From: a virus
Length of the DNA: 64,000 nucleotides
Virus record (IMG/VR): IMGVR_UViG_3300037466_003379
Location: 32,001-96,000 of that record
Direction: 5' to 3' (one strand)
Each line of letters begins with the position of its first letter. Within the stretch, counting starts at the first letter, position 1. A model generated the notes under the pieces. The model was given only the letters and a program-made list of their open reading frames with translations. It was not told where the DNA came from and did no database searches. The translations under genes and the position numbers were made by a program. Shown here piece by piece: positions 1-64,000 of this stretch.

Positions 1-443
1 AGCCCCGTCGCCGGGTCGAACGTGAGGCCCGGCCACACCAGGTCCTCGAACAGCGGGTTCTCCTGCATCACCGTCACGACCGCGCGGGCGGCGTTCCGGT
101 CGTGCGTCGGCCGGATGTCGACCGCATCGGCCGGCAGGAGCAGCGCGGCGGTGAGCTGCGGGGCGATGTTCATCGCCGAGCGCGTGGTCTGCCGTCCGCC
201 TGGCGCGCACACGATCGTCGCCCGCCACCCGTCGGGGATCTGCTCGACGTCGACCAGCCGCGAGTTCGGCAGCAGCCCGTTCGGCCCCGACACGTGGGCC
301 GCCCACTGGGCCTCCAGCCACGTCGCGTACTCGTCGAGCTCGGGCTCGAGCACGGGCGCCGGCGCGCGCAGCTCCCACCTCCGCCAGTACGGCCACGACG
401 CCGCGGCCATGCCGAGGGCGCAGAGGGTGTCCGGATCAAGCAT
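1..443 (-). CDS. TraB/FtsK-SpoIIIE-like plasmid transfer protein, N-proximal part (runs off the window)
   Basis: Not in the ORF track. Hand translation: MLDPDTLCALGMAAASWPYWRRWELR...WAAHVSGPNGLLPNSRL...AVDIRPTHDRNAARAVVTVMQENPLFEDLVWPGLTFDPATG. This resembles the segment preceding the ATPase domain in actinomycete TraB proteins. Walker motifs would lie outside the window. Confidence 0.6.
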   Translation of the reverse strand, partial: MLDPDTLCALGMAAASWPYWRRWELRAPAPVLEPELDEYATWLEAQWAAHVSGPNGLLPNSRLVDVEQIPDGWRATIVCAPGGRQTTRSAMNIAPQLTAALLLPADAVDIRPTHDRNAARAVVTVMQENPLFEDLVWPGLTFDPATG

Positions 444-777
444 CGGCAGCCACCCACAGAGCCCAGACCGCGGCGAAGCCGCCGAACAGAGCGGCCTCCC
501 CGGGGTGGCGGCGCCGCATCCGGGCCTGCCCGACCAGGACGACGGCGGCGATCAGGACGAGCATCGCGACCGACCACGGCGACTGGCCGTGCCGGGCGGC
601 GAGGCGCTCGACGAGCGTGCAGCCCCACACGAGGGCGATCCCGACGAGCGGAGCCAGGCCGCGGCGCGCACGGAACAGGCGCGACCGCAGCCGGGACATC
701 GCGGACGGCTTCGGCTCCGGCATCTGCGGGACGACGTAGATCGGGGCGGCGGGCTTGGCCTTCGACCAGAGCGCCAC
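436..777 (-). CDS. Membrane protein; possibly the detached N-terminal TM region of the TraB-like protein
   Basis: RBS AAGGAGAG before GTG; about 3 hydrophobic segments; stop overlaps the downstream ATG (ATGCTTGA). Confidence 0.65.
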   Translation of the reverse strand: MALWSKAKPAAPIYVVPQMPEPKPSAMSRLRSRLFRARRGLAPLVGIALVWGCTLVERLAARHGQSPWSVAMLVLIAAVVLVGQARMRRRHPGEAALFGGFAAVWALWVAADA

Positions 778-866
778 GGCTGCTCTCCTTCGTGCTGGTG
801 GCCCGACCCGGCCCCGGGGAAGCGGGGTCGGGTCGGGCCGGTGGGGTGGTGCCCTGCGAACAGGTC

Positions 867-1931
867 TCAGGCGGACTGATCCAGGTAGGCGTCACGCTGT
901 GCGGCGTGCTGCGCCTCCTGGTGCGCGGCGAGCAGGTTCCCGTGCCGCATGTGCACGTTCGTCTGCACCGTCGCGGCGTGCTCCTGCAGCTCGACGAACT
1001 CGGCCAGAGACGCCGGGTCCATGTCCTTCGCCGACAGGCCCTCACCCATCGCGGCGAGGTCGGCATTGAACTGGTTCACCAGCCGGTAGAAGGCGGGGAT
1101 CGACGCGGCGTCCCGGTCGACGTTCGCGTTGGTGTTGGTCGGTGCAGTCACGGGGGTGGTCCCTTCGGTGTCAGCCGCCGGGGCGGCCGGGGAGGTGGTC
1201 GGGTCGGTCGGTTGGGAGGCGCCGTCGCCGCCCTTCGGGGTCGGTGTCGGCTGCGGTGCAGCCGGGGTCGGATCGGCCGTACGGCCCAGATCGCGGGGGC
1301 CGCTGTTCGGAGGAGTGCCGTCCGGCGTGCGGGGCCGGTTCTGGACTCCGCATGCGCACTGGTCGCACTGGCAGCCCCGGGCCCCGTCGGTGTCGCGGTC
1401 GAGCGACAGGTGCCCGCACGCCGGGCAGGTGACGCGCCGGTCGCGCCGCCGGACCGCTGCGGATCGGTGGTCGGTGCCGGGCGGGAACCGGCGGCGGTCC
1501 CACTCGGCCTGCTGCAGCTCCCGCTGCCGCCGCCGCTTCGCCGCGGTAACCGCGTCAGAGCCGTAGTCGGCCACGTCCTCGACGCGGTCACGGAACCAGG
1601 CGAGCGGGCCGCGCTTCCCGCTGGACGAGCCGAACGGCTGAGCCTGGCGCATCCGGCGCCTGGACGACGCGGCCGGCCTGGACGACGTCCAGCCTCCAGC
1701 CGTCCCGCCTCCAGGGCTGGACGTCCAGCCGGAGCTGGACGGGCTGGACGTCCTGGACGATCCAGTCCCACGGGATCCAGCCGTCCCGCCCGCCCGGGTC
1801 CGACCGGAGCTGGACGAGCTGGACGACCCGTTCCCGGTGATCAGCCCTCCAGGCGTCCCGAGGGCGTCCAGGTGTCCAGTCGCCCGCATGATCCAGTAGG
1901 CGATCAGGACGCAGCCGAAGAACGGGTCCAT
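867..1931 (-). CDS. Transfer-region protein (TraA-like architecture), low-complexity middle, CxxC cluster
   Basis: ATG at 1931 coupled by TGATG to the upstream gene; helical C-terminus of the kind that precedes traB in actinomycete elements. Confidence 0.6.
   Translation of the reverse strand: MDPFFGCVLIAYWIMRATGHLDALGTPGGLITGNGSSSSSSSGRTRAGGTAGSRGTGSSRTSSPSSSGWTSSPGGGTAGGWTSSRPAASSRRRMRQAQPFGSSSGKRGPLAWFRDRVEDVADYGSDAVTAAKRRRQRELQQAEWDRRRFPPGTDHRSAAVRRRDRRVTCPACGHLSLDRDTDGARGCQCDQCACGVQNRPRTPDGTPPNSGPRDLGRTADPTPAAPQPTPTPKGGDGASQPTDPTTSPAAPAADTEGTTPVTAPTNTNANVDRDAASIPAFYRLVNQFNADLAAMGEGLSAKDMDPASLAEFVELQEHAATVQTNVHMRHGNLLAAHQEAQHAAQRDAYLDQSA
1621..1871. repeat. CTGGACG/CGTCCAG repeat array 1 (intragenic)
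   Basis: Hand count: 9 CTGGACG and 3 CGTCCAG in about 250 bp. Confidence 0.85.
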
Positions 1932-2341
1932 CAGCGCACCGCTCCGGACACGAGGTTGGACGCCCCGTTGGACAGGCTGTGCGACGCCGTCGAGACGATG
2001 CCCGGGATGGTGCCGCCGACGCTGGCCGCGACGATCGGCAGGAGCAGCGCGGCGACGGCGGTCATGCGGGTCGCGGCGCCCTTGTGCTTCGGCCACAGGT
2101 CGTGGACGACGACGAACAGCAGCACGATGAACAGCAGCACGCCGATCCCGGCGCCGATGATTGCGCCGGCGAGGCCGAGGAACATCGACAGCAGGCTCCC
2201 CAATCCGCCACCGGCGAATGCACCCCCTGCGGCGAACCACAGAAGCGCCGTGAATTTCGGCATCTTCCGCTTCCACATCAGAAGTGCGCCGAGGACCAGG
2301 AGCACGAGCCCGGTCAGCGAGAATCCGAGTGCCTGGAGCAT
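1931..2341 (-). CDS. Multi-pass membrane protein (spread/transfer accessory-like)
   Basis: MLQALGFSLTGLVLLVLG...; about 4 TM segments; TGATG coupling. Confidence 0.75.
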   Translation of the reverse strand: MLQALGFSLTGLVLLVLGALLMWKRKMPKFTALLWFAAGGAFAGGGLGSLLSMFLGLAGAIIGAGIGVLLFIVLLFVVVHDLWPKHKGAATRMTAVAALLLPIVAASVGGTIPGIVSTASHSLSNGASNLVSGAVR

Positions 2342-2841
2342 CAGCCGGTCACCCCTCCGACGGTCTTCACGATGAGCACGAGCGCGATCAGTGCGGCCGC
2401 GACTCCGGCGCGGGCCTTCCGCTCGAACAGGAACGCGGCGAAGTACAGGACGACGGTCGCGGGAACGGACCCGACCGCGAAGGGCAGGTCGAGGAGCGCG
2501 CACTCCCAGCGGCGGCCCGCCGCCCAGGACTCGCTGACGGCCTCGCAGTGGTAGCTGAGGACCTCCGCGGGGCTCGGGGGGCGCTGCTCCCAGAACGTGC
2601 CCGCCCGGCCGTCCTCGGGGGCGCTGGGGGCCTCCCCGGTGCCGCGGTGGCCGTCCCGGAACGGGCTGGAGAGCGCGCCCCAGACGGAGCGGCCTCGCGT
2701 ACGCGTGCGCGCGGGCGCGCGCGGCCCCGCGTTGGACCCCTCGGGGGTGGGGGCCTCCGGGTTGCCGTTGCCGTTGCCGTTGCCCCCCTCCCCCGCGGGG
2801 TAGGCGGGCTGCCAGGTCGACTCGTCGGCGGTCGTGGTCAT
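2341..2841 (-). CDS. Membrane protein, transfer region
   Basis: MTTTADESTW...; ATGA overlap; two C-terminal TM segments. Confidence 0.7.
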   Translation of the reverse strand: MTTTADESTWQPAYPAGEGGNGNGNGNPEAPTPEGSNAGPRAPARTRTRGRSVWGALSSPFRDGHRGTGEAPSAPEDGRAGTFWEQRPPSPAEVLSYHCEAVSESWAAGRRWECALLDLPFAVGSVPATVVLYFAAFLFERKARAGVAAALIALVLIVKTVGGVTG

Positions 2842-3089
2842 GCTGCCGATCCCTTCGTCTCGATCGCGGCGATGAGGCCGCCGATGGTCGTGAGCGCTTC
2901 CTCGGCGAGGGCCTGGACGAGCGCGGGCGGTGCGTGGCGGATGACGGCGGCGAGGTGCTCGCCGCGGACCCGGACGGCGGCGGCCGGGTCGGGGGCCTGG
3001 GCGACCCGCTCGTCGAAGAACGTGGTCCGGCGCGTGGCCGCGGCGACGGGGCCGAGGACCTTGCCGGTGATCTTGCGCCTTCCGGGCAT
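2838..3089 (-). CDS. Hypothetical protein
   Basis: Coding-like ORF, translationally coupled, RBS GGCGGAG. Confidence 0.65.
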   Translation of the reverse strand: MPGRRKITGKVLGPVAAATRRTTFFDERVAQAPDPAAAVRVRGEHLAAVIRHAPPALVQALAEEALTTIGGLIAAIETKGSAA

Positions 3090-3103
3090 TTCTCCGCCTT
3101 TTC

Positions 3104-3331
3104 TTATTTACCCGAAACGTAATTGCCGATAACATTTCCGCGGGAATCGAGCAATTCAAGCTCGTATTCGCCGACCCGGCCGCGGCCATCCCGACCAGCC
3201 ACGTTCTCCAGCGCCCTCCGCAGAACCTCGTCCGAGTCGCCCTTCGCGAAATCGACGTGGATCATGATTTCGCCGCGCTCGATCATGTAGCCATTTCGGC
3301 GGACCCGGCATTTCACCAGCTCGGCCGCCAT
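3104..3331 (-). CDS. Small hypothetical protein (lower GC)
   Basis: MAAELVKCRVRRNGY...; TGATG coupling to the upstream gene. Confidence 0.6.
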   Translation of the reverse strand: MAAELVKCRVRRNGYMIERGEIMIHVDFAKGDSDEVLRRALENVAGRDGRGRVGEYELELLDSRGNVIGNYVSGK

Positions 3332-4086
3332 CACACGGCCGCCTTCGTGAGGTGCTCGTCGGCGATCTTGATCAGCCGCTTCACCGGGCCCTCGCCGAGC
3401 CCGAGCTCCTGCATCAGCTTCGTCCGGCCGAGGCCCTCTCGGCGGAGCTTCACCGCCCGCTGGATCGTCACCCGGTCGAACTCGTCCGAGTCGCCCGGGA
3501 CGTCGTCCTGGACGTCGCCGGGACGTCCAGCGTCCAGCTCGTCCAGCTCGTCCCGTCCAGCGTCCAGCTCGTCGGGGGCGGAGCCGTCCAGCTCCTCCTG
3601 CTCGTCGCCGTCCAGCTCGTCCAGGTCCGGCCGTCCAGCGTCCAGGTCCTGGACGTCCAGCCGTCCAGCGTCCAGCCGTCCAGCGTCCTGGGCCTCCGGA
3701 CCGTCCATGTGCAGGACGGTCGCCAGGACGGGAGGCGGCAGGATCGCCAGCCCGACCGACGCGACCACCCAGGCGCCGCGTCCAGCGTCCACCGCGGCGG
3801 CGGCGTGCTCCAGCGCGTTGCCGACCATCGACACGAAGATCAGCGACAGCGACAGCCGACGGCCGACGGTCCGCTCGGTCGCAGTCGAGCTGCGCCGGCG
3901 CCAGGCGATCGTCCCGGCGAGCGCGCCCGCGTCGATCAGGACGGGCACGAGCCACGCGGAGTGCTCGGCGACACCGACGCGGACCGCGAGCGCCGCCAGG
4001 GCGTCGAAGCTCAGCCACGCACAGGCGACCGCCACGGCGAGCCGCGAGAGCGCCAGCGGGGCGCGGTCAGTGATCTTGCTCCACAC
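3331..4086 (-). CDS. DUF2637-like (Spd-type spread) membrane protein with C-terminal HTH-like segment
   Basis: WLSFDALAALA...AWLVPVLIDAG motif, 4 TM, acidic LDAGR repeats, C-terminal GLGRTKLMQELGLG; GTG with GAGAGG RBS. Confidence 0.7.
   Translation of the reverse strand: MWSKITDRAPLALSRLAVAVACAWLSFDALAALAVRVGVAEHSAWLVPVLIDAGALAGTIAWRRRSSTATERTVGRRLSLSLIFVSMVGNALEHAAAAVDAGRGAWVVASVGLAILPPPVLATVLHMDGPEAQDAGRLDAGRLDVQDLDAGRPDLDELDGDEQEELDGSAPDELDAGRDELDELDAGRPGDVQDDVPGDSDEFDRVTIQRAVKLRREGLGRTKLMQELGLGEGPVKRLIKIADEHLTKAAV
3508..3785. repeat. CGTCCAG(C) repeat array 2 (intragenic)
   Basis: Hand count: 14 CGTCCAG in 3524-3683, one more at 3779, and 2 inverted copies. Confidence 0.9.
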
Positions 4087-4150
4087 GGTGGAACCTCTCG
4101 GGGTTGCGTGCGCGCGGTCGCGCACGGGCGCGTGCACGCGCGAGGACGGG

Positions 4151-4555
4151 TCAGGCAGCAGCACGCCGGCGACGGCGGACGCTGCGGATCGGAATGACGG
4201 GGGCGAGGCCCTGGGAGGCCGGAGGGGTCGGGCCGACGCGGAGCCACGCCCGCAGCTCCGGGCCGATGCGGTACCGCCAGACGACGAGGAACACCGCCGT
4301 CCCACCGGACGCCCACGCCCCGGCGGTCCCACCGAGGTGCGCCAGCTCGTACGTGGACGCGGCGATCCACAGCACGCACGCCGGGGCCGGGCTCATGCCG
4401 TCTCCGATCGGAGCGACCTTCGGGACGGGCCCGAACATCCGGACCAGCCGCCGCGCGGTGAGCCGCCGGGCCGACCGGCGGACCGCTCGCAGCTCGGGGC
4501 CGTCCGGCACGTCGGCCAGGCAGCGGCCGTCCTCGTCGCGCTCGCGCTCGATCAC
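4151..4555 (-). CDS. Membrane protein
   Basis: GTGA overlap with the upstream stop; two hydrophobic segments. Confidence 0.55.
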   Translation of the reverse strand: MIERERDEDGRCLADVPDGPELRAVRRSARRLTARRLVRMFGPVPKVAPIGDGMSPAPACVLWIAASTYELAHLGGTAGAWASGGTAVFLVVWRYRIGPELRAWLRVGPTPPASQGLAPVIPIRSVRRRRRAAA

Positions 4556-4839
4556 AGCTTCGCCAGCTTCCAGGTGCCCAGCAGCGCGGCAGGAGCGAAC
4601 AGGGCGAACGGCGCGGCCAGCGCCACCGGCAGGCCGCCGGTCGCGGTCGCCACGTGGTCGCCGATCAGGCCGAAGAAGGCCAGGACCAGCGCCGCCATCA
4701 CCCACCGCACGACCGCGGCCTCCGGCAGCGGCGGCGCCGGGGCGCACGGGTCGAACGGCTCATCGTCATCGTCGACGGTCCAGGGGTTGAGGTCGTCGGG
4801 CTGGGGCTGGGGCTGGGCTTCGGGGTCCGTGCAGGTCAC
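4552..4839 (-). CDS. Small two-TM membrane protein, first gene of the transfer-like operon
   Basis: GGAGG RBS, acidic N-terminus, 2 TM. Confidence 0.65.
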   Translation of the reverse strand: MTCTDPEAQPQPQPDDLNPWTVDDDDEPFDPCAPAPPLPEAAVVRWVMAALVLAFFGLIGDHVATATGGLPVALAAPFALFAPAALLGTWKLAKL

Positions 4840-5082
4840 GGGTACCTCCGGGTTTCGCGTGCTCGGGTACGCGCACGGCGGCGTGCGCGCGTAAGGGATT
4901 CCGGCCGCTCCCGCCAGGGACCCGAGGGGGGACCCGGTCCGGCCAGCGGGAGCGGCCGATGAGCCGAGTATTCACACGACGACTGAATCACGCTAGGGTC
5001 ACCCCACAGATTCACTGGACGATTGACTCGATTGGAGCAGCGGGAGACACTGACCCGGCCAACACCGGGAAGGGGACCCCCG

Positions 5083-5469
5083 TTGAAGATCACGACCCTG
5101 CGCACCCTCGCAGGCACGCCAGGCTGCTCGGACTTTCCGACCTGCCCCGGCGTGCACGACCTCGACACGGACCCGGAGCACCGCTACGTGATCGCGAAGA
5201 CCATCACCGACCCGACCGAGCTGGCCGCCTTCGCGGGCGAGCTCGGCGACGGCGAGGTCCCCGGCTGGATGCCTGCAGGCTTCCTTCCCGCCGGCAACGA
5301 GGTCTTCACCCGCACCCGCCGCCTCTGGCAGTCGGGTATGCGCTCGGACCGCGACTACGTGATCACCACGCTGGTCACCGATGCCGCCGTGCTGCAGGAG
5401 TTCGCGCCGCTGATGGCCGCGGACGAGCACCTCGGTACGGTGCCCGTCCGCGCGCTGCTGGAGGTGTGA
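5083..5469 (+). CDS. Small partner of DUF6879 (internally duplicated)
   Basis: TTG start after GGAAGGGG; CxxxxxCP motif; two copies of YVI-x4-TD-x2-(E/V)L. Confidence 0.65.
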   Translation: MKITTLRTLAGTPGCSDFPTCPGVHDLDTDPEHRYVIAKTITDPTELAAFAGELGDGEVPGWMPAGFLPAGNEVFTRTRRLWQSGMRSDRDYVITTLVTDAAVLQEFAPLMAADEHLGTVPVRALLEV

Positions 5470-5472
5470 CCG

Positions 5473-6036
5473 ATGGGTGAGCTGCTCGATGTGCAGGGCC
5501 TGGTCGACGTGCTGAACGAGGGCTCCAGCTCCTCCGGTGACGTGATCTTCCGGCTGGAGCAGATCCCTGAGTACACGGTCGAGTCCGACGGCGGCGACTT
5601 CCAGGCGTGGTCCCGCGGCGTCCGGGAGCCGAACTGGGACCGCAAGCGCGGCTACACGGACCTCCTGGAGGCCCGCACCGCAGCCGGGGTCACCTCGCAG
5701 CGCGTGCGCGTCTTCTCGCCGAACCTGACCGACTACGAGCGCTACGCCTGCGAGTGGGGCTACGCGATCAACGGCCAGTACGGCGAGGACATCCGCGTGC
5801 TGCACCGCGGCGAGCATCGCGTGCCGCCGCTCCTCGGCTTCGACTACTGGCTCCTCGGCCGCGAGACCGTGGTGCGCATGCACTACGACGAGGTCGGTCG
5901 CTTCTGCGGCGCCGAGCTGGCGCCCGAGCTGCTCCGCCAGGTCCTCCGCGAGCGCGACGCGCTGTGGCAGGTCGCGGAGCCGTTCGACACCTGGTACCAG
6001 CAGCACCCCGAGTTCAGACGGCGATTGGCGGCCTGA
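5473..6036 (+). CDS. DUF6879-like protein
   Basis: FRLEQIPEY, QRVRVFSPNLTDYERY, GEDIRVL, DYWLLG, MHYD motifs. Confidence 0.75.
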   Translation: MGELLDVQGLVDVLNEGSSSSGDVIFRLEQIPEYTVESDGGDFQAWSRGVREPNWDRKRGYTDLLEARTAAGVTSQRVRVFSPNLTDYERYACEWGYAINGQYGEDIRVLHRGEHRVPPLLGFDYWLLGRETVVRMHYDEVGRFCGAELAPELLRQVLRERDALWQVAEPFDTWYQQHPEFRRRLAA

Positions 6037-6042
6037 CCTGCG

Positions 6043-6894
6043 ATGACAGACAGCACTGCGGAGGAGCGGTCCGAGCGGAAGTTCGGGCCGCTCCTTCGTG
6101 CTGCACGGGAGGCGGCCGAGCTCCGCCAGCGGGACGTCGCGGACCGCAGCGGCATCCCGCAGACCCGGCTGTCCCGCATGGAGAAGGACCCGCCGCTGGC
6201 CATGCCCACGCCGGAGCAGGCTCGCACGCTGGCCGACCTCTACCAGCTCGACGACGATGACCGCGCGTTCATCCTCCAGGCCGCAGACGACCACGCAGGC
6301 CGGAAGGACCGCCGCTATCACGTCATGGCCGGGACGAACGTCCTCAGCACGCAGCGGCTGTTCACGCTCCTCGAGCGGGAGGCCAAGCGTCTCCGGGCCT
6401 TCTCTGCCGGCGTCGTCCCCGGATCCGCGCAGACACCCCGGTACGTCGCCGCGATCATGGGCGAGGACGACGAGGCCGGGCCCAGCACGCAGGCGCGGCT
6501 CCCCCGGCTGATCGGGCATCCGGCGAACGCCGGCAAGCAGTACGAGCTGGTCCTCACCGAGTCGGCCGCCGTCATCGCGCTCGCCGCGGACAACGTGATG
6601 GCCGAGCAGTTCGAGGAGCTGGTCCGTCTCTCGGAGCGCCCGAACGTCGACCTCCGGATCATCCGGCGCGGTACGCGGCTCACGCCCTGGACGGTCCCCG
6701 CCATCACCATCTACGACGACGGCCCGGTGGTCCTCGGCCAGCTCCTCGACGGGTACATCCGGTTCGACGAGGGCGAGGACCTCGCCACGAAGTACATCGC
6801 CGAGTTCGAGCGACTGCAGGCCGCGGCGGCAGGTGGCGACGAGGCACGCGAGGCACTCCGGGACATCGCAGCCTGGTATCGGTCGCGGGATTGA
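6043..6894 (+). CDS. XRE-family HTH regulator with DUF5753-like C-terminal domain
   Basis: LRAAREAAELRQRDVADRSGIPQTRLSRME HTH; VPGSAQTPRY, VMAEQFEEL, PNVDLRII. Confidence 0.85.
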   Translation: MTDSTAEERSERKFGPLLRAAREAAELRQRDVADRSGIPQTRLSRMEKDPPLAMPTPEQARTLADLYQLDDDDRAFILQAADDHAGRKDRRYHVMAGTNVLSTQRLFTLLEREAKRLRAFSAGVVPGSAQTPRYVAAIMGEDDEAGPSTQARLPRLIGHPANAGKQYELVLTESAAVIALAADNVMAEQFEELVRLSERPNVDLRIIRRGTRLTPWTVPAITIYDDGPVVLGQLLDGYIRFDEGEDLATKYIAEFERLQAAAAGGDEAREALRDIAAWYRSRD

Positions 6895-6973
6895 TCCGGC
6901 GCGCCCTCTGGCCAGCGGGCTGAGGCTGGGTTACATTATACCGGTAAACCGGACCGCCGACTTAGGAGGGCTC

Positions 6974-7333
6974 ATGCCCAGGCCCCTGCCGCTGCCGACG
7001 CACGAGCCCGACGCCGAGGCCCGCGAGATCATCGACCGCATCTACGCCTACGCCCGCGACACCGACGACGACACCACCAGCGAGGAACGACTCCAGCGCC
7101 TGGCCTCCGCCATGCACATCTGGATCGCCGCCGAGGCCAGCTGGGAGCACGTCCTCGTCGAAGCCAAGAGCCAGGCCAACCCCGGCTGGCTCTCCTGGGA
7201 CCGCCTGGTCGAGAAGACGAAGATGCGGCTCTCCACGATGCAGGACCGCATCGGCAAGGGCCCGGCCCGGTACCGCGCCACCCAGGTCCACCACGAGCTG
7301 CCCTCCCCCCGGCGTAGCCGCGAGGTCGCGTAG
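6974..7333 (+). CDS. Hypothetical protein, possible C-terminal HTH
   Basis: TTAGGAGG RBS before ATG 6974; SWDRLVEKTKMRLSTMQDRI is HTH-like. Confidence 0.65.
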   Translation: MPRPLPLPTHEPDAEAREIIDRIYAYARDTDDDTTSEERLQRLASAMHIWIAAEASWEHVLVEAKSQANPGWLSWDRLVEKTKMRLSTMQDRIGKGPARYRATQVHHELPSPRRSREVA

Positions 7334-7373
7334 CCCCTCCCCGCTCCGCTCCGGCGGTAGCGGTCTGACCTGC

Positions 7374-7638
7374 GTGTTGCACTGCAACATCGCGACATAG
7401 GAACACCCGCACACTGCGACGGCGTCACGGTGTGCGGGTGTTCTGCTGTTGCGGCGTTGCTCTGTCGCGTTGTGCCCCTGTCGCACCGCGACTCCGTTGC
7501 GGTGTTGCTGCGACACGCCGTTGCGCTGTGCGCCTGTCGCACCGTCACAGTGCTGCTACGTTGCCCAGCGACACTGCGACACCCGAACAGAGCAACGGTG
7601 TGCCACCCACACACCGTGTCGCTGTGCCACTGCAACAC
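7374..7638. repeat. Centromere-like (parS/parC) array of degenerate 8-bp units in alternating orientation
   Basis: Strict 8-bp phasing: CTGCAACA TCGCGACA TAGGAACA CCCGCACA CTGCGACG, then inverted TGTGCGGG TGTTCTGC TGTTGCGG CGTTGCTC TGTCGCGT; directly upstream of parA. Confidence 0.8.
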
Positions 7639-7674
7639 GACCCCAACGCGCCCGACCCGACCCCGAGGTGATCA

Positions 7675-8463
7675 GTGCCTGCCGAGACGATCTGCATGGC
7701 GAACTTCAAGGGCGGGGTCGCGAAGTCGACGACGTCCGTCAACGTGGCCGCCACGCTCGCCCAGCGCGGCCATCGGACGCTCCTGGTCGACTGCGACCCG
7801 CAGGCCAACTCCAGCGAGATGTTCCTCGACGAGGACGCCATCGAGATGGACCTCCGCTCGATCATCGTCGAGAAGGAGGAGACCGAGAAGGTCATCCAGC
7901 AGACGCGGATCGGGAACCTCGACGTCCTGCCGGCCAGCTTCGACCTGGCGTTCCTGGACAAGGAACTCGTCGTGTCGCCGAACGGCGTGCAGCGCATCGA
8001 CCGCGCGCTCCGGCCCGTCCGCGAGCTGTACGACTACATCGTGATCGACACCGGCCCGAACCTGTCGCACCTGACGCTGGGCGCGCTCGCCGCGTCCCAG
8101 CACGTCGTCATCCCGGTCTCCGCGACCGTGTGGGCGTCGAAGGGGCTGCTCAAGTTCGTCCGGTGGATCGACGGCAACCGCGACGAGGAGGTGCTCGCCG
8201 CCGAGCTTCTCGGCCTCGTCGCGACGATCGTGCAGCCGAGCACCCGGATCGGGCGCGCCCTGCTCGAGGACCTGCCGCAGTCGGGCATGCCGAGCTTCCG
8301 CACCTTCATCCCGCGGCGGATCAAGGCTGAGGACGCCGTTATGGACCGGCTCGTCGTGGGGGAGCCTGGCGTCGACATCAGCCTCACCACGGCCTATCAG
8401 GATCTGACGACCGAGCTGGTCGAGCGGATCGCGAAGGCGAAGGGGCCACGCCATGCCCGGTAA
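7675..8463 (+). CDS. parA: ParA-family partition ATPase
   Basis: Deviant Walker A KGGVAKST, LVDCDPQAN, Walker B YIVIDTGP; no N-terminal HTH (type Ib-like). Confidence 0.95.
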   Translation: MPAETICMANFKGGVAKSTTSVNVAATLAQRGHRTLLVDCDPQANSSEMFLDEDAIEMDLRSIIVEKEETEKVIQQTRIGNLDVLPASFDLAFLDKELVVSPNGVQRIDRALRPVRELYDYIVIDTGPNLSHLTLGALAASQHVVIPVSATVWASKGLLKFVRWIDGNRDEEVLAAELLGLVATIVQPSTRIGRALLEDLPQSGMPSFRTFIPRRIKAEDAVMDRLVVGEPGVDISLTTAYQDLTTELVERIAKAKGPRHAR

Positions 8464-8839
8464 GAGCCGCGGCTTCGGCGGGAACCTCCTCGGCGGGACC
8501 GTCAGGCCGATCCCTGACGACGACGAGCCGACGCCCGCGCCCACGACCACCCCGGAGCCCGCTCCGGCCCCGCCAGCGCAAGCTGAGGCGACGCAGCAGG
8601 CCGCCCCGGCGCCGCGGCCCCGAGCAGTCCCCGATCCGGAGCCGGAGCCGACCCCGGTCTCTGAGTCCAGCCGCGCTCGGAAAGGGCCGCCCGCGACCAT
8701 CCGCCTGAACGGCACGGCGGGGGAGGCTCTGTGGCAGGCGTACCTCGAAGCCAAGGCGCGCGACCACTTCCTCAGCTATCGGCAGTTCGCCTCCGACGTC
8801 GTCATGGACGGACTCATCCGCCAGAAGCGGCGCCGCTGA
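8453..8839 (+). CDS. Putative centromere-binding partner of ParA
   Basis: Overlaps the parA end; Pro-rich linker; short C-terminal strand-helix-helix (ATIRL...ALWQAYLEAK...SYRQFASDVV). Confidence 0.7.
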   Translation: MPGKSRGFGGNLLGGTVRPIPDDDEPTPAPTTTPEPAPAPPAQAEATQQAAPAPRPRAVPDPEPEPTPVSESSRARKGPPATIRLNGTAGEALWQAYLEAKARDHFLSYRQFASDVVMDGLIRQKRRR

Positions 8840-8853
8840 GCCTCTGACCAGCA

Positions 8854-8890
8854 TGTTGCACTGCAACACTGCAACACGGAGCGGTATAAT
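8854..8890 (+). promoter_or_regulatory. Second centromere-like repeat cluster abutting a TATAAT -10 box
   Basis: TGTTGCAC TGCAACAC TGCAACAC (8854-8877), then TATAAT at 8885-8890. Confidence 0.65.
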
Positions 8891-8896
8891 GGCCCA

Positions 8897-8993
8897 GCGT
8901 GACTAGCCCTAGCGCGGAACCCAGATCCGACCTTCTCGCGCAGTCACTCCAGGACCACTCGGCCCCGGCCTCTACGGAGGTCGGGGCCTTTTC
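8897..8993 (+). ncRNA. Candidate small structured RNA / attenuator leader
   Basis: Starts just after TATAAT; GTGACT/AGTCAC and GCGCGGAA/TTCTCGCGC pairings; ends in the hairpin GGCCCCGGCCTC-TACG-GAGGTCGGGGCC-TTTT. Confidence 0.4.
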
Positions 8994-9114
8994 GTTAGCG
9001 GCCGTAACCAACCGCCCACAGCGGACGATCAACTACCCGAACGCCGCCCGAGCCGTTGACACCCCCAGCGGCCCGAAGCGTGCTCCCCGGCACCTGAAAG
9101 TGAGTTACCCCCCG

Positions 9115-10659
9115 ATGGCTCACCCTGCTCTGCCCATGCCCGAACGCGCCGAATCCCCGTCCGGCCGCCACCACCGCCCCGAGATCTCCATCCCGGCCCA
9201 GCGCGCCGCGGCCGAGGACATCACCCAGGCGATCCCGAAGGTCCGCGCCGACTGGCGCGAGGCGCCCACTACGCGCTTCCCAGCCGTCCAGCGGCTGGTC
9301 GAGGTGACCCGCGCGCTGCCGCGCGTCCCTCGCGGCGTCGCGCTGCGCCGGCCGAACCTGGAGACCGAGGTGACGGTCAAGGCGAACCCGTGGCTCGTCG
9401 CCTTCCTGTTCGCCGTCGTCGGCGCCGCCGCAGCCGCATGGTTCTCGTGGCGCGGAGCCCCGTCCTGGTCGATCTACGGCATCGCCGTCTCGGTCCTCCT
9501 CGGCGCGAAGCTGCTGCTGTCGCTGCTCCCGCCGCCCCGCTGGGAGCCCGCCCCCGAGGGGAAGCGGGTCTGCGTCGTCGTCCCGATCTTCAACGAGGAC
9601 CCCGAGATCCTCGCCCGCTGCCTCGCCTCGATCGACGCCCAGACTTACCAGCCGACCCACGTCCGGATCATCGACGACGGCTCCTCCGCCCCCGAGGCCC
9701 ACAACTACGCGATCCAGTGGGCGATGGACCGCGCCAACGCCCGCGTGATCTTCCAGCACAACGCCGGCAAGCGTGAGGCGATGGGGCAGGCGTTCCGCGA
9801 GCTCGGCGAGCAGGTCGACCTGTTCGTGTGCGTCGACTCCGACACGGTCCTCGAGCCCGAGGCCATCCGCGAGGGCCTCGCCCCGTTCTCGGACCCGCGC
9901 ACCGCCGCCGTCACCGGCACCGTCGTCGCCCTCAACCAGGACCGCGGCCTGCTGCCCGGCCTGCTCGACCTGCGGTACGTCAACGCCTTCCTCTACGAGC
10001 GGGCCGCCTACAGCCGCCTCGGCTCCGTCCTCTGCGTGTGCGGCTCCCTGGCGATCTGGCGGGCGGACATCGTCCGCGCCCACCTCGACGACTTCCTCGG
10101 CCAGCAGTTCCTGGGGGAGCCCTGCTCGTACGGCGACGACCGGCACTTGACGAACCTGTCGCTACTGCACGGCCGCGTCGTCCTCGCGCACAAGGCGATC
10201 GCGCGCACCGCCGTGCCAGAGAAGGGCGGGCACCTGATCCGCCAGCAGGTCCGGTGGGGCCGCTCCTTCTTCCGCGAGTCCCTGTGGGCGCTGCGGAACC
10301 TGGGGCCGAAGCGCGCCGCCTGGTGGCTGTCCGCCCTGGAGTCCGTGTCCTGGGCCGGGTTCACCGTCGGCATGATGTTGTCCCTGTTCGTCCTGCCGGC
10401 GATCAGCGGGCAGGCTCACTGGCTGGACTACCTGGGCTGGGTGTTCCTCGCCGGGTACGGCCGCTCGGTGCACGTCTTCTCGGTGCGGCGCACCAGCTGG
10501 GCGCGCTGGCGGCAGGCCGCGATCTTCCTCCTCGCCCCGGCCTACGGGATGATCCACGTCCTCGTGCTGCTGCCGCTGCGGCTCTACTCCCTCGCCACGC
10601 TCCGCGCGACGAGCTGGGGCACCCGCTCCGGCGGCGTCGAGGTCGCCGAGACGGCCTGA
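9115..10659 (+). CDS. Processive GT2 glycosyltransferase, class I hyaluronan synthase/NodC-like
   Basis: PIFNED, IDDGS, NAGKR, VDSDT, CVCGSLAIWR, YGDDRHLTN, QQVRWGRSFFRE, terminal WGTR; 2 N-terminal and several C-terminal TM segments. Start uncertain (ORF open from 8899). Confidence 0.9.
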   Translation: MAHPALPMPERAESPSGRHHRPEISIPAQRAAAEDITQAIPKVRADWREAPTTRFPAVQRLVEVTRALPRVPRGVALRRPNLETEVTVKANPWLVAFLFAVVGAAAAAWFSWRGAPSWSIYGIAVSVLLGAKLLLSLLPPPRWEPAPEGKRVCVVVPIFNEDPEILARCLASIDAQTYQPTHVRIIDDGSSAPEAHNYAIQWAMDRANARVIFQHNAGKREAMGQAFRELGEQVDLFVCVDSDTVLEPEAIREGLAPFSDPRTAAVTGTVVALNQDRGLLPGLLDLRYVNAFLYERAAYSRLGSVLCVCGSLAIWRADIVRAHLDDFLGQQFLGEPCSYGDDRHLTNLSLLHGRVVLAHKAIARTAVPEKGGHLIRQQVRWGRSFFRESLWALRNLGPKRAAWWLSALESVSWAGFTVGMMLSLFVLPAISGQAHWLDYLGWVFLAGYGRSVHVFSVRRTSWARWRQAAIFLLAPAYGMIHVLVLLPLRLYSLATLRATSWGTRSGGVEVAETA

Positions 10660-10664
10660 GAACG

Positions 10665-10710
10665 ACGAAGAGGCCCCCGGCCGCCGTGTGGCGGCCGGGG
10701 GCCTCTTCGT
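10665..10710. terminator. Bidirectional intrinsic terminator between convergent genes
   Basis: Perfect 21-bp stem ACGAAGAGGCCCCCGGCCGCC / GGCGGCCGGGGGCCTCTTCGT. Confidence 0.85.
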
Positions 10711-11787
10711 TCAGCGCTCGTACTCGATGCCCAGGTGCAGGCCGCCCGGTGCCGCGTAGCGGGCCACGAGGAACGTGCACCAGCCCGGGAGCGGCTGCGC
10801 GGGCAGCGACAGGTTCCCGATCAGCGGAGCGTTCACCACCAGGTTCTTCACCTGCGGCGTCCGGTAGGTGATGTCGGTGAAGTAGAAGACCCGCAGGTAC
10901 TCCAGGAACCCGGACGGCTTGAGACGACCCGTCGAGTCCACGGCTTCCTGGCCACCGGCCCATCCGCACGTGATGCTCGAGACCGAGCCGTTCCCGCGCC
11001 AGCCTCCGCCGCCTGGCACCGCCGGGACGAGCGCGCTGTGGACCTCGCCGGAGCGCGGCCACTGGGCGGGGTCGAGGTCCTGCCACCGGCCACCGGCCGG
11101 GTCGGCCGGGTAGTCGGTGGCGGGGAAGCTGATGAGCGCCACGGCGTCCTCCGAGCTGCGGCCCGCCGGACCGGCGGGCGATGGTTGTGGGGGAGCGAAG
11201 GCCGGGTACTGGCCGTAGTTGTCGGCCCGGATCTGGTCGACGTCGCACTGGACGCCGCCCACGTTCGTTGTGCCGACCTGCTGGTAGAGCTGGGAGCGGT
11301 CGTCGATGTGCCCGTACTGCCATCCGGCGGCGGACCAGCCGAAGGTGGCGTAGCCGCGGTCCAGGGCGTCGGAGATGACGGAGCGGCCGCCGTAGACGCC
11401 GAGCTTCGCGACGCCGACGACGGAGCCACAGCCGTCCGCGTAGGCGCGGGCCAGCGGGAGATCCTTCGTGACGACGTCCTCGTCGAAGGCGAAGTACACG
11501 CAGCCGACCCGCCCCCAGTCGAGCCCGAGGTCGGCGAGGTGCGCCTTCACTGCCTGGGCGTCAGCGACCCCGCGAGCTCGGCCGCCGCGCCACGACCCGG
11601 TGGTGTCCTCGTAGACGAGGATCAGCTCCAGCCCGTTCGCGAGGTAGTCGGACACCTGCTCGGCGCTGGGCGCCTTCCGCCGGCCCGGGGTGCCCACGTA
11701 GAGCGCGATCGCCCGATAGCCCGCGGCGCGGACCTGGGCGCCGGTCGGATGGCCGACGCAGTCGATCGCGAGGCCGACGACGCTCAC
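10711..11787 (-). CDS. Endolysin, DUF1906 (GH25-like TIM barrel) with C-terminal domain
   Basis: GLELILVYE, RGVADA, VYFAFDED, LGVYGG, GGVQCDVD; last gene of the late operon near the holin. Confidence 0.8.
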   Translation of the reverse strand: MSVVGLAIDCVGHPTGAQVRAAGYRAIALYVGTPGRRKAPSAEQVSDYLANGLELILVYEDTTGSWRGGRARGVADAQAVKAHLADLGLDWGRVGCVYFAFDEDVVTKDLPLARAYADGCGSVVGVAKLGVYGGRSVISDALDRGYATFGWSAAGWQYGHIDDRSQLYQQVGTTNVGGVQCDVDQIRADNYGQYPAFAPPQPSPAGPAGRSSEDAVALISFPATDYPADPAGGRWQDLDPAQWPRSGEVHSALVPAVPGGGGWRGNGSVSSITCGWAGGQEAVDSTGRLKPSGFLEYLRVFYFTDITYRTPQVKNLVVNAPLIGNLSLPAQPLPGWCTFLVARYAAPGGLHLGIEYER

Positions 11788-12194
11788 CGATCACCGTCCT
11801 GGGTCGTGGCCGGCGGAGCGGCCGTCAGCTGCGGGCAGTAGTAGACGGCGCCGCTGTCGGTGGCGTAGCAGTCGCCGACCTTCACGCCGACGTGGATGTG
11901 CACGACCGGCGCCGGGACGGCGACGACCTCGTGCTGCACGACCGGGGCGACCTCGCCGACCGGGGTCGCGAGCCGCACGGTCGGGGCCGCGTCCGGGCGG
12001 CCCTGCCACAGCCCGAGGTCGGCGCCGAGGAAGGCGACGGACACGAGCGCCAGCAGCACCAGTCCAGCGGCGCCACCAGCGAGCAGATGAGGGGGCCGGA
12101 GGCTCCGCGACGCGAAACCCCGGCGGGAGTGCCTGGGGGACAACTGGGCCGCCTTCCGGAGGGGTTGGGGCCGTCGGGTCCGCGCCCTCTCCAC
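11784..12194 (-). CDS. Single-TM lysis-cassette protein
   Basis: One TM segment, two Cys at the C-terminus, coupled to the endolysin start; start uncertain. Confidence 0.5.
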   Translation of the reverse strand: MERARTRRPQPLRKAAQLSPRHSRRGFASRSLRPPHLLAGGAAGLVLLALVSVAFLGADLGLWQGRPDAAPTVRLATPVGEVAPVVQHEVVAVPAPVVHIHVGVKVGDCYATDSGAVYYCPQLTAAPPATTQDGDR

Positions 12195-12221
12195 ACGGAC
12201 CCGACGGCGATCATGGGACGC

Positions 12222-12602
12222 CTACTCGGCGGCGGCCGCGGCGGAGAGCACCGCGATCTGGGCTGCCGTCTGCCCGGAGGCGGGAACGGCGGGGAACTCG
12301 ACGGTCGCCGGACCGGACGGCGCCGCAGGTACGTTGCCGACGGCGACGTCCGCGGGGGCGACCACGGTCGGTGCGACCGGGGCCGCTGGTGGGGCCTGGG
12401 CGCCGGCCAGCGCGGAGATCCGCACCCCGGCGACCTTGAGCAGGCACAGCAACGCGGCCGTGCCGCCCCCGGCGAGCGCGGCCCGCCAGTCGAACGTGTG
12501 CAGCTCGACCGCTGTCCCTCCGGCGGTGATTGCGCCGGCGAGGGACTGCACGAACGTCCAGCCGACGCGCTCGGCCAGGTCGATCCACGGCTTGGTGGTC
12601 AT
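12222..12602 (-). CDS. Holin (r1t-like)
   Basis: WIDLAERVGWTFVQSLAG...DWRAALAGG. Confidence 0.8.
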   Translation of the reverse strand: MTTKPWIDLAERVGWTFVQSLAGAITAGGTAVELHTFDWRAALAGGGTAALLCLLKVAGVRISALAGAQAPPAAPVAPTVVAPADVAVGNVPAAPSGPATVEFPAVPASGQTAAQIAVLSAAAAAE

Positions 12603-13039
12603 GACGGGTCGGGCTCCTTCCGGGGTGCCGTCCGCCGCCTGCGAGGCTTCGGCGCGGCCGGGGGCTCTGGGGTGTCGAACAGGCCTTCGGGGATCACCCC
12701 GTCGGGCACGGACACGGCCGGGGCCGGGGGGACGTCGCCGCCGAGGCCGCGGATCCGGTCGATGAGGGTCCGCAGGTATTCCCGCAGCCAGGCGATCTCT
12801 GCGCGCAGCGCGTTCTCCCGGCGGGCGAACTTCGCGCGCTCGGTCTCGACCAGCCCGGACCAGTAGGCGACTTCCTCCCGCAGCACGGGCAGTAGGGAGA
12901 CGGCGGTCTTCACGGCGTCGGCGTCGGACTTCGACCGGGCCGCGCGGCGCTTCGCTCCGATGGTGAACAGGGCCGAGATCCCGGCCGCGCCACCGAGTGC
13001 ACCGAACACCTGGCTGGCCTGGTCGGCGATTCCGCTCAC
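12599..13039 (-). CDS. Lysis-cassette membrane/coiled-coil protein
   Basis: N-terminal TM, coiled coil, Pro-rich tail. Confidence 0.7.
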   Translation of the reverse strand: MSGIADQASQVFGALGGAAGISALFTIGAKRRAARSKSDADAVKTAVSLLPVLREEVAYWSGLVETERAKFARRENALRAEIAWLREYLRTLIDRIRGLGGDVPPAPAVSVPDGVIPEGLFDTPEPPAAPKPRRRRTAPRKEPDPS

Positions 13040-13497
13040 GGGCTTTCTCCGAGCTCAGGTGGAGGGCGCAGCTTCTCCACCCGGTAGTCGAGCGAGTGCG
13101 AGATGTGCAGCACGGCGACGGCGAAGTAGACGATCGGCCCGGTCAGGGCTGCGTGCGGGTCGTGCCGGACGGCCTCGATGAGCGCGATTGACCACAGCAG
13201 GTACAGGACGCCGCCGAAGGTGAACGCCCAGCGCAGCGGCCGGAGCCCGGCACCACGCCCGGCGAGCATCGACGCCGCGAGCGCCCCGAACACCAGCCCC
13301 CAGGTCGTGGCGCCGCCGTACTGGCGGATCACCGCGAAGGACGGGCCTGCGACGCGGAGCGGGTCCCCGGCGAGCAGCACCCACGCCATTCCCGTCGCGG
13401 CGGCGCCGAGCGCGAGCCAGCCGCGGCGCAGGACGTCCTTCTCGTCCCACACGGCATCCACGTCCGGGGCGACGTCGAGCACCCGGGGGAGCTTCAC
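13036..13497 (-). CDS. Four-TM membrane protein (lysis cassette)
   Basis: Hydrophobic pattern; GTGA coupling. Confidence 0.7.
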   Translation of the reverse strand: MKLPRVLDVAPDVDAVWDEKDVLRRGWLALGAAATGMAWVLLAGDPLRVAGPSFAVIRQYGGATTWGLVFGALAASMLAGRGAGLRPLRWAFTFGGVLYLLWSIALIEAVRHDPHAALTGPIVYFAVAVLHISHSLDYRVEKLRPPPELGESP

Positions 13498-13970
13498 TGG
13501 GTGGCCACCGGGGTGACGGGCGGCCGCGGGGCCGGAACGACCGTGGCGACCTGCCAGTCGTAGTCACCCCGCAGGCAGCTCCGGCTGTCCGGATGCCGGT
13601 TCGGCCAGGCGATCTCGACGACCCGGTAGTGGGTGCCGCCGAGCTCGATCTCCTGGCCCTCGATCAGCGGCGCCGGTAGCGCTGTCTCGGCGAGCCGGGC
13701 GCCCGTCTCGTCGACGACCCGCACCTTCGCGGGCGGGGTGCCGTCGACGAGACGGATCCCCTCGACCGCCGTCGCGACCTCCGGTTCGGACTCCACGACC
13801 AGCTCAGCGGAGGCGCCGTCCTCGGCGACGACGACGTCGAGCAGCGTGTGCTGCCAGGTCGGGTCGAGGCCGGGCAGGGTGATCCGGGTGCGGAGCAGCC
13901 CGTCGAACGAGTCGGGATTGAACAGGCCGGGGCCGTCCGCGTAGACGGTCACGCGCGTCGTGAGGGTCAT
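13494..13970 (-). CDS. Hypothetical phage protein
   Basis: Coding-like ORF within the operon. Confidence 0.65.
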   Translation of the reverse strand: MTLTTRVTVYADGPGLFNPDSFDGLLRTRITLPGLDPTWQHTLLDVVVAEDGASAELVVESEPEVATAVEGIRLVDGTPPAKVRVVDETGARLAETALPAPLIEGQEIELGGTHYRVVEIAWPNRHPDSRSCLRGDYDWQVATVVPAPRPPVTPVATQ

Positions 13971-13983
13971 CTCGGGGGGCCTT

Positions 13984-14562
13984 TCAGGAGTACGGGGCGT
14001 CCCAGGCGACGACCATCCAGGTCCCGCCGAGCGCGGTGTCCGACGACAGGGAGGCGCCGGTGTTCTGCAGCGCGCCGCCGCGGATCACGGTCCCGGCGGT
14101 GAACCGCTCGTAGAGGTGGGCCTCGACGTACACGTGCCCCGAGGCGGCCATGACCTCGTCGCCCATCGCGGCGATGTTCCCGGGGTTCGACGTGCCGTTG
14201 ACCATGATCGCGGCGCAGCGGATCCCGGAGGAGCCGGACACGAAGCCGACGTGCAAGCAGATCTCGTACCAGCCCGCCGTCTGGATCGTGACCGTCGTGC
14301 CGCCGGCGGTCGCCATGCTGTCGGTGTCGAGGACCTCGTTGTCCCACGTGATCGTGTTCGGGGTCGATGTGATCGAGCCCGTCGCGAAGTTGTGCGCGTT
14401 GCTGGTCAGGTAGCACATCGGCTTCGTGGACGCCCCCGAGGCGAGGGTGCGGCCCAGCGTGTTCTGCGCCAGCGTGTCGACGTTCGTGCGCAGGTTCGAC
14501 AGGTCCGTCGCGGTGACGAGGACGCCGTCGGTGAAGGTCGGGGGAGCGGACAGCGCCGACAT
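13984..14562 (-). CDS. Tail-tip/receptor-binding-like protein, paralog 3
   Basis: PTFTDG...DLSNLRTNVDTLAQ...TKP...IQTAGWY...GTWM..WDAPY. Confidence 0.8.
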   Translation of the reverse strand: MSALSAPPTFTDGVLVTATDLSNLRTNVDTLAQNTLGRTLASGASTKPMCYLTSNAHNFATGSITSTPNTITWDNEVLDTDSMATAGGTTVTIQTAGWYEICLHVGFVSGSSGIRCAAIMVNGTSNPGNIAAMGDEVMAASGHVYVEAHLYERFTAGTVIRGGALQNTGASLSSDTALGGTWMVVAWDAPYS

Positions 14563-14575
14563 CGGGGCTCCTCGG

Positions 14576-15166
14576 TCAGTAGGGGGCGTGCCAGGCGCAC
14601 GTCCACCACGTGCCCCAGGAGCCGACGGAGTTGTTCGTGGTGAGGTTCAGCGACGCCCCGGAGTTCTGAAAGACGCCGACGTAGAGCGACGCCCCGGCCT
14701 GCAGGTGCTCGTAGGCCACGACCTGGTGGTGGTAGGCGCTGGTGGAGCCCAGGTTCTGCGTCGTCGTCGCGACGACGTTCAGCGGGTCCGCGATGCCGTT
14801 GATGAGGATCTGCACGACCCGCTCGGACGCGGCCGCGGACGCCCACCACGCCTGGGCCATGATCCGGTACCAGCCAGGCGTCTGGATCACCATGTGATCG
14901 GCGGGGGAGCCCGGCCACATGCCGTCGTTGTCGAAGACGACGTTATTCCAGGTGACGATCTGGTTCGTGCCGCCCGCCCCGGTCGGGACGGAGAAGTTGC
15001 TGGTCAGGTTGACCTTGCAGATCGGCTTCGTGGAGTAGCCCGCCGAGGCGGGCTTGCCCAGCAGGTTCTGCGACAGCGCGTCGAGGTTGAAGGACAGCCG
15101 GTTCAAGTCGGCCTGTCCGACGAGCGTGCCGTCGACGAACGTCGGGTTGGCGATGGTGGCGGGCAC
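14576..15166 (-). CDS. Tail-tip/receptor-binding-like protein, paralog 2
   Basis: PTFVDG...DLNRLSFNLDALSQ...TKP...IQTPGWY...WGTWW..WHAPY. Confidence 0.8.
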   Translation of the reverse strand: MPATIANPTFVDGTLVGQADLNRLSFNLDALSQNLLGKPASAGYSTKPICKVNLTSNFSVPTGAGGTNQIVTWNNVVFDNDGMWPGSPADHMVIQTPGWYRIMAQAWWASAAASERVVQILINGIADPLNVVATTTQNLGSTSAYHHQVVAYEHLQAGASLYVGVFQNSGASLNLTTNNSVGSWGTWWTCAWHAPY

Positions 15167-15184
15167 GCCGGCCTCCGCTCTCGA

Positions 15185-15793
15185 TCAGTAGGGGGCTTCG
15201 TAGGTGACCGACATCCATGTCCCCCACGCGGAGGAGGAGGCGGCCGCGGTCGCCTGGGGGAGCAGGTTCAGCGCAGCGCCCGATGCCTGGTAGGTGCGGC
15301 CGAGGATGTTCGTGTTGAAGGCGGCGTGCACCCACGCCGAGACCTGCAGCCGCTGGTTGTTGTTGATCCGCATCAGGGTGTTGTGGGTGGCGACGACGTT
15401 GGCGTTCGCGGTGCCGTTGACGCAGATCGAGATGGCGCGCTCGGACGGGGCGAGAGCGCCCGGGTCCGACTGGAAGTCGTATGCCACCTGGAGCTCGACG
15501 CGGTACCAGCCGGGGGTGAGGATCAGGAACGTCGTCCCGACGTTGATCGAGAAGTGGTGGTCGGAGTCCACCTCTTCGAGGTCCCAGTTGATCACCGTGT
15601 CTGTGGCGTTCAAGATCGACTGAGTGTTCAGGAGCCGCGCCTTCGTCGCGGGCCTCTGGGTCGCCCCATCGGACAGCGGGTGCGCCGTCCCGAGCTGGGC
15701 GATCGTGTCGAGGTTCGTCGCGATCGTCTGCAGGTTCGCCGCCGTGGGCACCGTGCCGTTTGTGAAGCTCGGGATGCTGCTCAGCGACGGCAC
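15185..15793 (-). CDS. Tail-tip/receptor-binding-like protein, paralog 1
   Basis: PSFTNG...NLQTIATNLDTIAQ...QRP...ILTPGWY...WGTWM..YEAPY. Confidence 0.8.
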   Translation of the reverse strand: MPSLSSIPSFTNGTVPTAANLQTIATNLDTIAQLGTAHPLSDGATQRPATKARLLNTQSILNATDTVINWDLEEVDSDHHFSINVGTTFLILTPGWYRVELQVAYDFQSDPGALAPSERAISICVNGTANANVVATHNTLMRINNNQRLQVSAWVHAAFNTNILGRTYQASGAALNLLPQATAAASSSAWGTWMSVTYEAPY

Positions 15794-15808
15794 GGTGCCC
15801 CTCCAGGC

Positions 15809-18688
15809 TCAATAGACAGGGGTCGTCGACGTCCCGAGGACCCCAAGCGTGGAGTCCCCGAGGACCCACGCGGACGGCACGAACACCGGGGAGAGCTGCA
15901 GGTCGACGGTCCAGTCGCCCGTCTCCCCGTCGACGCGATGGTCGATCTTCTCGATGTAATACTCGCGCGACGTCGTCAGCGACATCGAGCGCCTGTTGAC
16001 CCGGACCCGCTGGGAGATCTCCAGCGACAGCACGACCGGCCACAGCGCCGGGTTCGCCGACGGCTTCAAGGTCAACTTCGTGACCCGCGTCTTCGGCGAC
16101 CCGTACCGAGCGAGGTAGTGCACACCGGCCTGCTCGACGTCGAAGTCCGTCGTCACCTGCAGCGTCTGCGTCAAGATCCGCTGCCCGTACGTCGCCTCCG
16201 CCGCCGAGTTGACCATCGGGGCGATCGCACTGTTGTCCGGCCGCGACAGGTTGGCCTGGGAGAACACGTACGTCGGGTCGTGGTCCGTCGTGAGGTCCTG
16301 GTACGGGTACTCCGTCGGCGACGCCCCGGCCGGGTTCTCCCCGAACGTCCACAGCGCCGTCTGGTTCGCGTACCTCGAGCGCCGCGACTCGACCCGAGCG
16401 TTGCCCTCCTTCGTCATGTAGACGAGGCCGCGCTCCGTCTCCGCCACCTCCTGGAGGACGTCCAGCAACGTCCGCCCGTCATAGGAGAAGTCAGCGGCCA
16501 GCTTCACCGTCCCGGCGTCGACCCATATCGAGCCGCCCCACCACTGGTTCAGCAGGCGGATCGCCCGCGCCCCGGAGTCCTCGACGCCGGAGTAGCCGAT
16601 CCCGCGCCAGTACAGGGCCGCCTGCTCGGTGAGCGTGAGCAGCCGGTTGAAGACGGCGAACCGGCCCGTCGACATCTGCGACTGCGGGTAGCCGAAGCCG
16701 GTCGACGCCGAGAAGAACCCGGCGACGTTGAAGCCGATCTGCGCAGGCTGCGAGCCCACGGCGATGGATGAGCCGCGGAGGTTGTCCGTCCCCCGCATCC
16801 ATCCACCCGTCGCGTCGAACCCGAGCAGGTGCATGTGCCACTGGTTGTCCTGCCACAGCCGCCCGCCGCCCGCGATGGCGGTGGTGATCGACGCGCCGCC
16901 CTCGACCGGCCGGTAGCGGTAGTAGACCTCCTCCGTGGTTCCGTCACCGGCCCGGATCGCCAGCTGGACGTGCGTGGAGTCCGTCGGGAAGTTCGACGCC
17001 CCCGGGGCCACGTACAGCCCCGGCGCCTGCCACGCCCCGATCGCCGGCCGGATCCAGATCACGAAGCACGACCCGGTCGTCGACATGGAGATGCGGCCGC
17101 CGATCGGCTCCATGTAGGTGTCGTTCAGCGAGCCGCTCCGCGACGGTGGGTTCTCCGGGTTCTGCTGCGTGAACGTCACCGCCGGGTGCCCGTCGGGGTG
17201 GCTGTCGCCCGCCCAGTTGATCTGCGACGACTGCGGCACGTAGTAGACCGGTGTCGCACCCGTCCCGGTCCCGAGCTGGCCTTGCCCCGCTGGCGCGGAG
17301 GCGTTGTCGAGCGGCATCGACGCGATCGGGCCCAGCCCAGACAGGACGGACTCGTAGTCCTGCTTCACCGTCGCCCGCGACATGATCGCGAGCCCGTCGA
17401 CCAACGTCATGGGCTTCTGCGCGCGGACACCGCCCATGTCCCACGACGTGGGGAACCGTTCCGCGTAGCCCGTGATGATCGGGTAGAGCGACGGCCCGGT
17501 CGCCTGCCACGCCGTGAGCGTGGACCCGAACTCCAGCTGCTGCTCGTCGACGTAGAACGTCGGCGTGGTCGCCCCCGACCCGTAGACGTAGACGTCCTCG
17601 AGCGTGTCGACGGGATTCCAGGCGACATAGATCCTGGTCCAAGCGTTCACTGCCGTGGTGGCGGTGCCCTGGTGCCAGTTCCCGGCGGCGTCCATGATCC
17701 CGCAGGTCACGGTGCCGTTGGTCGGGTACACCCAGACGGAGAAGGTGTAGGTGACGTCGGGGGCGGTGCGGAACCCGTTCACCACGCCGAAGGACGCTCC
17801 GGCGGCGCCCTGGGTGACCAGCATCGACTTCGCGCCCGAGTGCTTCTGCACCGTCGACAGGGCGGCCGTGGTGCCCACGTCGACCGGCACCCACCCGGAC
17901 GTCGTCCCCTCAAACCCGGGGTCGTAGCCGGACCAGACGGTCGGGTTGATGATGTTCCCCGAGCCCGGCTGGTTCGGCCACATCGCCCAGATCCACGCGG
18001 CCCGGTACGGGGTGACCCTGGCGTTCGAGGTCGTCGTGGTGCCCGCCAGCGGGAAGGTGTCGCCGCCCGGGTACACGCCAGACCCGGGGGACGTGCCCCC
18101 GGTCGTCGTCGCCCCGTTGAAGGGCGAGTTCCCGTTGTCCGGGTTGAGCAGCTCCAGCGGGTCCGGCAGGTCGAGCTCAGCGGTACCGGCCTGCACCTGG
18201 TCCAGCTCGTACTGGCGGCCGCGGGACGTCGACCAGCGGCGCACGAACAGCCGCTTCGCCACCGCGTTGATCGAGTTCCGGGCGCCTGTCGGCCTGCCGG
18301 GCGGCCCGGAGGTGAAGTCGACCTCGAAGCCGACGAGCGGCCAGTTCGGGTTCGCCAGGGTCGCAGGCTGCCCCGCCCCGACGAGGACCTGACTCGTCAG
18401 GTCGACGCCGCCGACGCTCTCGGACAGGGACCGCGGATAGGTGACCAGCCGAGAGGTGCCGTCCGCTCCGCCGACCGCCTCGGTGGTGGACCGCGGCCAG
18501 TACCAGGAGGTGCTGTCCGCCCCGCCAGCCGTCTCGCTGATGGACCGCCCGTAGGCGACGGCCCGGGTGGTGCTGTCAGATCCGGCGACGGTCTCGGCAG
18601 TGGAGCGGGGCCCGCCTGGCGTGGTGCCTGCGTCGAGCGCGTGCCGGATGACCGGGCGGAGCGGGAAGGAACGCCCGAAGCGTGCCAC
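15809..18688 (-). CDS. Large minor tail (hub) protein with carbohydrate-binding-like and LamG-like inserts
   Basis: SRGRQYELDQVQAGTA, NPDNGNSP, GFEGTTSGW...HSGAKSMLV, DNQWHM, C-terminal WVLGDSTLGVLG. Confidence 0.8.
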   Translation of the reverse strand: MARFGRSFPLRPVIRHALDAGTTPGGPRSTAETVAGSDSTTRAVAYGRSISETAGGADSTSWYWPRSTTEAVGGADGTSRLVTYPRSLSESVGGVDLTSQVLVGAGQPATLANPNWPLVGFEVDFTSGPPGRPTGARNSINAVAKRLFVRRWSTSRGRQYELDQVQAGTAELDLPDPLELLNPDNGNSPFNGATTTGGTSPGSGVYPGGDTFPLAGTTTTSNARVTPYRAAWIWAMWPNQPGSGNIINPTVWSGYDPGFEGTTSGWVPVDVGTTAALSTVQKHSGAKSMLVTQGAAGASFGVVNGFRTAPDVTYTFSVWVYPTNGTVTCGIMDAAGNWHQGTATTAVNAWTRIYVAWNPVDTLEDVYVYGSGATTPTFYVDEQQLEFGSTLTAWQATGPSLYPIITGYAERFPTSWDMGGVRAQKPMTLVDGLAIMSRATVKQDYESVLSGLGPIASMPLDNASAPAGQGQLGTGTGATPVYYVPQSSQINWAGDSHPDGHPAVTFTQQNPENPPSRSGSLNDTYMEPIGGRISMSTTGSCFVIWIRPAIGAWQAPGLYVAPGASNFPTDSTHVQLAIRAGDGTTEEVYYRYRPVEGGASITTAIAGGGRLWQDNQWHMHLLGFDATGGWMRGTDNLRGSSIAVGSQPAQIGFNVAGFFSASTGFGYPQSQMSTGRFAVFNRLLTLTEQAALYWRGIGYSGVEDSGARAIRLLNQWWGGSIWVDAGTVKLAADFSYDGRTLLDVLQEVAETERGLVYMTKEGNARVESRRSRYANQTALWTFGENPAGASPTEYPYQDLTTDHDPTYVFSQANLSRPDNSAIAPMVNSAAEATYGQRILTQTLQVTTDFDVEQAGVHYLARYGSPKTRVTKLTLKPSANPALWPVVLSLEISQRVRVNRRSMSLTTSREYYIEKIDHRVDGETGDWTVDLQLSPVFVPSAWVLGDSTLGVLGTSTTPVY

Positions 18689-18712
18689 GGCTCAAGCCCC
18701 CGATCTGTTCGG

Positions 18713-19324
18713 CTACTGGGACACGGTGGTGGTCACGACCATGACGTCACCGGAGGCCGCGAAGTTCGCGGTCGCGATCGTGGCCTCGAACGCCATCCGC
18801 CCCGACACCATTGACGCGAAGGTCCCGACCTTGGCCACGGCCACCGGCAGCGCGTCCGCACCGTTCGCTGTGAACGTGCCGGTGAGCGTGTAGGAGGAGG
18901 ACCCCGTGGTGTGCGCGAAGGCAGCCAGGCGCCGCACCAGGCCGCCGCCGCTGGTGGTGATCTCCCCGGCGAGCGTCGTGTCGGTGGCGACGGGACTCGA
19001 GGTGTTCGCGGACAGCGCCATGCAGGCCGCGGGTGCACCGCCGGGGGTGATGACGTAGCCGCCGACCCCTGGGGTCGACGCGGTCCCGCCACCCATCGAG
19101 GACGCGATGTACCAGCGGTCGATGGTGAGCGCGGTGCTCGTGTTCGAGACGACGATGCCGTAGGTCGTGCCCGTCGCCACGATGTGCCCGACCCACTGGT
19201 TCGTCGTCCAGGTCTTCCCCGTGTCGGTGAGGGTGGTGCCGGTGACCGCCGTGGACGTCCCGGAATCACCGCTGGGGTCGCCCAGGCTGAGGGCCTGCCA
19301 GTCCTGCCCGGCGTTCGTCTTCAC
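18713..19324 (-). CDS. Tail-associated structural protein
   Basis: Thr/Gly-rich, ATDTTLAGEI motif, operon position. Confidence 0.7.
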   Translation of the reverse strand: MKTNAGQDWQALSLGDPSGDSGTSTAVTGTTLTDTGKTWTTNQWVGHIVATGTTYGIVVSNTSTALTIDRWYIASSMGGGTASTPGVGGYVITPGGAPAACMALSANTSSPVATDTTLAGEITTSGGGLVRRLAAFAHTTGSSSYTLTGTFTANGADALPVAVAKVGTFASMVSGRMAFEATIATANFAASGDVMVVTTTVSQ

Positions 19325-19599
19325 GCGGTCTCCCAGTCGTCAGGGCGGCCGATCGGGCAGCCGTAGTGGTCGGCGAGCGCCCGGGCGAGCTCAGGGGAGT
19401 CGGACTCCACCCACGCCGGCGCAGCCGCGGTGGAGTGGACGCGCCACAGCCCGAGGAGCGGGCCGCCGCTGTCGTGGGCGACGGTCTGGACCTGCTCGGT
19501 CAGCGTGTAGCTGTCGGGGATGTGCGCGACCGTGACCTGCTTGCCGAGCGGCTGACCGCGGTCGACGGCGGCCGGGTTGCCGAGGTGAACGGTGGGCAT
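19321..19599 (-). CDS. Hypothetical tail-region protein
   Basis: GGAAAGGA RBS; coupled to the next gene. Confidence 0.65.
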   Translation of the reverse strand: MPTVHLGNPAAVDRGQPLGKQVTVAHIPDSYTLTEQVQTVAHDSGGPLLGLWRVHSTAAAPAWVESDSPELARALADHYGCPIGRPDDWETA

Positions 19600-19651
19600 G
19601 CGTCGGGTCCTTTCCCGGGCGGAGAGGGGCTGGAGCAGGGGACCGCCGGGG

Positions 19652-21163
19652 TCACTGCACCGTGAGGGTCAGGTCGTCCGAGCCGGCGCCCGTGGCGGTG
19701 TACCGGAGGACGAAGGTGCCGATCTGGGAGTCCGAGGGCGGGCTGGGCCGGGTCGACATCGTGTAGCTGTCGCCGTAGACCGACCAGGAGAACGGGGTCA
19801 GCAGGCTGAACTTCCCGGCGCTGATCAGGCTCCTGTAGATGGTCGAGCGCCCGTCGCTCTGGTAGTCGCCCCAGGACTGCAGGACGGCGTCGCGGAGATC
19901 GCAGATCTTCGTGAGGTAGGCGCTCTCGGTGCCACCGGCGGATGGCGGCTTCGACGTGCTGGCGCGGGCGGCTGCGATGATGCCGCCGTAGCTCTCGGAG
20001 TCGGTACCGGGGCCGTGATTAACCAAAACGTCGTAATGCAATGCGAGGCCGAGTGGGCTAACCCCGTCCTGCAGCGCGTTCTTGAGCGCGTCGTCCCAGT
20101 AGATGCTCTTCCGCAGCTCTCGCTGCGCCTGCCGGAACAGCGGGTCGGTATTCGCCGCGCTCGCCCAGGCCGTCTGAAAGGCCGTGCCGAGGTTGGACGC
20201 AGCAGCGCTGGAGGCGCCCGAGCCGTAGCCGACGTTCGCGCAGTTCTGCAGGCCCGTGAGGTACGACGACAGCGGGTTGCTCGTCGGCTTGAGCTGCACA
20301 TACCGCTGCACCAGCTGCAGCATGTCCCCGGTCGCACTGGTGAAGCCGATCAGCCCGCCGGTATAGCCGCGCTGGTCCCCGATGTCCTGAATGTAGTTGT
20401 AGGTCGTCGTCCAGTCCTTCGTGGAGTTCTCCGCGGTCTGGACGATCTCGAAACACATCTCCTGAATAACCGGCTGTCGCAGGTCCGTGGTCCCGGACGG
20501 GGACGACCCGATCGGCCACGACAGCGCCGCCGCCGTCCCGATCGTCGTGCCCTCCCCGAGCGGCCCGGACACGATCGTCCAGGCGCGGCTGGTGATCGTG
20601 ACGCCGGTCGGCTCCGTCGCGGTCCGCGTGAACGTCGACCCGGGAGCGGCAGTCGCGTCCGCGCCAGCGAACAGCGCCCCGGAGGAGGTGGAGCCGCCAC
20701 CCGCCGCGTTGCTGGTGATCGTGACGTCGGTCAGCACCCACGCCCCGGCGAGCGCGCTGTACTCGGCGGAGGCGAGGAGCACCTGGTTCTGCGGCACCGA
20801 GTAGGTCAGGGTCGTGACGCGCGTCGACAGCAGGAAGCCCGACGCGAACGTGCACGTCCGGGCGGCCCCGGACGCCAGCGCGAGCACCTCGTAAAGCTCG
20901 CCATCGGTGACCGCACCCACCGGGACGGGGATCGTCGTGTCGGCGGTCATCGTGAAGTCGGAGATCATGGCATCGTTCGTGCCGGTGTTCCCGGCCCCAC
21001 CGGTGCCGCCGCCCAGACCCTCAAGGGAACTGACCCGGCCCTCGACGGCGTCCAGCCGGAGCGACGCCTCCTTGATCCCGGCCTCCTGGTGGTTCAGGCG
21101 GCCGGCGCTGAGCGGGGTCCCTCCGTTGGGCCCGTCGACCCACGTCTGCTGGTCGTAGGACAT
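19652..21163 (-). CDS. Tail fibre-like protein carrying a GH46 chitosanase domain inserted in a PKD-like module
   Basis: EIVQTAENSTKDW..TYNYIQDIGDQRGYTGGLIGFTSATGDMLQLVQRY matches the GH46 signature; fibre-type N-terminus QQTWVDGPNGGTPLSAGRLN; no signal peptide. Confidence 0.88.
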   Translation of the reverse strand: MSYDQQTWVDGPNGGTPLSAGRLNHQEAGIKEASLRLDAVEGRVSSLEGLGGGTGGAGNTGTNDAMISDFTMTADTTIPVPVGAVTDGELYEVLALASGAARTCTFASGFLLSTRVTTLTYSVPQNQVLLASAEYSALAGAWVLTDVTITSNAAGGGSTSSGALFAGADATAAPGSTFTRTATEPTGVTITSRAWTIVSGPLGEGTTIGTAAALSWPIGSSPSGTTDLRQPVIQEMCFEIVQTAENSTKDWTTTYNYIQDIGDQRGYTGGLIGFTSATGDMLQLVQRYVQLKPTSNPLSSYLTGLQNCANVGYGSGASSAAASNLGTAFQTAWASAANTDPLFRQAQRELRKSIYWDDALKNALQDGVSPLGLALHYDVLVNHGPGTDSESYGGIIAAARASTSKPPSAGGTESAYLTKICDLRDAVLQSWGDYQSDGRSTIYRSLISAGKFSLLTPFSWSVYGDSYTMSTRPSPPSDSQIGTFVLRYTATGAGSDDLTLTVQ

Positions 21164-21206
21164 GCTGCCTCGCTTACTTTCTTGCAGGTGCAGGAGGGGG
21201 CGCGCG

Positions 21207-21668
21207 TCACTCCTCGAAGGCGAGCCACGCCTTCGCGTTCGGGGTGACTGAGGCCGGAGTGGTCACGCGCAGCCCGATGCGCTGCGTCGAGGTGCCGGAC
21301 ATCTGTGGCTCGCGGCCCAGCGGGAACTGCAGGACGACCAAGCCGCCGTAGGGCTGGACGTAGAAGGACCGGAGGATCTCGACGGCGGTCGGCTCGGTCG
21401 TCAGCGCGACGAGCGACGAGGTGTTCGACGCGGCCGAGTCGGCGGACCCGTTCTCCTTCACGACCGTGGCCGCGGTGCCAGCCGGGCTGCCGATCGTCGT
21501 CGACCGGTAGAGGTCGACGGTCACGGCCGCCGAGCTCGCGGACGAGTCGAAGCTGATCCCCAGCTCGGTGATGACGTACGACGTCGTCGGGTTGATGAGG
21601 ATGAGCGACTTCGTCGCCGACGCGGAGAGCGCGACGGCGCCGGAGTTGATCGTGTAGGTGCGCGCCAC
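21207..21668 (-). CDS. Tail-associated structural protein
   Basis: AAGGAGG RBS, GTG start, beta-rich. Confidence 0.7.
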   Translation of the reverse strand: MARTYTINSGAVALSASATKSLILINPTTSYVITELGISFDSSASSAAVTVDLYRSTTIGSPAGTAATVVKENGSADSAASNTSSLVALTTEPTAVEILRSFYVQPYGGLVVLQFPLGREPQMSGTSTQRIGLRVTTPASVTPNAKAWLAFEE

Positions 21669-21684
21669 GGCGCCCTCCTTCGGT

Positions 21685-22416
21685 TCAGCGGGAGGCCGCG
21701 CGAGCCGCGGCCTGGGGGACGATGAGCCGCCGAGGCGGGGGAGCTGCGGGCGCAGCGGCGGCCTTGAAAGTCGCGATCGAGCATGCCCACGTCGTGCTGG
21801 ACGGGCTGGCGGTGAACGTGCCGGTCTGCGCCCCGGTGGCCGAGACGATCTGGTCTTCGAATGCGGTGTCATAGATGCCGCCCGACCCCGTGAGGACCAG
21901 CTGCTGCTGGACGAGGTTCCCGAACCCCGAGCCGACGCTGTAGGTGTTCGAGCCGTCGTCGGTGATGCCCAGACAGACGACCAGCTCGTCGGCCTGCGTC
22001 GTCGCGGAGCTGGCACCCGATGACAGCGCGAGTCCTGTGCCCTTCGCTGTCTTCGCCTGGTCGAGCGGGGAGGCGGTGAGCAGCCCGCTGTACTCCCGGA
22101 TCCACGCGTTGAACAGGTGCGAGCCGGAGAAGCTGAACGTGAGAGTGATCGTGCCGCCGGTGGTGATCGGCGCGTACCAGAGGTCGAGGCATGCGGCGCC
22201 ACTGGACGAGAAGTTGCTCGCCGCGGTGACGCGGCTCCAGCTGTTGCCGGCGTTGTCCGTGGTGGTGATCGCGTTCGTCACGCCGAGGCCGGAGACGCTT
22301 GCGCCGACGATGAGCGTGTTTCCGGCGGCGCAGGTGACCGACTGGGTCTGCGCAGCGCCGGACGCTGTCGCGTTGTTGACCAGCTTCTGCGTGGTGTTGA
22401 CCAGGGCGACCGCCAC
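21685..22416 (-). CDS. Tail-associated structural protein
   Basis: Ser/Thr/Gly-rich beta protein (AGNTLIV...DNAGNSW..EYSG...TTQADELVV). Confidence 0.7.
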   Translation of the reverse strand: MAVALVNTTQKLVNNATASGAAQTQSVTCAAGNTLIVGASVSGLGVTNAITTTDNAGNSWSRVTAASNFSSSGAACLDLWYAPITTGGTITLTFSFSGSHLFNAWIREYSGLLTASPLDQAKTAKGTGLALSSGASSATTQADELVVCLGITDDGSNTYSVGSGFGNLVQQQLVLTGSGGIYDTAFEDQIVSATGAQTGTFTASPSSTTWACSIATFKAAAAPAAPPPRRLIVPQAAARAASR

Positions 22417-22475
22417 GGCCCACACCTCCCTTCGTGCTCGAGGTGGGGGCCGTGGCGGTCAGCCACAGGCTGAGG

Positions 22476-22859
22476 TCAGTCGGAGACGATCAGCTGGTTG
22501 ACCTCGACGTCCTGGCCGGTCCAGAAGACGCAGTAGCGGACCGGGATGGCGGCGGAGGCGTACGAGGTGTAGGTCAGTCGCACGCTGGGATTCCCCGAGT
22601 CCTGGCCGTGCCCGAAGCCCGTCAGCGCGAAGCTGGCGTTGTCGGCGGGGTTCACCGGGCGCGCCCAGCTGAGGTAGAGGTCCGGGGTCTCGTCGTACGG
22701 GTAGGCGTCCTGGTCGGCCAGGGGGATGAGGATCTCCCGGGTGGCACCGGTGGGAGCCGGGTCGAGGTTGAGGACGCCGTGCAGGATCCGGCGGATGCCG
22801 AAGGTGCCGCTTGTCTCGTTGTCGATCGAGGCGTTGAAGCTGAGCGGGTAGGACGGCAT
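22476..22859 (-). CDS. Hypothetical tail protein following the tape measure
   Basis: GGAG RBS; operon position. Confidence 0.65.
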   Translation of the reverse strand: MPSYPLSFNASIDNETSGTFGIRRILHGVLNLDPAPTGATREILIPLADQDAYPYDETPDLYLSWARPVNPADNASFALTGFGHGQDSGNPSVRLTYTSYASAAIPVRYCVFWTGQDVEVNQLIVSD

Positions 22860-22878
22860 GGGTCGCTCCGATCTCCGG

Positions 22879-25800
22879 TCAGCCGAGGCCGAATCCGGTG
22901 TAGTTGGTGCCGTTCTGCGTGTTCCGGATGCCGTGCCGCACCAGCTCCTGCTGCAGCTCGGTGACCAGGTCCTTTGTGGTCCACACGTTCCCCTGGACAG
23001 TGGGGTTGAGGTGGACGACGGTCACGTTCGTTGCGCCCTGGGAGAGGCCAGGCAGGACCGCCGGGGAGGCGGCCTGGAGGGCGCCGGGTCGGACCGTGAC
23101 CGGCATGGCCGCCCCGTCGGTACCGAGCGCGGCGGCCGTCTGGCCGAGGGCCTGGAGGTTCCGGTTCGTGCTCTGCGTCGCCGACACGACCCGATCGGCT
23201 ACCGACTGGGCGGCGGTGACCGCCAGGTCGGCATGGTCGTCGATGCCGTTCGCGAGGCCCTTCATCAGCCACATGCCGGACTCGTGGGCAATGGTGGACG
23301 GGGAGGCGATGCCGAGCGCGGACTTCACGCCACCCCAGAGCGATGACGCCCAGCCGGTGAGCTTGTCCCACACCCACGACGTCATCGAGGTGATGCCGTT
23401 CCACAGGCCGACGAGCAGGTCGTGACCGGCGGAGACGAGCCAGTTCGCGGCCCCGGAGAACAGGTTGATCACGGTCTGCGGCAGCCCGGATGCCCAGCCC
23501 CAGAACGAGTTCCACATATTCTTGAGCCCATTCCAGAGGCCCTCGATTATGTAGCCACCGATTTCCGAGAAGACGGTCGAGGGCGACTGGATGCCGAAGC
23601 CGCTCTTGAATCCGTCGATGAATCCCTTAATGAAATCGGTGATCCCGTTCCAGATATTCGACACCCAATCCGTGAAGCCTTTCCACAGACCGGTGAGAAT
23701 ATTCTTTCCGTGCTCGTAGAGCCACTGCGGCGCCTCGGTGAAAAACGCCTTGATCTTGCCTGGCAGGTCCTTGAACCACTGGACCGTGACCTCCCACTCC
23801 AGCTTGAGGCCGGTAGTGAAGTTGTCCCAGAGTTCCTTCGCCTTGTCGACCAGCCAATTCTTCGCGTCAACGAAGAAATCCTTGATCTTGCCGGGCAGCG
23901 CCTTGAACCAGGCGACCGTTTCATTCCAGGCGTTTGTGACCCCGGTCGTGAAGCCGTGCCACAGCTCCTTCGCCTTATCGGCGATCCAGTTCCCCGCGCC
24001 GACGAAGAAATCCTTGATCCGGCCCGGCAGCGCCTTGAACCAGGCGACCGTTTCATTCCAGGCGTTTGTGACCCCGGTCGTGAAGCCGTGCCACATTTCC
24101 TTGGCCTTGTCGACCAGGGTGCGGGCCAGCTCGCCGAGCTTCTCGCCGATGATGTGGCCCCACTCGCCGGGGCTCTTCGACATGATCGTCTTGACCAGCT
24201 CCGCGCCCTTGCGGAACGGCGTCGTTAGCCAGTCCCACACGTTCGCGAGGGCCCGCTGGATCATCCCGCCGAGGCTCGACAGGCCCTGCCCGATCTTCTC
24301 CGGGATCGACTTGACAAACCCGACCAGGTCACTGATCCGGTCCCCGCACCAGTTGACCGCGGTCGTGAAGGCGCTCTTGACCTTGTCCCAGAGCCCGGAG
24401 AAGAAGTCGGCGACGCCCTGCCAGTGCTGGATCAGCTCGTAGATCCCGAAGGCCAGCAGCGCGACCGCGGCGATGATCGCCAGGATCGGCCAGGTCGCCG
24501 CGATCACCCCGATGGCAGCCTGCGCGGCCGCGATGCCGAGGGCGACGAACGCGGCCACCAGGACCACGCCGATGATCCCGGCGACGATGATCGCGACCGT
24601 CTGGTGCTCGGTCATCCACTTCGTCGCGTCGGCGAAGACGCCGACGATCTTCGACGCGACCGGGAGGAGCTTCTCGCCGATCGAGATCGCCAGCGCCCCG
24701 AGGCCGTCCTTTGCCTGCGAGAGCTTCGTGTTGAACTCCGACTGGATCTCGGCCCAGCCCTTGACGTGGCCGCCGGCCTCGGACGTCGCGCCGGAGATGT
24801 TCTTGATCGCGTCGTTGGTGTAGTCGGCGTTCTCGCCGGTCGTCATCAGCGCGACCTTGAGCCCGGTGGCGTCGCCCATGGCCTTCTGCATGGCCTGGCC
24901 GTAGGTCTGCATGACCTGCTCGCCGGACATGTGGGCCTGGCCGAGCTGGTGGGTCTGCCCGGCCAGCGTCGCGAACGACGTCGCCTGCTTCGCGGAGATC
25001 GGGTCGAGTTCCTTGGCCTGCTTCGTGAACGCGGCCATCGAGATCGACCCGTCCATCACCTTCTGCGCGAGGCCCTGGACGGCGGGTGTGCTCTGCGAGA
25101 CGGCGTTCTTGAGGTCGAGGAAGACCTTCTCCGAGCCGGGCGGCATCGACTTCGAGATCGCCTGCTGCAGCATCTGCATCGTGCCGGCGAGACCGCGCTC
25201 GCCGAGCTTCGCCGCCACGTCGGAGGCGTCGATGCCGAGCGTGGCCATCTCCTGCCGCATCCCGGCCGTGGGCGACTGGAGGTGGCGGATGGCGTCCGCC
25301 ATGTTCTGCGTGGCCTGCTGGGCGGAGATGCCGTGGCTGGTCATCGACGCCAACGTGCCGAGCATGTCGTCGAGGGAGATGTGCGCGGCGGAGGCGAGCG
25401 GGGCGACCGAGCTGAGCGACCCGGACAGCTCCTCGAACGTCATCTTGCCGCTGGCGGTGGCCTGCACCATCTTCGACGTCACCGTCGCGGCGTCGTCCGC
25501 CTTGAGGTGGTAGTCGATCAGCGCAGTGGTGACCGCGTCGGCGACGGTGGTGAGGTCCGCGTTCTCCGTCTTCGCGCCCTCGGCCGCCGCCTTGAGCACC
25601 TTGAGGCCGTCCGCGCCGTGCTGGCCGCCGGACTCCACCTTGTACATGGCGGTGGCCAGTTCGTCGGCGCTGTAGCCGACCTGGCCCGCCATCTCGAGCA
25701 TCCCCTGGCGGACCATGTCCAGGTTCTGCCGCGACTCGTTCGCCGAGGTGACGAGCCGCATCGTGGCCTGGTCGTAGTCGCCGGCCATCTTCACGGCGAT

Positions 25801-26544
25801 GCCACCCGCGGCCGCGGCCGCGAGGCCCATCATCGCGAACTGGCCGCTCGTCAGGCCGACCACCGCGGCGCTGTCGGCGAAGCTGGCCTTGAAGGTCCCA
25901 GCCGCCACGGACAGGGTGCCCATGCTCGCGGCAGTCCCGGCCATCGTCGTTCCGACGAGGGCGTTCGCTTCGGCGGCGCGAGCCTCGGCCGCCTCCATCG
26001 CGGCCAGGTCCCCGACGACCTTGTCTCGCATCAGGCCGTAGGCGGCTGCGGTCTCCTCGGCGGCCGTGGTCGACTTCGCCGCGAAGGCCTCGGCGCTGGT
26101 CGCGGCCTCGCTGTTCGCGGCGACGAACCGGCCGTTGGCGTCCCGCATCCGGCCGGACGCGTCGACCCACGTCCCGGCCGCGGCCTCCGCTCCGGCGGCG
26201 ATCCCGGCCCCGGCGGCGGCGGTGGCCTCCGCGAGTCCGAGCTCCGCGGCGACGGCGGCCTCGATCTCGGCCTGGATCGCCGCCATCGCGGCCCCGGCCT
26301 CACCGGCGGACGCGGTCATCTCCGCACAGGCGGCAGCCCAGGTGCCAGCGGCGGCCTCCGCGGAGGTGCCGAGCATGGCGTTCTGCTCGGCGACGCGGGT
26401 GACCTCCGCGGAGACGCCCTGGAGCGACCCGGCGACCTGAGTGGCCATCCGCTCGCCGGCGGCACCGGCCTCGGTGAAGCCCGCGGTCATCGGGGCGGAC
26501 TCGGCGCGGAGAGTTACGTACAGATCGGCGACCTCATCGGACAC
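22879..26544 (-). CDS. Tail tape measure protein (TP901-like core)
   Basis: About 1220 aa, Ala-rich; GKMTFEELSGSL core; TM segments; Trp/Phe-periodic 40-aa repeats. Confidence 0.93.
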   Translation of the reverse strand: MSDEVADLYVTLRAESAPMTAGFTEAGAAGERMATQVAGSLQGVSAEVTRVAEQNAMLGTSAEAAAGTWAAACAEMTASAGEAGAAMAAIQAEIEAAVAAELGLAEATAAAGAGIAAGAEAAAGTWVDASGRMRDANGRFVAANSEAATSAEAFAAKSTTAAEETAAAYGLMRDKVVGDLAAMEAAEARAAEANALVGTTMAGTAASMGTLSVAAGTFKASFADSAAVVGLTSGQFAMMGLAAAAAGGIAVKMAGDYDQATMRLVTSANESRQNLDMVRQGMLEMAGQVGYSADELATAMYKVESGGQHGADGLKVLKAAAEGAKTENADLTTVADAVTTALIDYHLKADDAATVTSKMVQATASGKMTFEELSGSLSSVAPLASAAHISLDDMLGTLASMTSHGISAQQATQNMADAIRHLQSPTAGMRQEMATLGIDASDVAAKLGERGLAGTMQMLQQAISKSMPPGSEKVFLDLKNAVSQSTPAVQGLAQKVMDGSISMAAFTKQAKELDPISAKQATSFATLAGQTHQLGQAHMSGEQVMQTYGQAMQKAMGDATGLKVALMTTGENADYTNDAIKNISGATSEAGGHVKGWAEIQSEFNTKLSQAKDGLGALAISIGEKLLPVASKIVGVFADATKWMTEHQTVAIIVAGIIGVVLVAAFVALGIAAAQAAIGVIAATWPILAIIAAVALLAFGIYELIQHWQGVADFFSGLWDKVKSAFTTAVNWCGDRISDLVGFVKSIPEKIGQGLSSLGGMIQRALANVWDWLTTPFRKGAELVKTIMSKSPGEWGHIIGEKLGELARTLVDKAKEMWHGFTTGVTNAWNETVAWFKALPGRIKDFFVGAGNWIADKAKELWHGFTTGVTNAWNETVAWFKALPGKIKDFFVDAKNWLVDKAKELWDNFTTGLKLEWEVTVQWFKDLPGKIKAFFTEAPQWLYEHGKNILTGLWKGFTDWVSNIWNGITDFIKGFIDGFKSGFGIQSPSTVFSEIGGYIIEGLWNGLKNMWNSFWGWASGLPQTVINLFSGAANWLVSAGHDLLVGLWNGITSMTSWVWDKLTGWASSLWGGVKSALGIASPSTIAHESGMWLMKGLANGIDDHADLAVTAAQSVADRVVSATQSTNRNLQALGQTAAALGTDGAAMPVTVRPGALQAASPAVLPGLSQGATNVTVVHLNPTVQGNVWTTKDLVTELQQELVRHGIRNTQNGTNYTGFGLG

Positions 26545-26583
26545 CGGGCGCACCCCCTCTGAAATGGGACGGAGGTGCTGGCA

Positions 26584-26597
26584 CGAACAGGTGTTCG
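26584..26597. promoter_or_regulatory. LexA (SOS) box, actinobacterial type
   Basis: CGAAC-AGGT-GTTCG in an intergenic position. Confidence 0.6.
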
Positions 26598-26624
26598 GAG
26601 AGGGAGGCCGAGCACCATGAGCAG

Positions 26625-27023
26625 ATGGAGCTGATCGCCAAGGGGCGACTGGGCGCGTCCGTCAGGTTCGACGGGCAGACCGTGACCGTCGCGAAGTCCA
26701 ACCGGCTGATGCAGGGCTACGGGGAGCGCTCAGCGCACATCTCGCAGATCGCCGGCGTGCGCTGGCAGAAGCCGGGCCTGATCACCAGGGAGGGCTACAT
26801 CGGGTTCACGGTCGCCGGGGTCGTCGCGCCGCGCGCCCGGATCGGATCGCAGATCAACGCCGCCCGCGGCGACGACTGGCACGTCACGTTCTTCCGCGGC
26901 CGCCTGGCCGAGTTCGAGGCCATCAGGGACGCCGTGCAGGCCGCGGTGAGCGCCCTACACCAGGGGCCGACCGCTGGGCCGCTGGGCGGCAACTGGGGGC
27001 CGCCTGGAGAGGCTCGGCGCTAG
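26625..27023 (+). CDS. DUF4429-like protein on the opposite strand inside the tail operon
   Basis: SVRFDGQTVTV...ISQIAGVRWQKPG...GYIGFTVAG...DDWHVTF. Confidence 0.7.
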   Translation: MELIAKGRLGASVRFDGQTVTVAKSNRLMQGYGERSAHISQIAGVRWQKPGLITREGYIGFTVAGVVAPRARIGSQINAARGDDWHVTFFRGRLAEFEAIRDAVQAAVSALHQGPTAGPLGGNWGPPGEARR

Positions 27024-27487
27024 CCGACACCCCACGCGGCGCCCATGATCTCCTTGTAGATCGTGTAGACGGACACCCGGCCGACCATCCGCAGCGCCGG
27101 CACGAGGAACGGGAACCGCTTCCGGCTCTTCCCGACCCCGGTCACCTCGAGGTAGTAGGCGTACATCGACGACGAGGTGCGGCGGTCGTAATAGGGGTAC
27201 AGGCCCGGGGCCATGCCGACCTTGACCGCCCAGCCGATCGCGGTGCGCTCCACCCCGGAGTGCGTGATCGACCGCACCAGCGACCCGGAGATCCGCGCGG
27301 GACCTTCCGGGTCGCCGGGCGACGGCGTGGGCGTCCGGTAGGGGTGCTCCCCGTTCGACGCGTTGATCTTCGCCTGCCGCTCGACGGCGAGCGCGACCGC
27401 GGTCAGCCCCACGGACGCTTTGAGCTCACCCTCGGCAGCGAGCCGAGCCATGACCTCCGACATCACCCCGGGCAGCAGCTCAGGCAC
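27020..27487 (-). CDS. HK97 gp10-like tail completion protein
   Basis: VERQAKINA...PARISGSLVRSI...YAYYLE...PFLVPAL. Confidence 0.7.
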   Translation of the reverse strand: MPELLPGVMSEVMARLAAEGELKASVGLTAVALAVERQAKINASNGEHPYRTPTPSPGDPEGPARISGSLVRSITHSGVERTAIGWAVKVGMAPGLYPYYDRRTSSSMYAYYLEVTGVGKSRKRFPFLVPALRMVGRVSVYTIYKEIMGAAWGVG

Positions 27488-27749
27488 GTCCCGCCTCCGC
27501 TTCTCGTTTCGCCTGCTCGTGGGCGTCGGCCTCGGCCTGGCGGCGCAGCTGGATGAAGTCCCAGCAGTACCGGCGCACGTAGGCCGGGGTCCGTTGCAGG
27601 GCCTCGAACGACCAGCCCATCTCGCGCATCAGCTCGAAGTCGATGAACTCGGCCGGGGGAGCACCGGAGCCCCAGGTGCCGTCGTAGATGGACTCGACGG
27701 CCAGGTAGACGTCCTCGAAGTAGGGCTCGCCAGGCCCTACTGAGGGTTT
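27480..27749 (-). CDS. Tail assembly chaperone -1 frameshift extension (GT-like)
   Basis: Open -1 frame ...FELMREMGWSFEALQRTPAYVRR... entered at the slippery site A-AAC-CCT (27743-27749). Confidence 0.7.
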   Translation of the reverse strand, partial: KPSVGPGEPYFEDVYLAVESIYDGTWGSGAPPAEFIDFELMREMGWSFEALQRTPAYVRRYCWDFIQLRRQAEADAHEQAKREAEAGRA

Positions 27750-28132
27750 ACCGCCTCCGTCATGCGCTTCCCGATGGTGTTGACGATCTCCATCGGCAGC
27801 TTCCGCACCATCTCCACGGTGGCCGGGTGAGTCTGGTCGACCTTCGGCAGCAGCGGCTGGTCGAGCTGCTCGCCGGTGTCGTAGTCGATGGCCGGCGCGG
27901 TGGCGTCGTAGACGTGCCACGCCACGACCAGCCCGGCGATGGTCTCGTACATCGCCTCCACGGCCTCGGCGGCGTCGGCCGGTCGCCCGTTCTCGTCGAG
28001 CTTGAGCGGCCGCGGCTGCACCTTGTCCGGGGGCTGCTGCTTCGGGTTGAGGATCGCGACCCAGACCTTGTCGTCGTCCTCGGCCAGGTCCGGGAAGTCG
28101 AGGTGAATGATGCGGTTGGCGTAGCCAGCCAT
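27737..28132 (-). CDS. Tail assembly chaperone (G-like)
   Basis: AAGGAG RBS; lies between tail tube and tape measure. Confidence 0.8.
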   Translation of the reverse strand: MAGYANRIIHLDFPDLAEDDDKVWVAILNPKQQPPDKVQPRPLKLDENGRPADAAEAVEAMYETIAGLVVAWHVYDATAPAIDYDTGEQLDQPLLPKVDQTHPATVEMVRKLPMEIVNTIGKRMTEAVNPQ

Positions 28133-28288
28133 GAGGGGTGACTCCTTGCAGGTGAGAGGGGGGTGGAGCAGGTCGGAGAGGGCCGATGCGAGCGCCATGC
28201 CGAGCCACAGCCCAGCGAGGACGTGCACCGGTGCGCTCCCGGCCGCCAGGAGCCCGGCGGCCAGGAGCGCGACGGTCAAGCGCAACGC

Positions 28289-29446
28289 TCAGAACGCGGT
28301 CGTGCGGAAGTTCTTCAGCACCGCCGAGACGGAGCCGCCGTCGGTGGTGTTGTAGATGCCGGACAGCGAGAAGGACGCCTGCACGTAGCTGCCGCCGATC
28401 TCGCGCTTGCCCTTCACCCAGCCGGACTTGCTCATGGTGAGCACCAGGGACTGGCCGCCGACGGCGGTCGGCTGCTGCAGCGTCGCCGTCGCCGGGAGCT
28501 GCGTGTACTGGGTGTAGAGGTTCAGGTCGGTCTGGTTCTCGAAGATCGCCTTGTACGAGCCGTCCACGGTGATCGGGCCCTGGAAGTTCTCCCGGGCCGC
28601 CTGCGTGCCGTCGCTCGAGTGGATCGGGTCGACCGTCCGCTTGAGGTTCAGGTCGTACGACAGGCCGCGGGTGGAGGCGCCACCGGCGTTCGTCATCGTC
28701 CACTGCCAGCCCAGTACCGGGGCCGTCGAGGTGAAGGTCGGGGTCATCGCCGAGGCGGCGATACCGGGCAGCGTGGTGAACTTCGCCGAGCTCGTCACCG
28801 CGCCCTTCGGGTCGATCTTGAGGCTCAGGTCGGAGATCGCCGCGTAGGAGTACGACAGGGTCTGCAGGGTGTCGAACACGGTGATCGACAGCGTCGGGTT
28901 CGGCGCCGCGGGGTTCTGCTTGAAGGTGTGCGTGGTCTGCGAGACGACCGTGGCGCCGGAGGTGTGGGCCTTCGTCAGGCCGACGGCGGCGGAGTCGCTG
29001 GTCGTGACCGTCAGCGTGTACGGCCCGGAGCCAGTCACGGCGGTGACCTTCGCGTACTCCAGGTTGTTGCCGGTGTCGATCGTGATCCACGAGTTGGCCG
29101 CGATCGTCGCCGCCGTGCTGATCGTCGTCGCGCTCGCCGACGACGACGACGACAGCGTCGTCGAGACACCCGGCGTGATCGTGTCCGGGCCGATCATGCT
29201 CGCGAGGAAGTGCCCGACCAGGTCCGGGTAGGCGAGCATGTCGATCGACCAGTGCGCCACCACGGGCCCCTGGTAGACGCCCTGCAGGACGGAGTCGTTC
29301 GCCCGGATCGACTCGTCCTTGATCTCCGAGTACTGGTCCTCGAAGTCGGCCTTCGTGAACGGGATGTAGGACGTCGGCACGACATACGTGCCGGGCGTGG
29401 ACTCCTTCGCGATGCCCAGAACTGCGAGCCGAGAGAGCTGCGTCAT
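28289..29446 (-). CDS. Major tail tube protein
   Basis: LGIAKESTPGT N-terminus; tube-like C-half; Ser/Thr-rich insertion. Confidence 0.85.
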   Translation of the reverse strand: MTQLSRLAVLGIAKESTPGTYVVPTSYIPFTKADFEDQYSEIKDESIRANDSVLQGVYQGPVVAHWSIDMLAYPDLVGHFLASMIGPDTITPGVSTTLSSSSSASATTISTAATIAANSWITIDTGNNLEYAKVTAVTGSGPYTLTVTTSDSAAVGLTKAHTSGATVVSQTTHTFKQNPAAPNPTLSITVFDTLQTLSYSYAAISDLSLKIDPKGAVTSSAKFTTLPGIAASAMTPTFTSTAPVLGWQWTMTNAGGASTRGLSYDLNLKRTVDPIHSSDGTQAARENFQGPITVDGSYKAIFENQTDLNLYTQYTQLPATATLQQPTAVGGQSLVLTMSKSGWVKGKREIGGSYVQASFSLSGIYNTTDGGSVSAVLKNFRTTAF

Positions 29447-29727
29447 CGGGAACCACCCTTCCGGGTCGTCGTGGACTTGCGGGTCACCGCGGGCGCGTCG
29501 GCGGCCTCGTGCTCGCCGTGGCCGTCACCGGCGGTCTGCTCGGGCTCGACGGGCACCGGCACGTGGTCGCCGGTCGCCTCACCGTCGGTCTCCTGCTGGT
29601 CGGCCCCGACGGGCATGAACCCGGCGAGGAGCTGGTCGTGGTCGATCTCGCCGCCTGCCGGCACAGTGACCGGTGGGTCGAGCGTCGGAAGGTCGAGCGG
29701 GTAGCCGCTCGTGTTGCGCTGGCGCAT
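29443..29727 (-). CDS. Small virion-region protein
   Basis: GGGAGG RBS; ATGA coupling to the tail tube gene. Confidence 0.6.
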   Translation of the reverse strand: MRQRNTSGYPLDLPTLDPPVTVPAGGEIDHDQLLAGFMPVGADQQETDGEATGDHVPVPVEPEQTAGDGHGEHEAADAPAVTRKSTTTRKGGSR

Positions 29728-29758
29728 GGGGTTGGTCGGGTCCTCCCGGTCCGGGGCG

Positions 29759-30259
29759 TCAGGCCGTGAAATCGCGGTCGTCTGCCAAGTAGGTGATGTC
29801 CGCCCTGAGTGCGGCCGGAGAGGAGCCGGAGTGCTGCTCGGGGTCTGAAAAGGACACGTTGATGCGGCTGCCGTCGGGGGCTTCCGCGACGGACAGGAAC
29901 CGGCCGCCGTGGGTGTGGTCCATGAGGGTTCCGCGCACGCGCTCGAGTACGAGGTCGACGGCCTCGTCGAACGCCTGCTGCTCGTCCTCCCACAGCCCGG
30001 ACTGCGTCGTGGTGGCACCGATCGGCCACAGGCACTTGAGCCGGAAGGTGTGGGTCTGGAGCTTCCGCTGGTTGGACAGCCGGGTCTCGGCGAACTGCGG
30101 ACGCAGCACGTAGATCGCCGTCTTGTGTCGGGGTGGCGTGCGCGGCCAGTACGCCTGCACGACGTCCCAGGGGCCGCCGTCGGCCTTGAGTAGCGACGGG
30201 AGCCCGTCGCCCATGCTGGTCGTGCAGAGCCACTCCGCTTCGCGCTGCTGCGGGGTCAC
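29759..30259 (-). CDS. Putative tail terminator
   Basis: Position before the tail tube; about 166 aa; GAGGAGG RBS. Confidence 0.65.
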   Translation of the reverse strand: MTPQQREAEWLCTTSMGDGLPSLLKADGGPWDVVQAYWPRTPPRHKTAIYVLRPQFAETRLSNQRKLQTHTFRLKCLWPIGATTTQSGLWEDEQQAFDEAVDLVLERVRGTLMDHTHGGRFLSVAEAPDGSRINVSFSDPEQHSGSSPAALRADITYLADDRDFTA

Positions 30260-30261
30260 GG

Positions 30262-30771
30262 TCACCTCCTCCTGCGGGCCCACACGCGGTGGGCGCGGGT
30301 GCGCTGGACGTGGCGGAGGCGGCCGCGGCCCTTCCGGACCCGCGCGGGGCGGAGGCGGCCGACGTAGGAGTGGTGGTAGCCGGCCCCAGTCGAGATCAGG
30401 GCGAACGCGTTCTTGTGGTTCCCGTGGCCGTGGTGTCCGGAGATCATGCGGCCCCCGCCGGGCGCCCTGACGATGTCCGAGCGGCGCGCACCGCCCCGCA
30501 GGTTCTTCCGGGTCGCGGCGACCTGCGCGCGGCTCCTGGGGGCGGTCTGGGCGGCACGACGCCGCGGCGACGAGGCGCGCTCCCGCCGGGACTTCGGCTC
30601 CGCCTGCGAGCGGTGCGAGGTGGCCGCGTACCGGGCCCGCAGCGCGGCTGCGATCTTCGCCCGGGTCTCGTCGGACATCGCGTGCCCGCGGTGCGGGTGC
30701 CGCTTCCCCTTGAGCGCCGCGCTGATCTTCGCCCGGGCCGCCGCCGACATCGGGCCGCGCGCGACCGCCAC
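30262..30771 (-). CDS. Very basic Arg/His-rich protein with two NUMOD3-like motifs
   Basis: MSAAARAKISAALKGK and MSDETRAKIAAALRAR; fills the gap between connector genes. Confidence 0.6.
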   Translation of the reverse strand: MAVARGPMSAAARAKISAALKGKRHPHRGHAMSDETRAKIAAALRARYAATSHRSQAEPKSRRERASSPRRRAAQTAPRSRAQVAATRKNLRGGARRSDIVRAPGGGRMISGHHGHGNHKNAFALISTGAGYHHSYVGRLRPARVRKGRGRLRHVQRTRAHRVWARRRR

Positions 30772-30774
30772 CGG

Positions 30775-31449
30775 CTACACCCCGTTCCGCGTGTAGGGCA
30801 CCAGCCATGACACGGCGAGGGCCTCGAGCGATCCGGGGTCGTGCTGCCCGGACCGCTCCGGGTCCAGCTCCCGGCACAGGATCGCGGCCGCCATGTACTT
30901 GCAGGCGCGCCGCAGGTCCGCCGGGATCGTCTGGTAGCCGCCGCTGTAGGTGACCTCCACGATCGAGCCGATCGGGAGGAACGTGCCGATGTTGAACCAC
31001 AGGAGCCCGGTGTCCGGGTAGGGCCCGGCCATCGGGCTGATCTGGTTCTGGGAGCCGCCGTAGGCGTCCCGGATCACGATGTGCACGTTCGAGTAGGTCC
31101 ACATCTCCGGGAAGTGCGCGGCGTGTTCCCGCAGCCACAGCTTCCGGACCATGCCGCCGACGGAGGCGCCGAGGGCGTTGGCGTAGCTGGTGCCGAGCGC
31201 GGCCTGCAGGTCGAGCTGCAGGCCCGTCCCGGTGGCGCTGAGCTCGTCGGGGTCGACACCCTCGGCGCGGTGGGACTCGGTGGCCGTGAACGGGACCAGC
31301 CGGCGGCCGGTCTCGGTCTCGCACGCCCTGGTCGCCTCGACGAGGATCTCGCCGAGCGCCTCGGGTTCGAAGTTGCGGGTCAGGTCGGCGAAGGCGCCGG
31401 TCTGCAGCTCCGCGGAGGTGCACAGCGGCGTCGGGTTGTCCACGGCCAC
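30775..31449 (-). CDS. Head-tail adaptor
   Basis: EATRACETETGRRL...VEVTYSGGYQTIPADLRRAC. Confidence 0.8.
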   Translation of the reverse strand: MAVDNPTPLCTSAELQTGAFADLTRNFEPEALGEILVEATRACETETGRRLVPFTATESHRAEGVDPDELSATGTGLQLDLQAALGTSYANALGASVGGMVRKLWLREHAAHFPEMWTYSNVHIVIRDAYGGSQNQISPMAGPYPDTGLLWFNIGTFLPIGSIVEVTYSGGYQTIPADLRRACKYMAAAILCRELDPERSGQHDPGSLEALAVSWLVPYTRNGV

Positions 31450-31456
31450 CGCGGGC

Positions 31457-31789
31457 TCAGTCCTTCGCGGGTGCGCGGCGGGCGCGCGGCTTCGGGGTCG
31501 GCTTCCGCTCGACGGGCTCGTCGGCGACGTCGTCCTCGGCCGGGCCGTTGGGCTCCTCGTCCGGGTCGCCGTCCTGCGGGTCGTCGCCCTCGCCAGGCTC
31601 CTGGCCGCCGTCGTCGTCGCCGTCCGGCTCCTCGACGGGCTCTGGCGCGTCGACCACGCTGATGCGGGCGTCGGTGATCTCGACGAGCGAGGCGACCAGA
31701 TCGTCGGCGACCTCGATGACGGACCCGTCCTCCGGCCACACGTGGCCGAACGAGTCACCGCCCGCCTTCTCCTTACGCAGCCATGCCAC
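31457..31789 (-). CDS. Small acidic head-associated protein
   Basis: GAGAGGAG RBS; follows the capsid gene. Confidence 0.65.
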   Translation of the reverse strand: MAWLRKEKAGGDSFGHVWPEDGSVIEVADDLVASLVEITDARISVVDAPEPVEEPDGDDDGGQEPGEGDDPQDGDPDEEPNGPAEDDVADEPVERKPTPKPRARRAPAKD

Positions 31790-31872
31790 TGCGGTTCTCC
31801 TCTCAGGGGTCCCCGGACGCCCCGCGCCTGGCCCAGCACGAAGCTGGGCCGGGCGCGGGACTGGGGAGCGGA

Positions 31873-33261
31873 TCAGACGAGGTGGGTGTCCACGTTGTAG
31901 AGACCGCCGATGTAGCGCGGCGCCCGGAGGGCGACCACGGTGTCGGTCTGCAGCGCGAACGGCAGCGTGTCGGGAGCCGCCACGGTGGTGGCGACGTTGA
32001 GGCGCTCGGCCTCCCGGACGTACGGGCGGCACAGGTAGTCCTCGTCCCGGGGGACCAGGAAGATGTTCTCGATGTTCGCCGACAGCGGCGGCTTCTTCGA
32101 GGCGTTGGTACCCGCGTAGGAGCCGACCAGCACCTGCGGCTGGGTGGCGCCGTTCTGCGGGATCAGCTGCGTGCCGGTGTCGACGATCGAGGTCGTCTGG
32201 ATCGGGGTGACGCCGTCGGTCGAGAGGCCGACGGTGGCGTCCACGACGCCCAGCAGGGTCTCCGTGCCCGTCGCTCCACCGGCGGTGGTCCGGTAGACCT
32301 TGTAGAGCATCGGGGACAGGCCGTCGAGGCCGGTCGGCGGGGTGAACGACAGGGTGATCGTGTTCGTCGCGGTCCCGGCGCCGGTGGCCTGCGTGACCTC
32401 AGCCGCGGCGAGGATCTCGCCCTGTCGGTGGATCACCGCGGACACGTAGTACTTGTAGGTGCTCGACGCCGGCAGGAAGCCACCCGTGGTGGCCGTGGCC
32501 GAGGTGACGGTGCCCATCGACAGGCCGCGGGTCGACAGGAACGACGTCTTCACCAGCGGGATGCCCCGGTACGTCGGGACCTGCAGGCCCGCCGCGACCT
32601 CCACGCGGTCCACGAAGCGCTGGTTGTTGACCAGCAGCTGCGAGAGCCGCGAGTACGCGGTGTTCGACAGGACGTACATCCAGGAGCCGTCGAACACGGA
32701 CATGGCGGCGTTGGTCTCCACCATGTCGGCCAGGCGGTCGAGCGAGCCCAGCGACATCGAGGCGCCACCGAAGTCGATGGCGTTCTGGTTGATGCCCGAG
32801 TAGGTGCTGACCATGGAGTCGAAGCCGTCGAACTGCGGGTACGCGCCGTTCGCGGTGGCGGCCGCGTTGCCCCAGCAGGCCGCGACCTCCATGTCCCAGT
32901 ACATGCCCTTGAGGGCGCCGTCGACCTCCTTACCGAGGAGGTCGCCGATCTGGCCGGAGGTAACGGCCTGGGCGTAGCCGGTGACGCCGCCGATGATCTG
33001 GTTGTGCTTCATCTGGAAGCCGGCCTGGTTGTACGTGCTGTTCGTCATCGGCCGGGCGCCGCCGTCGGTGACGAAGCCGCCGGTCGGGTTCGCGTCCCGG
33101 CGGTTGAAGTAGTAGATGTCCGTCTCCCACTTGAAGGACGGGATGGACGCGATAACCGGCGCGTAGCGGCGCTGGTACTCGAGGAGCGCCCGGGAGATGA
33201 CCTTGGGGACGAGCGCGGTGGCGCCGGTGGCGGTCAGGGCCTCGCGGATCTGCGAAGACAT
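31873..33261 (-). CDS. Major capsid protein with an Ig/FN3-like insertion
   Basis: Position after the scaffold; QFDGFDSM; insertion TYKYYVSAV...TITLSFTPP...YKVYRT. Confidence 0.85.
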   Translation of the reverse strand: MSSQIREALTATGATALVPKVISRALLEYQRRYAPVIASIPSFKWETDIYYFNRRDANPTGGFVTDGGARPMTNSTYNQAGFQMKHNQIIGGVTGYAQAVTSGQIGDLLGKEVDGALKGMYWDMEVAACWGNAAATANGAYPQFDGFDSMVSTYSGINQNAIDFGGASMSLGSLDRLADMVETNAAMSVFDGSWMYVLSNTAYSRLSQLLVNNQRFVDRVEVAAGLQVPTYRGIPLVKTSFLSTRGLSMGTVTSATATTGGFLPASSTYKYYVSAVIHRQGEILAAAEVTQATGAGTATNTITLSFTPPTGLDGLSPMLYKVYRTTAGGATGTETLLGVVDATVGLSTDGVTPIQTTSIVDTGTQLIPQNGATQPQVLVGSYAGTNASKKPPLSANIENIFLVPRDEDYLCRPYVREAERLNVATTVAAPDTLPFALQTDTVVALRAPRYIGGLYNVDTHLV

Positions 33262-33287
33262 GAGGTGGTGCCTCTCTGGTGGCAGCA

Positions 33288-33320
33288 GAAAGGCCCCCAG
33301 CGGGATCGCTGAGGGCCTTC
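33288..33320 (-). terminator. Terminator-like hairpin in the capsid leader
   Basis: GAAGGCCCTCAGCG-ATCC-CGCTGGGGGCCTTT on the minus strand. Confidence 0.6.
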
Positions 33321-33444
33321 GGGGTTGGGGGAGTGGTCGACCATCGCTGCCAGGCGGCACCAGCCCGTGGGGCTGGCGGTCGGAGAGGAATCGGGGACCA
33401 GCTACCGGCCCGGCCGCCGGTACGTCGGGGCCGGGCCGGGCGGG

Positions 33445-35283
33445 TCAGACCTGGATGCCGAGCAGCTCGGCCGCGGCGGCGTTGCGGACCTTCTTCCACT
33501 GCTCGTGCGGCAGCTCGTGGAAGGGCTTGTCCTCGACGCCCTCGGGCAGGACAGTGCCGTCCGCGGTCTCGGTGACGCCGGAACCGGCGGTGACGACGTG
33601 CCCCTTGCGGCCGCCGATCGCACCAGCCTCAGCGGCGGTCTGGACGCCGTTGCGGACGCCCTCCTCGACGAGGCGGGCGATGCGCTGCTCCTGGGTCTCC
33701 TGCACCGGGGCGCCGATGCCGGCCTTCGCCAGCTGCTCGGCGACGAGGCGGGCGACGAGGGCCTCCTCGGTCTCCTGCACCGGGGCGGCCGGGGCGGCGG
33801 TCTCGGCGACGGGGGCCGCCGGGGCAGCGGTCTCGACGGGCGCGCCGGCGCCGACGAGCTCGGGGGTCGGGGCCGCCGCGGGGGCGGCCGGGGTCTGGGT
33901 GGCCAGCCACGCCTTGAACTGCTCGTCGGTCAGCGTGAAACCGGCGGGGGCGGCCGGGGCCGCCGGGGTGGTGCTGGTGGGCTCGGACACGCCGGGCTCC
34001 CCTTCCTTCTCGTTGACCTCCGCCGCGGGCGCGGCGTCGGGGGAGGGCTCAGCGGCCGCCTGGGCGGCCGGGTCTCCGTCGAGGTCCTCGTGGGCCTCGG
34101 CGGGCTCTGTGGCGTCCTCGGTGACGCTGGGCGCCTGCGAGGTGGTCTCGGAGGAGCCGTCGGGGTCGTCGACCGACGAGGCGCCGGGGACGTCGATGTC
34201 GCCGTCCATGTCGGGGTCGAGCAGCTCCAGCGCCTGCGCGGCGCCCTCCATCGCGGCCCGGCCGACCCGCGCGAGGTCGTGCGGGTCCATCGACCACGAG
34301 CTGATGTAGACCGACACCATGCCGTTGTCGAGGCGCACCGAGAACGAGCCCTGCGGCTCGGGCTCGCAGATCACCCCGGGCAGGCAGTCGAAGCACTCCG
34401 ACACCTCGGCCGGGGTGGGCGCGGCGCGCTCCATCAGCCAGCCGTTCGGGAGCGGCTCGACGCCGTGGGACTTGAGCGCCCGCTGGGTGCGCTCCCGGAC
34501 CCGCTTGAGCTGCGCAGCCGTGTAGGTCTCGGCGACCGCGGGGCTGCGGAGCTGGTGCCACGCAGCGCGGGCCTGACCGACGGTGTCGATCGGGAGCCGC
34601 GGCTCCGCGTGGTAGCTGGGGTCCGCGTACCGGGTCGGGGTGGTGGGGGCGGCCGGCGCAGCGGCAGCCTCCTCGGTGACGGGCTTGCCCACCAGGGCCT
34701 CCTGGACGGTCTCGTAGATCGGAGTCCGCGCGGCTGCGGTCTCCTCCGTGGTGGCGCCGTGGTCGAGCCGATCGACGGTGTCCACGACCGCGCCGACGAC
34801 GCCGGGCCGCGCGGTGTAGTCGAGGCCGTCGAGGTCGAGGCACTCGCCGACTTCGACGAGGCGGCCGTCGACGAGCTGCTTGCGGACCTCGCCCAGCCAG
34901 GCGCCGCGGATCGAGACGCCGCGCAGGAACGCGGGACCGTCGTTGTTGTCGATCAGTTCGAGGATCTTGCGGCCCTCGTCGGTGTCGACGATGTCGGCGG
35001 CGAACTTCGCCGCGCCGGACTCCACGCAGTACAGCTCGGTGAGGCGGCCGACGATCCGCGTCGAGTCGTCCTCTGCGGCGTGGTGCGTCCGCTGGGTCAG
35101 CGGGTGCAGGTCCTCCCCGGGCACCTTGTCGGTCTCCTCGGTGAGGAGCAGGTTCCCGGTGTCCAGGCGCGGCTGGGCGCGCTGCACGGCGTCCGCGATC
35201 AGCTCGCGGGTGTAGAGCCGCCCGTTGCGGGAGACCCCGGGGACCATCGCGGTCCCGGTCACGCGGGCGATCACCTTCGGCAC
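33445..35283 (-). CDS. Prohead protease/scaffold fusion
   Basis: GVSRNGRLY, GVSIRG, LDYTARPGV protease-like N-half; YADP...RLPIDT...ARAAW module; acidic Ala/Pro scaffold tail. Confidence 0.8.
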   Translation of the reverse strand: MPKVIARVTGTAMVPGVSRNGRLYTRELIADAVQRAQPRLDTGNLLLTEETDKVPGEDLHPLTQRTHHAAEDDSTRIVGRLTELYCVESGAAKFAADIVDTDEGRKILELIDNNDGPAFLRGVSIRGAWLGEVRKQLVDGRLVEVGECLDLDGLDYTARPGVVGAVVDTVDRLDHGATTEETAAARTPIYETVQEALVGKPVTEEAAAAPAAPTTPTRYADPSYHAEPRLPIDTVGQARAAWHQLRSPAVAETYTAAQLKRVRERTQRALKSHGVEPLPNGWLMERAAPTPAEVSECFDCLPGVICEPEPQGSFSVRLDNGMVSVYISSWSMDPHDLARVGRAAMEGAAQALELLDPDMDGDIDVPGASSVDDPDGSSETTSQAPSVTEDATEPAEAHEDLDGDPAAQAAAEPSPDAAPAAEVNEKEGEPGVSEPTSTTPAAPAAPAGFTLTDEQFKAWLATQTPAAPAAAPTPELVGAGAPVETAAPAAPVAETAAPAAPVQETEEALVARLVAEQLAKAGIGAPVQETQEQRIARLVEEGVRNGVQTAAEAGAIGGRKGHVVTAGSGVTETADGTVLPEGVEDKPFHELPHEQWKKVRNAAAAELLGIQV

Positions 35284-35302
35284 GGCAGCCCTCCTGTCGG
35301 GC

Positions 35303-35536
35303 TCACGGCGCCCCCTTTCTGGTCGGTGTGCGGCTCTGGCCGCGCCCGGGAGGGGACGGGCGCCTGGCGGGCTGTGGGGCCGGTCTGAGCCGGCCCGCGA
35401 GCGCCCGCGCGATGGCCTCCTGGACCTCGTCGAGGTCCAGGGCGTCGATGAGGCGGAGGACAAAGTCGACGTGGTCCTGATCCGCGGCGCGGGCGGCGGC
35501 GCGTTCGCGGGCCGGGCGCATCCGGGAGCGGGTCAC
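35303..35536 (-). CDS. Hypothetical protein
   Basis: GTGA coupling to the MuF stop. Confidence 0.5.
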   Translation of the reverse strand: MTRSRMRPARERAAARAADQDHVDFVLRLIDALDLDEVQEAIARALAGRLRPAPQPARRPSPPGRGQSRTPTRKGAP

Positions 35537-37083
35537 GAGTCGACGTCCCCAGCGGCGAGCGCCTCGTCGCTGGTGTACCGGGATAGGTTCATCGCCCGGA
35601 TCACCTCGAGCGGGTCCGCGGGCATGAGGACGCACCGGCAGTAGGGGTGCAGCCCGGGGTGCGGGACCTCGCGGATGTTCCACGGGTTCTTCGACTCGAC
35701 GTCCAGGCAGAGCGGGCACACCCGGGCGCCACCGGCGGTCACGTAGTCGACGGTCTGCACGCCCTCGCGGGCGTAGAGGGTGGTGGCGCCGCGGGAGAAG
35801 GACTGCGACATGGCCAGGTCGATGATGGTGTCGACCGACCGGAACGCCTCGCTGTCGAGGACGTCCGCGGCCGCGGCCTGCATGTCCTCGAAACTGCCGC
35901 CTTCCCGGGCGACCGCGGCGAGCGCGTTGCCCAGGTCGGACGCCTGTCCGTCGAGGACCCGGCCGAGCCAGCTGACCTCATCCCCGACGGTGTCGCCGAG
36001 GGAGCCGAGCGCGGCGTAGGCGTCCTCAAACGCCAGGTCGAAGCTGACCGTTGCGGCGCCTTGCTGCTCGGCGGCGATGGCGACCCCGGAGGCGTAGCCC
36101 TCGGCCTCGCCGTCCTTGAGTGCGGCGCCGATCGCCGCGGCGGTGGCCTGGTAGTCGGGGGAGGCCGGGTAGATCACCGTGTGGAGCCCCGCCTCGGCCT
36201 CCGCCCGGGCGGCCGCGGTCTGGCCCTGCTTGTCGGGGCCGGAGTCACCGGGCGCGGCCTCAGTGACCATTCCGAGCTGCTTGCGGAGCTTCCGGATGAT
36301 GCCGTCGACGTCCACGTGGGACATCAGCTGCCGCCACGCTACGGAGATCGCCGCGGTGTGCTTCGCGACGAGCTGCTCGCGCCGCTGGTACAGCTCCGCC
36401 CAGGTGCCAGCGAGGGTGCCGAGCTGGATCGTGGCGGCGAGCGCCGCGTCGGTGTCGTCGGCCTCGTGGACGATCCGGATCGCTGCCTCGCACGCAGCGT
36501 GGACGCGCTCGGTCATCGGCCCCCCGGAGAGCGCCCAGCCGTGCGCGAACGCCTCCCGGGCGGCGGTGGTGAGCGCGTCGACCAGTGGGATGACCGTGGA
36601 GACCCCGGCGAGTTTCACGAGGATGCGGTCAAACACGACCGGTCCCGTGTAGGTGAGCTGAGAGGCGTCCAGGCCGTACCCGACGGTCACATGGGGCAGA
36701 TACGGCGTGTGCTGCGGGTGGTGGTCGTCGCCGAGGAGCTCGGCGCACCGGTCGGTGATCTCCTCGTGCAGCGGGGCCAGCACGTCGCTGTCGCCGATGA
36801 GGTGCACCGCGCACTGGGCGTCCTGGCCGGGCGCGAAGGTGGCGTGCCCAACCACCCGGGCGGCGATCGGGCCGTCGATGTCGGCAGCGGCAGCGCGGGC
36901 GGCGATGACCACGCCGTCGCGGCGGTGGGCGTCCCAGCCGGTGATGTCGGAGCCGAGGAACTGCAGCGTCAGATGGATCTGCTCGACGGCCTCGGCGCCC
37001 TCGACGTCGACGGCCAGGGCGTCGGGGTCGGCGGGGAGGAGAGCGATCATGCCGCCCTTCGACTCGGTGTCCTGGTCGGCCAC
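35533..37083 (-). CDS. 2H phosphoesterase fused to MuF-like minor head protein
   Basis: Two HxT motifs (IHLTLQFLG, LPHVTVGY); C-terminal RVCPLC...PGLHPYCRC. Confidence 0.85.
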   Translation of the reverse strand: MADQDTESKGGMIALLPADPDALAVDVEGAEAVEQIHLTLQFLGSDITGWDAHRRDGVVIAARAAAADIDGPIAARVVGHATFAPGQDAQCAVHLIGDSDVLAPLHEEITDRCAELLGDDHHPQHTPYLPHVTVGYGLDASQLTYTGPVVFDRILVKLAGVSTVIPLVDALTTAAREAFAHGWALSGGPMTERVHAACEAAIRIVHEADDTDAALAATIQLGTLAGTWAELYQRREQLVAKHTAAISVAWRQLMSHVDVDGIIRKLRKQLGMVTEAAPGDSGPDKQGQTAAARAEAEAGLHTVIYPASPDYQATAAAIGAALKDGEAEGYASGVAIAAEQQGAATVSFDLAFEDAYAALGSLGDTVGDEVSWLGRVLDGQASDLGNALAAVAREGGSFEDMQAAAADVLDSEAFRSVDTIIDLAMSQSFSRGATTLYAREGVQTVDYVTAGGARVCPLCLDVESKNPWNIREVPHPGLHPYCRCVLMPADPLEVIRAMNLSRYTSDEALAAGDVDS

Positions 37084-37086
37084 GGC

Positions 37087-37260
37087 TCACCTCCTCCGGA
37101 GTGGCGCGGCGATTCGCCGGCGAAGCCGAGCGGCCCAGCCCTCTGCTCGCTCGAAGCGGGGGCAGAGGGCCGGGCCGCAGGCGCCACAGTCGGCGCCCGG
37201 ACGGAAGTGCTCGTGAGCGTCACGGGGGTGCCCGCAGCGGGGACGGGCGCAACTGCTCAC
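37087..37260 (-). CDS. Small Cys/His-rich protein
   Basis: CxxxxCGH...H...CxxC...C. Confidence 0.5.
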   Translation of the reverse strand: MSSCARPRCGHPRDAHEHFRPGADCGACGPALCPRFERAEGWAARLRRRIAAPLRRR

Positions 37261-37265
37261 AGAGA

Positions 37266-37457
37266 TCACCTCCGGGTCGGTGGGGTGCGGAAACCGAAGC
37301 TGGCGTGCTCGTCGCAGTGCTCCAGGACGTGGCCGAGGACCGCGGCGTGGGATCGGTCCGTGCCGCCGCGCGTGCACGTCGACCAGCCGCACGTCCAGCG
37401 CCACCAGTGCTGGGCGTCGTCCTCGCGCCAGATCGTGGAGCGGTTCGGGGTCCTCAC
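37266..37457 (-). CDS. Small Cys/His protein
   Basis: WRWTCGWSTC; in operon. Confidence 0.45.
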   Translation of the reverse strand: MRTPNRSTIWREDDAQHWWRWTCGWSTCTRGGTDRSHAAVLGHVLEHCDEHASFGFRTPPTRR

Positions 37458-37726
37458 CCGTCCCGCAGGGCGGCGACGAGGTCGGACAGGTCCGTCGGGT
37501 CGGGCTCGGGTTCCTCGGGCGGCTCGGGCGCGAGGAACACCGGGTAGAGCGCCCCGGCGGCCGCCGTGTCGCGGGCGTCGACCCGCCCGGTCCGGAACGG
37601 CGGGTAGCGGCGCGTGGTCGTCACGCGATCTCCTTCGGGACCAGGGCTGCCACGTCGGAGGCCCGGAGCGGGTGACCCTCGCCGTCGTCGAACGGCAGGT
37701 GCGCGTGCTCCGGTTCCTCCGGCGGG

Positions 37727-39442
37727 TCAGGCTGCGGTGTAGTCACGGGCTCGGTCGGGCAGCTCGGTCATCGCGCGCCTGATCCGGTCGCGGTAGGACT
37801 CGCGGATCGGGCGGCCCGTGCGGGACTCTCGTGCGGGCCGCCCCTTCCCCTTGCTGCCCTTCGTGTTCGGGGGCTTCGGGGAGGATCCGCCGTCGGGCTT
37901 GGCTGGGGTGGGCTGATCGTCGTCGTCCTCGTCCTCAGCGTCGCCGTCAGCGGCCTGTCCGGGTGCGGGCGGGGTGTCCTGCCCGGCGAACGCCTGGAGG
38001 GCGTCTGGGACCGGTTCGGGCTCCGGCTTGATCAGCTTGAGCGGGGTGTCCTCGTCGCCGGGCTCGTCGGGCTCGAACGCGGTGCCCTGCAGGACCTTCG
38101 CGATGTTCGCCTTGCCGTAGGCGTCCATGTCGCGCCACGGGATTACGCCGGCCTTGTCGACGAGGATCGCGGCGTCTCCGCCGTCGACCGGGGGCTCGCC
38201 GACGTCGGTGCGGGCCTTGTTCAGCGTCCAGATCCCGTTCCGGATCCGCATGTCGCGGATCTTCTCGACGGTCTCCGAGTCCCGCATGTCGACCTCGTCG
38301 AAGCGCAGCGCCCAGTCGGCGATGCCGAAGGCGTCGAGGAGGACGTAGTTCAGCTTCTCCAGCACCAGGGCGGCGATCGGCTGGCAGGTGTTGATCAGGA
38401 AGGACTTCCGCTGGCTCTCGCCGGTGCCACCGCCGAGGTTCCCGGACTCGATGATCCCGACCTCGGCCGGGGGCACGCCGTAGGTGGAGACGATGATGTC
38501 GCGCTGCTGGTCGAGGGTGTGGAGGATCTCCTCGATCCGGGAGGGCTGCAGCTCGGTGACCGTGCCGCCGCCCTTCGTCACGACCGGGCGGCCGATGTTC
38601 TTCGGCCCGACGTTGCGGGTCATGTGCTGGTCGATCCACTTCTGCTGGTCGACCGGGTTGATCGACGCAGGGTGGTCGACGTGCAGGTTCGCCGGCAATC
38701 CCTTGCGGAACAGCTCCTGCAGTGTGGCCATCGTGAACAGCCACACCTTGATCGGCAGCTGCGCGGCGAAGGTGGGGGACACCCCGAAGACGCCGGAGCG
38801 GGGCGCGTCGAGGCTGATGTGGATGACCTCGTGCGGCTCGAACTTCGCCTTGGCGCCGTTCGGGGTGACCTGCACGTAGCCGGTGATGTTGCCGTGGGTG
38901 TCCGCCACTGGGGTCGTCGACGGGCAGTCCAGGGAGTACATCGCGACCGGGATGCCACCCGCCCACACCAGCTCGATGTAGCTGTCGCCGAAGACCAGGA
39001 GGTCTGCGATGACGGAGCGGAGCAGCTGCACCATGTCCTCGCGCGGGTTCACCCAGCGCAGCAGCCGCTCGCACTCCAGCACCTGGCGGGGCTTCTCCGG
39101 AGTCTCCTGGTCGCCCTCGCCGTCGTCACCGACCCACTCGAACGCCAGGCCGCCACCGGTGATGGTCTTCGCGACCGCCCCGACCGACGCCCACGCCCAG
39201 GGGCAGGCGAGATAGGCGTCGTATAGGTCCGTCATCAGCGTCTGGCGGTCGTCGCCGCCCGCGCTGTCGGCGGTCGCGTTGGTCTCGTTGAGGCCCTGCG
39301 GCGGGATGCCGATCTCGTAGCCGCGGCGCGCCACTGTCGCCGAGACGGCGGGCCCGGGCTGGGCCTTCGCTTCGGTGACCGGGGCTCCGGCTTCCCACCG
39401 CTCGACCAGTGCGGCGCGAGCCCAGTTCGTGAGCCTGCTCAT
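37727..39442 (-). CDS. Portal protein (HK97-like)
   Basis: DLLVFGDSY, FEPHEVIH, FGVSP, YGVPPAEVG, WTLNKAR; ATGA overlap with terL. Confidence 0.93.
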   Translation of the reverse strand: MSRLTNWARAALVERWEAGAPVTEAKAQPGPAVSATVARRGYEIGIPPQGLNETNATADSAGGDDRQTLMTDLYDAYLACPWAWASVGAVAKTITGGGLAFEWVGDDGEGDQETPEKPRQVLECERLLRWVNPREDMVQLLRSVIADLLVFGDSYIELVWAGGIPVAMYSLDCPSTTPVADTHGNITGYVQVTPNGAKAKFEPHEVIHISLDAPRSGVFGVSPTFAAQLPIKVWLFTMATLQELFRKGLPANLHVDHPASINPVDQQKWIDQHMTRNVGPKNIGRPVVTKGGGTVTELQPSRIEEILHTLDQQRDIIVSTYGVPPAEVGIIESGNLGGGTGESQRKSFLINTCQPIAALVLEKLNYVLLDAFGIADWALRFDEVDMRDSETVEKIRDMRIRNGIWTLNKARTDVGEPPVDGGDAAILVDKAGVIPWRDMDAYGKANIAKVLQGTAFEPDEPGDEDTPLKLIKPEPEPVPDALQAFAGQDTPPAPGQAADGDAEDEDDDDQPTPAKPDGGSSPKPPNTKGSKGKGRPARESRTGRPIRESYRDRIRRAMTELPDRARDYTAA

Positions 39443-41013
39443 TCGACGATGACCACCTTCCCGCGGATGCCCGCAGCCGGTGTGACGGGGAGGTTGCCCT
39501 CGCTGTCGGGGAGGACGGCGATGCGGCCGCCAGCGAGCGGGACGCCGAGGTGCTCGGGCATCCCGTGAAGCGTCGCCGGGACGTTCGGGTCGGGATCGGG
39601 CTCGAGGTAGAACTCGGTGCGCCCGCCGATTGCCATCAGCATGTAGCGGAGGGCGTCGTACTGGTGGTCCTCGCCTCGGGTGTCGACGTCCTCGACGTGC
39701 CGCGGGTCGTAGGGCAGGTTCGGCAGGGTCCGGGTGAGCTCGGGCGCGGTGCCCTGGAGGACGTGCAGCATCGGGCACTCGTCGAGGCCCTGCTCGCGGT
39801 GGTAGCGGCAGGCCGGGCCGTTGGCCAGGTAGGAGTGGACGCGCTGCTTGCCGACGAGCCGGTCGTTGTCGGCCGGGATGACGACGACGCCCTCCGCGGC
39901 GTACTGGTCGGCGACGGAGAGGGCCTCACCGGAGCGCTGCCACATTGCGGGGTCGGCGGAGCGGACACCGACGATCTCGTCCGCCGGCTCGGCGGCGAGG
40001 ATGCGCCGGGCCTGCTCGCGCTCGATGACCTTCGTTGCGGTGACCTCGCGGTAGATCCAGACGCGGCCGTCCTGGTCCTGCGCGCCCCAGAGCACTGCCC
40101 AGGGGGCGGCGAAGCCGTAGTCGATGCCGTTGTAGCGCGGCCACCCGGCGGGGATGGCGAACCGGGGGACGATGTGCAGGTCCACGTTCCACTCCTCGAA
40201 GACCTGGCCGCTGAACGCCGTCCAGGAGCCGTCCCGGAAGGCGGCGCGCATGGCGTCGGGGAGCGCGTCGAGGTCCTGCGCGTACTCGGGGTTGACGTGC
40301 GGGTTGTCGGACAGCTTCGACGGGATGAACCGCACGGTCCGGTTCCGCTTGTCCGTGATGATCTTCGTGCCGTTGTCGGTGGCATCGACGTAGCGGCGCT
40401 TCACGTCGCCGTGCCCGATCCCGCCCGGGTTCGTGCCCGAGCGGATGCCGATCACCGGGATGTCCTCGCGGCCCGAGCGGAGCCGGGACTCAAGGAAGGA
40501 GCACACCTCGGGCGGCGTCAGGGTGCGCTCGTCGAACAGGAGCAGCTGGTACTGGCCGCCCTGGCGGCGGGTGGCGTCGACCAGGGTCTCGGCGTACCGG
40601 AACATGATCCGGGAGCCGTTCGGGAACGTCAGGTTGTACTTCGTGCCGTTCCACTGGGCGCCGAGGACCTTCGCGAACCCGAAGTTCGACAGCTCGGCGA
40701 GCATCGACTCTTCGAGCTCGCTGTAGGTCCGGCGGAAGGCGCCGACGCGGATGCCCGGGTAGCGGACGCAGGCTTTGATGCCCTCCATGACCAGCGCGAC
40801 CGTCTTGCCGCCACCGGCGGCGCCGCCGTAGAGGACGTCGAACTCGGTCGCCTCGTGGAACAGGGCTTGCCGCTCGGTCGGGACGTACTCCAGCTCGGCG
40901 AACACGTCGCGCTTGGACAGGGCGACCGCGGCGCGGCGTTCCTTCTCCCGCTGGAGCGTCCGGAGCTGGCGGAGCTTCTCCAGGCGGACCCGTTCGAGCA
41001 TGGACGCCGGCAC
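39439..41013 (-). CDS. terL: Terminase large subunit
   Basis: YGGAAGGGKT, LLFDE, TNPGGIGH, GIDYGF, DHQYDALRY. Confidence 0.95.
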   Translation of the reverse strand: MPASMLERVRLEKLRQLRTLQREKERRAAVALSKRDVFAELEYVPTERQALFHEATEFDVLYGGAAGGGKTVALVMEGIKACVRYPGIRVGAFRRTYSELEESMLAELSNFGFAKVLGAQWNGTKYNLTFPNGSRIMFRYAETLVDATRRQGGQYQLLLFDERTLTPPEVCSFLESRLRSGREDIPVIGIRSGTNPGGIGHGDVKRRYVDATDNGTKIITDKRNRTVRFIPSKLSDNPHVNPEYAQDLDALPDAMRAAFRDGSWTAFSGQVFEEWNVDLHIVPRFAIPAGWPRYNGIDYGFAAPWAVLWGAQDQDGRVWIYREVTATKVIEREQARRILAAEPADEIVGVRSADPAMWQRSGEALSVADQYAAEGVVVIPADNDRLVGKQRVHSYLANGPACRYHREQGLDECPMLHVLQGTAPELTRTLPNLPYDPRHVEDVDTRGEDHQYDALRYMLMAIGGRTEFYLEPDPDPNVPATLHGMPEHLGVPLAGGRIAVLPDSEGNLPVTPAAGIRGKVVIVE

Positions 41014-41034
41014 CGTGCACCGCCCCCCGGAGGC

Positions 41035-41457
41035 TCAGTCGTCGTCGGTGCTCGCCAGCTCCTCGACGAGGTGGGCGATCTGCGCGTCGATGGCGTCGAT
41101 GGTGAGCAGCTCGTGCCGCTTCGGGGCTTCGAGGCCGAGGGTCTTCGAGATGTCCATGACGATCTTTCGGCACACCTCGGAGGCCTGTGTGTCGCCCTGC
41201 AGCGCGCGCGGCCAGTTCGCGACGAGCAGCCGTTCGAGGCGGGCGAGCAGGAGGTGCCGGTGGACCTCGACCGCGGCGGCCTCCTCGGCGACGTACTTCT
41301 CCATCGCCCTGGTGACGTCGGTGCAGGCCGCGCCGCGGGAGGCGTAGCCGAGCTGGTCCGCGATCTGCTGCCAGTCGGCTCCGGCGGTTCGCATCTTGAT
41401 CGCGTCAGTGCGGCGTTTCGCCGTCTTGGCGCGCTGCGCCTTGCTGGCGCCGGGCAT
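41035..41457 (-). CDS. terS: Terminase small subunit
   Basis: HTH AGADWQQIADQLGY; directly upstream of terL. Confidence 0.8.
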   Translation of the reverse strand: MPGASKAQRAKTAKRRTDAIKMRTAGADWQQIADQLGYASRGAACTDVTRAMEKYVAEEAAAVEVHRHLLLARLERLLVANWPRALQGDTQASEVCRKIVMDISKTLGLEAPKRHELLTIDAIDAQIAHLVEELASTDDD

Positions 41458-41499
41458 GGGGACCTCCCAGGGTGGTCGTGCTCGCCCCGGGAGGGGCCG

Positions 41500-41919
41500 T
41501 CAGCGGGTCAGGGTGAGGGTGTGGAGGTATCCGGGTCCGGGTCCGGGTGCGGGCCGCCAGAGGCCGTCAGGCCAGCGGCCGGACAGGATGCCGGAGCGGA
41601 CCTGGCCGAAGCCTTCCCGCTGGGTGAGCGGTGGGGCCTGCCATCCGGCCGCGACGCGGTCGAGGTACTCCGCCCAGATGGCGCGGTAGCGGAACCGGCA
41701 GTGCAGCAGCAGATGGCAGGTGATGCACAGCGGCTCGTAGGTGTGCGGCTGGTCGTAATCCTCGAGGTGGCCGTGGATCGCGCCGTGCTCCTGCGCGCAG
41801 GCCGAGCAGAGGGTCGGACGAGGCCAGGCGGGGTCGCCGGAGTCCCACTGCTGGTTGAGGAAGCGCTGGACTGCCTCGCGCTTCTCCGGGGAGTGGCCGT
41901 TGTACCAGGACAAGCCCAT
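41500..41919 (-). CDS. HNH-like endonuclease
   Basis: CSAC...HGHLEDY...LCITCH; next to terS. Confidence 0.7.
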   Translation of the reverse strand: MGLSWYNGHSPEKREAVQRFLNQQWDSGDPAWPRPTLCSACAQEHGAIHGHLEDYDQPHTYEPLCITCHLLLHCRFRYRAIWAEYLDRVAAGWQAPPLTQREGFGQVRSGILSGRWPDGLWRPAPGPGPGYLHTLTLTR

Positions 41920-42002
41920 CGGGGTCCTAGCCTCCTTACGTAGCGTACCGCAAAAGCGTACCATGCGTGACCAGCGGATACGCTTAGCGACACGCCCCTA
42001 CG

Positions 42003-42374
42003 TCAGGAGACCCAGGCGTCACCAGCCGGACCTTCGATCCGCGCGCGAGCGATGACGTGCTCGACGGTCATGTGCTCTGGGCAGAGCGGCACCACGCCGT
42101 AGCCGTCGTCTCCCCACTCTGCGTAGCCCTGAGTCGGGCTCGGGCATCGCTGGCCGTTCGGGCGGGCCTGACAGCTGGTCCAGCCGACTCGGCCGGCGTC
42201 CAGCCGGATGGTCTGCTCCCGGAGGTAGCGGCCGTAGCACTCGCGGGCCTCCGCCTCGGTGGCGTGCGGCTCGTGCTCGGCGCAGTAACCGAGCGGCTGT
42301 CCGCCTCGACTGCTCATGCTGGCGTAGTGCCAGCCTCCGCCCTCGCCCCGCTGGGCAGCGGTCTTGTATCGCAT
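42003..42374 (-). CDS. Cys/His-rich hypothetical protein
   Basis: GAAGGGGA RBS; GYCAEH...HAT...ECY. Confidence 0.6.
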   Translation of the reverse strand: MRYKTAAQRGEGGGWHYASMSSRGGQPLGYCAEHEPHATEAEARECYGRYLREQTIRLDAGRVGWTSCQARPNGQRCPSPTQGYAEWGDDGYGVVPLCPEHMTVEHVIARARIEGPAGDAWVS

Positions 42375-42440
42375 GACTGAGTCCCCTTCCTCTGCAGTTC
42401 CGGGGTCCACCCCAGCGCCGCTGAGGTGGCCGTCAGCGCG

Positions 42441-43043
42441 TCAGCCCGAGGCGACGAGGTGGTAGAGCGGGCCCCGCCAGGCGACGGCCTTGAACGACGG
42501 GCCGAGTGCTCGCGCCTCGTCCGCCGCGGACGCCAGCGGGTGCGTGGAACGCTTCGACACCTGCCGCCCCTCGAGCAGGATGTTGCGCACCCCCGAGGCG
42601 CGCAGCACCTCGACCAGGCACGCGAAGTCCTTCTGGGTGCCACCCATCGCGTCCCACAGCTCCGGGAACGCCCGCCGTGCCACGACCGTCCGGACCGGCT
42701 CCGTGGCCGTCAGGCGGCCGCTCAGCCACTCCGCCAGGTCGTCGAGCGTGTCCGGTCCGATCTTCAAGGGCATCAGCGGGATGTGCTCGTACACCCTGTT
42801 CTGCCGCCCGAGCTCCAGCCCGGGCCCGGGCTGCTCGACCGCGCGGACCCGGTAGCCGGCCTGTGCGAGCTTCCGCCCCAGCAGGCCCGTCGACGAGCAC
42901 AGGTCGAGGACGTGGCCCTCCTCTGGGCCGACGTTCTCCCGGACCCACGCCGTGATCGGCACATGGATCTTCGGGTAGTCGCCGCGCTCGACCCACGCGG
43001 TGACGTACTCCTCGGCGTCGAACCGCGTCGAGCCGGCGCTCAC
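42441..43043 (-). CDS. Class I SAM-dependent methyltransferase-fold protein
   Basis: HVLDLCSSTGLLG...VRAVE; GTGA coupled to the IbrB-like gene. Confidence 0.7.
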   Translation of the reverse strand: MSAGSTRFDAEEYVTAWVERGDYPKIHVPITAWVRENVGPEEGHVLDLCSSTGLLGRKLAQAGYRVRAVEQPGPGLELGRQNRVYEHIPLMPLKIGPDTLDDLAEWLSGRLTATEPVRTVVARRAFPELWDAMGGTQKDFACLVEVLRASGVRNILLEGRQVSKRSTHPLASAADEARALGPSFKAVAWRGPLYHLVASG

Positions 43044-43603
43044 TTCTTCCCGCCCGGCTTCTTTCCGTCCTCCGCCGGGTACCAGGCGGGGGAGTAGGCC
43101 CAGTCCTTGATCCCCTTCGCGGCGAACACGCCGTCCTGGGCGAGCAGGTTGACCTCGTCGAGCGTCGCGCCGATCTCCTTCGCGATCTGCTGCGGATCGA
43201 GGTGATGCTCTTCGACCAGCTCGCGGACGATCGCCGACATGTGCACCGCGACGTGCGAGCCCTTGGCCCGGTTGATCCGGATGGTCATCAGCATCGCGGC
43301 GGGCCGGTCGAGGTTGAGCACCGCGACCGGGACGTGGCCGTCCCAGCGGTCCCGGATGGCCCGGGAGTCCTGGGCGAGGCGCCACCGGTGGAACCCGTCG
43401 ATGACGAGGCCCTCCGGGTTGGCCAGGATCGGCTGCAGCCAGCCCGTCGACAGCACCGAGTGCTCGAGGAGCCGCAGCTCGGCCTTGTGGACCCTGTTCG
43501 GGTTCCACCCGTTCGCCTCCAGCGTGGTCGCGGGGACCCACTGGACGTGATCGATCGGGTCCTTCCCCTCCGGAGTCGGCGTCAGCGTCGCCACCGTCGT
43601 CAC
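43040..43603 (-). CDS. IbrB-like ParB/sulfiredoxin-domain protein
   Basis: ANGWNPN, GWLQPI, VIDGFHR, TIRINRAKGSH. Confidence 0.85.
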   Translation of the reverse strand: MTTVATLTPTPEGKDPIDHVQWVPATTLEANGWNPNRVHKAELRLLEHSVLSTGWLQPILANPEGLVIDGFHRWRLAQDSRAIRDRWDGHVPVAVLNLDRPAAMLMTIRINRAKGSHVAVHMSAIVRELVEEHHLDPQQIAKEIGATLDEVNLLAQDGVFAAKGIKDWAYSPAWYPAEDGKKPGGKK

Positions 43604-44712
43604 ACCTTCCCGGCCGCGCGCATGCGGTCGATCTCGTCCTTCATCGCCTTCGTGCGCTTCGACGCCGGGTAGGCCGTCAGCCGGCGCTTGTAGGCGCCGC
43701 CGATGAACTCGCGGAGCACGAACTCCACGGGGTAGCCGTACGGGTCGACCTTCGCCCGCTGCCGCACGTCCGCGAGCCGCGTGGTGGCCAGCTCGTGCTG
43801 CTTCGGGTCGGTCAGGGTGTCGTCGATCCAGCGCTGCACGCCGTCGAACCCGTCCTGCGTGTACTGGCGGCGCTGGCCCTTCACGTCGAGCTCGGACCAG
43901 TACCGCTCCTGCACCAGCATCTCGGGGAACAGGTCCATGACCTGGTCGTAGAAGACGGGGCTGGTCTCGCGGAGCTTCCCGATCTGCTTCGCGTTCTCCG
44001 CGTGCACCGGCGTCGACACCCGCAGCGCCTGCCCGGCCCACAGCTGGGCGTCGTAGTGCGGGCAGTAGCGGATCCCCCGGTCGTAGAAGTACCGGAAGAT
44101 GTCGTTCTCCTGCCAGTCGAAGATCGGCTTGGCGAGGCTGGCCTTCTTCGTCTTCGTGGCGTTGATGTAGTTCTCGTTCAGCTTCACCGTGCTGGCCTGC
44201 CAACGCACGATCGACTCGGCGGCCCGGATGCCGTTGAGGATCGCGACGCGGCCCTTGAACACGGACGCGGTGACCTCGTCCATGTCGTATTGCGACAGCA
44301 CCGTCGACTCGGGGAGCCCGAGGTCGGCGAGGGTGATGGCGTGCTCAGGCTTCGGCCTGATCCACTCCCGGGCCGGGTCCCACTGCAGGTAGTGGTAGGT
44401 CTTCCCGAGGATGAACTTGTTCGACGCCAGCGGGACCGCGAACCACCGCATTCGGACCCAGTCGAGCTGCCGGTACTCGTCGACGAAGTCGAGCACCGCG
44501 TCGGGGATCAGCTCCTCGTCGCGGAAGATGACGTTGACGTGGCCGATGCCCAGCTCGTCCGACACCTCCTTCACGAGGTGCAGGACGGCCAGGGAGTCCT
44601 TCCCACCGGAGAAGGCGACGACGACCTGGTCAAACAGGTCGTAGATGTGCCGGATGCGGTTCTTCGCCTCCTCCAGCACGTTCGTGTCGATGAACCGCTT
44701 GACCCGGGTCAT
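43600..44712 (-). CDS. IbrA-like PAPS-reductase-family (PP-loop) protein
   Basis: VAFSGGKDS, GIRAAES, KPIFDWQENDIF, LRVSTP. Confidence 0.88.
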   Translation of the reverse strand: MTRVKRFIDTNVLEEAKNRIRHIYDLFDQVVVAFSGGKDSLAVLHLVKEVSDELGIGHVNVIFRDEELIPDAVLDFVDEYRQLDWVRMRWFAVPLASNKFILGKTYHYLQWDPAREWIRPKPEHAITLADLGLPESTVLSQYDMDEVTASVFKGRVAILNGIRAAESIVRWQASTVKLNENYINATKTKKASLAKPIFDWQENDIFRYFYDRGIRYCPHYDAQLWAGQALRVSTPVHAENAKQIGKLRETSPVFYDQVMDLFPEMLVQERYWSELDVKGQRRQYTQDGFDGVQRWIDDTLTDPKQHELATTRLADVRQRAKVDPYGYPVEFVLREFIGGAYKRRLTAYPASKRTKAMKDEIDRMRAAGKV

Positions 44713-45350
44713 CCGAGGTCCAGCCCGCCGAGGTAGGCGTGGATGCGCTCGCCGATGGTCTCCAGGTCCGGGTACTGCCGCCGCAGCCAGCGCATCCACT
44801 CGTAGAAGCGGCTCTGCTGCACCTCGTTGTCGAACACGAGGTTGTAGGCGACCACGGCCTCACCGAGGCCCTTCGACCCGCCGCCCTCGTCGTCGTCCTC
44901 GTCGTCCTCGTCATCCCCCGGGAACGACGGCGGCTCGATGAGTTTCTGCACGTCATCATCGGTGTAGCCGAGGCCGTCGTAGTCGCCCTCGAAGTAGGAG
45001 AGCAGCTGCACGAGGTCGTCGGCGTCGTCGTACCCCAGGCTCGCCTGCCGGTTGTCCGCGACCACGATCCGCCGGGCGAGGTCGTCGTCCATGCGGTGCA
45101 CCTCGCAGCGGACGTTCTTGAAGCCCTCCGCCTTGAGGCCCTGGAAGGTGTGGTTCCCGGCCAGGATCCGGAAGCCCTCGGGGCCCCGGTCCTGGACGAT
45201 CAGGGCCCGGTACTGGCCGTGCCGGCGCAGCGACTTCCGGAGCTCGGCGACGTTCCCGCGCCGGGCGTTCCCCGGGTACTCGTGCAGCTCGCCGAGCGGA
45301 ATGCTCCGCGTCTCGACGAACGTGTCCAGCTCCTCCGTGTTGCTCGCCAC
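44709..45350 (-). CDS. ParB N-terminal-domain protein
   Basis: YPGNARRG, GQYRALIV, ILAGNHT, ADNR. Confidence 0.85.
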   Translation of the reverse strand: MASNTEELDTFVETRSIPLGELHEYPGNARRGNVAELRKSLRRHGQYRALIVQDRGPEGFRILAGNHTFQGLKAEGFKNVRCEVHRMDDDLARRIVVADNRQASLGYDDADDLVQLLSYFEGDYDGLGYTDDDVQKLIEPPSFPGDDEDDEDDDEGGGSKGLGEAVVAYNLVFDNEVQQSRFYEWMRWLRRQYPDLETIGERIHAYLGGLDLG

Positions 45351-45459
45351 GGGGGTCACCTCCTCAGCGGGAGGTCGCACCCCCGCGGTCCAAGTCGTTG
45401 ATCGCTGCGCGGGGGCCGCGCGAGGGTGTCCAGAGATCAGAGCCGCAGGCCGTCGGCCT

Positions 45460-45771
45460 TCACGGCACCATCACCGAGTACGTGGCCACCGCCGACGAGA
45501 TGAGCCGGATGTACGGCGGCCGCGTCTGGGACCGCACGTACGCGGAGGTGTTGGGCTGGACCAGGATCGTGTCCCCGCCGCCCACAGTGGCCGGGGTGCC
45601 GTCCGTGGTGAAGTACACCGGCGCCGACCCGGAGGTCACGAGGACCTGCACGCACGGGGCAGATGGGAGCGCGACCGAGTCGGTCAGGAACCGCACCGTG
45701 TCCTCGGTGTTCGCGGCCAGGCTCTTGTTATGCACGGCGATGTCGGTCAGGGGCGCGACGTAGTCGGTCAC
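45460..45771 (-). CDS. Small beta-rich structural-like protein
   Basis: VYFTTDGTPAT; GAGAGGAG RBS. Confidence 0.6.
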   Translation of the reverse strand: MTDYVAPLTDIAVHNKSLAANTEDTVRFLTDSVALPSAPCVQVLVTSGSAPVYFTTDGTPATVGGGDTILVQPNTSAYVRSQTRPPYIRLISSAVATYSVMVP

Positions 45772-45971
45772 GGCTGGTGCTCCTCTCGCGCGGCCCGGAG
45801 GCCCTCGGGGACGGTTCCGCGTGCTCGAGCGGCCGCCTTCGCGGCGTCGTAGACGGCGTTCCACGCGGCGTCGGCCGCCCGGTCCGGGTCGGCCTGCTCG
45901 GCGAACTCGACCGTGACCCGGATCTGCCCGGTGTCGGTGTCGCGGTCGGTCACGACCTTCACGTCGACCAC
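45768..45971 (-). CDS. Small hypothetical protein
   Basis: Coupled ORF. Confidence 0.5.
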   Translation of the reverse strand: MVDVKVVTDRDTDTGQIRVTVEFAEQADPDRAADAAWNAVYDAAKAAARARGTVPEGLRAAREEHQP

Positions 45972-46165
45972 CTGACCTGCACGTTCCCGGCGGTAGCCGA
46001 CGTCGACCAGGTGCGCGTTGTGGCGGTCAGATGGGCCCGCAGCGCGTCAGCAGTGGCCGCGAGGTTGTCCGCTTCCCGGGTCAGGTCGAGGAACTCCAGC
46101 GGGCCGCTGCGGGCCGCCGGCTCGGGGTCCGGGTCGGGGGTCGCGACGAGGGTGTCAGCGGGCAT
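45959..46165 (-). CDS. Small hypothetical protein
   Basis: Overlapping ORF in the operon. Confidence 0.45.
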   Translation of the reverse strand: MPADTLVATPDPDPEPAARSGPLEFLDLTREADNLAATADALRAHLTATTRTWSTSATAGNVQVRWST

Positions 46166-46279
46166 CTCGCCACCACCCGGGCCCGTACAGCAGGGTCGCC
46201 GTGTAGAGCGCTGCCGCCGCGGTGCCTGCCCGCCACGGCGGGAGGACGACGCCGAGGTACTTCTCCCACAGCCACAGCT

Positions 46280-46717
46280 TCACGACGCCACCCCCAGTCC
46301 GAGAGACGCGGCCGCGGCGAGGCCGCCGGAGGCGACCAGCACGGCGAGGGTCGTGGCGTAGGAGCGGACGCGGCCGCGCGCGGTCGCGCGGAGCTCGGAG
46401 ATCCCGACGACGATCCCGACGGCCAGGACGCCGGCCACGGTGAGGCCGGGCCAGCCGGGCAGCAGCGCGACCGGCACCGCGGGGGCGGCGGACCCGGCGA
46501 GGGTCGCGCCGCCCATCACCGCGGCGCCTCGCGGCGACCCGGCGGACAGGTAGTCCCCGGATGCCATCCCGACCGCGGAGGCGATCGCGAGGCCGACGGT
46601 GGCGGCCAGGACGGTGAGCGGGGGAGTGTGCGCGGCGAGGAGACCGGCGAGGACGCCGACGAGGCTGGTCAGGCCGTCGAACGCGCCGAACACCAGCCGC
46701 GAGGTCTCCGTGCGCAC
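46280..46717 (-). CDS. Minimal VIT1/CCC1-family membrane protein
   Basis: VFGAFDGLTS and AVGMASGDYLS resemble VIT1 TM1/TM2 motifs; about 5 TM; no cytosolic loop. Confidence 0.7.
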   Translation of the reverse strand: MRTETSRLVFGAFDGLTSLVGVLAGLLAAHTPPLTVLAATVGLAIASAVGMASGDYLSAGSPRGAAVMGGATLAGSAAPAVPVALLPGWPGLTVAGVLAVGIVVGISELRATARGRVRSYATTLAVLVASGGLAAAASLGLGVAS

Positions 46718-46718
46718 C

Positions 46719-47420
46719 TCAGACGACGGTGAAGCTGGTGACGTCGCCGCCCTGCGACAGCAGGTACTTGAAGTCCGCGTAGGACAGCCAGCCCCAGCCC
46801 TTCGCGCCCCAGCTGGTGCCCCAGGAGTTGGCGAACCGGACGCGCTGAGCTGCCGGGTCGATGCCGTCCACGCACACCTGGTGGCCGCCCGCGAGCCCGG
46901 AGTGCGGGTCGACCTTCACGACGCCGTGGGAGTCGGGCTCGAACATCGAGTTGAACCACGGCACGCCGATCGTGACCGGCTTCGAGGCGATCGCGGCGAG
47001 CGCCGTGGTCGCGGTGAACGCGTGCATGTACCCGGAGATCAGGCCGCGCGCCTTGAGCGCCTTCGCCGAGTACAGCCCGGTGGAGCCGGTGTCGTCCGGC
47101 GGGTAGTGGCCGGGGATCTCCCGGTCGTCGATCAGGGTTTCCTCGTGGTACAGCTCGACGGCGTCGGTCTCGCTGTAGACCTTGCCGCGCCAGTTCGGGC
47201 CGGTCACGAGGACGCCCAGGGCGGCGTTCGCCGTGCACGAGCCGATCTGGCCCTGGTCGAAGATCGGCACGTGCCGGGTGTGCAGCACGGTCTGCACCGG
47301 CAGGATCGTGCTGGTCAGCGCGAAGCCGCGGGAGCGGGGGTCGTGCACCTGGTGACGGCCGAGACGGCTGTCGGTGCGCTCGAAGACGTGGACGTCCACG
47401 GAGTGGTCCTCCTCAGGCAT
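46719..47420 (-). CDS. Papain-like (C1) cysteine peptidase
   Basis: DQGQIGSC, GGHQV, FANSWGTSWG catalytic motifs. Confidence 0.88.
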   Translation of the reverse strand: MPEEDHSVDVHVFERTDSRLGRHQVHDPRSRGFALTSTILPVQTVLHTRHVPIFDQGQIGSCTANAALGVLVTGPNWRGKVYSETDAVELYHEETLIDDREIPGHYPPDDTGSTGLYSAKALKARGLISGYMHAFTATTALAAIASKPVTIGVPWFNSMFEPDSHGVVKVDPHSGLAGGHQVCVDGIDPAAQRVRFANSWGTSWGAKGWGWLSYADFKYLLSQGGDVTSFTVV

Positions 47421-47469
47421 GGCGAGACCCGGCCCCTCTGCGATGGGGTCGGGCCGATCGGGGGTCGGG

Positions 47470-50400
47470 TCAGGCCTCGGACGGTGTGCCGGCGGTCAGC
47501 CCGGTGGTCACGGTCGGTGCGCCAGCGATCAGGCCGACGACAAGCGGAAGCCCAGCGGCCAGCCCAGCGGTCACGGTCGGTGCGCCCGCGGTCAGCCCAC
47601 CGGTCTCGACCGGTGTGCCTGCGGTCAGCCCGCCGGTGACCAGCGGGGTCCCGGCGTGCAGCTCCCGTATCGCGGACCGCACGGCCGCCAGCGCAGTGAG
47701 TCCGCCGAGGAGCGCGGCCGCGCTCGCGGCGAGGGACTTCCGGGCGGCCGCGCCTGCGGCGAGCTGCCCGAGGTGGGCGACCGCGGCGGCCAGGACGAGG
47801 GTCTCCGCGGTGGCGGACGCGGTGAGCGAGCCGAGCGGAGCCGCCGCCGCGCCGAGCGCGGTCGGGGTGGCGGCGGCGAGCGCGACGACCGGGCCGAGGA
47901 GCGCGGCCGCCGTGCCGGGCCGGATGGATTCCGCGGCTGCGTGCCCGATGAGCGACCCGAGCGGTGCGACAGCAGCCGCTCCGCCCTTCCGCACCGCTGT
48001 CGCAGCCCCGGACAGGGCACCGAGGGCTGCCGTCGCGGATCCGGAGTGCTTCACGGCGGCGGTCGCGGTGGCGGTGAAGCCGAACGCGCCCACCGCACCG
48101 GCGGTGACCTTGACCGACGCCGAGCTCGCGGCGACGAGCCGGCCCAGCGGGGCCGCAGCGGTCGCCTGCACGGTCGGGGTCGCCCCGGCGTGCCCGCCCA
48201 GCCCGCCGAGCGGCGCCGTAGCCGAGGCCGAGCCGCCCGTGGCCGCCGACGCGTGGGCGGTGAACCCGAACGACGCCGCAGCGGACGCCCCGACCTGAAC
48301 TCGAGCAGCCGCAGCAGCGGCGAGAGATCCGAGCGATGCGGCAGCTGCCGCCTGGCCCCGCGGTGTCGCCGACGCGGTACCGGTGAGCCCGCCGAGCGGA
48401 GCCGACGCGGAAGCGGCCCGGGTGGTCCGGGCCGCGGCCGAGGCTGCGAACTGGAGCGGCGCCGTGGCGGACGCCGTGTGCTTCTGGGTCGCCGACGCGG
48501 TCGCGGCGAGCGGCCCGAGAGCTGCCGTCCCGGTAGCGAGCTTCGACCCGCTGCTTGACGCGGCTGCGACGAGCCCGCCCAGCGGGGCTGCCGCGGTCGC
48601 GGCCCGCGCAACGGTCGCGTGTCCCGTCCCCGTGAGCCCGCCGAGCAGAGCGGCCGCCGTGGCAGCCCCGGTCCGGACCGCGCTGGCGTGCGCGGTGAGC
48701 GGCCCGAGGGCGCCGGTCCCGGTGGCCGGGTGGGTGAGCTTCGCGGACGCAGCCGCGGTGAGCGCGCCGAGCGCGGCCGCCGCAGCGGCCCGGACCTGCG
48801 GGGTCGCTGTGGCGTGCCCGGTGAGCGCGCCCAGCGGTGCCGCCGCGGAGCCGGTGCCTGTCCTGGTCGCCGCAGCCGCGCCGGTGAAGACGAGGATCGC
48901 GGCGGCCGAGGCCCGCACGGTGGGCGTGGCTGATGCGGTGGCGTGGAGCGTGCCGAGCGGGGCGGCAGCGGTGGCCTGCACCGTCGGGACGGCGTTGGCG
49001 TGGCCGGTCAGCGCTCCAAGGGGGGCGGCCGCGGTCGCGGTCCACTCCTCGATCGCCGTCGCGTGGCCGGTCAGCGGCCCGAGCGCGGCAGTGGCGGCCG
49101 CGGGCACCGTGACGGCGGCCGTGGCGTGCCCGACGAGCGAGCCGAGCGGTGCCGCGGCGGACGCCCGGACGGTGACGGCGGCGGCGGCCGTGGCGGCGAG
49201 CTGCCCGAGTGGTGCCGTCGCGGTCGCCCGCACCTGCGGTGTCGCGGTTGCTGCTGCGGTGAGCCCGCCGAGGGCGGCCGCAGCCGACCCGGTGGTCGTT
49301 CGGCCCGCGTTGGCGTGCGCGGTGAACACGAACGGTGCAGCCGCGATGGCCGGCACCTTCACCGACGCGTTGGCGTGGCCGACAAGCTGGCCGAGCGGCG
49401 CCGCAGCGGTCGCGTTCACCAGGGGCTTCGCGGTCGCCGTAGCTGCCAGCGCGCCGAGCGGCGCCGAGGCGGAGCCGGTGACCTTCGGCGTCGCCGAGGC
49501 CTGCGCGACGAACCCGAACGAGGCCGCAGCGGAACCGTTGACGCGCACCGAGGCGGCGGCCGTGCCCGTGAGCCCGCCCAGGGGGGCTGACGCGCTGGCG
49601 CGCACCTGAGGCGTCGCTGTGGCGGTCGCAGCGAGCCCGCCGAGCGGGGCCGACGCGGTCGCGGCCCACTGGCGGTGAGCCGCAGCTGCACCGGTCAGCG
49701 ACCCGAGGGGCGCGGACGCGGCCGCGGAGACCTTCGGCAGCGCTGTGGCGCTACCGGACAGTCCGCCGAGGGGTGCGGCCGCGGTCGCCTTGACCGTCGG
49801 CACGGCGGTCGCGGTCGCCGACAGCCCGCCCAGGGGAGCACTCGCGGATCCGGTGACCGTCGCGGCCGTCGAGCCGACGAACAGCGCGCCCTGGCTGGTG
49901 TACTGGGCGCTGACGCTCTGGGTGGCCGTCGCCGTCACCGAGCTGCTGGTGAAGGCGAGGTTGTAGGCGCGGACAGCCGTGAAATAGGTGTCGATGTTGA
50001 AGGTGTAGCCAGTCCCGCTGCCGCCGGAGCCGGTGCCGCTCGTGACGCAGTACCCGACGTAGAGGGCCGAGGTCACGCCCGAGAGCAGGGACGGCTTCTG
50101 GAACGACATCGTGGTCGACGCCGCGCCGTTCGCCCCCGAGTAGTTGTTGACCGTCCAGTTCGTCCCGGAGCCGAGACCAGCGCTGTAGAAGTCCGCCGAG
50201 ATCTCGCAGTTGCCCGGGGTGCCCGTGCGCGTGACCGAGATCGTTTTCCCGGTCCCCACGCTGTTGATCTTGCCCGCCCAGAACGTCACCGTCGTGACGG
50301 CGCCCGACGAGCTGCTCTGCCGAGTACCGACGAGCGTCAGCCCGGCCGACCCGTCGATCCCGCCCGCCGCGGTGCAGGTGACCGCCGTCGCCCAGCTGGT

Positions 50401-50532
50401 CGCCGACGACGTCGCATCGGTGACGACGATCAGGTCGCCCAGCGCGGTCGCGCTGGTGGAGATCGACAGGGATGTGACCGGCTGGGTGACGTTCCCGGTC
50501 GCCGTGAACGTGCCCTTGTGGGTGTACGCCAC
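47470..50532 (-). CDS. Ala-rich repeat fibre/decoration protein
   Basis: Beta-rich head, about 30 repeats of A-x-APLG-x-L-x-A-x-A (about 22 aa), C-terminal GLTAGTP repeats. Confidence 0.75.
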   Translation of the reverse strand: MAYTHKGTFTATGNVTQPVTSLSISTSATALGDLIVVTDATSSATSWATAVTCTAAGGIDGSAGLTLVGTRQSSSSGAVTTVTFWAGKINSVGTGKTISVTRTGTPGNCEISADFYSAGLGSGTNWTVNNYSGANGAASTTMSFQKPSLLSGVTSALYVGYCVTSGTGSGGSGTGYTFNIDTYFTAVRAYNLAFTSSSVTATATQSVSAQYTSQGALFVGSTAATVTGSASAPLGGLSATATAVPTVKATAAAPLGGLSGSATALPKVSAAASAPLGSLTGAAAAHRQWAATASAPLGGLAATATATPQVRASASAPLGGLTGTAAASVRVNGSAAASFGFVAQASATPKVTGSASAPLGALAATATAKPLVNATAAAPLGQLVGHANASVKVPAIAAAPFVFTAHANAGRTTTGSAAAALGGLTAAATATPQVRATATAPLGQLAATAAAAVTVRASAAAPLGSLVGHATAAVTVPAAATAALGPLTGHATAIEEWTATAAAPLGALTGHANAVPTVQATAAAPLGTLHATASATPTVRASAAAILVFTGAAAATRTGTGSAAAPLGALTGHATATPQVRAAAAAALGALTAAASAKLTHPATGTGALGPLTAHASAVRTGAATAAALLGGLTGTGHATVARAATAAAPLGGLVAAASSSGSKLATGTAALGPLAATASATQKHTASATAPLQFAASAAARTTRAASASAPLGGLTGTASATPRGQAAAAASLGSLAAAAAARVQVGASAAASFGFTAHASAATGGSASATAPLGGLGGHAGATPTVQATAAAPLGRLVAASSASVKVTAGAVGAFGFTATATAAVKHSGSATAALGALSGAATAVRKGGAAAVAPLGSLIGHAAAESIRPGTAAALLGPVVALAAATPTALGAAAAPLGSLTASATAETLVLAAAVAHLGQLAAGAAARKSLAASAAALLGGLTALAAVRSAIRELHAGTPLVTGGLTAGTPVETGGLTAGAPTVTAGLAAGLPLVVGLIAGAPTVTTGLTAGTPSEA

Positions 50533-50614
50533 CGAGCCACCCCCGATCGGATCCGGAGGGGCTCGGGGCGGGTGCAGGCCGGGGCCGGGGAGCGGCCCCG
50601 GCCTGCGGAGGGGC

Positions 50615-51001
50615 TCAGGAAGCCGTTGTGAAGGACGCGGTCAGCTGGCCGCTGGGGATCGTGTAGGTGTCGCCCGCGTTGTACGGGTTCGCCGTGATCG
50701 ACCCGGACCAGCCGAAGTTCCCGGCGCCCGCGGTCACCGAGTCCCAGGCCGTGAAGTCCGTGGCGTCCTGCGACCCGGCGATCGACGTCCAGGTCAGGTC
50801 CACGTTCGACGCCTGCGAGCCACCCGAGGCCGCGGCGAAGGTCGCGGCCTTCCGGCTGGTCTCGGTGGCGACCGCCGTCGTGCCCGCAGCACCGGGCGCC
50901 GCAGTGTGCAGCTGGATGTTCTTGTAGGTGCCGGTGAGCCCGCCGGTGACCGCGCTGCCGAGCAGGGCGTTCGCGGCCCCGGTCGAGAGTCCGTCAGCCA
51001 T
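50615..51001 (-). CDS. Small virion structural protein
   Basis: IQLHTAAPGAAGT, WDSVTAG, GDTYTIPSGQL. Confidence 0.7.
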   Translation of the reverse strand: MADGLSTGAANALLGSAVTGGLTGTYKNIQLHTAAPGAAGTTAVATETSRKAATFAAASGGSQASNVDLTWTSIAGSQDATDFTAWDSVTAGAGNFGWSGSITANPYNAGDTYTIPSGQLTASFTTAS

Positions 51002-51004
51002 GTC

Positions 51005-51283
51005 TCAGTTCCCCTCTCCGGGCTCGACCACGGCCTCCTGGCCGGGGTGGTGGAGGCCGCGGGCGCGGAGATGGAGCAGGTGGGCTCGCAGCTCGTCGCC
51101 CTTCTTCCCCTTCGCGTCCTTGATCTGGTGGGCGCAGATCTCGCAGCCGGCCTTGATCGCGTGGCAGTCCATGTGCCACCCGATCTCCTCGCCCTGGAAC
51201 ACGTGGCGGGGGTGGTTGTCGATCTGGTCGCAGCCCTTGCAGGCGCGCACGAACGGCGCGGGCGGCAACGCGGTGTCAGCCAT
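51005..51283 (-). CDS. Cys/His-rich phage protein
   Basis: CKGCDQIDNHPRH, HMDC, CEIC; strong RBS. Confidence 0.65.
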   Translation of the reverse strand: MADTALPPAPFVRACKGCDQIDNHPRHVFQGEEIGWHMDCHAIKAGCEICAHQIKDAKGKKGDELRAHLLHLRARGLHHPGQEAVVEPGEGN

Positions 51284-51311
51284 TCCTTCTCCTTATCGCC
51301 TGGTCAGGCGG

Positions 51312-51668
51312 CTATCGGGTGGTTTCCGGGGAGACGGACACGCGGCCTTCCGCGAGCCTCCACACGGTCTCGGGGTTCGCCGCGGGGTCGGCCAGCTCGA
51401 CGGAGTAGACGCCCAACGTGAAGTCCCACGCCGACGATGTGGCGGCCGGGACGGTCAGGGTGACCGTCCGGTCGTCGGTGCTCACGACGATCCCGTTCGG
51501 TGGGGTCGCGAAGTCGTAGAGCAGGACCGCGTCGCCGGGGGAGCGGCGGATCTGGGCGCGCGCCGTCAGTCCGGTGACGTCGGCGGGCGTCCCGGCGGCG
51601 TCGCGGACCGGGAAGCTGATCTGGTAGGTCGCGCCGGCGTCGATCGACAGGTTGTGCTGCAGCGCCAT
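51312..51668 (-). CDS. BppU-like/adaptor beta-sandwich structural protein
   Basis: IDAGAT, DVTGLTARAQIR, GVYSVEL, RLAEGRVSVSPE; AAAGGAGG RBS. Confidence 0.7.
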   Translation of the reverse strand: MALQHNLSIDAGATYQISFPVRDAAGTPADVTGLTARAQIRRSPGDAVLLYDFATPPNGIVVSTDDRTVTLTVPAATSSAWDFTLGVYSVELADPAANPETVWRLAEGRVSVSPETTR

Positions 51669-51711
51669 GCGGGCACCTCCTTTGCAGGTCAGCGCCCGGG
51701 GGCGGGCATGA

Positions 51712-51748
51712 CGAAGGCCCGCCACCCTTCCCCGGTGGCGGGCCTTCG
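51712..51748. terminator. Intrinsic terminator-like hairpin
   Basis: CGAAGGCCCGCCACC / GGTGGCGGGCCTTCG. Confidence 0.7.
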
Positions 51749-51875
51749 AAGATCAGTTGTGCGGGCTGGTCAGTGGCGAGGGAACGTCCCCTGCAGGTGC
51801 TCACGGGCGCGTTCGACGGCGGCGATGAGGAAGCCTGCTGCCCCGAACAGGGCGAGGATCGTGTTGGTCAACCTT

Positions 51876-52142
51876 CTACTCCCGTTCGTGCTCGTGCGGT
51901 GGGTCGTGCTCGTCGCGGACGATCCGCAGATCGGGCCGCTTCGGTGGCATGGCTCGTAGCTCGTCGAGCAGCGTCTCGACCTGGCGGCGCTTCTCGCCCG
52001 TGAGGCTGTCGCGTGTGCGTTCGAGGTCGGCGATCATCTCGTCGTACCCCTCCTGCGGGGTGAGCCCGCGGGCGGATGGGGCGGCTGACGCCGGCCAGCG
52101 GTAGCTCTCCGTGGGCAGGTCGGGGCTCTCGTCGTCGCTCAC
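51876..52142 (-). CDS. Hypothetical protein
   Basis: GGGAGG RBS, GTGA coupling. Confidence 0.55.
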   Translation of the reverse strand: MSDDESPDLPTESYRWPASAAPSARGLTPQEGYDEMIADLERTRDSLTGEKRRQVETLLDELRAMPPKRPDLRIVRDEHDPPHEHERE

Positions 52143-52405
52143 CGGCTTGCCTCCCGGACCCGCGTCAGCCAGGACACGACCGTACCGATCGTCGGCTCGT
52201 CCAATCCGGCGAGCCAGTCGATCATCCGGCGGTCGTAGGCGCCCAGCTCGACGCCGTCGAGGGCCGCCTCGATCGCTGCGACCCGGGCGGCGATGCGGTT
52301 CTCCCGCCACCGCTCGGTGTCCGGGTCGTAGGGCTGCTGGCGCGGGTACTGGTCGAAGGGCGGACGGAAGTTCTTCGGCGCCTCCTCGAGCGGACCGGTG
52401 CTCAT
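52139..52405 (-). CDS. Hypothetical protein
   Basis: GVELGAYDRRMIDWLAG; ATGA coupling. Confidence 0.6.
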   Translation of the reverse strand: MSTGPLEEAPKNFRPPFDQYPRQQPYDPDTERWRENRIAARVAAIEAALDGVELGAYDRRMIDWLAGLDEPTIGTVVSWLTRVREASR

Positions 52406-52638
52406 CGCTCCATCCTCACCCAGTGCGAGAGCATCGGGCCTGGCACGGAGGCGTGGACGACCGGGATCCCGTACAGCGCGGCGCACCCCGGGAGCACGTC
52501 GTCCGGCAGAACCCACGTCACGTCATCGAGGAGCGCCTGCTCTCGCAGCCTCTGGATCGTGGAGATGCCCGCGACGAGCAGCGCCCGGGCCTGGTCCTCC
52601 TGAGCCGTGACTAGCCTCATGACCTCGTCGCTGATCAC
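52402..52638 (-). CDS. Hypothetical protein
   Basis: Coupled to the recombinase stop. Confidence 0.5.
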   Translation of the reverse strand: MISDEVMRLVTAQEDQARALLVAGISTIQRLREQALLDDVTWVLPDDVLPGCAALYGIPVVHASVPGPMLSHWVRMER

Positions 52639-53705
52639 AGGACACCTCGCATGGCGTTGTCGCGCCACGGATCTGCGGCTCTGGCGTACTTGACGACCAT
52701 CGTGCTGTTCTCCGACCAGCGGGCGTGCCGGGCGACGACACCTGCCGGGACGCCCTTCCGGAGCGCCGCGGTGGCCGCTCCGGAGCGGAGGCTGTGTGCG
52801 CTGTAGAGCTCGGCGTCGGGCAGGCGTGCGGCCTTGGCGGCGGCCTTCACGACCCGGTCGACCGCCTCGCCCGCGATGCTCATCCGGCGCGGGGTGCCCC
52901 ACTTCGTGACCGGCCGGAACAGCGGCGTCTCGGGGTCGAGCAGGCCCGGGGTTATGACAACCTCAGCGAGCTTCGCCCTGTAGACGCGGTGGGTCCGGAC
53001 GGGGCAGACGGAGACGTGCGAGCCTGGCGGGACCGCCACCACGGTGCCTTCGGAGTCCTTGTCGGTCTTCGACGTCCGGATGGTGACGAGCAGGCCCTGC
53101 GGGTCCTCCACGACGTCGGCCAGGCGCAGCGCGGCCAGCTCGGAGCGGCGCACCATCATCCCGTAGCCGAGGGTCAGGATCAGCTGGTCCCGCAGGCCGA
53201 CGTACGTCGTCGGGTCGAGGGTCTCGACCATGCGCTCGATGTCCTCGGGGGAGAGGGGTCGAGCTTCCTTCGTCCGGCGGCCTTCGGTCGCCCGCTTCCG
53301 CTTGTACCCCCGGAGGAGCTGGAGCGCGCCCTCGGTGTCGGGCTGCCCCTTGAAGCCGGCGACCGCGTGCAGCTTCCGGAGCGCGCCGATCGTGGTCGAG
53401 ATCCGCGAGGGAGCGGCGTCGATCTCGATGAGGTGGGCGACGAACTCGGTCAGGGTGGCGTCGGTGGCCGGGATGGCGGTCCGGCGGTGCAGCCGACACC
53501 ACTCCTCGAACTCTCGTCCGATTCGCTCGTATGTCCGCCGGGTGTTCTCCGGTACCGATTCCGCCAGCAGTGTGCGGGTCGTGTCGCTGATCCGCCAATC
53601 CGCATCGGTGTACGGAGTGACTGATCTGTTGAGGTTCGGGTGCTCTGGCGCGGGAAGGACCACTAGGTCCGTTCCGGGGGTTTTCGCCGGGTGATCTTGA
53701 GTCAC
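52635..53705 (-). CDS. Tyrosine recombinase, Cre-like (resolvase rather than classic integrase)
   Basis: PENTRRTY, RRSEL, SKTD, HSLRSG, HARWS...KY (Trp in place of the second His, as in Cre); no arm-binding domain evident. Confidence 0.9.
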   Translation of the reverse strand: MTQDHPAKTPGTDLVVLPAPEHPNLNRSVTPYTDADWRISDTTRTLLAESVPENTRRTYERIGREFEEWCRLHRRTAIPATDATLTEFVAHLIEIDAAPSRISTTIGALRKLHAVAGFKGQPDTEGALQLLRGYKRKRATEGRRTKEARPLSPEDIERMVETLDPTTYVGLRDQLILTLGYGMMVRRSELAALRLADVVEDPQGLLVTIRTSKTDKDSEGTVVAVPPGSHVSVCPVRTHRVYRAKLAEVVITPGLLDPETPLFRPVTKWGTPRRMSIAGEAVDRVVKAAAKAARLPDAELYSAHSLRSGAATAALRKGVPAGVVARHARWSENSTMVVKYARAADPWRDNAMRGVL

Positions 53706-53722
53706 GGTCCGACCCTAGCGTC

Positions 53723-53756
53723 TCAGGTCGCGATAACTTCGCTTATCGCGTTCTGA
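53723..53756. promoter_or_regulatory. lox/dif-like recombination site
   Basis: TCAGgtCGCGATAA-cttcgc-TTATCGCGttCTGA: imperfect 14-bp inverted arms with a 6-bp asymmetric spacer, 18 bp upstream of the recombinase. Confidence 0.65.
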
Positions 53757-54027
53757 CGCGCCGGTGTCATACCGGAACCCCGGACCGTCCGAATGGCCGC
53801 AAGGCGACCCTCAGCGACACTGAGGAGGCCCTGTCTCCCCGTGAGGTCGGGCTTCCCTACCGGTTAACCGGACTCGCGCCCGTCTTGGCGCTTTTCAGTA
53901 TTACGCCAGAACTGTCCGATTAGGTGGTCGACCCGGGATGGCTTCCCGGCTTCCCGCACGACTGCTCCGCGGACCCGGGCCGACCGACGGCGCCGGGTTC
54001 CACTCCAGACGCCGAGCGCGTGGCGGC

Positions 54028-54043
54028 TCGAACGCGTGTTCGA
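54028..54043. promoter_or_regulatory. LexA (SOS) box
   Basis: Perfect TCGAAC-GCGT-GTTCGA abutting a TACGGT -10 box. Confidence 0.8.
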
Positions 54044-54055
54044 TACGGTGCCGCG

Positions 54056-54352
54056 ATGGGCCGACAGTACGACGAGAAGGCGGCGCGCCAGCGGATCGCC
54101 GAGCGGGACCTCCTGGAGAAGGCGGCGCGCGAGCTGCGCACCCGGGCGCACGCCGACGGGTACGCCGGGCTGCGCGGGGAGTGGACGGTCGACGCCTTCG
54201 CTGCGGCACTGGAGGCCGAGGCCCTCGGCGCGACCGACACCGTGCGGCGGGATCTCCTCGTCGCGGCCCAGCGCATCCTGCGCGGTCCGGACGGGCCGAG
54301 GGACGGGCGGCCGGGTGGTCCGGCACCCCTGAACGCGGGCCGCGGGGTGTGA
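54056..54352 (+). CDS. Small SOS-regulated protein (probably leaderless)
   Basis: ATG 6 nt after the -10 box; helical 98 aa. Confidence 0.65.
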   Translation: MGRQYDEKAARQRIAERDLLEKAARELRTRAHADGYAGLRGEWTVDAFAAALEAEALGATDTVRRDLLVAAQRILRGPDGPRDGRPGGPAPLNAGRGV

Positions 54353-54681
54353 CCGCCCATTGCGCGATCGGGGGATCTTCCACTCACTCGGAAGGCGGAG
54401 TTAGCCGCTACACGGCTGTAGTTCGCGGCGTTTCCGCAGGTCAGATGAGTTCGGGTCTCGCGGAGCGCCGCTCCGAAGCTGTGGTGCAGGTCATCGAAAG
54501 GGTCGCGTTCGACAACATTTCCTCGGGATGACCACTACTCTCAGATCAACGCGAGTGCAGTGCAACACGCCGGACCGGGCAGGCCCGGCGCGACGCATAA
54601 AGAAGGGCCCCGTGCCACCGAGGCCCCTCGCGGATGTCCGACACCTACGACCCGCGGCGAGCGGTTAGGAGTAGTACACCC

Positions 54682-54933
54682 ATGGACGAAGCTACCTGGA
54701 TTAATTTTCCCCGGCCAGGCGGGGAACCCAATCGGATGAGCTGGGCGGCCGCCGTCGCGTCCTGCGCCGGCGTCCTCCACGACCCGCGCGCCAGGCGCTA
54801 CCTGGTCATCGTCCTGCGGTACGTGGTCGTCGTCCTGGCGATCACGCTGGCGATCGCGCTGGCCTGGCAGTTCCCGTGGACCCCGGCGCTCGTCATCGTC
54901 GAGCACCTGCTCGGCATCCCGCCCCTGCTCTGA
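54682..54933 (+). CDS. Small membrane protein
   Basis: TAGGAG RBS; TM segment. Confidence 0.55.
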   Translation: MDEATWINFPRPGGEPNRMSWAAAVASCAGVLHDPRARRYLVIVLRYVVVVLAITLAIALAWQFPWTPALVIVEHLLGIPPLL

Positions 54934-55295
54934 CCTGCGCAGGAGCCGAGGCGGCCTCTACCTCCCGTACTGCAGAGGCTGGGAGACCTCAGGTAGAGGC
55001 TGCCTCCAGCTCCCGACCGGGGCCGCCCCAGGTGGCTCACGCGTTCCTGTAGCGCTGCGCCTTCTACGGCACCCGGCGGAAGTTCGTGAGGGCTGCTCCG
55101 GTGCTGCCCGGGCCTCGTCCCCCGTCTGCATGGAGGACGAGGACCCGGGCCCTCACCGGCTGCGACAGCCACGATGCAGCGTAGAAGCTGGTCGGCCGCG
55201 GAGACCCGCACCCCGGCGCTACTTCGGCAGCCAGCCCGCCCAGGACGCCAGTTCGAGCAGGCCGACCGCGGCCGCGCCGAACACCGGGACGCCGA

Positions 55296-55598
55296 TCACG
55301 AAGCCGACGAGGAACCACCAGGCGTTGACGAGGCGCTGCCGCCAGCGGGGCCGGCGCCGAGGCTCGAGGCGGAGCGGGACGCGGGGTCCTTCCTCCAACG
55401 GGCGAGGTTCCGGCCGTACACCGTTCCGTAGATCGCCACCGACGCGAGGAAGCCCCACTGTCGGGTCGCAATCGCGTACGCCAGCCACAGGCCCTGAGCG
55501 GCCAGGCCGACCGCCCAGCCCGCCGAGCTCCGTCGGCCGGCCAGCCACATGCCCGTGGCTCCGACCAGTGTCAGCAGTACGGACCACCACCAGTTCAC
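55296..55598 (-). CDS. Small 3-TM Trp-rich membrane protein (PnuC-like phage family)
   Basis: GMWLAGRR..GWAVGL..QGLWLAYAIATRQWGF. Confidence 0.65.
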   Translation of the reverse strand: MNWWWSVLLTLVGATGMWLAGRRSSAGWAVGLAAQGLWLAYAIATRQWGFLASVAIYGTVYGRNLARWRKDPASRSASSLGAGPAGGSASSTPGGSSSAS

Positions 55599-56104
55599 CG
55601 GAGTCCGATGCTTGAGGCGCCGACGCCGAGGATCCCGAACAGGCCGAGGGTCGCGAGGACCAGGACCACGGCGGGCAGCAGGATCGGCAGCACCACCAGC
55701 GAGGCGGGGATGACCACCGGGGCCGTCGACCACCAGCCGGACCGCCGCGCCGGCGTTCCGGCGGCGCCCCAGCGGATGCCCAGCCAGATGAGCCAGCGGA
55801 GCAGCCAGGGGACGCCTTCCTCCCACATGACGCGGCGGAACACGCCGTCGGCGTCGACCGCGGAGATCGCGCCGGTCTCGATGCCGGTCACGCAGAACCA
55901 GTCGTGGAGGATCGAGCCCTCGGTGTAGCGGCCGGTGATCGGGACGAGCCAGGTCACGAAGCGGGGGACGGACGCGAAGTCGGTGACGAACCCTGCGGGC
56001 ACCTCGAACAGGTCGCTGCGGCCCTGGTAGGCGACCGGCTTGGTCAGCTGCCAGAGGGTGTCGGAGACGCGCTCGACGGCGACGTCACTGGACAGGAACG
56101 GCAT
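55595..56104 (-). CDS. DUF1353 protein
   Basis: VPAGFVTDFASVPR, ILHDW, ADGVFR. Confidence 0.85.
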   Translation of the reverse strand: MPFLSSDVAVERVSDTLWQLTKPVAYQGRSDLFEVPAGFVTDFASVPRFVTWLVPITGRYTEGSILHDWFCVTGIETGAISAVDADGVFRRVMWEEGVPWLLRWLIWLGIRWGAAGTPARRSGWWSTAPVVIPASLVVLPILLPAVVLVLATLGLFGILGVGASSIGLR

Positions 56105-56357
56105 CCGGTGCCTCCTTCCGCGGTACTGGGGGGCGGGACAGTTCGGCGACGAGGCGGCCCATCAGCCCGTCCTGGCGGGTGCGGTAGCCGAACTCCTCGT
56201 GCGCCAGCAGCTCGCGCTGCACCAGCTCCCCGATCGGGCCGGGGTAGCGGCGCTTCGCCTCGAACGCGGCTGTGCGGATCCGCATGCGCTCGTGCGGGTC
56301 CAGGCGGTCCGGGCCGGCGGTCGGCGGGACCTTGGCGATCCCGAAGGGGCCGGTCAT
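56085..56357 (-). CDS. Hypothetical protein
   Basis: GGGAGG RBS; ATGA coupling. Confidence 0.55.
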   Translation of the reverse strand: MTGPFGIAKVPPTAGPDRLDPHERMRIRTAAFEAKRRYPGPIGELVQRELLAHEEFGYRTRQDGLMGRLVAELSRPPVPRKEAPDAVPVQ

Positions 56358-56752
56358 CCTGCACCTCCCGTCGGAGTGGGGATCGGCCAGGCCGGGACGG
56401 GCTTCTTCCCGTTGCCGTCCCAGGGGGCGGCGTAGCCGTCGGTGACCATGCGGTGGGCCACGTCGACGCCGGCCGGGGTGGTGACCAGTGCGAGGAGGCG
56501 GCCGTACTTGTCGAGCTTCACGACGTCGAGCTGGACGGCCGCGGGGAGCGGGCCGATCAGCTGGGCGAGGTGCGCGGCAGCTTCGGGGCCTCCGGGCTCG
56601 GAGTGCTCGCGGGCGTTGACCCCGGCGAGGCGGACGTCGAGCTCGATGCTCTGCCGTGGGGTCGGGAAGATCAGCGCTGTGACGTGGAGGGTGTCGCCGT
56701 CGACGACCTTCGTGACCGTGGCCGGGTAGGAGTGCGTGGTCGTCGTGCTCAT
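56354..56752 (-). CDS. Thermonuclease (SNase-like)
   Basis: VVDGDT, VRLAGVNARE, DKYGRLLA. Confidence 0.9.
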   Translation of the reverse strand: MSTTTTHSYPATVTKVVDGDTLHVTALIFPTPRQSIELDVRLAGVNAREHSEPGGPEAAAHLAQLIGPLPAAVQLDVVKLDKYGRLLALVTTPAGVDVAHRMVTDGYAAPWDGNGKKPVPAWPIPTPTGGAG

Positions 56753-57002
56753 CGGATCCTCCACCAGAGCGGCAGCAGGAACCGGGCGCTGGCGCGGGCG
56801 AGGACGGCGAGGGTGCGGAGGTTCGACAGCATGTCTCACCCCCTGGCTTGCTCACGTGCTGAGGGGGTTGGCCGCGAAGGTCGGCGCCGTGCGTCGCGGG
56901 GCGCTGGCGCCGACCTTCGAGGTCGCCCTGCCGTCGGGTGCTCGGCGGGGAGCTGCGGGGCCGTCGCGGGGCCCGGGGGGCGATGGTCGTATCGCTGTTG
57001 AT

Positions 57003-57227
57003 CTAGTTGGCGTAACCGACGAACTCGTAGACCAGCCTGTGGCCTTCACTACAGGGTGAGCGTAGTTCGTAACGCTCAGTTGCGCTGTTCCCGGGGCGGG
57101 GTGCTTCCGAAACCTGCCCGTTGGACCAGGCCGCAGCTGCCGAGACGATCAATGACCGCCCGGCATCCTGCGGAACCTCGACAACCTCCACCGCGGCGCG
57201 CGGTCCGCCGCGCAGCTCCACCTGCAT
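57003..57227 (-). CDS. Hypothetical protein
   Basis: VELRGGP N-terminus; TGATG coupling. Confidence 0.45.
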   Translation of the reverse strand: MQVELRGGPRAAVEVVEVPQDAGRSLIVSAAAAWSNGQVSEAPRPGNSATERYELRSPCSEGHRLVYEFVGYAN

Positions 57228-57562
57228 CAACACCACCCCTTCGGAGTAGTCGGCGAGATGGTGCAGCCGCAGACACCCGAGAAGCTGCACGCGCTACATC
57301 CGGGCTTCTCAGACAGGGAGGGCGGATCGACCGGATCGGACGAAGGTTCGACAACCAGACCGCGCAACCGGGATTCCCGCCACAGCAGACACTCGATCGC
57401 CGGATCACCCTCCGCCCACTGCTCCCAGCGATGCGGATCGCAGACCCGGCAGCGCACGTTCCACAGCGCCCGCCCCTCGACGGTGCGACGGCCCAGCTCG
57501 GTGCGCTCCGGCCGGTGCGCTTCCACCAGGGCAGCCACGAACTCGAAGAACGTGCGATGCAC
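57227..57562 (-). CDS. Cys-rich hypothetical protein
   Basis: GGGGAGGAG RBS. Confidence 0.5.
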   Translation of the reverse strand: MHRTFFEFVAALVEAHRPERTELGRRTVEGRALWNVRCRVCDPHRWEQWAEGDPAIECLLWRESRLRGLVVEPSSDPVDPPSLSEKPGCSACSFSGVCGCTISPTTPKGWC

Positions 57563-57860
57563 GGCGCGCTCCTCCCCCGAACTGTCGGCCCCGGCCGATA
57601 CGCTGGTGAGGCACCGCACGGGGAGGGGTTCTCGTGCGTTGGGGTCAAGGCCCGGCCGCCGCGAGGCGACCGGGCCTTTCCCGTTCCCCCTTGGACCAGG
57701 CGGGCGCTCCCCTGCTCGACAGCCCAGACCGGACGCCCTGCTGGTGCCTCAAGCGGACCTGGCGACCCCCCGAGCAAGGGCAGGCCCAGCACCTCGAGTG
57801 CGCGCGTCAACGGTCGGCCGCCCGATGTGGGTAGCGCACCGCCTGGTGATCGTGAGCCCC

Positions 57861-58088
57861 TCAGCGGCGCCGCAGCTGCGGGCCGGGCGCGAGGCGCCGT
57901 GGCCGGCCGAGCCGGTTCACCGTGAAGGACCGCTGCGTGTCGCCGGGGGCGGCGATCAGCTGGGCGAGGTGGTGGTCGAGGGCGTGGTCCATCGCCGCGT
58001 ACCAGGACCGGGGCCACGTGGTGACGATCTGGCCGTCGCCCTCGGGGCAGAGGTGGCAGGTGACGGTGATGGGGTCGTGCTCGCCCAC
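57861..58088 (-). CDS. Small Zn-finger-like protein
   Basis: CHLC...H...HH; AGGAGG RBS. Confidence 0.55.
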   Translation of the reverse strand: MGEHDPITVTCHLCPEGDGQIVTTWPRSWYAAMDHALDHHLAQLIAAPGDTQRSFTVNRLGRPRRLAPGPQLRRR

Positions 58089-58241
58089 GCGCCCTCCTGT
58101 TCGTGCTCGGAGGTGCGCAGGGGCTGGGGACGACGAAGGCCCGCCGACCGGATCGGTCTGGCGGGCCTTCGCGAGTGTCTGTGCGTGTCTGGAGAGACAC
58201 GTGTGGCAGGCAGGAAGCTATCACCTATCCGCGGATCACTG

Positions 58242-58568
58242 TCAACCCGAGGCGCCCAGACGGGGGTCGATGCGGTCGAGGACGACCGGCCAGCGGGCGA
58301 GCTCGGCGCGGAGCCGCGCGATCTCCTCCTGCCGGCGCATCGCCGCCCCGGGGTCGTCCACGGAGCCGTACAGGGCGGCCCGCAGGACCCGGTCCCGGGT
58401 CTCGCGCGGGATGCCCTCGTCGTCGAGGGCGATATCGACCATGCCGAGGATGCGGCGCAGCATGTCCATCTGCAGCCGGTACTGGGCGTCCAGCTCGTGG
58501 GCCTCCGCCGCGGCGGGCATGCGGCCGAGGTAGCCGCGGACGATCTCCTCGACGCGCTCAGTCCTCAC
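58242..58568 (-). CDS. Hypothetical protein
   Basis: Coding-like ORF. Confidence 0.6.
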   Translation of the reverse strand: MRTERVEEIVRGYLGRMPAAAEAHELDAQYRLQMDMLRRILGMVDIALDDEGIPRETRDRVLRAALYGSVDDPGAAMRRQEEIARLRAELARWPVVLDRIDPRLGASG

Positions 58569-58983
58569 GGGGCTCCCCCTGGGCTTCGTGGATCTTCGTC
58601 TCCAGGCCGTCCAGCCACTCGGACTGCTGCGCCTTCTCCAGCTCGTGGAGACGCTCGACGGACTTGATGCTGGCCGCGACGTGGTTCTCCCGGTCGGCCT
58701 GGCGCTGCTCGTCGTCGCGGGCGATGTCGACCTCCCGGTAGTGCTCGAAGCGCCGCGCGGCCTCGCCCTCCCGAGCCTCCAGCGAGGCGACCGCAGCGAT
58801 GTTGCCGTGCGCGGCCGCGAGGTAGGCGGAGGCGAGCGCGCGGAGCAGGGCGAGCGGGCTGCTGCGGTTCAGCAGACGCCCTGCGGACGCGGCGGCCAGC
58901 TTCGCCTTCGCCAGGTGGGCGGCCACGTCATCACGCAGCTTGCGCAGCTCGGCGTCGGAGATCAGGTGGGGGGTAGCGGACAC
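58558..58983 (-). CDS. Coiled-coil hypothetical protein
   Basis: GGAAGG RBS. Confidence 0.55.
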   Translation of the reverse strand: MSATPHLISDAELRKLRDDVAAHLAKAKLAAASAGRLLNRSSPLALLRALASAYLAAAHGNIAAVASLEAREGEAARRFEHYREVDIARDDEQRQADRENHVAASIKSVERLHELEKAQQSEWLDGLETKIHEAQGEPRED

Positions 58984-59165
58984 GGGGTGGTGCCTTCCTG
59001 CTCGGTAGGAAGCTGCTCGGACCCGGAGCAGCGGCGGGCAAACACGACCGTGCTGAGGGCGCCGAACTGGTTGTGCGCCCACACCTGGCCGTTGTCGTTG
59101 AGGCGCTTGAGCTGCCCGCAGACGGGGCAGCGCCCATACCGGGTGCGCTGGGGTACGTCGATCAC
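58962..59165 (-). CDS. Small Zn-ribbon protein
   Basis: CPVC...H...CSGS. Confidence 0.55.
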   Translation of the reverse strand: MIDVPQRTRYGRCPVCGQLKRLNDNGQVWAHNQFGALSTVVFARRCSGSEQLPTEQEGTTPCPLPPT

Positions 59166-59575
59166 GTTGATGCCTCCGCGGGCACGCTGGCGCCCTCCGG
59201 GGTGTCGCGGATCCGGAGGAACGCGGTGACGTCGTCGGGCTTGTAGCCGCCGGGGTGTCGCTGGAGCCGGTACCGGACGCCGCCGCGGACGATGCCGCGG
59301 TTCCCCCACATCGACACGACGTCCGGGACCACGCCCGCGAGCTCGGCGACCTGGGCGCGGGTCATCAACTCCCCCGGCGGGGTCGTGTCCGGCTGCGGGA
59401 CGAGCCACAGGTCGTCGCCGAACCGCTCGGCCATAGCGCGGATGCGCTCCGCCTCCACGGGGGCGTGGCGTTCGAGTTCGGCCCAGCAGAACTGGGCGTA
59501 GGTGCGCGCGCGGTCGGCCGGGGTGTCGTTCCCGAACGGCCACGGCGCGCGCTGCGGGACGCGCTGCCGGATCAC
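59162..59575 (-). CDS. HTH DNA-binding protein
   Basis: LMTRAQVAELAGVVPDVVSMWGNRG. Confidence 0.7.
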   Translation of the reverse strand: MIRQRVPQRAPWPFGNDTPADRARTYAQFCWAELERHAPVEAERIRAMAERFGDDLWLVPQPDTTPPGELMTRAQVAELAGVVPDVVSMWGNRGIVRGGVRYRLQRHPGGYKPDDVTAFLRIRDTPEGASVPAEAST

Positions 59576-60366
59576 GACGCGACGCGGCCGGCCGTCGCGA
59601 TGAGGTTGCGCTCGTCCTGCTCGTGCCGCTCCACCGACGCCTGGTTGCCGCAGGTGGAGCAGGTGATGAGGTTCCGGGTGTGATCGCGGTTCAGGGTGCG
59701 GCAGTGGCAGTGCCGGCACGGCGTCCGCAGCCGGGTGGTGGCGATCTGCCCGGTCGCTTCCTGGGTGGCGCGGAACAGCTCGAGGATGCGGATGGCGGCC
59801 GCGGGGCCGTCGCGCTCCACCCAGAAGTCGGTGCCGTCGCGGCGCACCACGACGCCGCGGCCCTGCCCGCTCCACGGGTTCTCCCCCAGTGACCGGGCCC
59901 GGTACTCGTGCGGGCCGAGGGCGAGCAGCCAGCTCGTGTTGCGGCGGAGCAGGATCGAGCCGCGGGTGACCCGGTCGATCGTGCGGGACATGCGGGTGGC
60001 CATCGCCGACCACGGCAGGCTCATCGCGTCGGCGACGAAGTCGGCCCAGGTGCATACCTCGTGGTCGATGAGTCTGACGATGGCGTCGAGGTGGGTGTCG
60101 AGCGGGATCGGGGCGTGGATCTCCCCTCCCCCGCTGCAGTCGTCCTGCCGGTAGATGATCGCGAGCTTCGGGAGCTGCTCGGCCTCCACGGCGAGGACCT
60201 GGCGGGGCAGCTCGTCGAGCGCGTAGGCGAGGGTGCGGCGGCATCCTCCGCACAGCGCGTCGTCGGTGTGCGCTGGGGTCCAGCCGGTCCGGACACCACC
60301 GGGGCCGTAGACGGGGATCCGCTCGGTGCAGTCCTGGCCGCGGCGGCACTCCTGGGCGGCGCTCAC
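59572..60366 (-). CDS. Zn-binding phage protein (putative transcription regulator)
   Basis: LCGGC, APIPLD, PCRHC, CSTC; paired with the downstream HTH gene. Confidence 0.65.
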   Translation of the reverse strand: MSAAQECRRGQDCTERIPVYGPGGVRTGWTPAHTDDALCGGCRRTLAYALDELPRQVLAVEAEQLPKLAIIYRQDDCSGGGEIHAPIPLDTHLDAIVRLIDHEVCTWADFVADAMSLPWSAMATRMSRTIDRVTRGSILLRRNTSWLLALGPHEYRARSLGENPWSGQGRGVVVRRDGTDFWVERDGPAAAIRILELFRATQEATGQIATTRLRTPCRHCHCRTLNRDHTRNLITCSTCGNQASVERHEQDERNLIATAGRVAS

Positions 60367-60617
60367 CGACCGCTCCGGTAGCGGGTCACGCCCAGCTCCA
60401 CGACGGCCATGAGGAAGAACCACAGGATGCCGAACGCGAGGGGCCGCAGCGACAGGAGCGCGAGGGTGGCGGCAGCACCGGTGAGCAGGCCGACGAACGC
60501 GAGCGTGGCGAACGGGCCGAGGCCCGGCTTCTTCGCCGGCGGCTCGGACGGCTGGGGTGCGGACTGCAGCAAGGGGGGACCTCCCGGGGAGCAGGAGGGG
60601 CCGGGCCGCCCGGGCAC
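60363..60617 (-). CDS. Small two-TM protein
   Basis: Hydrophobic C-half; start uncertain. Confidence 0.45.
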   Translation of the reverse strand: MPGRPGPSCSPGGPPLLQSAPQPSEPPAKKPGLGPFATLAFVGLLTGAAATLALLSLRPLAFGILWFFLMAVVELGVTRYRSGR

Positions 60618-60701
60618 GTGGGCGGTCCGGCCCCAAGGGGGTGGGGAAGGTGAAGCGGGGGCGCCGCCCGCCCCGGGTCGCGTCGGGGCGGGCGGCGCCG
60701 G

Positions 60702-61052
60702 TCAGACGGCCAGCTGGTGCTGGTCGGGGTCCGGGGCCTCGGTGGGCTCGGGGGGCGTGGGCTCGGCTGCGCTGGGCAGGCCGAGCGGCCGGGGCTCGCG
60801 GACCCCGCAGGTGAGGGAGACGATCCGGTCGAGGATGGCGACCATCCAGGCCCGGTCGGTGTCGACGCGGCCGTTCGGGGAGGCCATCGCGATCACCTGT
60901 CTCCGGTACTCCTCCGCGTGCTGGCGGACCCGGTCGATGCGGCCGGTGGCCTCGTCGGCGCGTGCCTGCTTGGCGGTGGCGTCGTCGAGGGCGCGGAGGA
61001 ACGTCTCGATCGACGGCGTCGCGGGGACGTCGATCTGCAGGACGGCGCTCAC
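60702..61052 (-). CDS. Hypothetical protein
   Basis: GTGA coupling. Confidence 0.6.
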   Translation of the reverse strand: MSAVLQIDVPATPSIETFLRALDDATAKQARADEATGRIDRVRQHAEEYRRQVIAMASPNGRVDTDRAWMVAILDRIVSLTCGVREPRPLGLPSAAEPTPPEPTEAPDPDQHQLAV

Positions 61053-61264
61053 CGGGACCGCCGCCGGTTGAGCCGGCGGGAGGCGCGGGCTCGACGGTTC
61101 CTCGAGCGGGAGTCGCGGCGCGTCTGCTCCTGCGCGCCGGTGACCCAGTGCTCGCCGCTGTAGCCAGCGGCGAAGCGCGCCAGCATGACGCGCTCGTCCT
61201 TGTTCTGCGGGGTGGTGTCCGGGTCGTCGTCGGCCTGGACGTGGACAGGGCTGTCCGAGGGCAT
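61049..61264 (-). CDS. Hypothetical protein
   Basis: GGAGCACCCGATG start motif. Confidence 0.55.
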   Translation of the reverse strand: MPSDSPVHVQADDDPDTTPQNKDERVMLARFAAGYSGEHWVTGAQEQTRRDSRSRNRRARASRRLNRRRSR

Positions 61265-61365
61265 CGGGTGCTCCGTTCCGGAGGGGTGACCGGTCGGGAC
61301 CTGCTCGCTCGCTCCGCCCCCGCCGGGGCGGGGAGGGGTGTGCGGAGGTTACGGGCAGGGTCGAG

Positions 61366-61656
61366 CTACTTGCGGTGCTTCACTGGTCCATCGGTAAGAC
61401 GTGGGACCTCCGTTACAGGTTGCTCGGAGTCGGTTTCGGGTTCACGCGGGGCGGGTAGCTCGATCGGTTCGTGCTTGGCTCGGTCGTCGCGTAGCGCTCC
61501 CCGGACGACCATCCAGAGGGCGCCGACCACTCCCCCAGCGATGATCCCTGCCGTCCGGTACACGGGAGGCCATCCCCAGCCGATCGCGAGGTAGAACAGC
61601 GTGTTGCTGGTGGCTACCGCGGTGATCGCGGTGAGCAGCTTCGTGTACTGGCTCAC
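61366..61656 (-). CDS. Two-TM membrane protein (lower GC)
   Basis: GTGA coupling to the MTase stop. Confidence 0.55.
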   Translation of the reverse strand: MSQYTKLLTAITAVATSNTLFYLAIGWGWPPVYRTAGIIAGGVVGALWMVVRGALRDDRAKHEPIELPAPREPETDSEQPVTEVPRLTDGPVKHRK

Positions 61657-62441
61657 CGGACGGTCGCCGTCACGAGCAGGGTCGCCGTCTGGGTGCCGGA
61701 CTCCTTGAAGGCGTCGACGGGCAGCTCCCGCCAGCTGCCGGTGGCCTCGATGCGCTCGCGCAGCGCGGTGATGGCCTTCGTGGACCGGTAGGCCAGCGAG
61801 GCGGGCACGATCGCGACCAGGCGGCCGCCGGGGCGGACCGCGGTCCAGGCCAGCTCGAGGTGCGCCACCCACAGCGTCTTGTCGGCGTCGCTGGCGAACG
61901 GCGGGTTCAGGATCGCGGCGTCGTAGAGGCCCTCCTCGATCGTCGTGGCGTACTCCTCGAAGCTGCATTGGTAGGTCTCGGTGGCCAGCTCCTGGGCGGC
62001 GAGCTGCTGGTAGCGGTGCTCGTCGGGCTCGACGGCGTCGATCCACGCGTCGGGGAGGACCTGCCGCGCGGCGCGGACGAGGGAGCCGTCGCCGGCGGAC
62101 GGTTCGAGGATCATCGCGCGGTCGTCGAGGCCGTCCAGGTGCTCGGCTGCCTCGTCGGCGATGACGTCCGGGGTGCGGAACCACCCGGCAGCCTGCTTCG
62201 GGTCCACAGGCATCGCTGCGGAGCCGACGAGCGCGGCGAGCTCGGGGCGCGGGTCGCGCGGGAACAGGTGCAGGCCCTGGCGACGGTTCCACTGGCCTCC
62301 CCCGGCGATCCGGGTCAGCGCCTTGTTCACCTCCCGGTAGGTGGAGGGCTGCAGCTGCATCGTGAGGCGGACGGAGGTCTCGTCGGCGACGGCCATCGAC
62401 AGGGCGGTGCGGGCGTCGTCGGACAGGGTCGTGCGGGGCAT
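61653..62441 (-). CDS. DNA N6-adenine methyltransferase-like protein
   Basis: WFRTP, ILEPSAGDG (motif I), LNPPF (motif IV), FKESGT. Confidence 0.85.
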   Translation of the reverse strand: MPRTTLSDDARTALSMAVADETSVRLTMQLQPSTYREVNKALTRIAGGGQWNRRQGLHLFPRDPRPELAALVGSAAMPVDPKQAAGWFRTPDVIADEAAEHLDGLDDRAMILEPSAGDGSLVRAARQVLPDAWIDAVEPDEHRYQQLAAQELATETYQCSFEEYATTIEEGLYDAAILNPPFASDADKTLWVAHLELAWTAVRPGGRLVAIVPASLAYRSTKAITALRERIEATGSWRELPVDAFKESGTQTATLLVTATVR

Positions 62442-62521
62442 CGGGTGCTCCAGGGGGAGAGGCGGGGTTCAGGGGAAGGGCCTGGGCGCGCCGCGGGGTG
62501 TACGGCGCGCCCAGGGCGGGG

Positions 62522-63088
62522 TCAGCCCTTGACGGCGATCGAGGCGAACAGCTCGTTCGCCTTCGCCTTGACGGTGTCGACGACCTGGCGGCGGGCGTCG
62601 ATGATGACGGCGTTCAGGTCGCGCGACATGGCCTTGTCGACCTCCTCGCGCAGGAGTGCGCGGAAGCCGCCCTTGCGCTCGTCGCCGCTGTACCTCGACG
62701 GCTTCTCGCCCAGGTAGGCGGCGATGTCGGCGCGGATCATGTCGCGGAGCGTGGTCGGCTCGCCCTGGGGTTCGCCGTACCGGTTCGTGGGCCGGATCTC
62801 GCCGTCCAGGGCCTCCCGGACGAGGCGGGTCGCCTCGGCGGCGATCGCCTCGCGGGCGGCTTCCTTGGCGACCTCGACGGCGTTCCGGTACCGGTAGTCG
62901 TTCACGTCCCGCTTGATCTCGCGGACGAGCCGCTCGGTGATGGCCTCGACGACCATCGCGCCGAGCTCGATCGGCTCGCCGCCCTCGGGGGCGCCGGTCT
63001 CGGGGTCGTACGACTCGTTACGGACGCCGATCACGGTGTCCCAGTGGACGGTCAGGAGGGCGGGCGTGACGGGCTGCTGCTCGGGCAT
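62522..63088 (-). CDS. Helical hypothetical phage protein
   Basis: TNRYGEPQGEPTTLR; GGAGCACCCGATG start. Confidence 0.65.
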   Translation of the reverse strand: MPEQQPVTPALLTVHWDTVIGVRNESYDPETGAPEGGEPIELGAMVVEAITERLVREIKRDVNDYRYRNAVEVAKEAAREAIAAEATRLVREALDGEIRPTNRYGEPQGEPTTLRDMIRADIAAYLGEKPSRYSGDERKGGFRALLREEVDKAMSRDLNAVIIDARRQVVDTVKAKANELFASIAVKG

Positions 63089-63182
63089 CGGGTGCTCCAG
63101 GGGTTGGGGTGAAGGGGGTGCCGGTGGGCGCCCTCCGCTCCCGCCCAGAGCGCGCTGGGCGGGACGGGGGACGTCCACCGGG

Positions 63183-64000
63183 TCAGGCGATGTCGTCCAT
63201 CGGGTCGTCCTCGGCCTCCAGCTCCGGGTCGTGTTCGGCGTCCTCCTCGTCCTCCCACTCGTCCGGGTCCTCGTCGTCGGCGGTGAGGTCGTGGTGCTCC
63301 ACCCTCGCCACCACGACGCCGCCGATCACGATGGCGCCGACCTCGTCGGGCTTCTCGTCGGCAGGGGCGGGCTTGAACTCGTCGAGACCGGACAGGTCGA
63401 CGTCGGGGGCGTCGTCGTCCTCGTCGTCCGCGTCGTCCTCATCGGGGTCGCCGTCGTAGATCGGCTCGTCGGCCAGCTCCTCGGCGAGGTCGGCGCCGTG
63501 CGCCTCCCGGGCCTTGTCCTCGGCGTCCTGCCGGGCCTTGTCGACGGCGTCGATGGTGTCCTGCTCGATCTCGGCGAGCTGGTAGCCCCAGGCGGCGAGC
63601 TGGCGGAGCATGCGGGCGTCCACGTCGTTGGGGTTCCGCCAGACCTGGCGCTCCTCGGTCTTCTCCTCCCATGCGCACAGGACCAGCGCTGCGGTGTGCA
63701 CGGCGAGCTTCTTCGGCGTCCAGTGCTCGGCGCCGGCGCGGAGGGTGGCGAGCTGCTCGTCGATGGTGCCCAGGCAGGAGAACTTGTCCTGCGGGCGTTC
63801 GGTCTCCAGGCCCATCGCGTCCCGGTACTTCCGGAAGCCGTGGTACCCGGACAGCGCTTCCTCGAGGTAGGTGTTCGAGTGGAGCATCTCGAAGTACACG
63901 AAGCGTTCGACGTCGGGCAGGGACTTGCGCTGCATGAGTTCCTGGCGGATGAACGCGCGGCGCACGGTGGTCGCGGCCTTCCAGAGCTTGTTGTTGGCGA
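63183..64000 (-). CDS. C-terminal part of a ParB/Spo0J-like protein with acidic tail (5' end outside window)
   Basis: ANNKLWKAATTVRR...LVLCAWE...WRNP...LAAWGYQLAEIE pattern seen in actinobacterial mobile-element ParB-like proteins. Confidence 0.55.
   Translation of the reverse strand, partial: ANNKLWKAATTVRRAFIRQELMQRKSLPDVERFVYFEMLHSNTYLEEALSGYHGFRKYRDAMGLETERPQDKFSCLGTIDEQLATLRAGAEHWTPKKLAVHTAALVLCAWEEKTEERQVWRNPNDVDARMLRQLAAWGYQLAEIEQDTIDAVDKARQDAEDKAREAHGADLAEELADEPIYDGDPDEDDADDEDDDAPDVDLSGLDEFKPAPADEKPDEVGAIVIGGVVVARVEHHDLTADDEDPDEWEDEEDAEHDPELEAEDDPMDDIA

Follow-up and report, generated by a model that had tools for sequence, protein, structure and literature searches.

The question raised by this locus is whether siphovirus virion genes, plasmid partition and resolution functions and an actinomycete TraB-type conjugation module can belong to one element, as the first-pass annotation had proposed. 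We analysed a window of 64 kb, positions 32001-96000 of a single 104,105-bp IMG/VR virus record, and found all of the gene content listed there: a virion/lysis operon, a ParA locus, a Cre-like recombinase and a TraB/DUF2637 operon. Since the GC content of the window is ~72%, GC3 was used for gene calling. We regard it as fairly probable that the window represents the middle 64 kb of a temperate siphovirus genome of at least 104 kb whose host is a high-GC actinomycete. On this reading the phage is likely a low-copy, P1-like plasmid prophage that also carries a Streptomyces-type operon for conjugation or spreading of double-stranded DNA.

The tra operon (<1-4839, minus strand) consists of co-oriented genes with overlaps of 4-8 bp and lies next to a divergent block:

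1-443, minus: TraB-family FtsK-like dsDNA translocase (predicted), 5' part, first 147 codons
436-777, minus: protein with three predicted TM helices, overlapping traB by 8 bp
867-1652, minus: protein of 261 aa without a family match; Cys-rich (zinc-ribbon-like) segment plus a Pro/Thr-rich linker
1620-1830, no strand: candidate clt, GCTGGACG/CGTCCAGC in both orientations, 8 exact and ~6 degenerate copies, mostly in an intergenic gap of the tra operon
1931-2203, minus: 90-aa Spd-like membrane protein with two TM helices, kept in relatives L008 and L009
2341-3089, minus: two translationally coupled genes of 166 aa (small TM protein 2341-2841, two C-terminal TM helices) and 83 aa (conserved in L009)
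3331-4086, minus: DUF2637 membrane protein, SpdB2-like candidate (Pfam PF10935; phrog_733)
4151-4839, minus: first two genes of the operon, 134 aa and 95 aa (two TM helices; TM protein 4552-4839), overlapping by 4 bp
5083-7333, plus: divergent four-gene block encoding a 128-aa protein of unknown function, DUF6879, an XRE HTH_31+DUF5753 regulator and a 119-aa protein of unknown function, also next to traB in the metagenome relative L009

A leftward extension of the edge gene had been proposed as a check for an FtsK-type ATPase and a winged helix. Extending the partial frame into the contig gave a complete traB-like gene (contig 30752-32443, 563 aa) that contains both, with Walker A (GAPGMGKT) and Walker B (VVDEW) motifs, a C-terminal winged helix and every family-invariant residue intact. 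On its own, the protein scores under the curated cutoffs (22 versus 24 bits for Pfam, 24.9 versus 800 for NCBIfam). It has 376 homologues, and NCBIfam plasmid_TraB was matched by 50 of the 65 sampled, with a best value of 2e-37. The family profile matched FtsK/EccC structures at ~1e-14 to 1e-17 as well as wHTH domains, and the AlphaFold (AF2) model, with a pLDDT of 92, returned FtsK motor domains as top Foldseek matches (E 3e-15). Given the homologues matching plasmid_TraB, the FtsK-like fold and the C-terminal winged helix, sequence and model identify the gene as that of a predicted divergent TraB-family FtsK-like translocase.

The adjoining 3-TM protein aligned with columns 41-76 of the TraB family profile in hhalign (probability 70%, E 4e-5) and probably represents the N-terminal membrane domain of TraB, encoded separately; among TraB homologues, the closest (545-584 aa) likewise have no N-terminal membrane part. 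Judging from family and fold, the TraB-like protein would form a hexameric FtsK-type pump, anchored by this separately encoded membrane piece, that could move double-stranded element DNA to neighbouring hyphae. The DUF2637 protein (27.8 bits against PF10935, cutoff 22.8) has three TM helices, an acidic linker of LD repeats and a C-terminal HTH-like tail, and on plasmid NZ_CP108279 a DUF2637 gene also adjoins traB. Together with the small Spd-like membrane proteins, it might then spread the DNA across septa.

In clt, the targets recognised by TraB proteins are 8-bp repeats (PMC4447253). The window holds 35 copies of GCTGGACG against 7.2 +/- 2.6 expected, a number reached by zero shuffles, and 21 of the 35 fall in the tra operon, inside 2.2 kb. 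Eight of these lie in the intergenic gap, in both orientations, and 13 more in the DUF2637 coding sequence (3524-3786). The latter coincide with the LD peptide repeat and may therefore stem from repetition in the protein, not from DNA sites; the DUF2637 gene of another plasmid also carries an 8-mer cluster. The cluster at 1620-1830 is thus put forward, from its sequence, as a candidate clt, to which the winged helix of the TraB-like protein could bind.

Candidate plasmid-prophage functions lie on either side of the virion genes:

7360-7650, no strand: candidate centromere or operator 5' of parA, rich in repeats and lower in GC (66%)
7675-8463, plus: ParA partition ATPase (AAA_31, 1e-45; ParA_partition, 7e-26)
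8453-8839, plus: candidate ParA partner, 128 aa, overlapping ParA, no family match
8843-8877, no strand: second par repeat copy (TGTTGCACTGCAACACTGCAACA), directly 3' of the partner gene
52635-53663, minus: Cre-like tyrosine recombinase, 342 aa (Cre alignment; Phage_integrase, 2.5e-10)
53718-53759, no strand: candidate recombination site read from the sequence, GCGTC..CGCGATAA-cttcgc-TTATCGCG..GACGC, 55-96 bp upstream of the recombinase start

The ParA/partner/centromere locus described earlier was recovered, with the partner a candidate from its position and overlap and the centromere likewise a candidate. CTGCAAC occurs four times in the 64 kb, each time in a flank of the ParA operon, and the 13-mer GTTGCACTGCAAC has 6 matches against 0.64 expected. 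ParA and its small partner would act through these flanking repeats to segregate the element, which an O-like replication initiator encoded to the left of the window (contig 14575-15714) could replicate during lysogeny. Residues 37-332 of the recombinase align to Cre 37-330 (E 4e-13), with the catalytic residues R-E-K-H-R-W-Y kept. The first-pass description of a Cre-like resolvase with its own lox-like site stands as far as this alignment and the adjoining palindrome go, but the core palindrome at 53729-53750, whose 8-bp arms are separated by a 6-bp spacer, differs from the 13+8+13 layout of loxP. By analogy with P1, the enzyme might use this palindrome as its target site, either resolving multimers or circularising terminally redundant virion DNA.

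The tyrosine recombinase could instead be an integrase, and the element an integrating temperate phage whose TraB/DUF2637/membrane operon serves something other than intercellular conjugation, such as the spread of phage or prophage DNA from compartment to compartment within a mycelium or the exclusion of incoming DNA. The recombinase does match phrog_1 'integrase' (5e-19), and the TraB-like protein matches a PHROGs FtsK/SpoIIIE-like phage family (6.5e-11). SpdB2 homologues of some actinophages have been suggested to aid the spread of phage DNA (PMC4447253), and no GntR repressor of the TraR/KorA type, the Kil-Kor regulator, adjoins traB here. The record itself is a linear viral contig: its last 127 bp equal bases 51-177, not 1-127, so that the ends do not close, and one gene runs off its left edge. 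The circular plasmid state of the element is therefore a proposal. Nevertheless, we consider integration unlikely. The O-like initiator and the repeat-flanked ParA suit plasmid maintenance; the recombinase is collinear with Cre and has no arm-binding N-terminal extension; neither host flank nor tRNA was found in the 104-kb contig; and the virion module has its nearest relative in a circular plasmid. Moreover, TraB homologues occur in 0 of 50,697 deposited phage genomes, as opposed to 80-90 actinomycete plasmids.

The first-pass annotation had described an apparently intact terminase-to-lysin operon. The virion/lysis operon runs wholly on the minus strand from TerL to the lysin and is listed here with neighbouring genes:

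43040-45359, minus: ParB_N / PAPS-reductase / ParB_N trio upstream of the terminase, common to plasmid pAmyja1 and cluster B mycobacteriophages
39439-41013, minus: TerL, Terminase_6N type
37727-39334, minus: portal
35533-37083, minus: MuF-like protein fused to a 2'-5' RNA ligase domain
33445-35283, minus: scaffold/protease-like protein
31873-33261, minus: major capsid protein (SU10_MCP and phrog_752 for the capsid/tail-tube block)
within 28289-33261, minus: head-tail connector genes, between tail tube and capsid
28289-29446, minus: tail tube (same block and profiles)
22879-26553, minus: tape measure protein (phrog_58, 1e-85; 49% identical to that of pAmyja1)
19652-21163, minus: 503-aa minor tail protein with a GH46 chitosanase domain
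15809-18688, minus: 959-aa minor tail protein with a CBM_4_9 domain
13984-15793, minus: three fibre paralogues (tail-tip block 13984-21163)
10711-11787, minus: lysin with an Rv2525c-like glycoside-hydrolase domain, distal end of the operon
9136-10659, plus: membrane family-2 glycosyltransferase (moron)

From TerL to the lysin, the genes are long, intact, co-oriented ORFs with high GC3, and no frameshifts or IS elements were seen among them; the tail tube and capsid genes share 60% amino acid identity with their pAmyja1 counterparts. The headful-type TerL, portal, capsid and tail proteins would package the DNA, and the glycoside-hydrolase lysin would free the particles. The element might instead be a conjugative plasmid with a defective, non-inducible prophage remnant, capable of plasmid-type spread only. 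Its PLSDB relatives are deposited as plasmids, and gene content alone cannot establish that virion genes are expressed or sufficient. To our knowledge, particle production among such plasmids has been demonstrated only for pZL12. The intactness of the operon, its 40-66% identity to pAmyja1 and the CheckV estimate of an 88% complete virus for the contig, which is classed linear, make a dead prophage improbable in our judgement.

We also considered whether the tra and virion modules are two independent neighbours, for instance an AICE or small plasmid beside a phage, or a chimeric assembly. The source of the contig is an automated viral catalogue, and nothing homologous to the tra module (contig 30.7-36.8 kb) was found in pAmyja1 at E<1e-5. 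On the other hand, the tra operon is unaccompanied by an integrase, excisionase or replication gene. GC3 is even across the modules (0.93-0.95), and the flanks of the tra module show no att-like direct repeats, the longest shared word being 15 bp, within the shuffle range. The order tra-DUF6879-XRE-ParA is kept in the independent metagenome contig L009, and TerL and TraB genes lie 1-3 kb apart in at least 19 complete circular Streptomyces plasmids, so that tra-virion adjacency is seen in many closed circles. Two separate elements, or a chimeric assembly, are thus very improbable. The uniform GC3, the missing att-like repeats, the L009 synteny and the parallels in pAmyja1 and the Streptomyces plasmids support, at the level of sequence, one replicon.

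Consistent with the earlier statement that neither host genes nor IS scars separate the modules, no transposase or housekeeping genes were found among ~60 window proteins scanned (small ORFs in part only). Two findings that sequence could supply had been named as speaking against a phage-plasmid, a left-edge gene without an FtsK ATPase domain and att sites between tra and virion genes. Neither was found, nor was a compositional break between the modules, and the interpretation is supported. The premise that phage-plasmids typically lack conjugation genes, however, has to be corrected. The plasmid-phage pZL12, which has a functional tra locus, dates from 2010 (cited in PMC3583192 and PMC4487206), and its conjugal transfer is reported to need that locus (PMC3583192); pSLE1 was annotated from homology and synteny to pZL12 (PMC4487206). 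Given pZL12 and the recurrent Streptomyces plasmids, the combination of phage, plasmid-maintenance and TraB genes is not new; it has been overlooked by the phage-plasmid literature.

How does this element compare with known systems? With coliphage P1 it shares the plasmid-prophage logic, a Cre-like recombinase, a ParA locus and a headful-type terminase, but its genes for virion, replication and partition are not related to those of P1, which lacks conjugation genes, and the candidate site departs from the 34-bp loxP layout. Conjugation of the pSVH1/pIJ101 type is resembled in the FtsK-like ATPase with a C-terminal wHTH, the clusters of 8-bp motifs and, for pSVH1, the operon of small translationally coupled membrane (Spd) proteins (PMC4447253). 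In contrast to those plasmids, the N-terminal membrane part is here a separate ORF, the adjacent GntR TraR/KorA gene is absent, the 8-bp motif is clustered within the operon, including the DUF2637 gene, and not at the traB 3' end, and the host replicon is a 104-kb phage genome instead of a small plasmid.

The pZL12/phiZL12 family (pSLE1 NZ_LN831788, S. ambofaciens NZ_CP012383, NZ_CP108852 and others; circular, 85-94 kb) likewise unites a siphovirus virion operon, ParA-type partition and a TraB-family gene in one replicon. Yet its TerL is only ~28% identical over half its length and its TraB ~25% identical, and here 38 kb separate traB from terL, with traB located past the par locus on the lysin side of the virion operon. 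The circular pAmyja1 of Amycolatopsis japonica (NZ_CP008954, 92.5 kb) shares the syntenic lysin-to-TerL module and the ParB_N/PAPS-reductase trio at 40-66% amino acid identity, along with DUF3560, DpdA-neighbour and methyltransferase genes. It also encodes a tyrosine recombinase and has a distant FtsK/TraB-like 737-aa gene beside the lysin, but no homologue at E<1e-5 of the TraB, DUF2637 operon, ParA, GT2 or Cre-like recombinase described here. With pAmyja1-type virion genes and a TraB split from its membrane domain, both setting it apart from the pZL12 family, the element is a separate lineage.

The window covers bases 32001-96000 of a single 104,105-bp contig from an IMG/VR virus record (class 'linear', CheckV completeness 88%). 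Since plain ORF lists are uninformative at the GC content of this DNA (~72%), we called genes by codon-position GC (GC3), which gave 82 genes for the window out of 145 for the whole contig; this set lacks a 1020-aa repeat ORF at 47470-50532, which was added afterwards. The tRNA search returned no tRNA genes.

The first-pass annotation had placed a TraB-like gene at the left edge of the window and called for a leftward extension to look for FtsK Walker A/B motifs and a winged helix. Completed from the contig, this gene encodes a protein of 563 aa. Taken alone, the protein falls below the curated cutoffs for the family, scoring 22 bits against Pfam FtsK_SpoIIIE (cutoff 24) and 24.9 bits against NF041214, the NCBIfam plasmid_TraB model (cutoff 800), and by sequence alone it gave no match in the PDB. 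An exhaustive HMMER search recovered 376 relatives, mostly of 640-720 aa, versus a single TraB relative in a word-indexed protein search. Fifty of 65 sampled TraB homologues match NF041214 (best 2e-37), counted at E<=0.001 and not at the 800-bit cutoff. The motor carries Walker A (GAPGMGKT) and Walker B (VVDEW), with all invariant family columns intact. Compared with solved structures, the family profile matches EccC (1e-17) and FtsK 2iuu (5e-14), and its C-terminal ~80 positions (575-656) match winged-helix (wHTH) structures. Additionally, in a Foldseek search an AlphaFold model of the protein (pLDDT 92) matched FtsK motor domains best (3e-15, TM 0.63) and the TcpA coupling protein next; the model ends in a winged-helix unit of three helices and a hairpin (residues 491-554, pLDDT >90). 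Both features sought in the extension were therefore found, in motifs, profile and model. Because the HMMER relatives, the structure matches of the family profile and the AlphaFold/Foldseek results agree, we regard the TraB assignment as solid; by transitive homology, the predicted protein is a member of a divergent TraB subfamily, not an equivalog.

About 150 N-terminal residues of a typical TraB are absent from the 563-aa protein, and with them a membrane region in the same polypeptide. Directly upstream, overlapping traB by 8 bp, lies a 113-aa ORF with three TM helices (436-777), which aligns to the very N-terminal part of the family profile that the 563-aa protein lacks (hhalign probability 70%). 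The closest TraB homologues share the short form without this part. Since the three-TM ORF fits the absent region and the nearest homologues are equally short, the translocase of this subfamily is probably a two-piece enzyme.

The remainder of the co-oriented operon that had been described, with a DUF2637-like gene and several membrane genes beside the TraB-like gene, was found as well. The DUF2637 protein encoded upstream, a candidate SpdB2-like protein, scores 27.8 bits (cutoff 22.8), and TM prediction gave five ORFs with 2-3 helices, joined by overlaps of 4-8 bp. The organisation resembles that described for spd operons, which consist of small, translationally coupled membrane-protein genes (PMC4447253). 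We rejected a GntR repressor of the TraR/KorA type, the only match being sub-threshold and 14 kb from traB. A DUF6879 gene followed by an HTH_31+DUF5753 regulator (5473-6894, plus strand) is conserved beside the tra operon of a metagenome relative, contig L009 (5401-6611), and this pair may regulate the operon, a role that a GntR TraR would otherwise fill.

The cis locus clt contains 8-bp repeats that TraB proteins recognise (PMC4447253), and we therefore scanned the contig for local clusters of 8-mers. The two strongest clusters in the 104 kb consist of one word, GCTGGACG/CGTCCAGC in its two orientations, and both lie inside the tra operon. The cluster at 1620-1830 holds 8 exact and ~6 degenerate copies of GCTGGACG, in both orientations and largely in the gap between two tra-operon genes, and the cluster at 3524-3786 holds 13 copies within the DUF2637 gene, where they code for an LD-rich acidic repeat. 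Across the window the word occurs 35 times, versus 7.2 +/- 2.6 expected. Taken alone, the coding cluster could be a peptide-repeat effect; that the word recurs in a non-coding gap speaks for selection on the DNA itself. We propose the cluster at 1620-1830 as a candidate clt, which would form with TraB a DNA-protein pair open to direct test. On a more tentative reading, a two-piece translocase would read the repeats at two places, an intergenic clt and the coding part of the gene for its DUF2637 partner. Other elements carry words of their own: plasmid NZ_CP108279 has GCCGAAGC ten times within its DUF2637 gene (12001-12400), and L009, the closest relative, has a different 8-mer, CGGCGAGC, six times just downstream of traB (11601-12000). 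DUF2637 genes may often harbour clt-like repeats.

The terminase-to-lysin operon reported from the first reading is indeed intact, running on the minus strand from TerL to the lysin with every gene long, intact and co-oriented. Together with its tail-tip genes it makes up a complete virion, packaging and lysis gene set, as expected of a phage-plasmid. The main features of the window, including the partition and recombinase genes, are as follows.

39439-41013, minus strand: TerL (Terminase_6N; phrog_979, 4e-38)
37727-39334, minus strand: portal
between portal and major capsid, minus strand: MuF-like protein and scaffold/protease-like protein
31873-33261, minus strand: major capsid protein
28289-29446, minus strand: tail tube
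22879-26553, minus strand: tape measure
10711-11787, minus strand: lysin, Rv2525c-type
7675-8463: ParA (AAA_31, 1e-45)
52635-53663, minus strand: recombinase of 342 aa, whose best solved relatives are Cre chains (E 4e-13)

Several genes in and around this operon deserve mention in their own right. In the MuF-like protein (35533-37083, minus strand) a head-morphogenesis C-terminal part is fused to an N-terminal 2'-5' RNA ligase/phosphoesterase-like domain, and a protein of the tail cluster (19652-21163, minus strand) contains a complete GH46 chitosanase domain (3e-55). A membrane family-2 glycosyltransferase (9136-10659, plus strand) sits between the par locus and the lysin. At 43040-45359 (minus strand), a ParB_N/PAPS-reductase/ParB_N trio shows 71-77% nucleotide identity to genes of cluster B mycobacteriophages, and a DpdA homologue lies at contig 24017-24862 (plus strand, 2.9e-74); the trio and DpdA suggest a system that modifies DNA, perhaps one of the 7-deazaguanine or Dnd type. 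Next to each other at 46280-47420 (minus strand) are a 233-aa papain-like Peptidase_C1 protein and a small protein with a VIT1-family N-terminal match, both atypical for phage. The 1020-aa ORF (minus strand) begins with an ordinary ~200-aa N-terminal domain and continues for ~800 aa in Ala/Thr/Gly/Ser-rich repeats with a period of 21 residues (63 nt, 'SASAPLGGLTG...') at a local GC of 78%; it has no Pfam match.

We also considered whether the tra block and the virion genes belong to one replicon. GC3 is 0.93-0.95 in every module, and we found no att-like repeats flanking the tra block. The first-pass annotation had named two refuting conditions that sequence can address, a left gene without an FtsK ATPase domain and att sites separating the modules; its interpretation withstood both. 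An AICE insertion was rejected, the tra operon having neither flanking repeats nor an adjacent integrase, excisionase or replication gene. The 56.6-kb contig L009 keeps the order traB, small tra genes, DUF6879, XRE regulator, an unknown gene and ParA.

The partition locus and its candidate centromere, likewise anticipated, consist of parA, an overlapping gene for a 128-aa partner with no family match, and repeats on both sides. All four CTGCAAC heptamers in the 64 kb bracket the par operon (7382, 7630, 8861 and 8869), and the 13-mer GTTGCACTGCAAC gave 6 matches versus 0.64 expected. Plasmid replication and partition functions are thus represented by ParA and the par-flanking repeats, and outside the window by an O-like replication initiator and a 597-aa ParB-like protein. 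That remainder of the contig also encodes a UvrD-type helicase, DpdA, a dCTP deaminase and DUF3560, all phage- or plasmid-like, and many small genes behind copies of a promoter-like unit; no housekeeping genes were found there.

The promoter-like unit is intergenic, ~100 bp long and present in ~13 copies (contig 51-29089 and 103979-104105), upstream of small genes and in both orientations. The contig ends do not close: the final 127 bp equal bases 51-177, and the left end cuts through a gene. We rejected this identity as a circular overlap, given the 50-bp offset and the fact that the shared sequence is one copy of the repeated unit. The two ends thus share one copy at 100% identity over 127 bp; this probably caused the break in the assembly, and ~12% of the element is probably missing from the contig.

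The claim of a Cre-like resolvase with a lox-like site held for the enzyme; the layout of the site departs from loxP. Alignment to Cre spans residues 37-332 of 342, and the recombinase has the identical residue at all seven of Cre R173, E176, K201, H289, R292, W315 and Y324, so on these predicted residues it is Cre-like in the narrow meaning of the term. The palindrome CGCGATAA-cttcgc-TTATCGCG lies at 53729-53750, 65 bases upstream of the recombinase start. Its arms are perfect over 8 bp and its spacer is 6 bp, with outer symmetry that is imperfect, versus the 13-bp inverted arms and 8-bp spacer of the 34-bp loxP. Nine of its nucleotides, ATAACTTCG, presumably match a loxP arm, and the palindrome is a plausible candidate for the core site of the recombinase. 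The main rival reading takes the element for an integrating phage that uses the tra module for intramycelial spread or exclusion; set beside a recombinase of this kind and the plasmid partition and replication functions, it strikes us as unlikely. We favour, with fair though not high confidence, a P1-like plasmid prophage of a mycelial actinomycete that would also have a working TraB/Spd transfer system and its own clt.

Reviews of phage-plasmids present transfer as either viral or conjugative, and according to one of them conjugative phage-plasmids do not exist (PMC12282955). Typing based on relaxases and T4SS misses the actinomycete TraB system because one translocase and a cis site suffice, and MOB-suite labels these TraB-bearing plasmids non-mobilizable. 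TraB homologues are present on 88 actinomycete plasmids; neither of two TraB queries found one in 50,697 deposited phage genomes. In plasmid NZ_CP108852 of Streptomyces sp. NBC_00842, the TraB gene adjoins terminase, capsid and tape-measure genes. With its TerL and TraB as queries, the two genes were found 1-3 kb apart in at least 19 circular plasmids of 85-94 kb, including pSLE1 and one S. ambofaciens plasmid. As judged from predicted gene content, our element and these plasmids show that virion and TraB genes are commonly combined among mycelial actinomycetes, and that the combination arose in virion lineages without relation to each other.

A broader claim, that plasmid-prophages of actinomycetes have TraB/Spd transfer of dsDNA as a general trait and have acquired it repeatedly, with this element as a third virion lineage beside the pZL12 family and pAmyja1, we put forward tentatively, at somewhat less than even chances. 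If true, such elements would have three routes, namely infection by virions, vertical inheritance as a plasmid, and either transfer by contact or spread within the mycelium, and the statement that no phage-plasmid is conjugative would be contradicted. The element also lends itself well to the question of when a mobile element chooses lysis or contact transfer.

Near-identity DNA searches of 1-50 kb gave no match among plasmids and, among phages, a single one, a 0.8-kb PAPS-reductase segment in cluster B mycobacteriophages; a search for related loci in viral_contigs and genome_contigs returned nothing. At the protein level, corresponding genes of our virion module and that of pAmyja1 are 40-66% identical; pAmyja1 is an Amycolatopsis plasmid of 92.5 kb, closed and circular, and likewise carries a tyrosine recombinase. 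Beside its lysin (1399-3612, plus strand), pAmyja1, typed as non-mobilizable, encodes a 737-aa 'hypothetical protein' with N-terminal TM helices and the motifs GKS, IIDEA and ATQ; these motifs and a weak match to the TraB profile make it possibly a very divergent FtsK-like translocase.

The Streptomyces plasmid-phage pZL12 has been known since 2010 (J Bacteriol 192:3747, as cited in PMC3583192 and PMC4487206), and its tra locus is reported to be necessary for conjugal transfer (PMC3583192). From this precedent and the plasmids with TerL near TraB, we conclude that the kind of element is already known, one member having experimental support, and that ours, not unprecedented, adds a clean case to an under-recognised class and belongs to another lineage than pZL12. 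Compared with the pZL12 family, it has virion genes of the pAmyja1 type and a TraB only ~25% identical to theirs; its TraB membrane domain is split off, and no GntR regulator is adjacent.

Follow-up and report, generated by a model that had tools for sequence, protein, structure and literature searches.

The clt loci of conjugative Streptomyces plasmids are built of clustered 7-9-bp repeats that the plasmid's TraB protein binds, with 8-bp repeats in pSVH1, nine 9-bp repeats in pJV1 and 7-bp repeats in pWTY27 (PMC4447253; PMC3583192; PMC4170104). In all three plasmids clt lies at the 3′ end of tra, pIJ101 being an exception, and characterised loci are placed either abutting or overlapping the tra 3′ end or near korB (PMC3583192). 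A different type of site, sps, lies inside the coding region of spdA2 of pIJ101 and is bound by SpdA2; the published experiment used synonymous recoding. One to three copies of a conserved 12-bp palindrome, CGTCACGTGACG, make up sps, and its binder is a small, soluble protein that affects stability (PMC4170104). SpdB2 of pSVH1 is an oligomerising, pore-forming protein that interacts with TraB and binds dsDNA, yet this binding is non-specific and a cognate site is not known (PMC4447253). To the question of how Spd proteins recognise their plasmid in Streptomyces conjugation, an array inside a SpdB2-like gene that ends in a helix-turn-helix (HTH) offers a direct hypothesis. Here we describe two arrays of the heptamer CGTCCAG that are proposed as docking sites for an element's own DNA-binding transfer proteins.

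The element is an actinomycete phage-plasmid of siphovirus type, a phage with partition and TraB modules whose lifestyle resembles that of pZL12. Its contig is 104,105 bp long; the window, by which we mean the whole stretch of DNA that was analysed, covers 64 kb of it. Judged by the large terminase, the nearest plasmid is Amycolatopsis japonica pAmyja1, at 63.5% identity. A tblastn comparison of this element's TraB with pAmyja1 gave zero matches at E ≤ 1e-5, and neither a DUF2637 nor a TraB-like gene is listed in the pAmyja1 annotation. Megablast against plasmids and phages returned zero relatives of the element, and word-indexed protein searches returned the query protein itself or one 50% relative and nothing else. 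Scans of IMG/VR, genomes and metagenomes found a sole relative at 50% identity, L008, whose TraB (50% identical) is the closest to the one studied here.

Two heptamer arrays within a TraB/Spd-type operon

CGTCCAG, followed by C or G as its eighth base, occurs 67 times in the window, against 21.5 ± 5.0 copies expected from shuffles (largest 36). When the whole contig is divided into 300-nt bins only two are rich in the word, with 16 and 12 copies corresponding to the two arrays, and all others hold at most 2. Indeed, a k-mer enrichment analysis across the element, proposed in the initial annotation, identified CGTCCAG as the most clustered heptamer of the contig (17 copies, the next unrelated word reaching 7). 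The word has no genome-wide, KOPS-like polarity.

Array 1 holds 12 exact copies in 251 bp, nine of them reading CTGGACG and three CGTCCAG on the plus strand, along with 8 further plus-strand copies that carry one mismatch. The core of array 2 packs 16 exact copies into 176 bp, 14 of them as CGTCCAG on the plus strand, at spacings of 7, 8, 9, 14, 15 and 24 bp; over positions 3508-3785 the total is 17 copies, 15 as CGTCCAG and 2 inverted. The initial annotation had counted about 12 and about 17 copies over the same intervals, and both figures stand. It had also described the arrays as oppositely oriented, which is correct in that they are mostly inverted relative to each other, but array 1 is mixed and includes a 32-nt segment that is direct to array 2 (Table 1). 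Each array has one copy of a 12-bp palindrome, CTGGACGTCCAG, and the conserved sps palindrome is not the repeat unit here, the word being CGTCCAG(C/G).

Table 1. Positions in the window of the arrays, of the segments that they share and of the surrounding operon genes
Feature	Position	Strand	Description
traB, 5′ part	1..443	-	whole protein 563 aa; gene extends to 1248 bases before window start
113-aa membrane protein	436..777	-	overlaps traB start; equivalent to the detached N-terminal membrane part of TraB
gene A	867..1931	-	354 aa; GC3 frame, translation, L008 homologue
array 1	1621..1871		codes for residues ~21-104 of gene A, Ser/Gly/Thr-rich linker; 9 of 12 copies read CGTCCAG on the minus (coding) strand
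32-nt direct segment	1686-1717 vs 3662-3693		88% identity between arrays
12-bp palindrome CTGGACGTCCAG	1717..1728		array 1; twin in array 2 at 3649-3660
25-nt inverted segment	1801-1825 vs 3609-3633		92% identity between arrays
19-nt segment	1807..1825		perfect inverted match to 3531-3549
four small genes between arrays	1931-2341, 2341-2841, 2838-3089, 3104-3331	-	first two encode membrane proteins; 4/4 conserved in L008
DUF2637 (SpdB2-like) membrane protein	3331..4086	-	251 aa from GTG at 4086; database call of 277 aa would start at 4164
array 2 core	3508..3683		codes for residues ~135-193 of the DUF2637-HTH protein, acidic LDAGR/ELD linker; coding-strand word CTGGACG in 14 of 16
outlying 17th copy	3779..3785	+	within the coding region of the last transmembrane helix

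Both arrays lie in the parts of two minus-strand genes that code for disordered linkers, within a TraB/Spd-type transfer operon. This operon is syntenic with TraB modules on linear plasmids of Streptomyces and Kitasatospora, the shared order being DUF2637, small genes, gene-A-like, TraB. The protein encoded by the gene of array 2 consists of four transmembrane (TM) helices, an acidic disordered linker and, at its C-terminus, an HTH of three helices (residues ~205-250; nucleotides 3334-3474). Its PF10935 match (E 2.8e-6, 27.8 bits against a gathering cut-off of 22.8), its multiple TM helices and its operon with traB place it in the DUF2637/SpdB2-like family. In the AF2 model the three C-terminal helices have a pLDDT of 81-90 and residues 136-204 have no secondary structure; the folds nearest to the HTH are all DNA-binding HTH domains, yet none of these matches is statistically significant. 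By the positive-inside rule the linker and HTH are predicted to be cytoplasmic.

Gene A, located just upstream of a split TraB, encodes an N-terminal TM helix, the Ser-rich linker of array 1, a Cys-rich CPACG..C.C..C.C stretch, a Pro/Thr-rich stretch and a conserved C-terminal helical domain. TraB itself has the layout of its family, namely a membrane part (here a separate overlapping ORF), an FtsK-type motor with the Walker A motif GAPGMGKT and a C-terminal winged helix (wHTH) at residues 491-554 (AF2 mean pLDDT 91; Foldseek to the E. coli FtsK motor E 8e-16). The split of the membrane part is also seen in L008. A search for TraB relatives gave 376, and fused homologues are 650-750 aa long. 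No Pfam family was found for gene A, the small genes or the TraB C-terminus. The initial annotation had assumed that the element encodes its own candidate binders, and the structure models bear this out, with a TraB-type motor carrying a winged helix and a DUF2637 protein carrying a C-terminal HTH.

An excess of the word over coding expectation

In gene A the word is read as S-S-S, S-S-R, T-S-S or G-W-T, and in the DUF2637 gene as L-D-x in frame 0 and A-G-R in frame 1, in agreement with the Ser-rich SSS/WTSS and LDAGR/ELD readings first assigned to the two genes. The six A-G-R copies are written with the rare codons GCT (5%) and GGA (3.6%). Synonymous recoding gave 1.35 ± 1.0 copies of CGTCCAG for array 1 (max 6, n=3000) against 12 observed, and 5.3 ± 1.7 for array 2 (max 11, n=3000) against 16 observed. 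A second recoding null, which takes the best heptamer of any kind and so corrects for the choice of word, gave 3.9 ± 0.9 (max 7) and 6.3 ± 1.2 (max 10) for arrays 1 and 2, respectively, and 0/1000 recodings reached the observed value in either case. The early proposal that the constraint acts on the DNA is thus borne out as an excess over codon-matched expectation in both arrays.

Such an excess could also have arisen without function. Array 2 might have grown by in-frame slippage of 9- and 15-bp units in its acidic linker, after which an inverted copy of a piece entered gene A in its tolerant linker and specified poly-Ser there through the antisense frame, and later slippage and gene conversion kept the arrays alike. 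In-frame units of 9 bp (LDE) and 15 bp (LDAGR), of a kind that slippage can multiply, suffice to spell much of array 2, and this counts against a docking function. The antisense of a GAG-CTG-GAC repeat is TCC-AGC-TCG, that is Ser-Ser-Ser, the core of array 1 corresponds to a 44-aa insertion relative to the L008 homologue of gene A, and the two arrays share the inverted and direct segments listed in Table 1. Moreover, the word forms simple coding microsatellites elsewhere: a triple-word pattern in IMG/VR retrieved 51 unrelated viral loci, all plain coding microsatellites, and since none of them carries a module homologue the word itself is not a shared signal. Against slippage and copying, however, the shared direct and inverted segments together would require several independent events, and the word occupies two frames, 7- and 8-bp spacings, rare codons and six separated places. 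The element's other low-complexity linkers lack such arrays; in 18 other low-complexity 60-aa segments no heptamer exceeds 5 copies, compared with 15 and 9 here. Taken with the recurrence of DNA-level arrays of other words in the equivalent gene of distant modules, these points make a functionless origin somewhat unlikely in our estimation.

Related TraB modules and the putative reader

The strongest local clustering of a heptamer falls inside the DUF2637-family gene, or at most 700 bp after it, in 11 of 14 TraB-module loci. Arrays in distant modules again occupy the 3′ part of this gene at the DNA level, with different words. For example, the best-heptamer recoding null is significantly exceeded by CGGCCTC in L063 (17 vs 7.1), by CGGACAC in L067 (8 vs 3.5) and by CCGACAC/CCCGACA in L061 (6 vs 3.7). 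By the same null, two of the seven phage-type loci, L066 and L064, are without a significant array. The arrays of related modules also span several frames and orientations, those of L061 and L067 being in a single orientation, and the layout of a TM domain, a linker and a small C-terminal HTH-like domain recurs. The initial annotation had proposed checking whether homologues carry other k-mers at the same positions, and related modules do so. A site that stays fixed while its word changes across TraB modules counts in favour of docking. The coincidence of position is partly confounded, because low-complexity linkers are where repeats arise anyway.

The initial annotation had proposed the arrays as candidate clt/TraB-recognition sites or, alternatively, as binding arrays for an element-encoded protein such as the DUF2637-HTH protein; the alternative is the better fit. 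On a classical clt reading the TraB winged helix would recognise them, and their opposite orientation would load hexamers both ways so that both arms of the replicon are pumped. This is in line with the binding of clustered repeats by Streptomyces TraB proteins and with the confident wHTH and FtsK motor of the TraB encoded here (AF2, Foldseek). The arrays are the only strong heptamer arrays in 104 kb, their copy number and density are similar to those of clt loci, and no repeat cluster occurs at or after the traB 3′ end. However, they lie within other genes, about 1.2-3.3 kb upstream of traB (1.2 and 3.1 kb from its start for arrays 1 and 2), and not where the characterised clt loci are placed, and their word lacks genome-wide polarity. 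A comparison of the few loci available, four in number, also tends against it. L065, L066 and L067 have near-identical TraB recognition helices (ARKTVENT.S), yet their arrays differ or are absent. L008 has a similar wHTH but no array in the 10 kb upstream of traB and just 3 scattered copies of CGTCCAG in 12 kb; its sequence covers 0.5-1.3 kb downstream of traB. The location and, within these few loci, the differing arrays beside like helices and the array-free L008 suggest that recognition by TraB is unlikely. Five copies of another word, GACGTCC, in the 5′ end of the L008 traB were rejected as a DNA signal, being E-D-V in its commonest codons.

These contrasts, which rest on the same four loci, suggest the HTH of the DUF2637 protein as reader in preference to TraB, because the TraB helix is common to L065-L067 whereas both their arrays and their DUF2637 C-terminal domains differ, and because in L008, whose TraB is 50% identical, the DUF2637-HTH gene and the array are both missing. 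We therefore favour, with a probability of about 0.4, cis-acting docking arrays read by the DUF2637 HTH. The arrays, their excess at the DNA level, the architecture of the genes and the recurrence of arrays at this place in related modules are observed, whereas that a protein binds them, which protein does so and any part they play in transfer are inferred. The docking sites would be written into coding DNA that tolerates any sequence, namely the disordered linkers of two membrane proteins. The most likely reader would be the C-terminal HTH of the DUF2637 protein, array 2 lying directly 5′ of the HTH-coding part in its own gene. Bound to many close copies, this membrane-anchored protein would tether the element's DNA to the membrane next to the TraB motor and the other Spd-like proteins, and docking would in this way let the machinery of transfer or spread single out its own replicon. 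Array 1, mostly inverted and 1.7 kb away, may widen or loop the complex. Against docking, the arrays are not conserved, the closest relative (L008) being without them, and searches of plasmids, phages, IMG/VR, genomes and metagenomes gave no close relative in which purifying selection could be traced.

A different cis function, such as long-range pairing of the arrays in the operon mRNA, a partition centromere or a replication origin, is highly improbable. The arrays are complementary and on one transcript, with a predicted duplex of -261 kcal/mol against -192 ± 8 for shuffles, and segments of array 1 are the best partners of array 2 in the operon, as expected by construction, but pairing leaves the single-orientation arrays of L061 and L067 unexplained. 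The genes for ParA and a 128-aa partner lie 4 kb away, which would suit a centromere. We nevertheless rejected a ParABS centromere, as a separate repeat field (7360-7650) sits directly upstream of parA, at 4-6 kb from the arrays. An origin was likewise rejected, a Rep-like wHTH gene with its own palindromic iterons being located 18 kb away, as was a pac/cos site on grounds of distance (~35 kb from the terminase gene).

A broader, quite improbable extension of docking by the DUF2637 HTH is that HTH-bearing DUF2637/SpdB2-like proteins are membrane-anchored, sequence-specific DNA receptors, each reading a lineage-specific word array in its own gene, and thereby add to the clt of TraB a second cis locus of actinomycete dsDNA transfer that had gone unrecognised. 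The two mostly inverted arrays would then serve as a bipolar zone for docking, from which the phage genome would reach the TraB pore and so move between hyphal compartments or cells without virions.

The element combines a phage with modules for partition and TraB, and if its cis locus works, viral DNA could spread in naked, double-stranded form as well. For annotation, the low-complexity linkers of coding sequences, commonly disregarded, may conceal DNA with a regulatory or docking role.

Comparison with known systems

Replicons that join virion genes with plasmid maintenance include the Streptomyces plasmid-phages pZL12 and pFP4 as well as pAmyja1, among which pZL12 has tra-dependent conjugation as an added feature (PMC3583192, PMC4170104). 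The literature found on these three describes no arrays of the present type.

As in clt loci, many repeats in the 7-9-bp range are clustered, within the ~50-300 bp expected of such loci, on a replicon that encodes an FtsK-like TraB-type translocase with a C-terminal winged helix, and the proposed role is likewise specificity of the DNA-transfer machinery for its own replicon. Unlike clt, the arrays are intragenic, inside two genes that lie upstream of traB, neither adjoining nor overlapping the tra 3′ end; they are two in number, mostly opposite and higher in copy number (12 and 17), and comparison of the loci favours a reader other than the TraB wHTH. With sps and SpdA2 they share the placement of a candidate cis site within the coding region of a spread-module gene, array 2 being in a gene that ends in an HTH. 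They differ from sps in being 12-17 mainly direct heptamers of a lineage-specific word with a membrane-anchored candidate binder. Like SpdB2 of pSVH1, the protein described here is a DUF2637-type four-TM membrane protein encoded in an spd operon beside traB; it differs from SpdB2 in its lesser length (251 aa) and in the discrete HTH at its end.

In phage lambda, the iterons of the origin lie inside the initiator gene O, in its linker-coding part, and are bound by the encoded protein. Within this element itself, five GGTCCCGCTCTGGGACC palindromes in the linker of the Rep-like wHTH gene are a precedent for a site within the gene of its own binder. The arrangement of array 2 resembles lambda O/ori in that repeats lie in the linker-coding part of the candidate binder's gene, a design also seen in the element's Rep-like gene. 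It differs in that the lambda sites serve replication, whereas the candidate binder here is a membrane protein of a transfer operon.

Two CGTCCAG arrays within coding sequence

Within the window, which covers contig bases 32001-96000, CGTCCAG is present in 67 copies where 21.5 ± 5 would be expected. It is the most clustered heptamer of the contig, reaching 17 copies where the next unrelated word reaches 7. Across all 104,105 bp, the only 300-nt bins rich in this word are those of array 1, inside gene A, and array 2, inside the DUF2637-HTH gene. Array 1 holds 12 copies, 9 of which run opposite to the prevailing direction of array 2; the latter is near-uniform in orientation (15/17 copies one way), with 16 of its 17 copies inside 3508-3683. 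The initial annotation, which had reported about 12 and 17 copies in mostly opposite orientations, is thereby confirmed. The base after the heptamer is C or G, while the preceding base is unconstrained. Array 1 additionally contains eight one-mismatch copies in the array 2 orientation. A 32-nt part of array 2 recurs in array 1 as a direct copy (88% identity), inverted segments of 19 nt (perfect) and 25 nt (92%) are common to both, and each array includes one 12-bp palindrome, CTGGACGTCCAG. Arrays built in this way could pair with one another as RNA, a possible reading that would nonetheless leave the single-orientation arrays at other loci unexplained.

It had also been proposed that the constraint acts on DNA rather than on protein. 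When protein sequences were held fixed and codons were redrawn from the element's own usage, array 1 was expected to contain 1.35 ± 1.0 copies (12 observed) and array 2 5.3 ± 1.7 (16 observed). To allow for the choice of word, the most frequent heptamer, whatever its sequence, was counted in every recoding; this gave 3.9 ± 0.9 (maximum 7) and 6.3 ± 1.2 (maximum 10), respectively, and the observed value was reached in 0/1000 recodings for either array. One reading frame of array 2 translates the word as Leu-Asp-x; another gives Ala-Gly-Arg, for which the rare codons GCT (5%) and GGA (3.6%) are used at all six occurrences. Moreover, no heptamer exceeds 5 copies in any of 18 further low-complexity stretches of 60 residues elsewhere in the element, including some with lower entropy than the array segments, as compared to 15 and 9 in the arrays. 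Placing the constraint at the DNA level thus held up against the codon-matched nulls, with further support from the two frames, the rare codons and the internal control. The main alternative, neutral repeat growth, seems to us somewhat less likely than a docking function. It could draw on the fact that array 2 is largely writable as in-frame 9- and 15-bp units, that an inverted copy set into gene A would read as poly-Ser, and that 51 unrelated viral contigs contain the word as simple microsatellites in coding sequence; however, it would require several copying events in both orientations and sits poorly with a word used in two frames at 7- and 8-bp spacing, with the 18 segments that lack comparable arrays, and with the recurrence of DNA-level arrays in other TraB modules.

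The transfer operon and its phage-plasmid

Third-position GC assigns all coding from 1 to ~4840 to the minus strand. The DUF2637 protein comprises four membrane helices, an unstructured linker (residues 136-204) and three C-terminal helices (pLDDT 81-90). The closest structural matches of these helices are all HTH domains that bind DNA, none of them significant. Array 2 encodes residues 135-193, and hence the linker; array 1 encodes residues 21-104 of gene A, directly after its sole membrane helix. The confident model of the TraB-like protein (pLDDT 91) combines an FtsK-type motor, which Foldseek matches to that of E. coli FtsK at E 8e-16, with a C-terminal winged helix at residues 491-554.

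Features of the transfer operon and of other putative cis functions (window coordinates unless prefixed; L001 and L002 are stretches of the same contig)
Feature	Position	Strand	Remark
Small gene	4552-4839	minus	first in operon reading order
Small gene	4151-4438	minus	second in operon
DUF2637 protein, 251 aa	3331-4086	minus	PF10935 above cut-off
Array 2	3508-3785		
Four small genes	3104-3331, 2838-3089, 2341-2841, 1931-2341	minus	between DUF2637 gene and gene A
Gene A, 354 aa	867-1931	minus	after the four small genes
Array 1	1621-1871		
Membrane protein, 113 aa	436-777	minus	overlaps start of TraB-like gene
TraB-like protein, 563 aa	from 443, past window edge	minus	last listed gene of operon
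Hairpin, 27 nt	L001:10694-10750		1306-1250 bases before window start
DUF6879 and HTH_31-DUF5753 genes	5473-6894		divergent to operon
Repeat field	7360-7650		directly upstream of parA
parA	7675-8463		
ParA partner, 128 aa, Pro/Glu-rich	8453-8839		
Rep-like protein, 379 aa	contig 14575-15714	minus	N-terminal winged helix
Five ~17-bp palindromes	L002:15190-15333 (contig numbering)		~16.7 kb before window start

The membrane protein and the motor-plus-wHTH protein are encoded separately, a split also seen in the closest relative, L008 (9640-10008 and 10001-11698); in most relatives the two are fused (650-750 aa). The hairpin (arms 89% complementary, 3-nt loop) ends one base ahead of the traB stop codon and is likely the terminator of the operon. 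The DUF6879/HTH_31-DUF5753 pair, a candidate regulator of the operon, also flanks the module in L008 and occurs near it in the Streptomyces linear plasmid L003.

The contig, catalogued as a virus record, carries genes for a tape measure protein, major head protein, protease and large terminase, together with ParA and its small partner, DpdA, a UvrD-type helicase and DUF3560. Its terminase is 63.5% identical to that of pAmyja1, a circular 92.5-kb plasmid of Amycolatopsis japonica that likewise carries virion genes and a DUF3560 gene; a search of pAmyja1 with the element's TraB gave no match, and its annotation lists neither a DUF2637 nor a TraB-like gene. A 1.2-kb unannotated stretch of pAmyja1 (L006 3598-4480) contains CGGGGAC eight times, GCGGGGA seven times and the overlapping word CGTCCCC six times, and is a candidate for that plasmid's origin or centromere. 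Conjugating Streptomyces plasmid-phages are on record, namely pZL12 and pFP4 (PMC3583192, PMC4170104). The operon is syntenic with modules on large linear plasmids of Streptomyces and Kitasatospora, which share the order DUF2637, small genes, gene-A-sized gene and TraB with HTH, at ~30% TraB identity.

Other cis functions have candidates of their own. The field at parA, with TGCGACA and GCGACAC four times each plus GTTGC-type words, is likely a partition centromere or operator. Five GGTCCCGCTCTGGGACC palindromes, read as MVPERD repeats, lie in the linker-coding part of the Rep-like gene; they look like lambda-O-style origin iterons inside an initiator gene, and the site is probably the plasmid-state origin.

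Array position and word among relatives

The sole closer relative, L008, is one IMG/VR and metagenome element whose TraB is 50% identical. The four small genes, gene A, the split membrane protein and TraB are all present there; its 12 kb hold no DUF2637-HTH gene and only three scattered CGTCCAG copies, and its gene A lacks the 44 residues encoded by array 1. By sequence comparison, these absences mark the arrays as lineage-specific additions. Among 14 more distant TraB loci from viral contigs and plasmids, 11 have their top local heptamer cluster in, or within 700 bp after, a DUF2637-family gene. Against the best-heptamer recoding null, the excess was significant in L063 (CGGCCTC, 17 vs 7.1 ± 1.6), L067 (CGGACAC, 8 vs 3.5 ± 0.6) and L061 (another word, 6 vs 3.7 ± 0.7), and not significant in L064 and L066. 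At the three significant loci several frames read the word, in some cases with rare codons, and two of the three carry it in both orientations; their DUF2637-family genes have the same layout of membrane domain, linker and small C-terminal domain, the last with weak HTH matches in L061. Homologues do, then, carry different k-mers at the same position, a possibility raised in the initial annotation, and the positional result combined with these differing words suggests that the place of the array is fixed across TraB modules while its word varies.

In three linear Streptomyces plasmids, 5-7 copies of CGAAACG lie at the promoter or 5′ end of the DUF2637 gene (L003 2886-3076, L073 1565-1755, L074 976-1176), a different position from that of arrays 1 and 2 and possibly an operator; two of the three also carry TGCCGAA five times in the 3′ half of this gene.

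The proposed reader of the arrays and known transfer systems

The loci L065, L066 and L067 have nearly the same TraB winged helix (recognition helix ARKTVENT.S), whereas one has a CGGACAC array (L067), one has CGTCGAC downstream of the gene, and one lacks a significant array; the DUF2637-family proteins of the three differ in their C-terminal domains. This contrast, and the fact that L008 lacks both the DUF2637-HTH gene and the arrays, come from few loci and from an L008 traB downstream flank of only 0.5-1.3 kb; they speak against TraB and favour the HTH, whose coding region directly follows array 2, as the putative reader. The proposal that the arrays are transfer loci or binding arrays is therefore partly supported: the DNA-level signal and the DUF2637-HTH protein as candidate binder stand, and recognition by TraB is disfavoured. 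If TraB does use a clt (recognition-repeat locus) on this element, the arrays are the one candidate in sight, since no repeat cluster was found at or after the traB stop. In the proposed mechanism the DUF2637 protein would be membrane-anchored, and its linker and HTH would face the cytoplasm, as the positive-inside rule predicts; many HTH copies would bind the closely spaced words and tether the replicon beside Spd-like (spread) proteins and the TraB motor, which may then drive double-stranded DNA through the septum or into a mating partner.

SpdB2 of pSVH1, the member of this kind that has been studied, is a DNA-binding, oligomerising and pore-forming protein that contacts TraB, and it is not known to be sequence-specific (PMC4447253). 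The sps palindromes inside spdA2 of pIJ101 are bound by SpdA2, as tested by synonymous recoding (PMC4170104); with the palindromes in the Rep-like gene, they make a site inside its binder's own gene plausible. A reading of the arrays as clt- or sps-like cis arrays, placed where an SpdB2-like gene of this phage-plasmid encodes its linker, is partly supported. In the TraB-encoding viral contig L068, CGGGGAA is found nine times inside the 3′ end of traB and ACGGGGA ten times ~1 kb downstream (8954-9131 and 10394-10671), which is the classical clt position, unlike that of the arrays described here.

Follow-up and report, generated by a model that had tools for sequence, protein, structure and literature searches.

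A class I hyaluronan synthase-like gene as candidate single-gene cargo of an actinobacterial phage

The gene described here lies in a 64,000-nucleotide stretch (positions 32,001 to 96,000; the window) of the 104-kb IMG/VR virus record IMGVR_UViG_3300037466_003379. It is situated deep within the record, flanked on both sides by over 40 kb of phage-type DNA, in agreement with the phage-borne location proposed in an earlier note on this DNA. The carrier is taken to be a temperate phage, or a phage-plasmid, whose hosts would be high-GC actinobacteria. Near-identical DNA was found neither among GenBank phages nor among PLSDB plasmids, and the major capsid protein of the phage had no match in 151 Geodermatophilaceae genomes. 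The features at the locus are as follows.

7675..8463, plus strand: ParA-type partition ATPase gene, co-oriented with and 5' of the GT2 gene (AAA_31, 1e-45; CbiA, MipZ, ParA)
8453..8839, plus strand: small partner gene that overlaps the end of parA, without a family match; presumed to encode a centromere-binding protein
8843..8877, plus strand: parS-like palindromic boxes (GTTGCACTGCAAC), 5 matches versus 0.62 expected
8961..8988, plus strand: strong hairpin followed by TTTTCGTT (-32 kcal/mol, z -4.0, 0 of 200 shuffles as good)
9057..9105, plus strand: candidate signals read by eye, TTGACA at 9057-9062 and purine-rich GAAAGTGAG at 9097-9105, 9 nt 5' of ATG 9115
9115..10659, plus strand: class I hyaluronan synthase (HAS)-like processive GT2 synthase, P0001, 514 aa (translation, family searches, alignment, predicted model)
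10665..10710, no strand assigned: 21-bp perfect inverted repeat forming a terminator-like hairpin between the convergent GT2 and endolysin genes
10711..11787, minus strand: endolysin gene converging on the GT2 gene; its product has an Rv2525c-like glycoside-hydrolase domain (family searches)
12222..12602, minus strand: holin (family searches)

Organization of the locus and transcription signals

The GT2 gene is translated without interruption into the 514-aa protein P0001. The longest frame starts at GTG 8899 and would encode 586 aa. We rejected this start because the frame crosses the terminator-like hairpin at 8961-8988; ATG 9115, which is preceded by GAAAGTGAG, is therefore the likelier start. 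The public gene call (P0002, 507 aa) begins 7 codons downstream of this ATG.

Both ends of the gene are marked by hairpins. The upstream one (8961-8988) is probably the terminator of the operon formed by parA and its partner, or else an attenuator, and probably shields the GT2 gene from upstream transcription. The downstream one fills the gap from the GT2 stop (10659) to the endolysin stop (10711) and folds strongly on both strands (-54.1 and -54.8 kcal/mol; z -8.2 and -9.7), which argues for a shared, bidirectional terminator. The terminator predicted earlier for the GT2 gene is thus recovered as this perfect hairpin, and the convergent lysis cassette is likewise present as described, in the form of the endolysin and holin genes on the minus strand.

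The promoter that had also been ascribed to the gene was not recovered: a sigma-70 consensus scan of 7300-11000 returned zero promoters, no copy of the promoter box that recurs in this phage lies upstream of the gene, and the TTGACA at 9057-9062 has no convincing -10 by eye. A search of the GT2 leader for riboswitches and known RNAs gave isrL as its sole match, at chance level (E 0.58). Farther upstream, the parS-like boxes recur 5' of parA at 7375-7390 and 7623-7638, and a perfect TATAAT (8885-8890) follows the boxes at 8843-8877. Besides the partition genes, XRE-type regulator genes are found near the GT2 gene. Taken as it stands in the sequence, the arrangement supports a moron-like, insulated single-gene unit opposite the lysis genes.

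Relation of P0001 to hyaluronan synthases and NodC

P0001 contains the motifs IIDDGSS, NAGKREA, VDSDTV, YGDDRHLTN, RQQVRWGRS, and SWGTRSGG, and its catalytic positions are all invariant across 112 homologs. The earlier note had listed an intact set of HAS/NodC motifs; every one of them is present in the translation, but GDDRxLTN and WGTR are not common to NodC, as the corresponding sites in three aligned rhizobial NodC sequences read GEDRHLT(I) and W-L-S-R. The protein is organized as follows.

Residues 1-85: disordered N-terminus, Pro/Arg-rich
Residues 92-137: two transmembrane (TM) helices
Residues 150-365: GT-A domain
Residues 371-395: interface helix with QQVRW
Residues 401-494: C-terminal membrane helices
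Residues 501-504: WGTR gating motif

By sequence, P0001 belongs to a large actinobacterial clade of the class I HAS/NodC superfamily and is at most ~36% identical to any characterized enzyme. Its best sequence matches of solved structure are Xenopus HAS1 (E 4e-37) and Chlorella virus HAS (CvHAS; E 1e-31), and tblastn returned Bacillus HasA (35.5% identity, E 2e-44) and NodC (~35%, E 2e-35). The best NCBIfam model is that of NodC (TIGR04242; 205.2 bits, E 1.5e-60), at a score far under its equivalog cut-off of 550 bits.

This family match bears on one alternative, namely, that P0001 is a chitin or chito-oligosaccharide synthase (NodC/CHS-like) with UDP-GlcNAc as its sole donor and a beta-1,4-GlcNAc homopolymer as its product; deacetylation of this polymer by host enzymes might then give a chitosan-like coat. 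When UDP-GlcNAc is the only donor, class I HAS enzymes can themselves yield chitin oligomers. In line with such a product, the entire 104-kb record encodes no UDP-glucose dehydrogenase; it contains no CE4 deacetylase domain either, so that the lack of partner genes noted earlier for the window extends to the full record. We nevertheless regard this alternative as unlikely. In addition to the low model score, the diagnostic residues of P0001 side with HAS. In the alignment, GDDR and WGTR are common to P0001, HasA, and CvHAS but are replaced by GEDR and WLSR in NodC, and position 287 is Arg in P0001 and Glu in NodC. Among 29 columns that separate HAS from NodC, P0001 is HAS-like at 17, NodC-like at 5, and neither at 7.

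The residues lining the acceptor site follow the same pattern. In Xenopus HAS1, the acceptor collar consists of Y288, F292, C307, W382, S385, D342, and R343, and the arginines R287 and R296 adjoin GlcA-2 (PMC11750622). P0001 keeps all of them (Y288, F292, C307, W381, S384, D342, R343, R287, and R296), and across the 112 homologs the collar residues and both arginines are either invariant or conserved at 90% or more. A donor-sugar-specific residue was also considered as a test for HAS. However, K177 and R341, which contact the UDP-GlcA carboxylate in CvHAS, are common to NodC-type enzymes, so there is no donor-specific residue to examine.

The AF2 model of P0001 (pLDDT 86.6, pTM 0.84) predicts the class I HAS architecture, with paired TM helices at the N-terminus, interface helices, and a bundle of TM helices at the C-terminus. 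When the model was queried with Foldseek, the top 13 matches were all HAS (E 1e-23 to 1e-18, TM 0.5-0.65), with BcsA and chitin synthases at ~1e-13.

Compared with bacterial class I HasA (Streptococcus; Bacillus pXO1/pBCXO1-type plasmids), P0001 has a core of similar length (~423 aa, versus 426 aa in Bacillus HasA) and the same succession of two N-terminal TM helices, GT-A domain, and C-terminal membrane helices up to WGTR. The two also share GDDR, the QQxRW..SFFRES motif, R287, and R296, and relatives of P0001 often adjoin a UDP-glucose dehydrogenase gene, reminiscent of hasA-hasB. They differ in that identity is just ~35%, P0001 has an extra 85-aa disordered N-terminus, and this element lacks hasB and hasC. 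Moreover, HasA is encoded on a virulence plasmid or chromosome, whereas P0001 is encoded by a phage.

The HAS of chloroviruses (PBCV-1 A98R; 7SP6-7SPA) is a virus-encoded class I enzyme, ranks among the best structural matches to the model (TM ~0.6, E 1e-22), and has its catalytic, acceptor-collar, and gating residues all in common with P0001. In contrast, identity is ~29%, the chlorovirus enzyme has more C-terminal TM helices past WGTR, and chloroviruses are lytic viruses of eukaryotic hosts, unlike this actinophage. The parallel with chloroviruses drawn in the earlier note is a loose one, since a chlorovirus-type contig (L123) has a sugar-nucleotide dehydrogenase gene near the synthase and this phage has none. 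Rhizobial NodC is similar in length and shares DxD, GKR, and QQxRW with P0001; however, it is always accompanied by nodA, nodB, and nodIJ, all of which are absent here.

Phylogeny and gene neighborhoods of the relatives

The actinobacterial clade has several hundred members and stands apart from every characterized enzyme in the trees. IQ-TREE (LG+C20) placed Bacillus HasA as sister to the whole clade (SH-aLRT 99), whereas FastTree grouped HasA with NodC and giant-virus sequences instead. In the AU test, the tree with NodC as sister was narrowly kept (lnL difference 23.9, p 0.067), a result that favors the chitin synthase alternative. The phylogeny suggested earlier as a check thus gives a HasA-sister placement under one method and is contradicted by the other, and this placement is not secure.

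Gene neighborhoods provide a link to UDP-GlcA. UDP-glucose dehydrogenase genes, 36 to 41% identical in product to the Bacillus has-operon enzyme, are located within a few kilobases of the synthase at 14 of 80 genome loci. Their distribution requires at least five changes on the tree and covers at least five sub-lineages, which argues against a chitin synthase. The dehydrogenase gene is directly downstream on the same strand in L146, whose synthase is 71% identical to P0001, and also lies beside the synthase in L148 and L149. Blastococcus and Modestobacter genomes with close homologs have one such dehydrogenase gene each. Conversely, neither a NodB-like/CE4 deacetylase nor a NodIJ-type exporter was found beside the actinobacterial loci or on the phage, again at odds with a NodC-type pathway.

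Other neighbors point elsewhere. A conserved downstream gene in 24 Streptomyces-type loci encodes a CBM3 domain. Domains of this type bind cellulose or chitin, and the CBM3 neighbors may suit an insoluble beta-1,4 polymer, such as that of a chitin synthase, at least as well as hyaluronan. In some lineages, the synthase is accompanied by a PMT_2-like GT-C, a GH26-like hydrolase, and CBM3 proteins, a set unlike any has operon, and a GGDEF-EAL gene adjoins the Blastococcus copy, as for c-di-GMP-controlled exopolysaccharides. These neighbors, together with the separation of the clade from all characterized enzymes, would fit a different acidic or mixed beta-glycan (for example, a Glc/GlcA polymer of the kind found in the type 3 capsule of pneumococci, or some unknown exopolysaccharide of actinobacteria); the HAS residues would then reflect ancestry and not product. 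The dehydrogenase linkage itself indicates UDP-GlcA use only and does not specify the second sugar. Nonetheless, P0001 conserves all seven residues of the collar around the GlcNAc acceptor of Xenopus HAS1, an argument that GlcNAc is among the sugars used, and we consider a mixed glycan of this kind quite improbable.

The phage also encodes a tail protein with a GH46 chitosanase domain (E 9e-54), which suggests a GlcN-rich polymer on host surfaces and could be taken in favor of a chitin-like product. We considered a "lock-and-key" pairing of the synthase with this chitosanase and rejected it as unsupported. GH46 tail chitosanases also occur in 30 Streptomyces phages, and Kromp, the only Streptomyces phage with a match to the synthase in our search of 50,697 phage records, is missing among the 25 listed, which speaks for a chitosanase uncoupled from a phage synthase.

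The earlier note had left the product open between hyaluronan and chitin. On the basis of residues, phylogeny, and gene neighborhoods, the evidence now leans toward P0001 being a HAS-type enzyme that uses UDP-GlcA, short of proof.

Mobility, expression, and proposed function

The settings of close relatives of the GT2 gene (65 to 76% identity) comprise four distinct phage backgrounds, one plasmid/transposon, and two chromosomes, and a close homolog is present in only 2 of the 151 sampled Geodermatophilaceae genomes. The relatives in viral contigs came from an alignment-based scan; a single-protein search of these contigs found none. In L088, which is collinear with this phage, the ortholog is located at another site, adjoining an integrase gene. 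In L089, the gene belongs to an array of early genes, and a serine integrase gene is 7 kb away; in L144, it lies among polymerase-exonuclease, ParB, Mom-like, and SSB genes; and in L010, it lies between those for a Tn3 transposase and a TrwC relaxase. Among the relatives, a clear downstream hairpin is seen in L088 only. The varied contexts and the rarity in Geodermatophilaceae argue that the gene is mobile accessory cargo. The description of the gene as a stand-alone moron is supported by the hairpin on either side, the orientation opposed to the late genes, and the different site in L088.

It is very improbable that this cargo is merely hitch-hiking or decaying, of no use to phage or host. 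The dN/dS of the gene versus six relatives is 0.38 to 0.53 and, at about 0.4 to 0.5, only moderately low, as such a scenario would have it. Against this, the frame is intact, the catalytic residues do not vary among the homologs, the AF2 model is confident, and copies of the gene turn up in several phage contexts that are unrelated to one another.

Two further phage systems can be compared. GtrABC-type serotype-conversion morons are, like this gene, accessory surface-glycan genes of temperate phages, and P0001 weakly matches the GtrB-like phrog_841 (E 6e-4). However, Gtr proteins modify an existing polymer via a lipid carrier, whereas P0001 would make and export a whole polymer alone. The sole cultured actinophage relative in 50,697 phage records is gp79 ("glycosyltransferase") of Streptomyces phage Kromp, which is 35% identical to P0001 (E 1e-43) and falls in the same broad actinobacterial clade. 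It differs in having SDD for GDD, MYMRW for QQxRW, and W for R287, and probably has a different activity.

The timing of expression has two readings. Chloroviruses produce hyaluronan fibers on infected cells early in infection, and the same enzyme could act in a comparable way during lytic growth of this phage, for example, by blocking further adsorption or aggregating cells. Consistent with this, the L089 and L144 genes lie in early/replication arrays, co-oriented with neighbors whose starts and stops overlap, Kromp gp79 is located among early-type small genes, and the sigma-70 scan identified no lysogeny-type promoter here. On the other hand, the GT2 gene is insulated by hairpins and runs counter to the late operon, and its neighbors are partition and XRE-type regulator genes that have to work while the element is resident. 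We therefore view a lytic role as rather unlikely. Expression from the resident prophage or plasmid, i.e., lysogenic conversion, is what the gene arrangement suggests, with hairpin insulation, a position beside partition genes, and an orientation opposite the late genes as its evidence.

Overall, we favor, at a probability of about 0.5, a functional, self-sufficient class I HAS-type synthase that is carried as moron cargo, is expressed from the resident element, and makes a hyaluronan-like product. The gene would be a moron on a temperate siphovirus-like phage or phage-plasmid of roughly 104 to 118 kb in a high-GC actinobacterial host. The membrane-bound GT2 would transfer sugars from host UDP-sugars, alternately or repeatedly, and the growing chain would leave through the synthase's own transmembrane channel. 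The polymer is most likely hyaluronan or a close GlcNAc/GlcA relative of it, for which the host would supply both UDP-GlcNAc and UDP-GlcA. It would form a capsule or slime at the surface of the carrier cell, and such a polyanionic coat could hide receptors or help the cell adhere and withstand desiccation.

A broader proposal is put forward tentatively and is more doubtful than probable. It holds that this is a one-gene hyaluronan capsule module spread by temperate actinophages or phage-plasmids, that P0001 would be the first bacteriophage-encoded HAS and its clade the first Actinomycetota hyaluronan producers, and that lysogens would gain a polyanionic coat altering phage adsorption, desiccation, or adhesion in soil and rock-surface bacteria.

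The comparison yields a sequence rule that sorts HAS-type from NodC-type enzymes: GDDR or GEDR, WGTR or WLSR, and Arg or Glu at position 287. With a hyaluronan-like product, the range of hyaluronan makers would extend to a large actinobacterial enzyme clade, with relevance to glycobiology and to hyaluronan production in GRAS-type high-GC hosts. Bacteriophages, besides giant algal viruses, would then carry complete single-gene polymer synthases, and the locus would offer a simple case of capsule gain by lysogeny in soil actinobacteria. Should the product instead be chitin-like, P0001 would still be a rare phage-borne processive exopolysaccharide synthase.

Enzyme family and fold of the phage synthase

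We predict, with a probability of about 0.85, that P0001 is a functional class I processive synthase of the hyaluronan synthase (HAS) family and that its gene is accessory cargo of a temperate actinophage. Translation of positions 9115 to 10659 (+) yields an uninterrupted protein of 514 amino acids, in which all motifs listed by the earlier note are found. Pfam assigns it to GT2 families (Glyco_tranf_2_3, 5e-22; Glycos_transf_2, 1e-19). Its top NCBIfam model is the rhizobial chito-oligosaccharide synthase NodC, at 205 bits, far under the 550-bit cutoff, and the PgaC/IcaA score is 57 bits. ATG 9115 is the likely start, because the longest frame, from GTG 8899, crosses a strong hairpin with a trailing T-run (8961 to 8988); the public gene call begins at ATG 9136. 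The N-terminal ~85 residues are Pro/Arg rich and disordered in the AlphaFold2 model, and close homologs carry similar extensions.

Phylogenetic trees place P0001 within a large Actinomycetota clade, apart from NodC and giant-virus HAS. In an LG+C20 (PMSF) tree, the clade as a whole has Bacillus HasA as its sister (SH-aLRT, 99), but FastTree grouped HasA instead with NodC and the giant viruses. In an AU test, the topology with NodC as sister and without HasA differed by 23.9 log-likelihood units (p, 0.067). Kinship of the P0001 clade with HasA is favored without being secure. P0001 itself belongs to a well-supported subgroup (65 to 76% identity) that includes sequences from genomes of Modestobacter and Blastococcus along with many metagenome proteins; several members bear the JGI label "hyaluronan synthase."

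The solved structures closest to P0001 in sequence are those of Xenopus HAS1 (4e-37) and Chlorella-virus HAS (CvHAS) (1e-31), with no other better than 1e-5. The AlphaFold2 model, built with 112 homologs, is confident (pLDDT, 86.6; pTM, 0.84), and HAS structures make up all of its best 13 Foldseek matches (E, 1e-23 to 1e-18; TM, 0.5 to 0.65), followed by cellulose and chitin synthases at ~1e-13. In a plasmid search, Bacillus HasA (35.5%, 2e-44) ranked slightly ahead of NodC (~35%, 2e-35).

Predicted product and UDP-GlcA supply

P0001 was aligned with Bacillus HasA, two chlorovirus HAS, and three NodC proteins. The motifs that the earlier note attributed to HAS and NodC alike are present but not all common to both families, as HAS and P0001 carry GDDR and WGTR where NodC has GEDR and WLSR. 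At the 29 columns where the HAS and NodC sets are each uniform yet different, P0001 sides with HAS at 17, with NodC at 5, and with neither at 7. In Xenopus HAS1, the acceptor GlcNAc is cradled by Y288, F292, C307, W382, S385, D342, and R343, with R287 and R296 beside the following GlcA (PMC11750622). All nine residues are present in P0001, where the numbering is nearly identical by coincidence, and they are invariant or at least 90% conserved over the 112 homologs; position 287 is Arg in P0001 versus Glu in NodC. In CvHAS, K177 and R341 read the UDP-GlcA carboxylate (PMC12987647). These two are also common to NodC-type enzymes and therefore offer no donor-specific residue test for P0001.

Gene neighborhoods were clustered over the genome and viral loci with a callable synthase gene and supplemented by targeted tblastn. 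UDP-glucose dehydrogenase, the maker of UDP-GlcA, is encoded within a few kb of the synthase at 14 of 80 genome loci (36 to 41% identity to the Bacillus has-operon enzyme), a distribution for which the tree needs at least 5 changes, and in three metagenome contigs. In one contig (L146), it shares a strand with a 71%-identical synthase and lies directly 3' of it. Has-type pairs were also seen on plasmids of Lactococcus and Enterococcus and on a contig of chlorovirus type (L123). On Lactococcus plasmid pUCCL637C (L137:1105-3522), a two-gene unit of a nucleotide-sugar dehydrogenase and a HAS-like GT2 looks like a mobile hasB-hasA pair. This GT2 is 36% identical to P0001, with GDDRHLTN and WGTR, and the same protein occurs on Enterococcus faecium plasmids; the unit adjoins IS30 and IS6 elements on these dairy/gut plasmids.

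Judged from such neighborhoods, the synthase clade appears broadly linked to UDP-GlcA. Several observations point elsewhere. First, a CBM3-domain protein of ~500 amino acids is conserved immediately 3' of the synthase at 24 Streptomyces-type genome loci (e.g., L066:11528-13078) and in three metagenome contigs. Four of the 24 (L074, L076, L077, and L087) also have the dehydrogenase upstream, making a candidate three-gene exopolysaccharide locus. Second, the synthase gene of Blastococcus atacamensis (69% identical) has a GGDEF-EAL gene divergently upstream (L008:145-2478, -), which suggests c-di-GMP control of that chromosomal copy. Third, the phage record encodes neither a dehydrogenase nor a CE4 deacetylase, extending what had been noted for the window. 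Targeted tblastn detected no NodB-like deacetylase beside any synthase copy. Host supply of UDP-GlcA is plausible, since the genomes of Blastococcus and Modestobacter contain one dehydrogenase-family gene apiece.

A chitin-like product is kept alive by the tail protein at 19652 to 21163 (-). Its GH46 domain is real and complete (residues 222 to 470, matching chitosanases 4OLT and 1CHK at ~1e-53) and follows a fiber-like N terminus (phrog_2012/5711, residues 1 to 38); 30 Streptomyces phages carry such proteins (59 to 65% identical). This hints that the hosts display a GlcN-rich surface polymer. A coupled synthase-chitosanase system was considered but is not supported, as Kromp, the only Streptomyces phage matching the synthase, is not among the 25 of 30 GH46 phages listed. 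The favored reading, at slightly better than even odds, is a product that contains GlcA (hyaluronan or similar).

The phage element and expression signals

The virus record is a single sequence of 104,105 bp, classed as linear and 88% complete (CheckV estimate); the window covers its bases 32001 to 96000, and GC content is ~71% all along the window. The following features accompany the synthase gene:

Upstream of the synthase, co-oriented (+): DUF6879 gene
Upstream of the synthase, co-oriented (+): XRE/DUF5753 regulator gene
7364-7397, 7623-7638, and 8843-8877: palindromic GTTGCACTGCAAC boxes flanking the par genes
7675-8463 (+): parA, upstream of the synthase
8453-8839 (+): small partner gene overlapping parA
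52635-53705: tyrosine recombinase gene

The GTTGCACTGCAAC boxes, likely a centromere or operator, form part of a 34-nt unit that recurs on either side of parA and its partner; the 8-mer TGCAACAC occurs 5 times versus 0.62 expected. As previously noted, the synthase converges with the lysis cassette, whose endolysin and holin belong to an opposing late operon. This operon also encodes three paralogous virion proteins, tail proteins including a 1,224-amino-acid tape measure, the major capsid protein, portal, and terminase. The C-terminal part of phrog_13989 (virion structural protein) is matched by each of the tandem paralogs (13984 to 15793, -; ~195 amino acids each), whose genes have unusually low GC at the first codon position.

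Outside the window, the record encodes a UvrD-type helicase, dCTP deaminase, an FtsK-like protein, and a homolog of DpdA, involved in 7-deazaguanine DNA modification (L006:6849-7862; record positions 23849 to 24862; E, 5e-74). Within the window, a PAPS-reductase-like gene is paired with a ParB-N gene at 43600 to 45380 (-). Together with the DpdA homolog, this pair indicates that the phage probably modifies its own DNA. No tRNA or housekeeping genes were found in the element, which, given the surrounding phage-type genes, makes the synthase gene an internal part of a temperate phage or phage-plasmid. No GenBank phage portal exceeds 24% identity to the one encoded here, and no near DNA match to the element was found in phages or plasmids.

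Two real hairpins insulate the synthase gene: that at 8961 to 8988 (-32 kcal/mol; z, -4) and a perfect 21-bp hairpin at 10665 to 10710 (-54 kcal/mol; z, -8 to -10), which divides the gene from the convergent late operon. The latter bears out the terminator proposed earlier. The accompanying promoter remains putative, as a scan around the gene detected no sigma-70-like match, and by eye only a lone TTGACA (9057 to 9062) and a purine-rich stretch precede the ATG. A perfect TATAAT (8885 to 8890) lies just past the parS-like boxes, with the strong hairpin and T-run ~70 nt on. Positions 8885 to 8998 could encode a ~100-nt small RNA or an attenuating leader of the synthase gene; an Rfam search of this region gave no match. 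Based on gene arrangement, there is an even chance that the synthase acts in the lysogen.

Mobility of the synthase gene

A 16-kb viral contig (L088) shares eight collinear proteins with this phage. Its synthase (70% identical) sits between integrase and ParB/terminase genes, unlike the site at the far end of the late operon here. In a 58-kb viral contig (L089), the gene is part of an early-gene array and a serine integrase lies 7 kb away, and in L144 it is found amid polymerase-exonuclease, ParB, Mom-like, and SSB genes. Neighbors at eight viral or metagenome loci matched 123 PHROG families, with integrases, methyltransferases, endolysins, and an anti-repressor among them. In L010:3-9637, from a contig of a Pseudonocardia MAG, a synthase with 64% identity is flanked by a Tn3-family transposase and a TrwC relaxase; the gene therefore also travels on conjugative elements. 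In L009, ordinary chromosomal genes surround it.

Close homologs occur in 2 of 151 sampled Geodermatophilaceae genomes. Of 50,697 GenBank phage records, one alone, that of Streptomyces phage Kromp, contains an actinobacterial-type relative. This protein, gp79 (L001:7743-9254), the sole relative from a cultured actinophage, is probably not a HAS-type enzyme, because its key motifs have diverged (SDD for GDD, MYMRW for QQxRW, and Trp for R287). Pairwise dN/dS of the synthase is 0.38 to 0.53, and extreme GC3 compresses dS.

Overall, phages seem to acquire the gene repeatedly as a mobile, one-gene accessory unit. The variable site relative to collinear L088, the varied phage, plasmid, and chromosome contexts, and the rarity in the sampled genomes uphold the proposal that the gene is a moron. 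The earlier note's observation was confirmed, and its interpretation holds in part, for a phage-borne HAS-family accessory gene, while the gene's own promoter remains putative. HAS enzymes encoded by viruses are already known, as are glycan-conversion morons of phages. The interest, of moderate weight, lies in the actinobacterial synthase clade and its recurrent carriage by phages.
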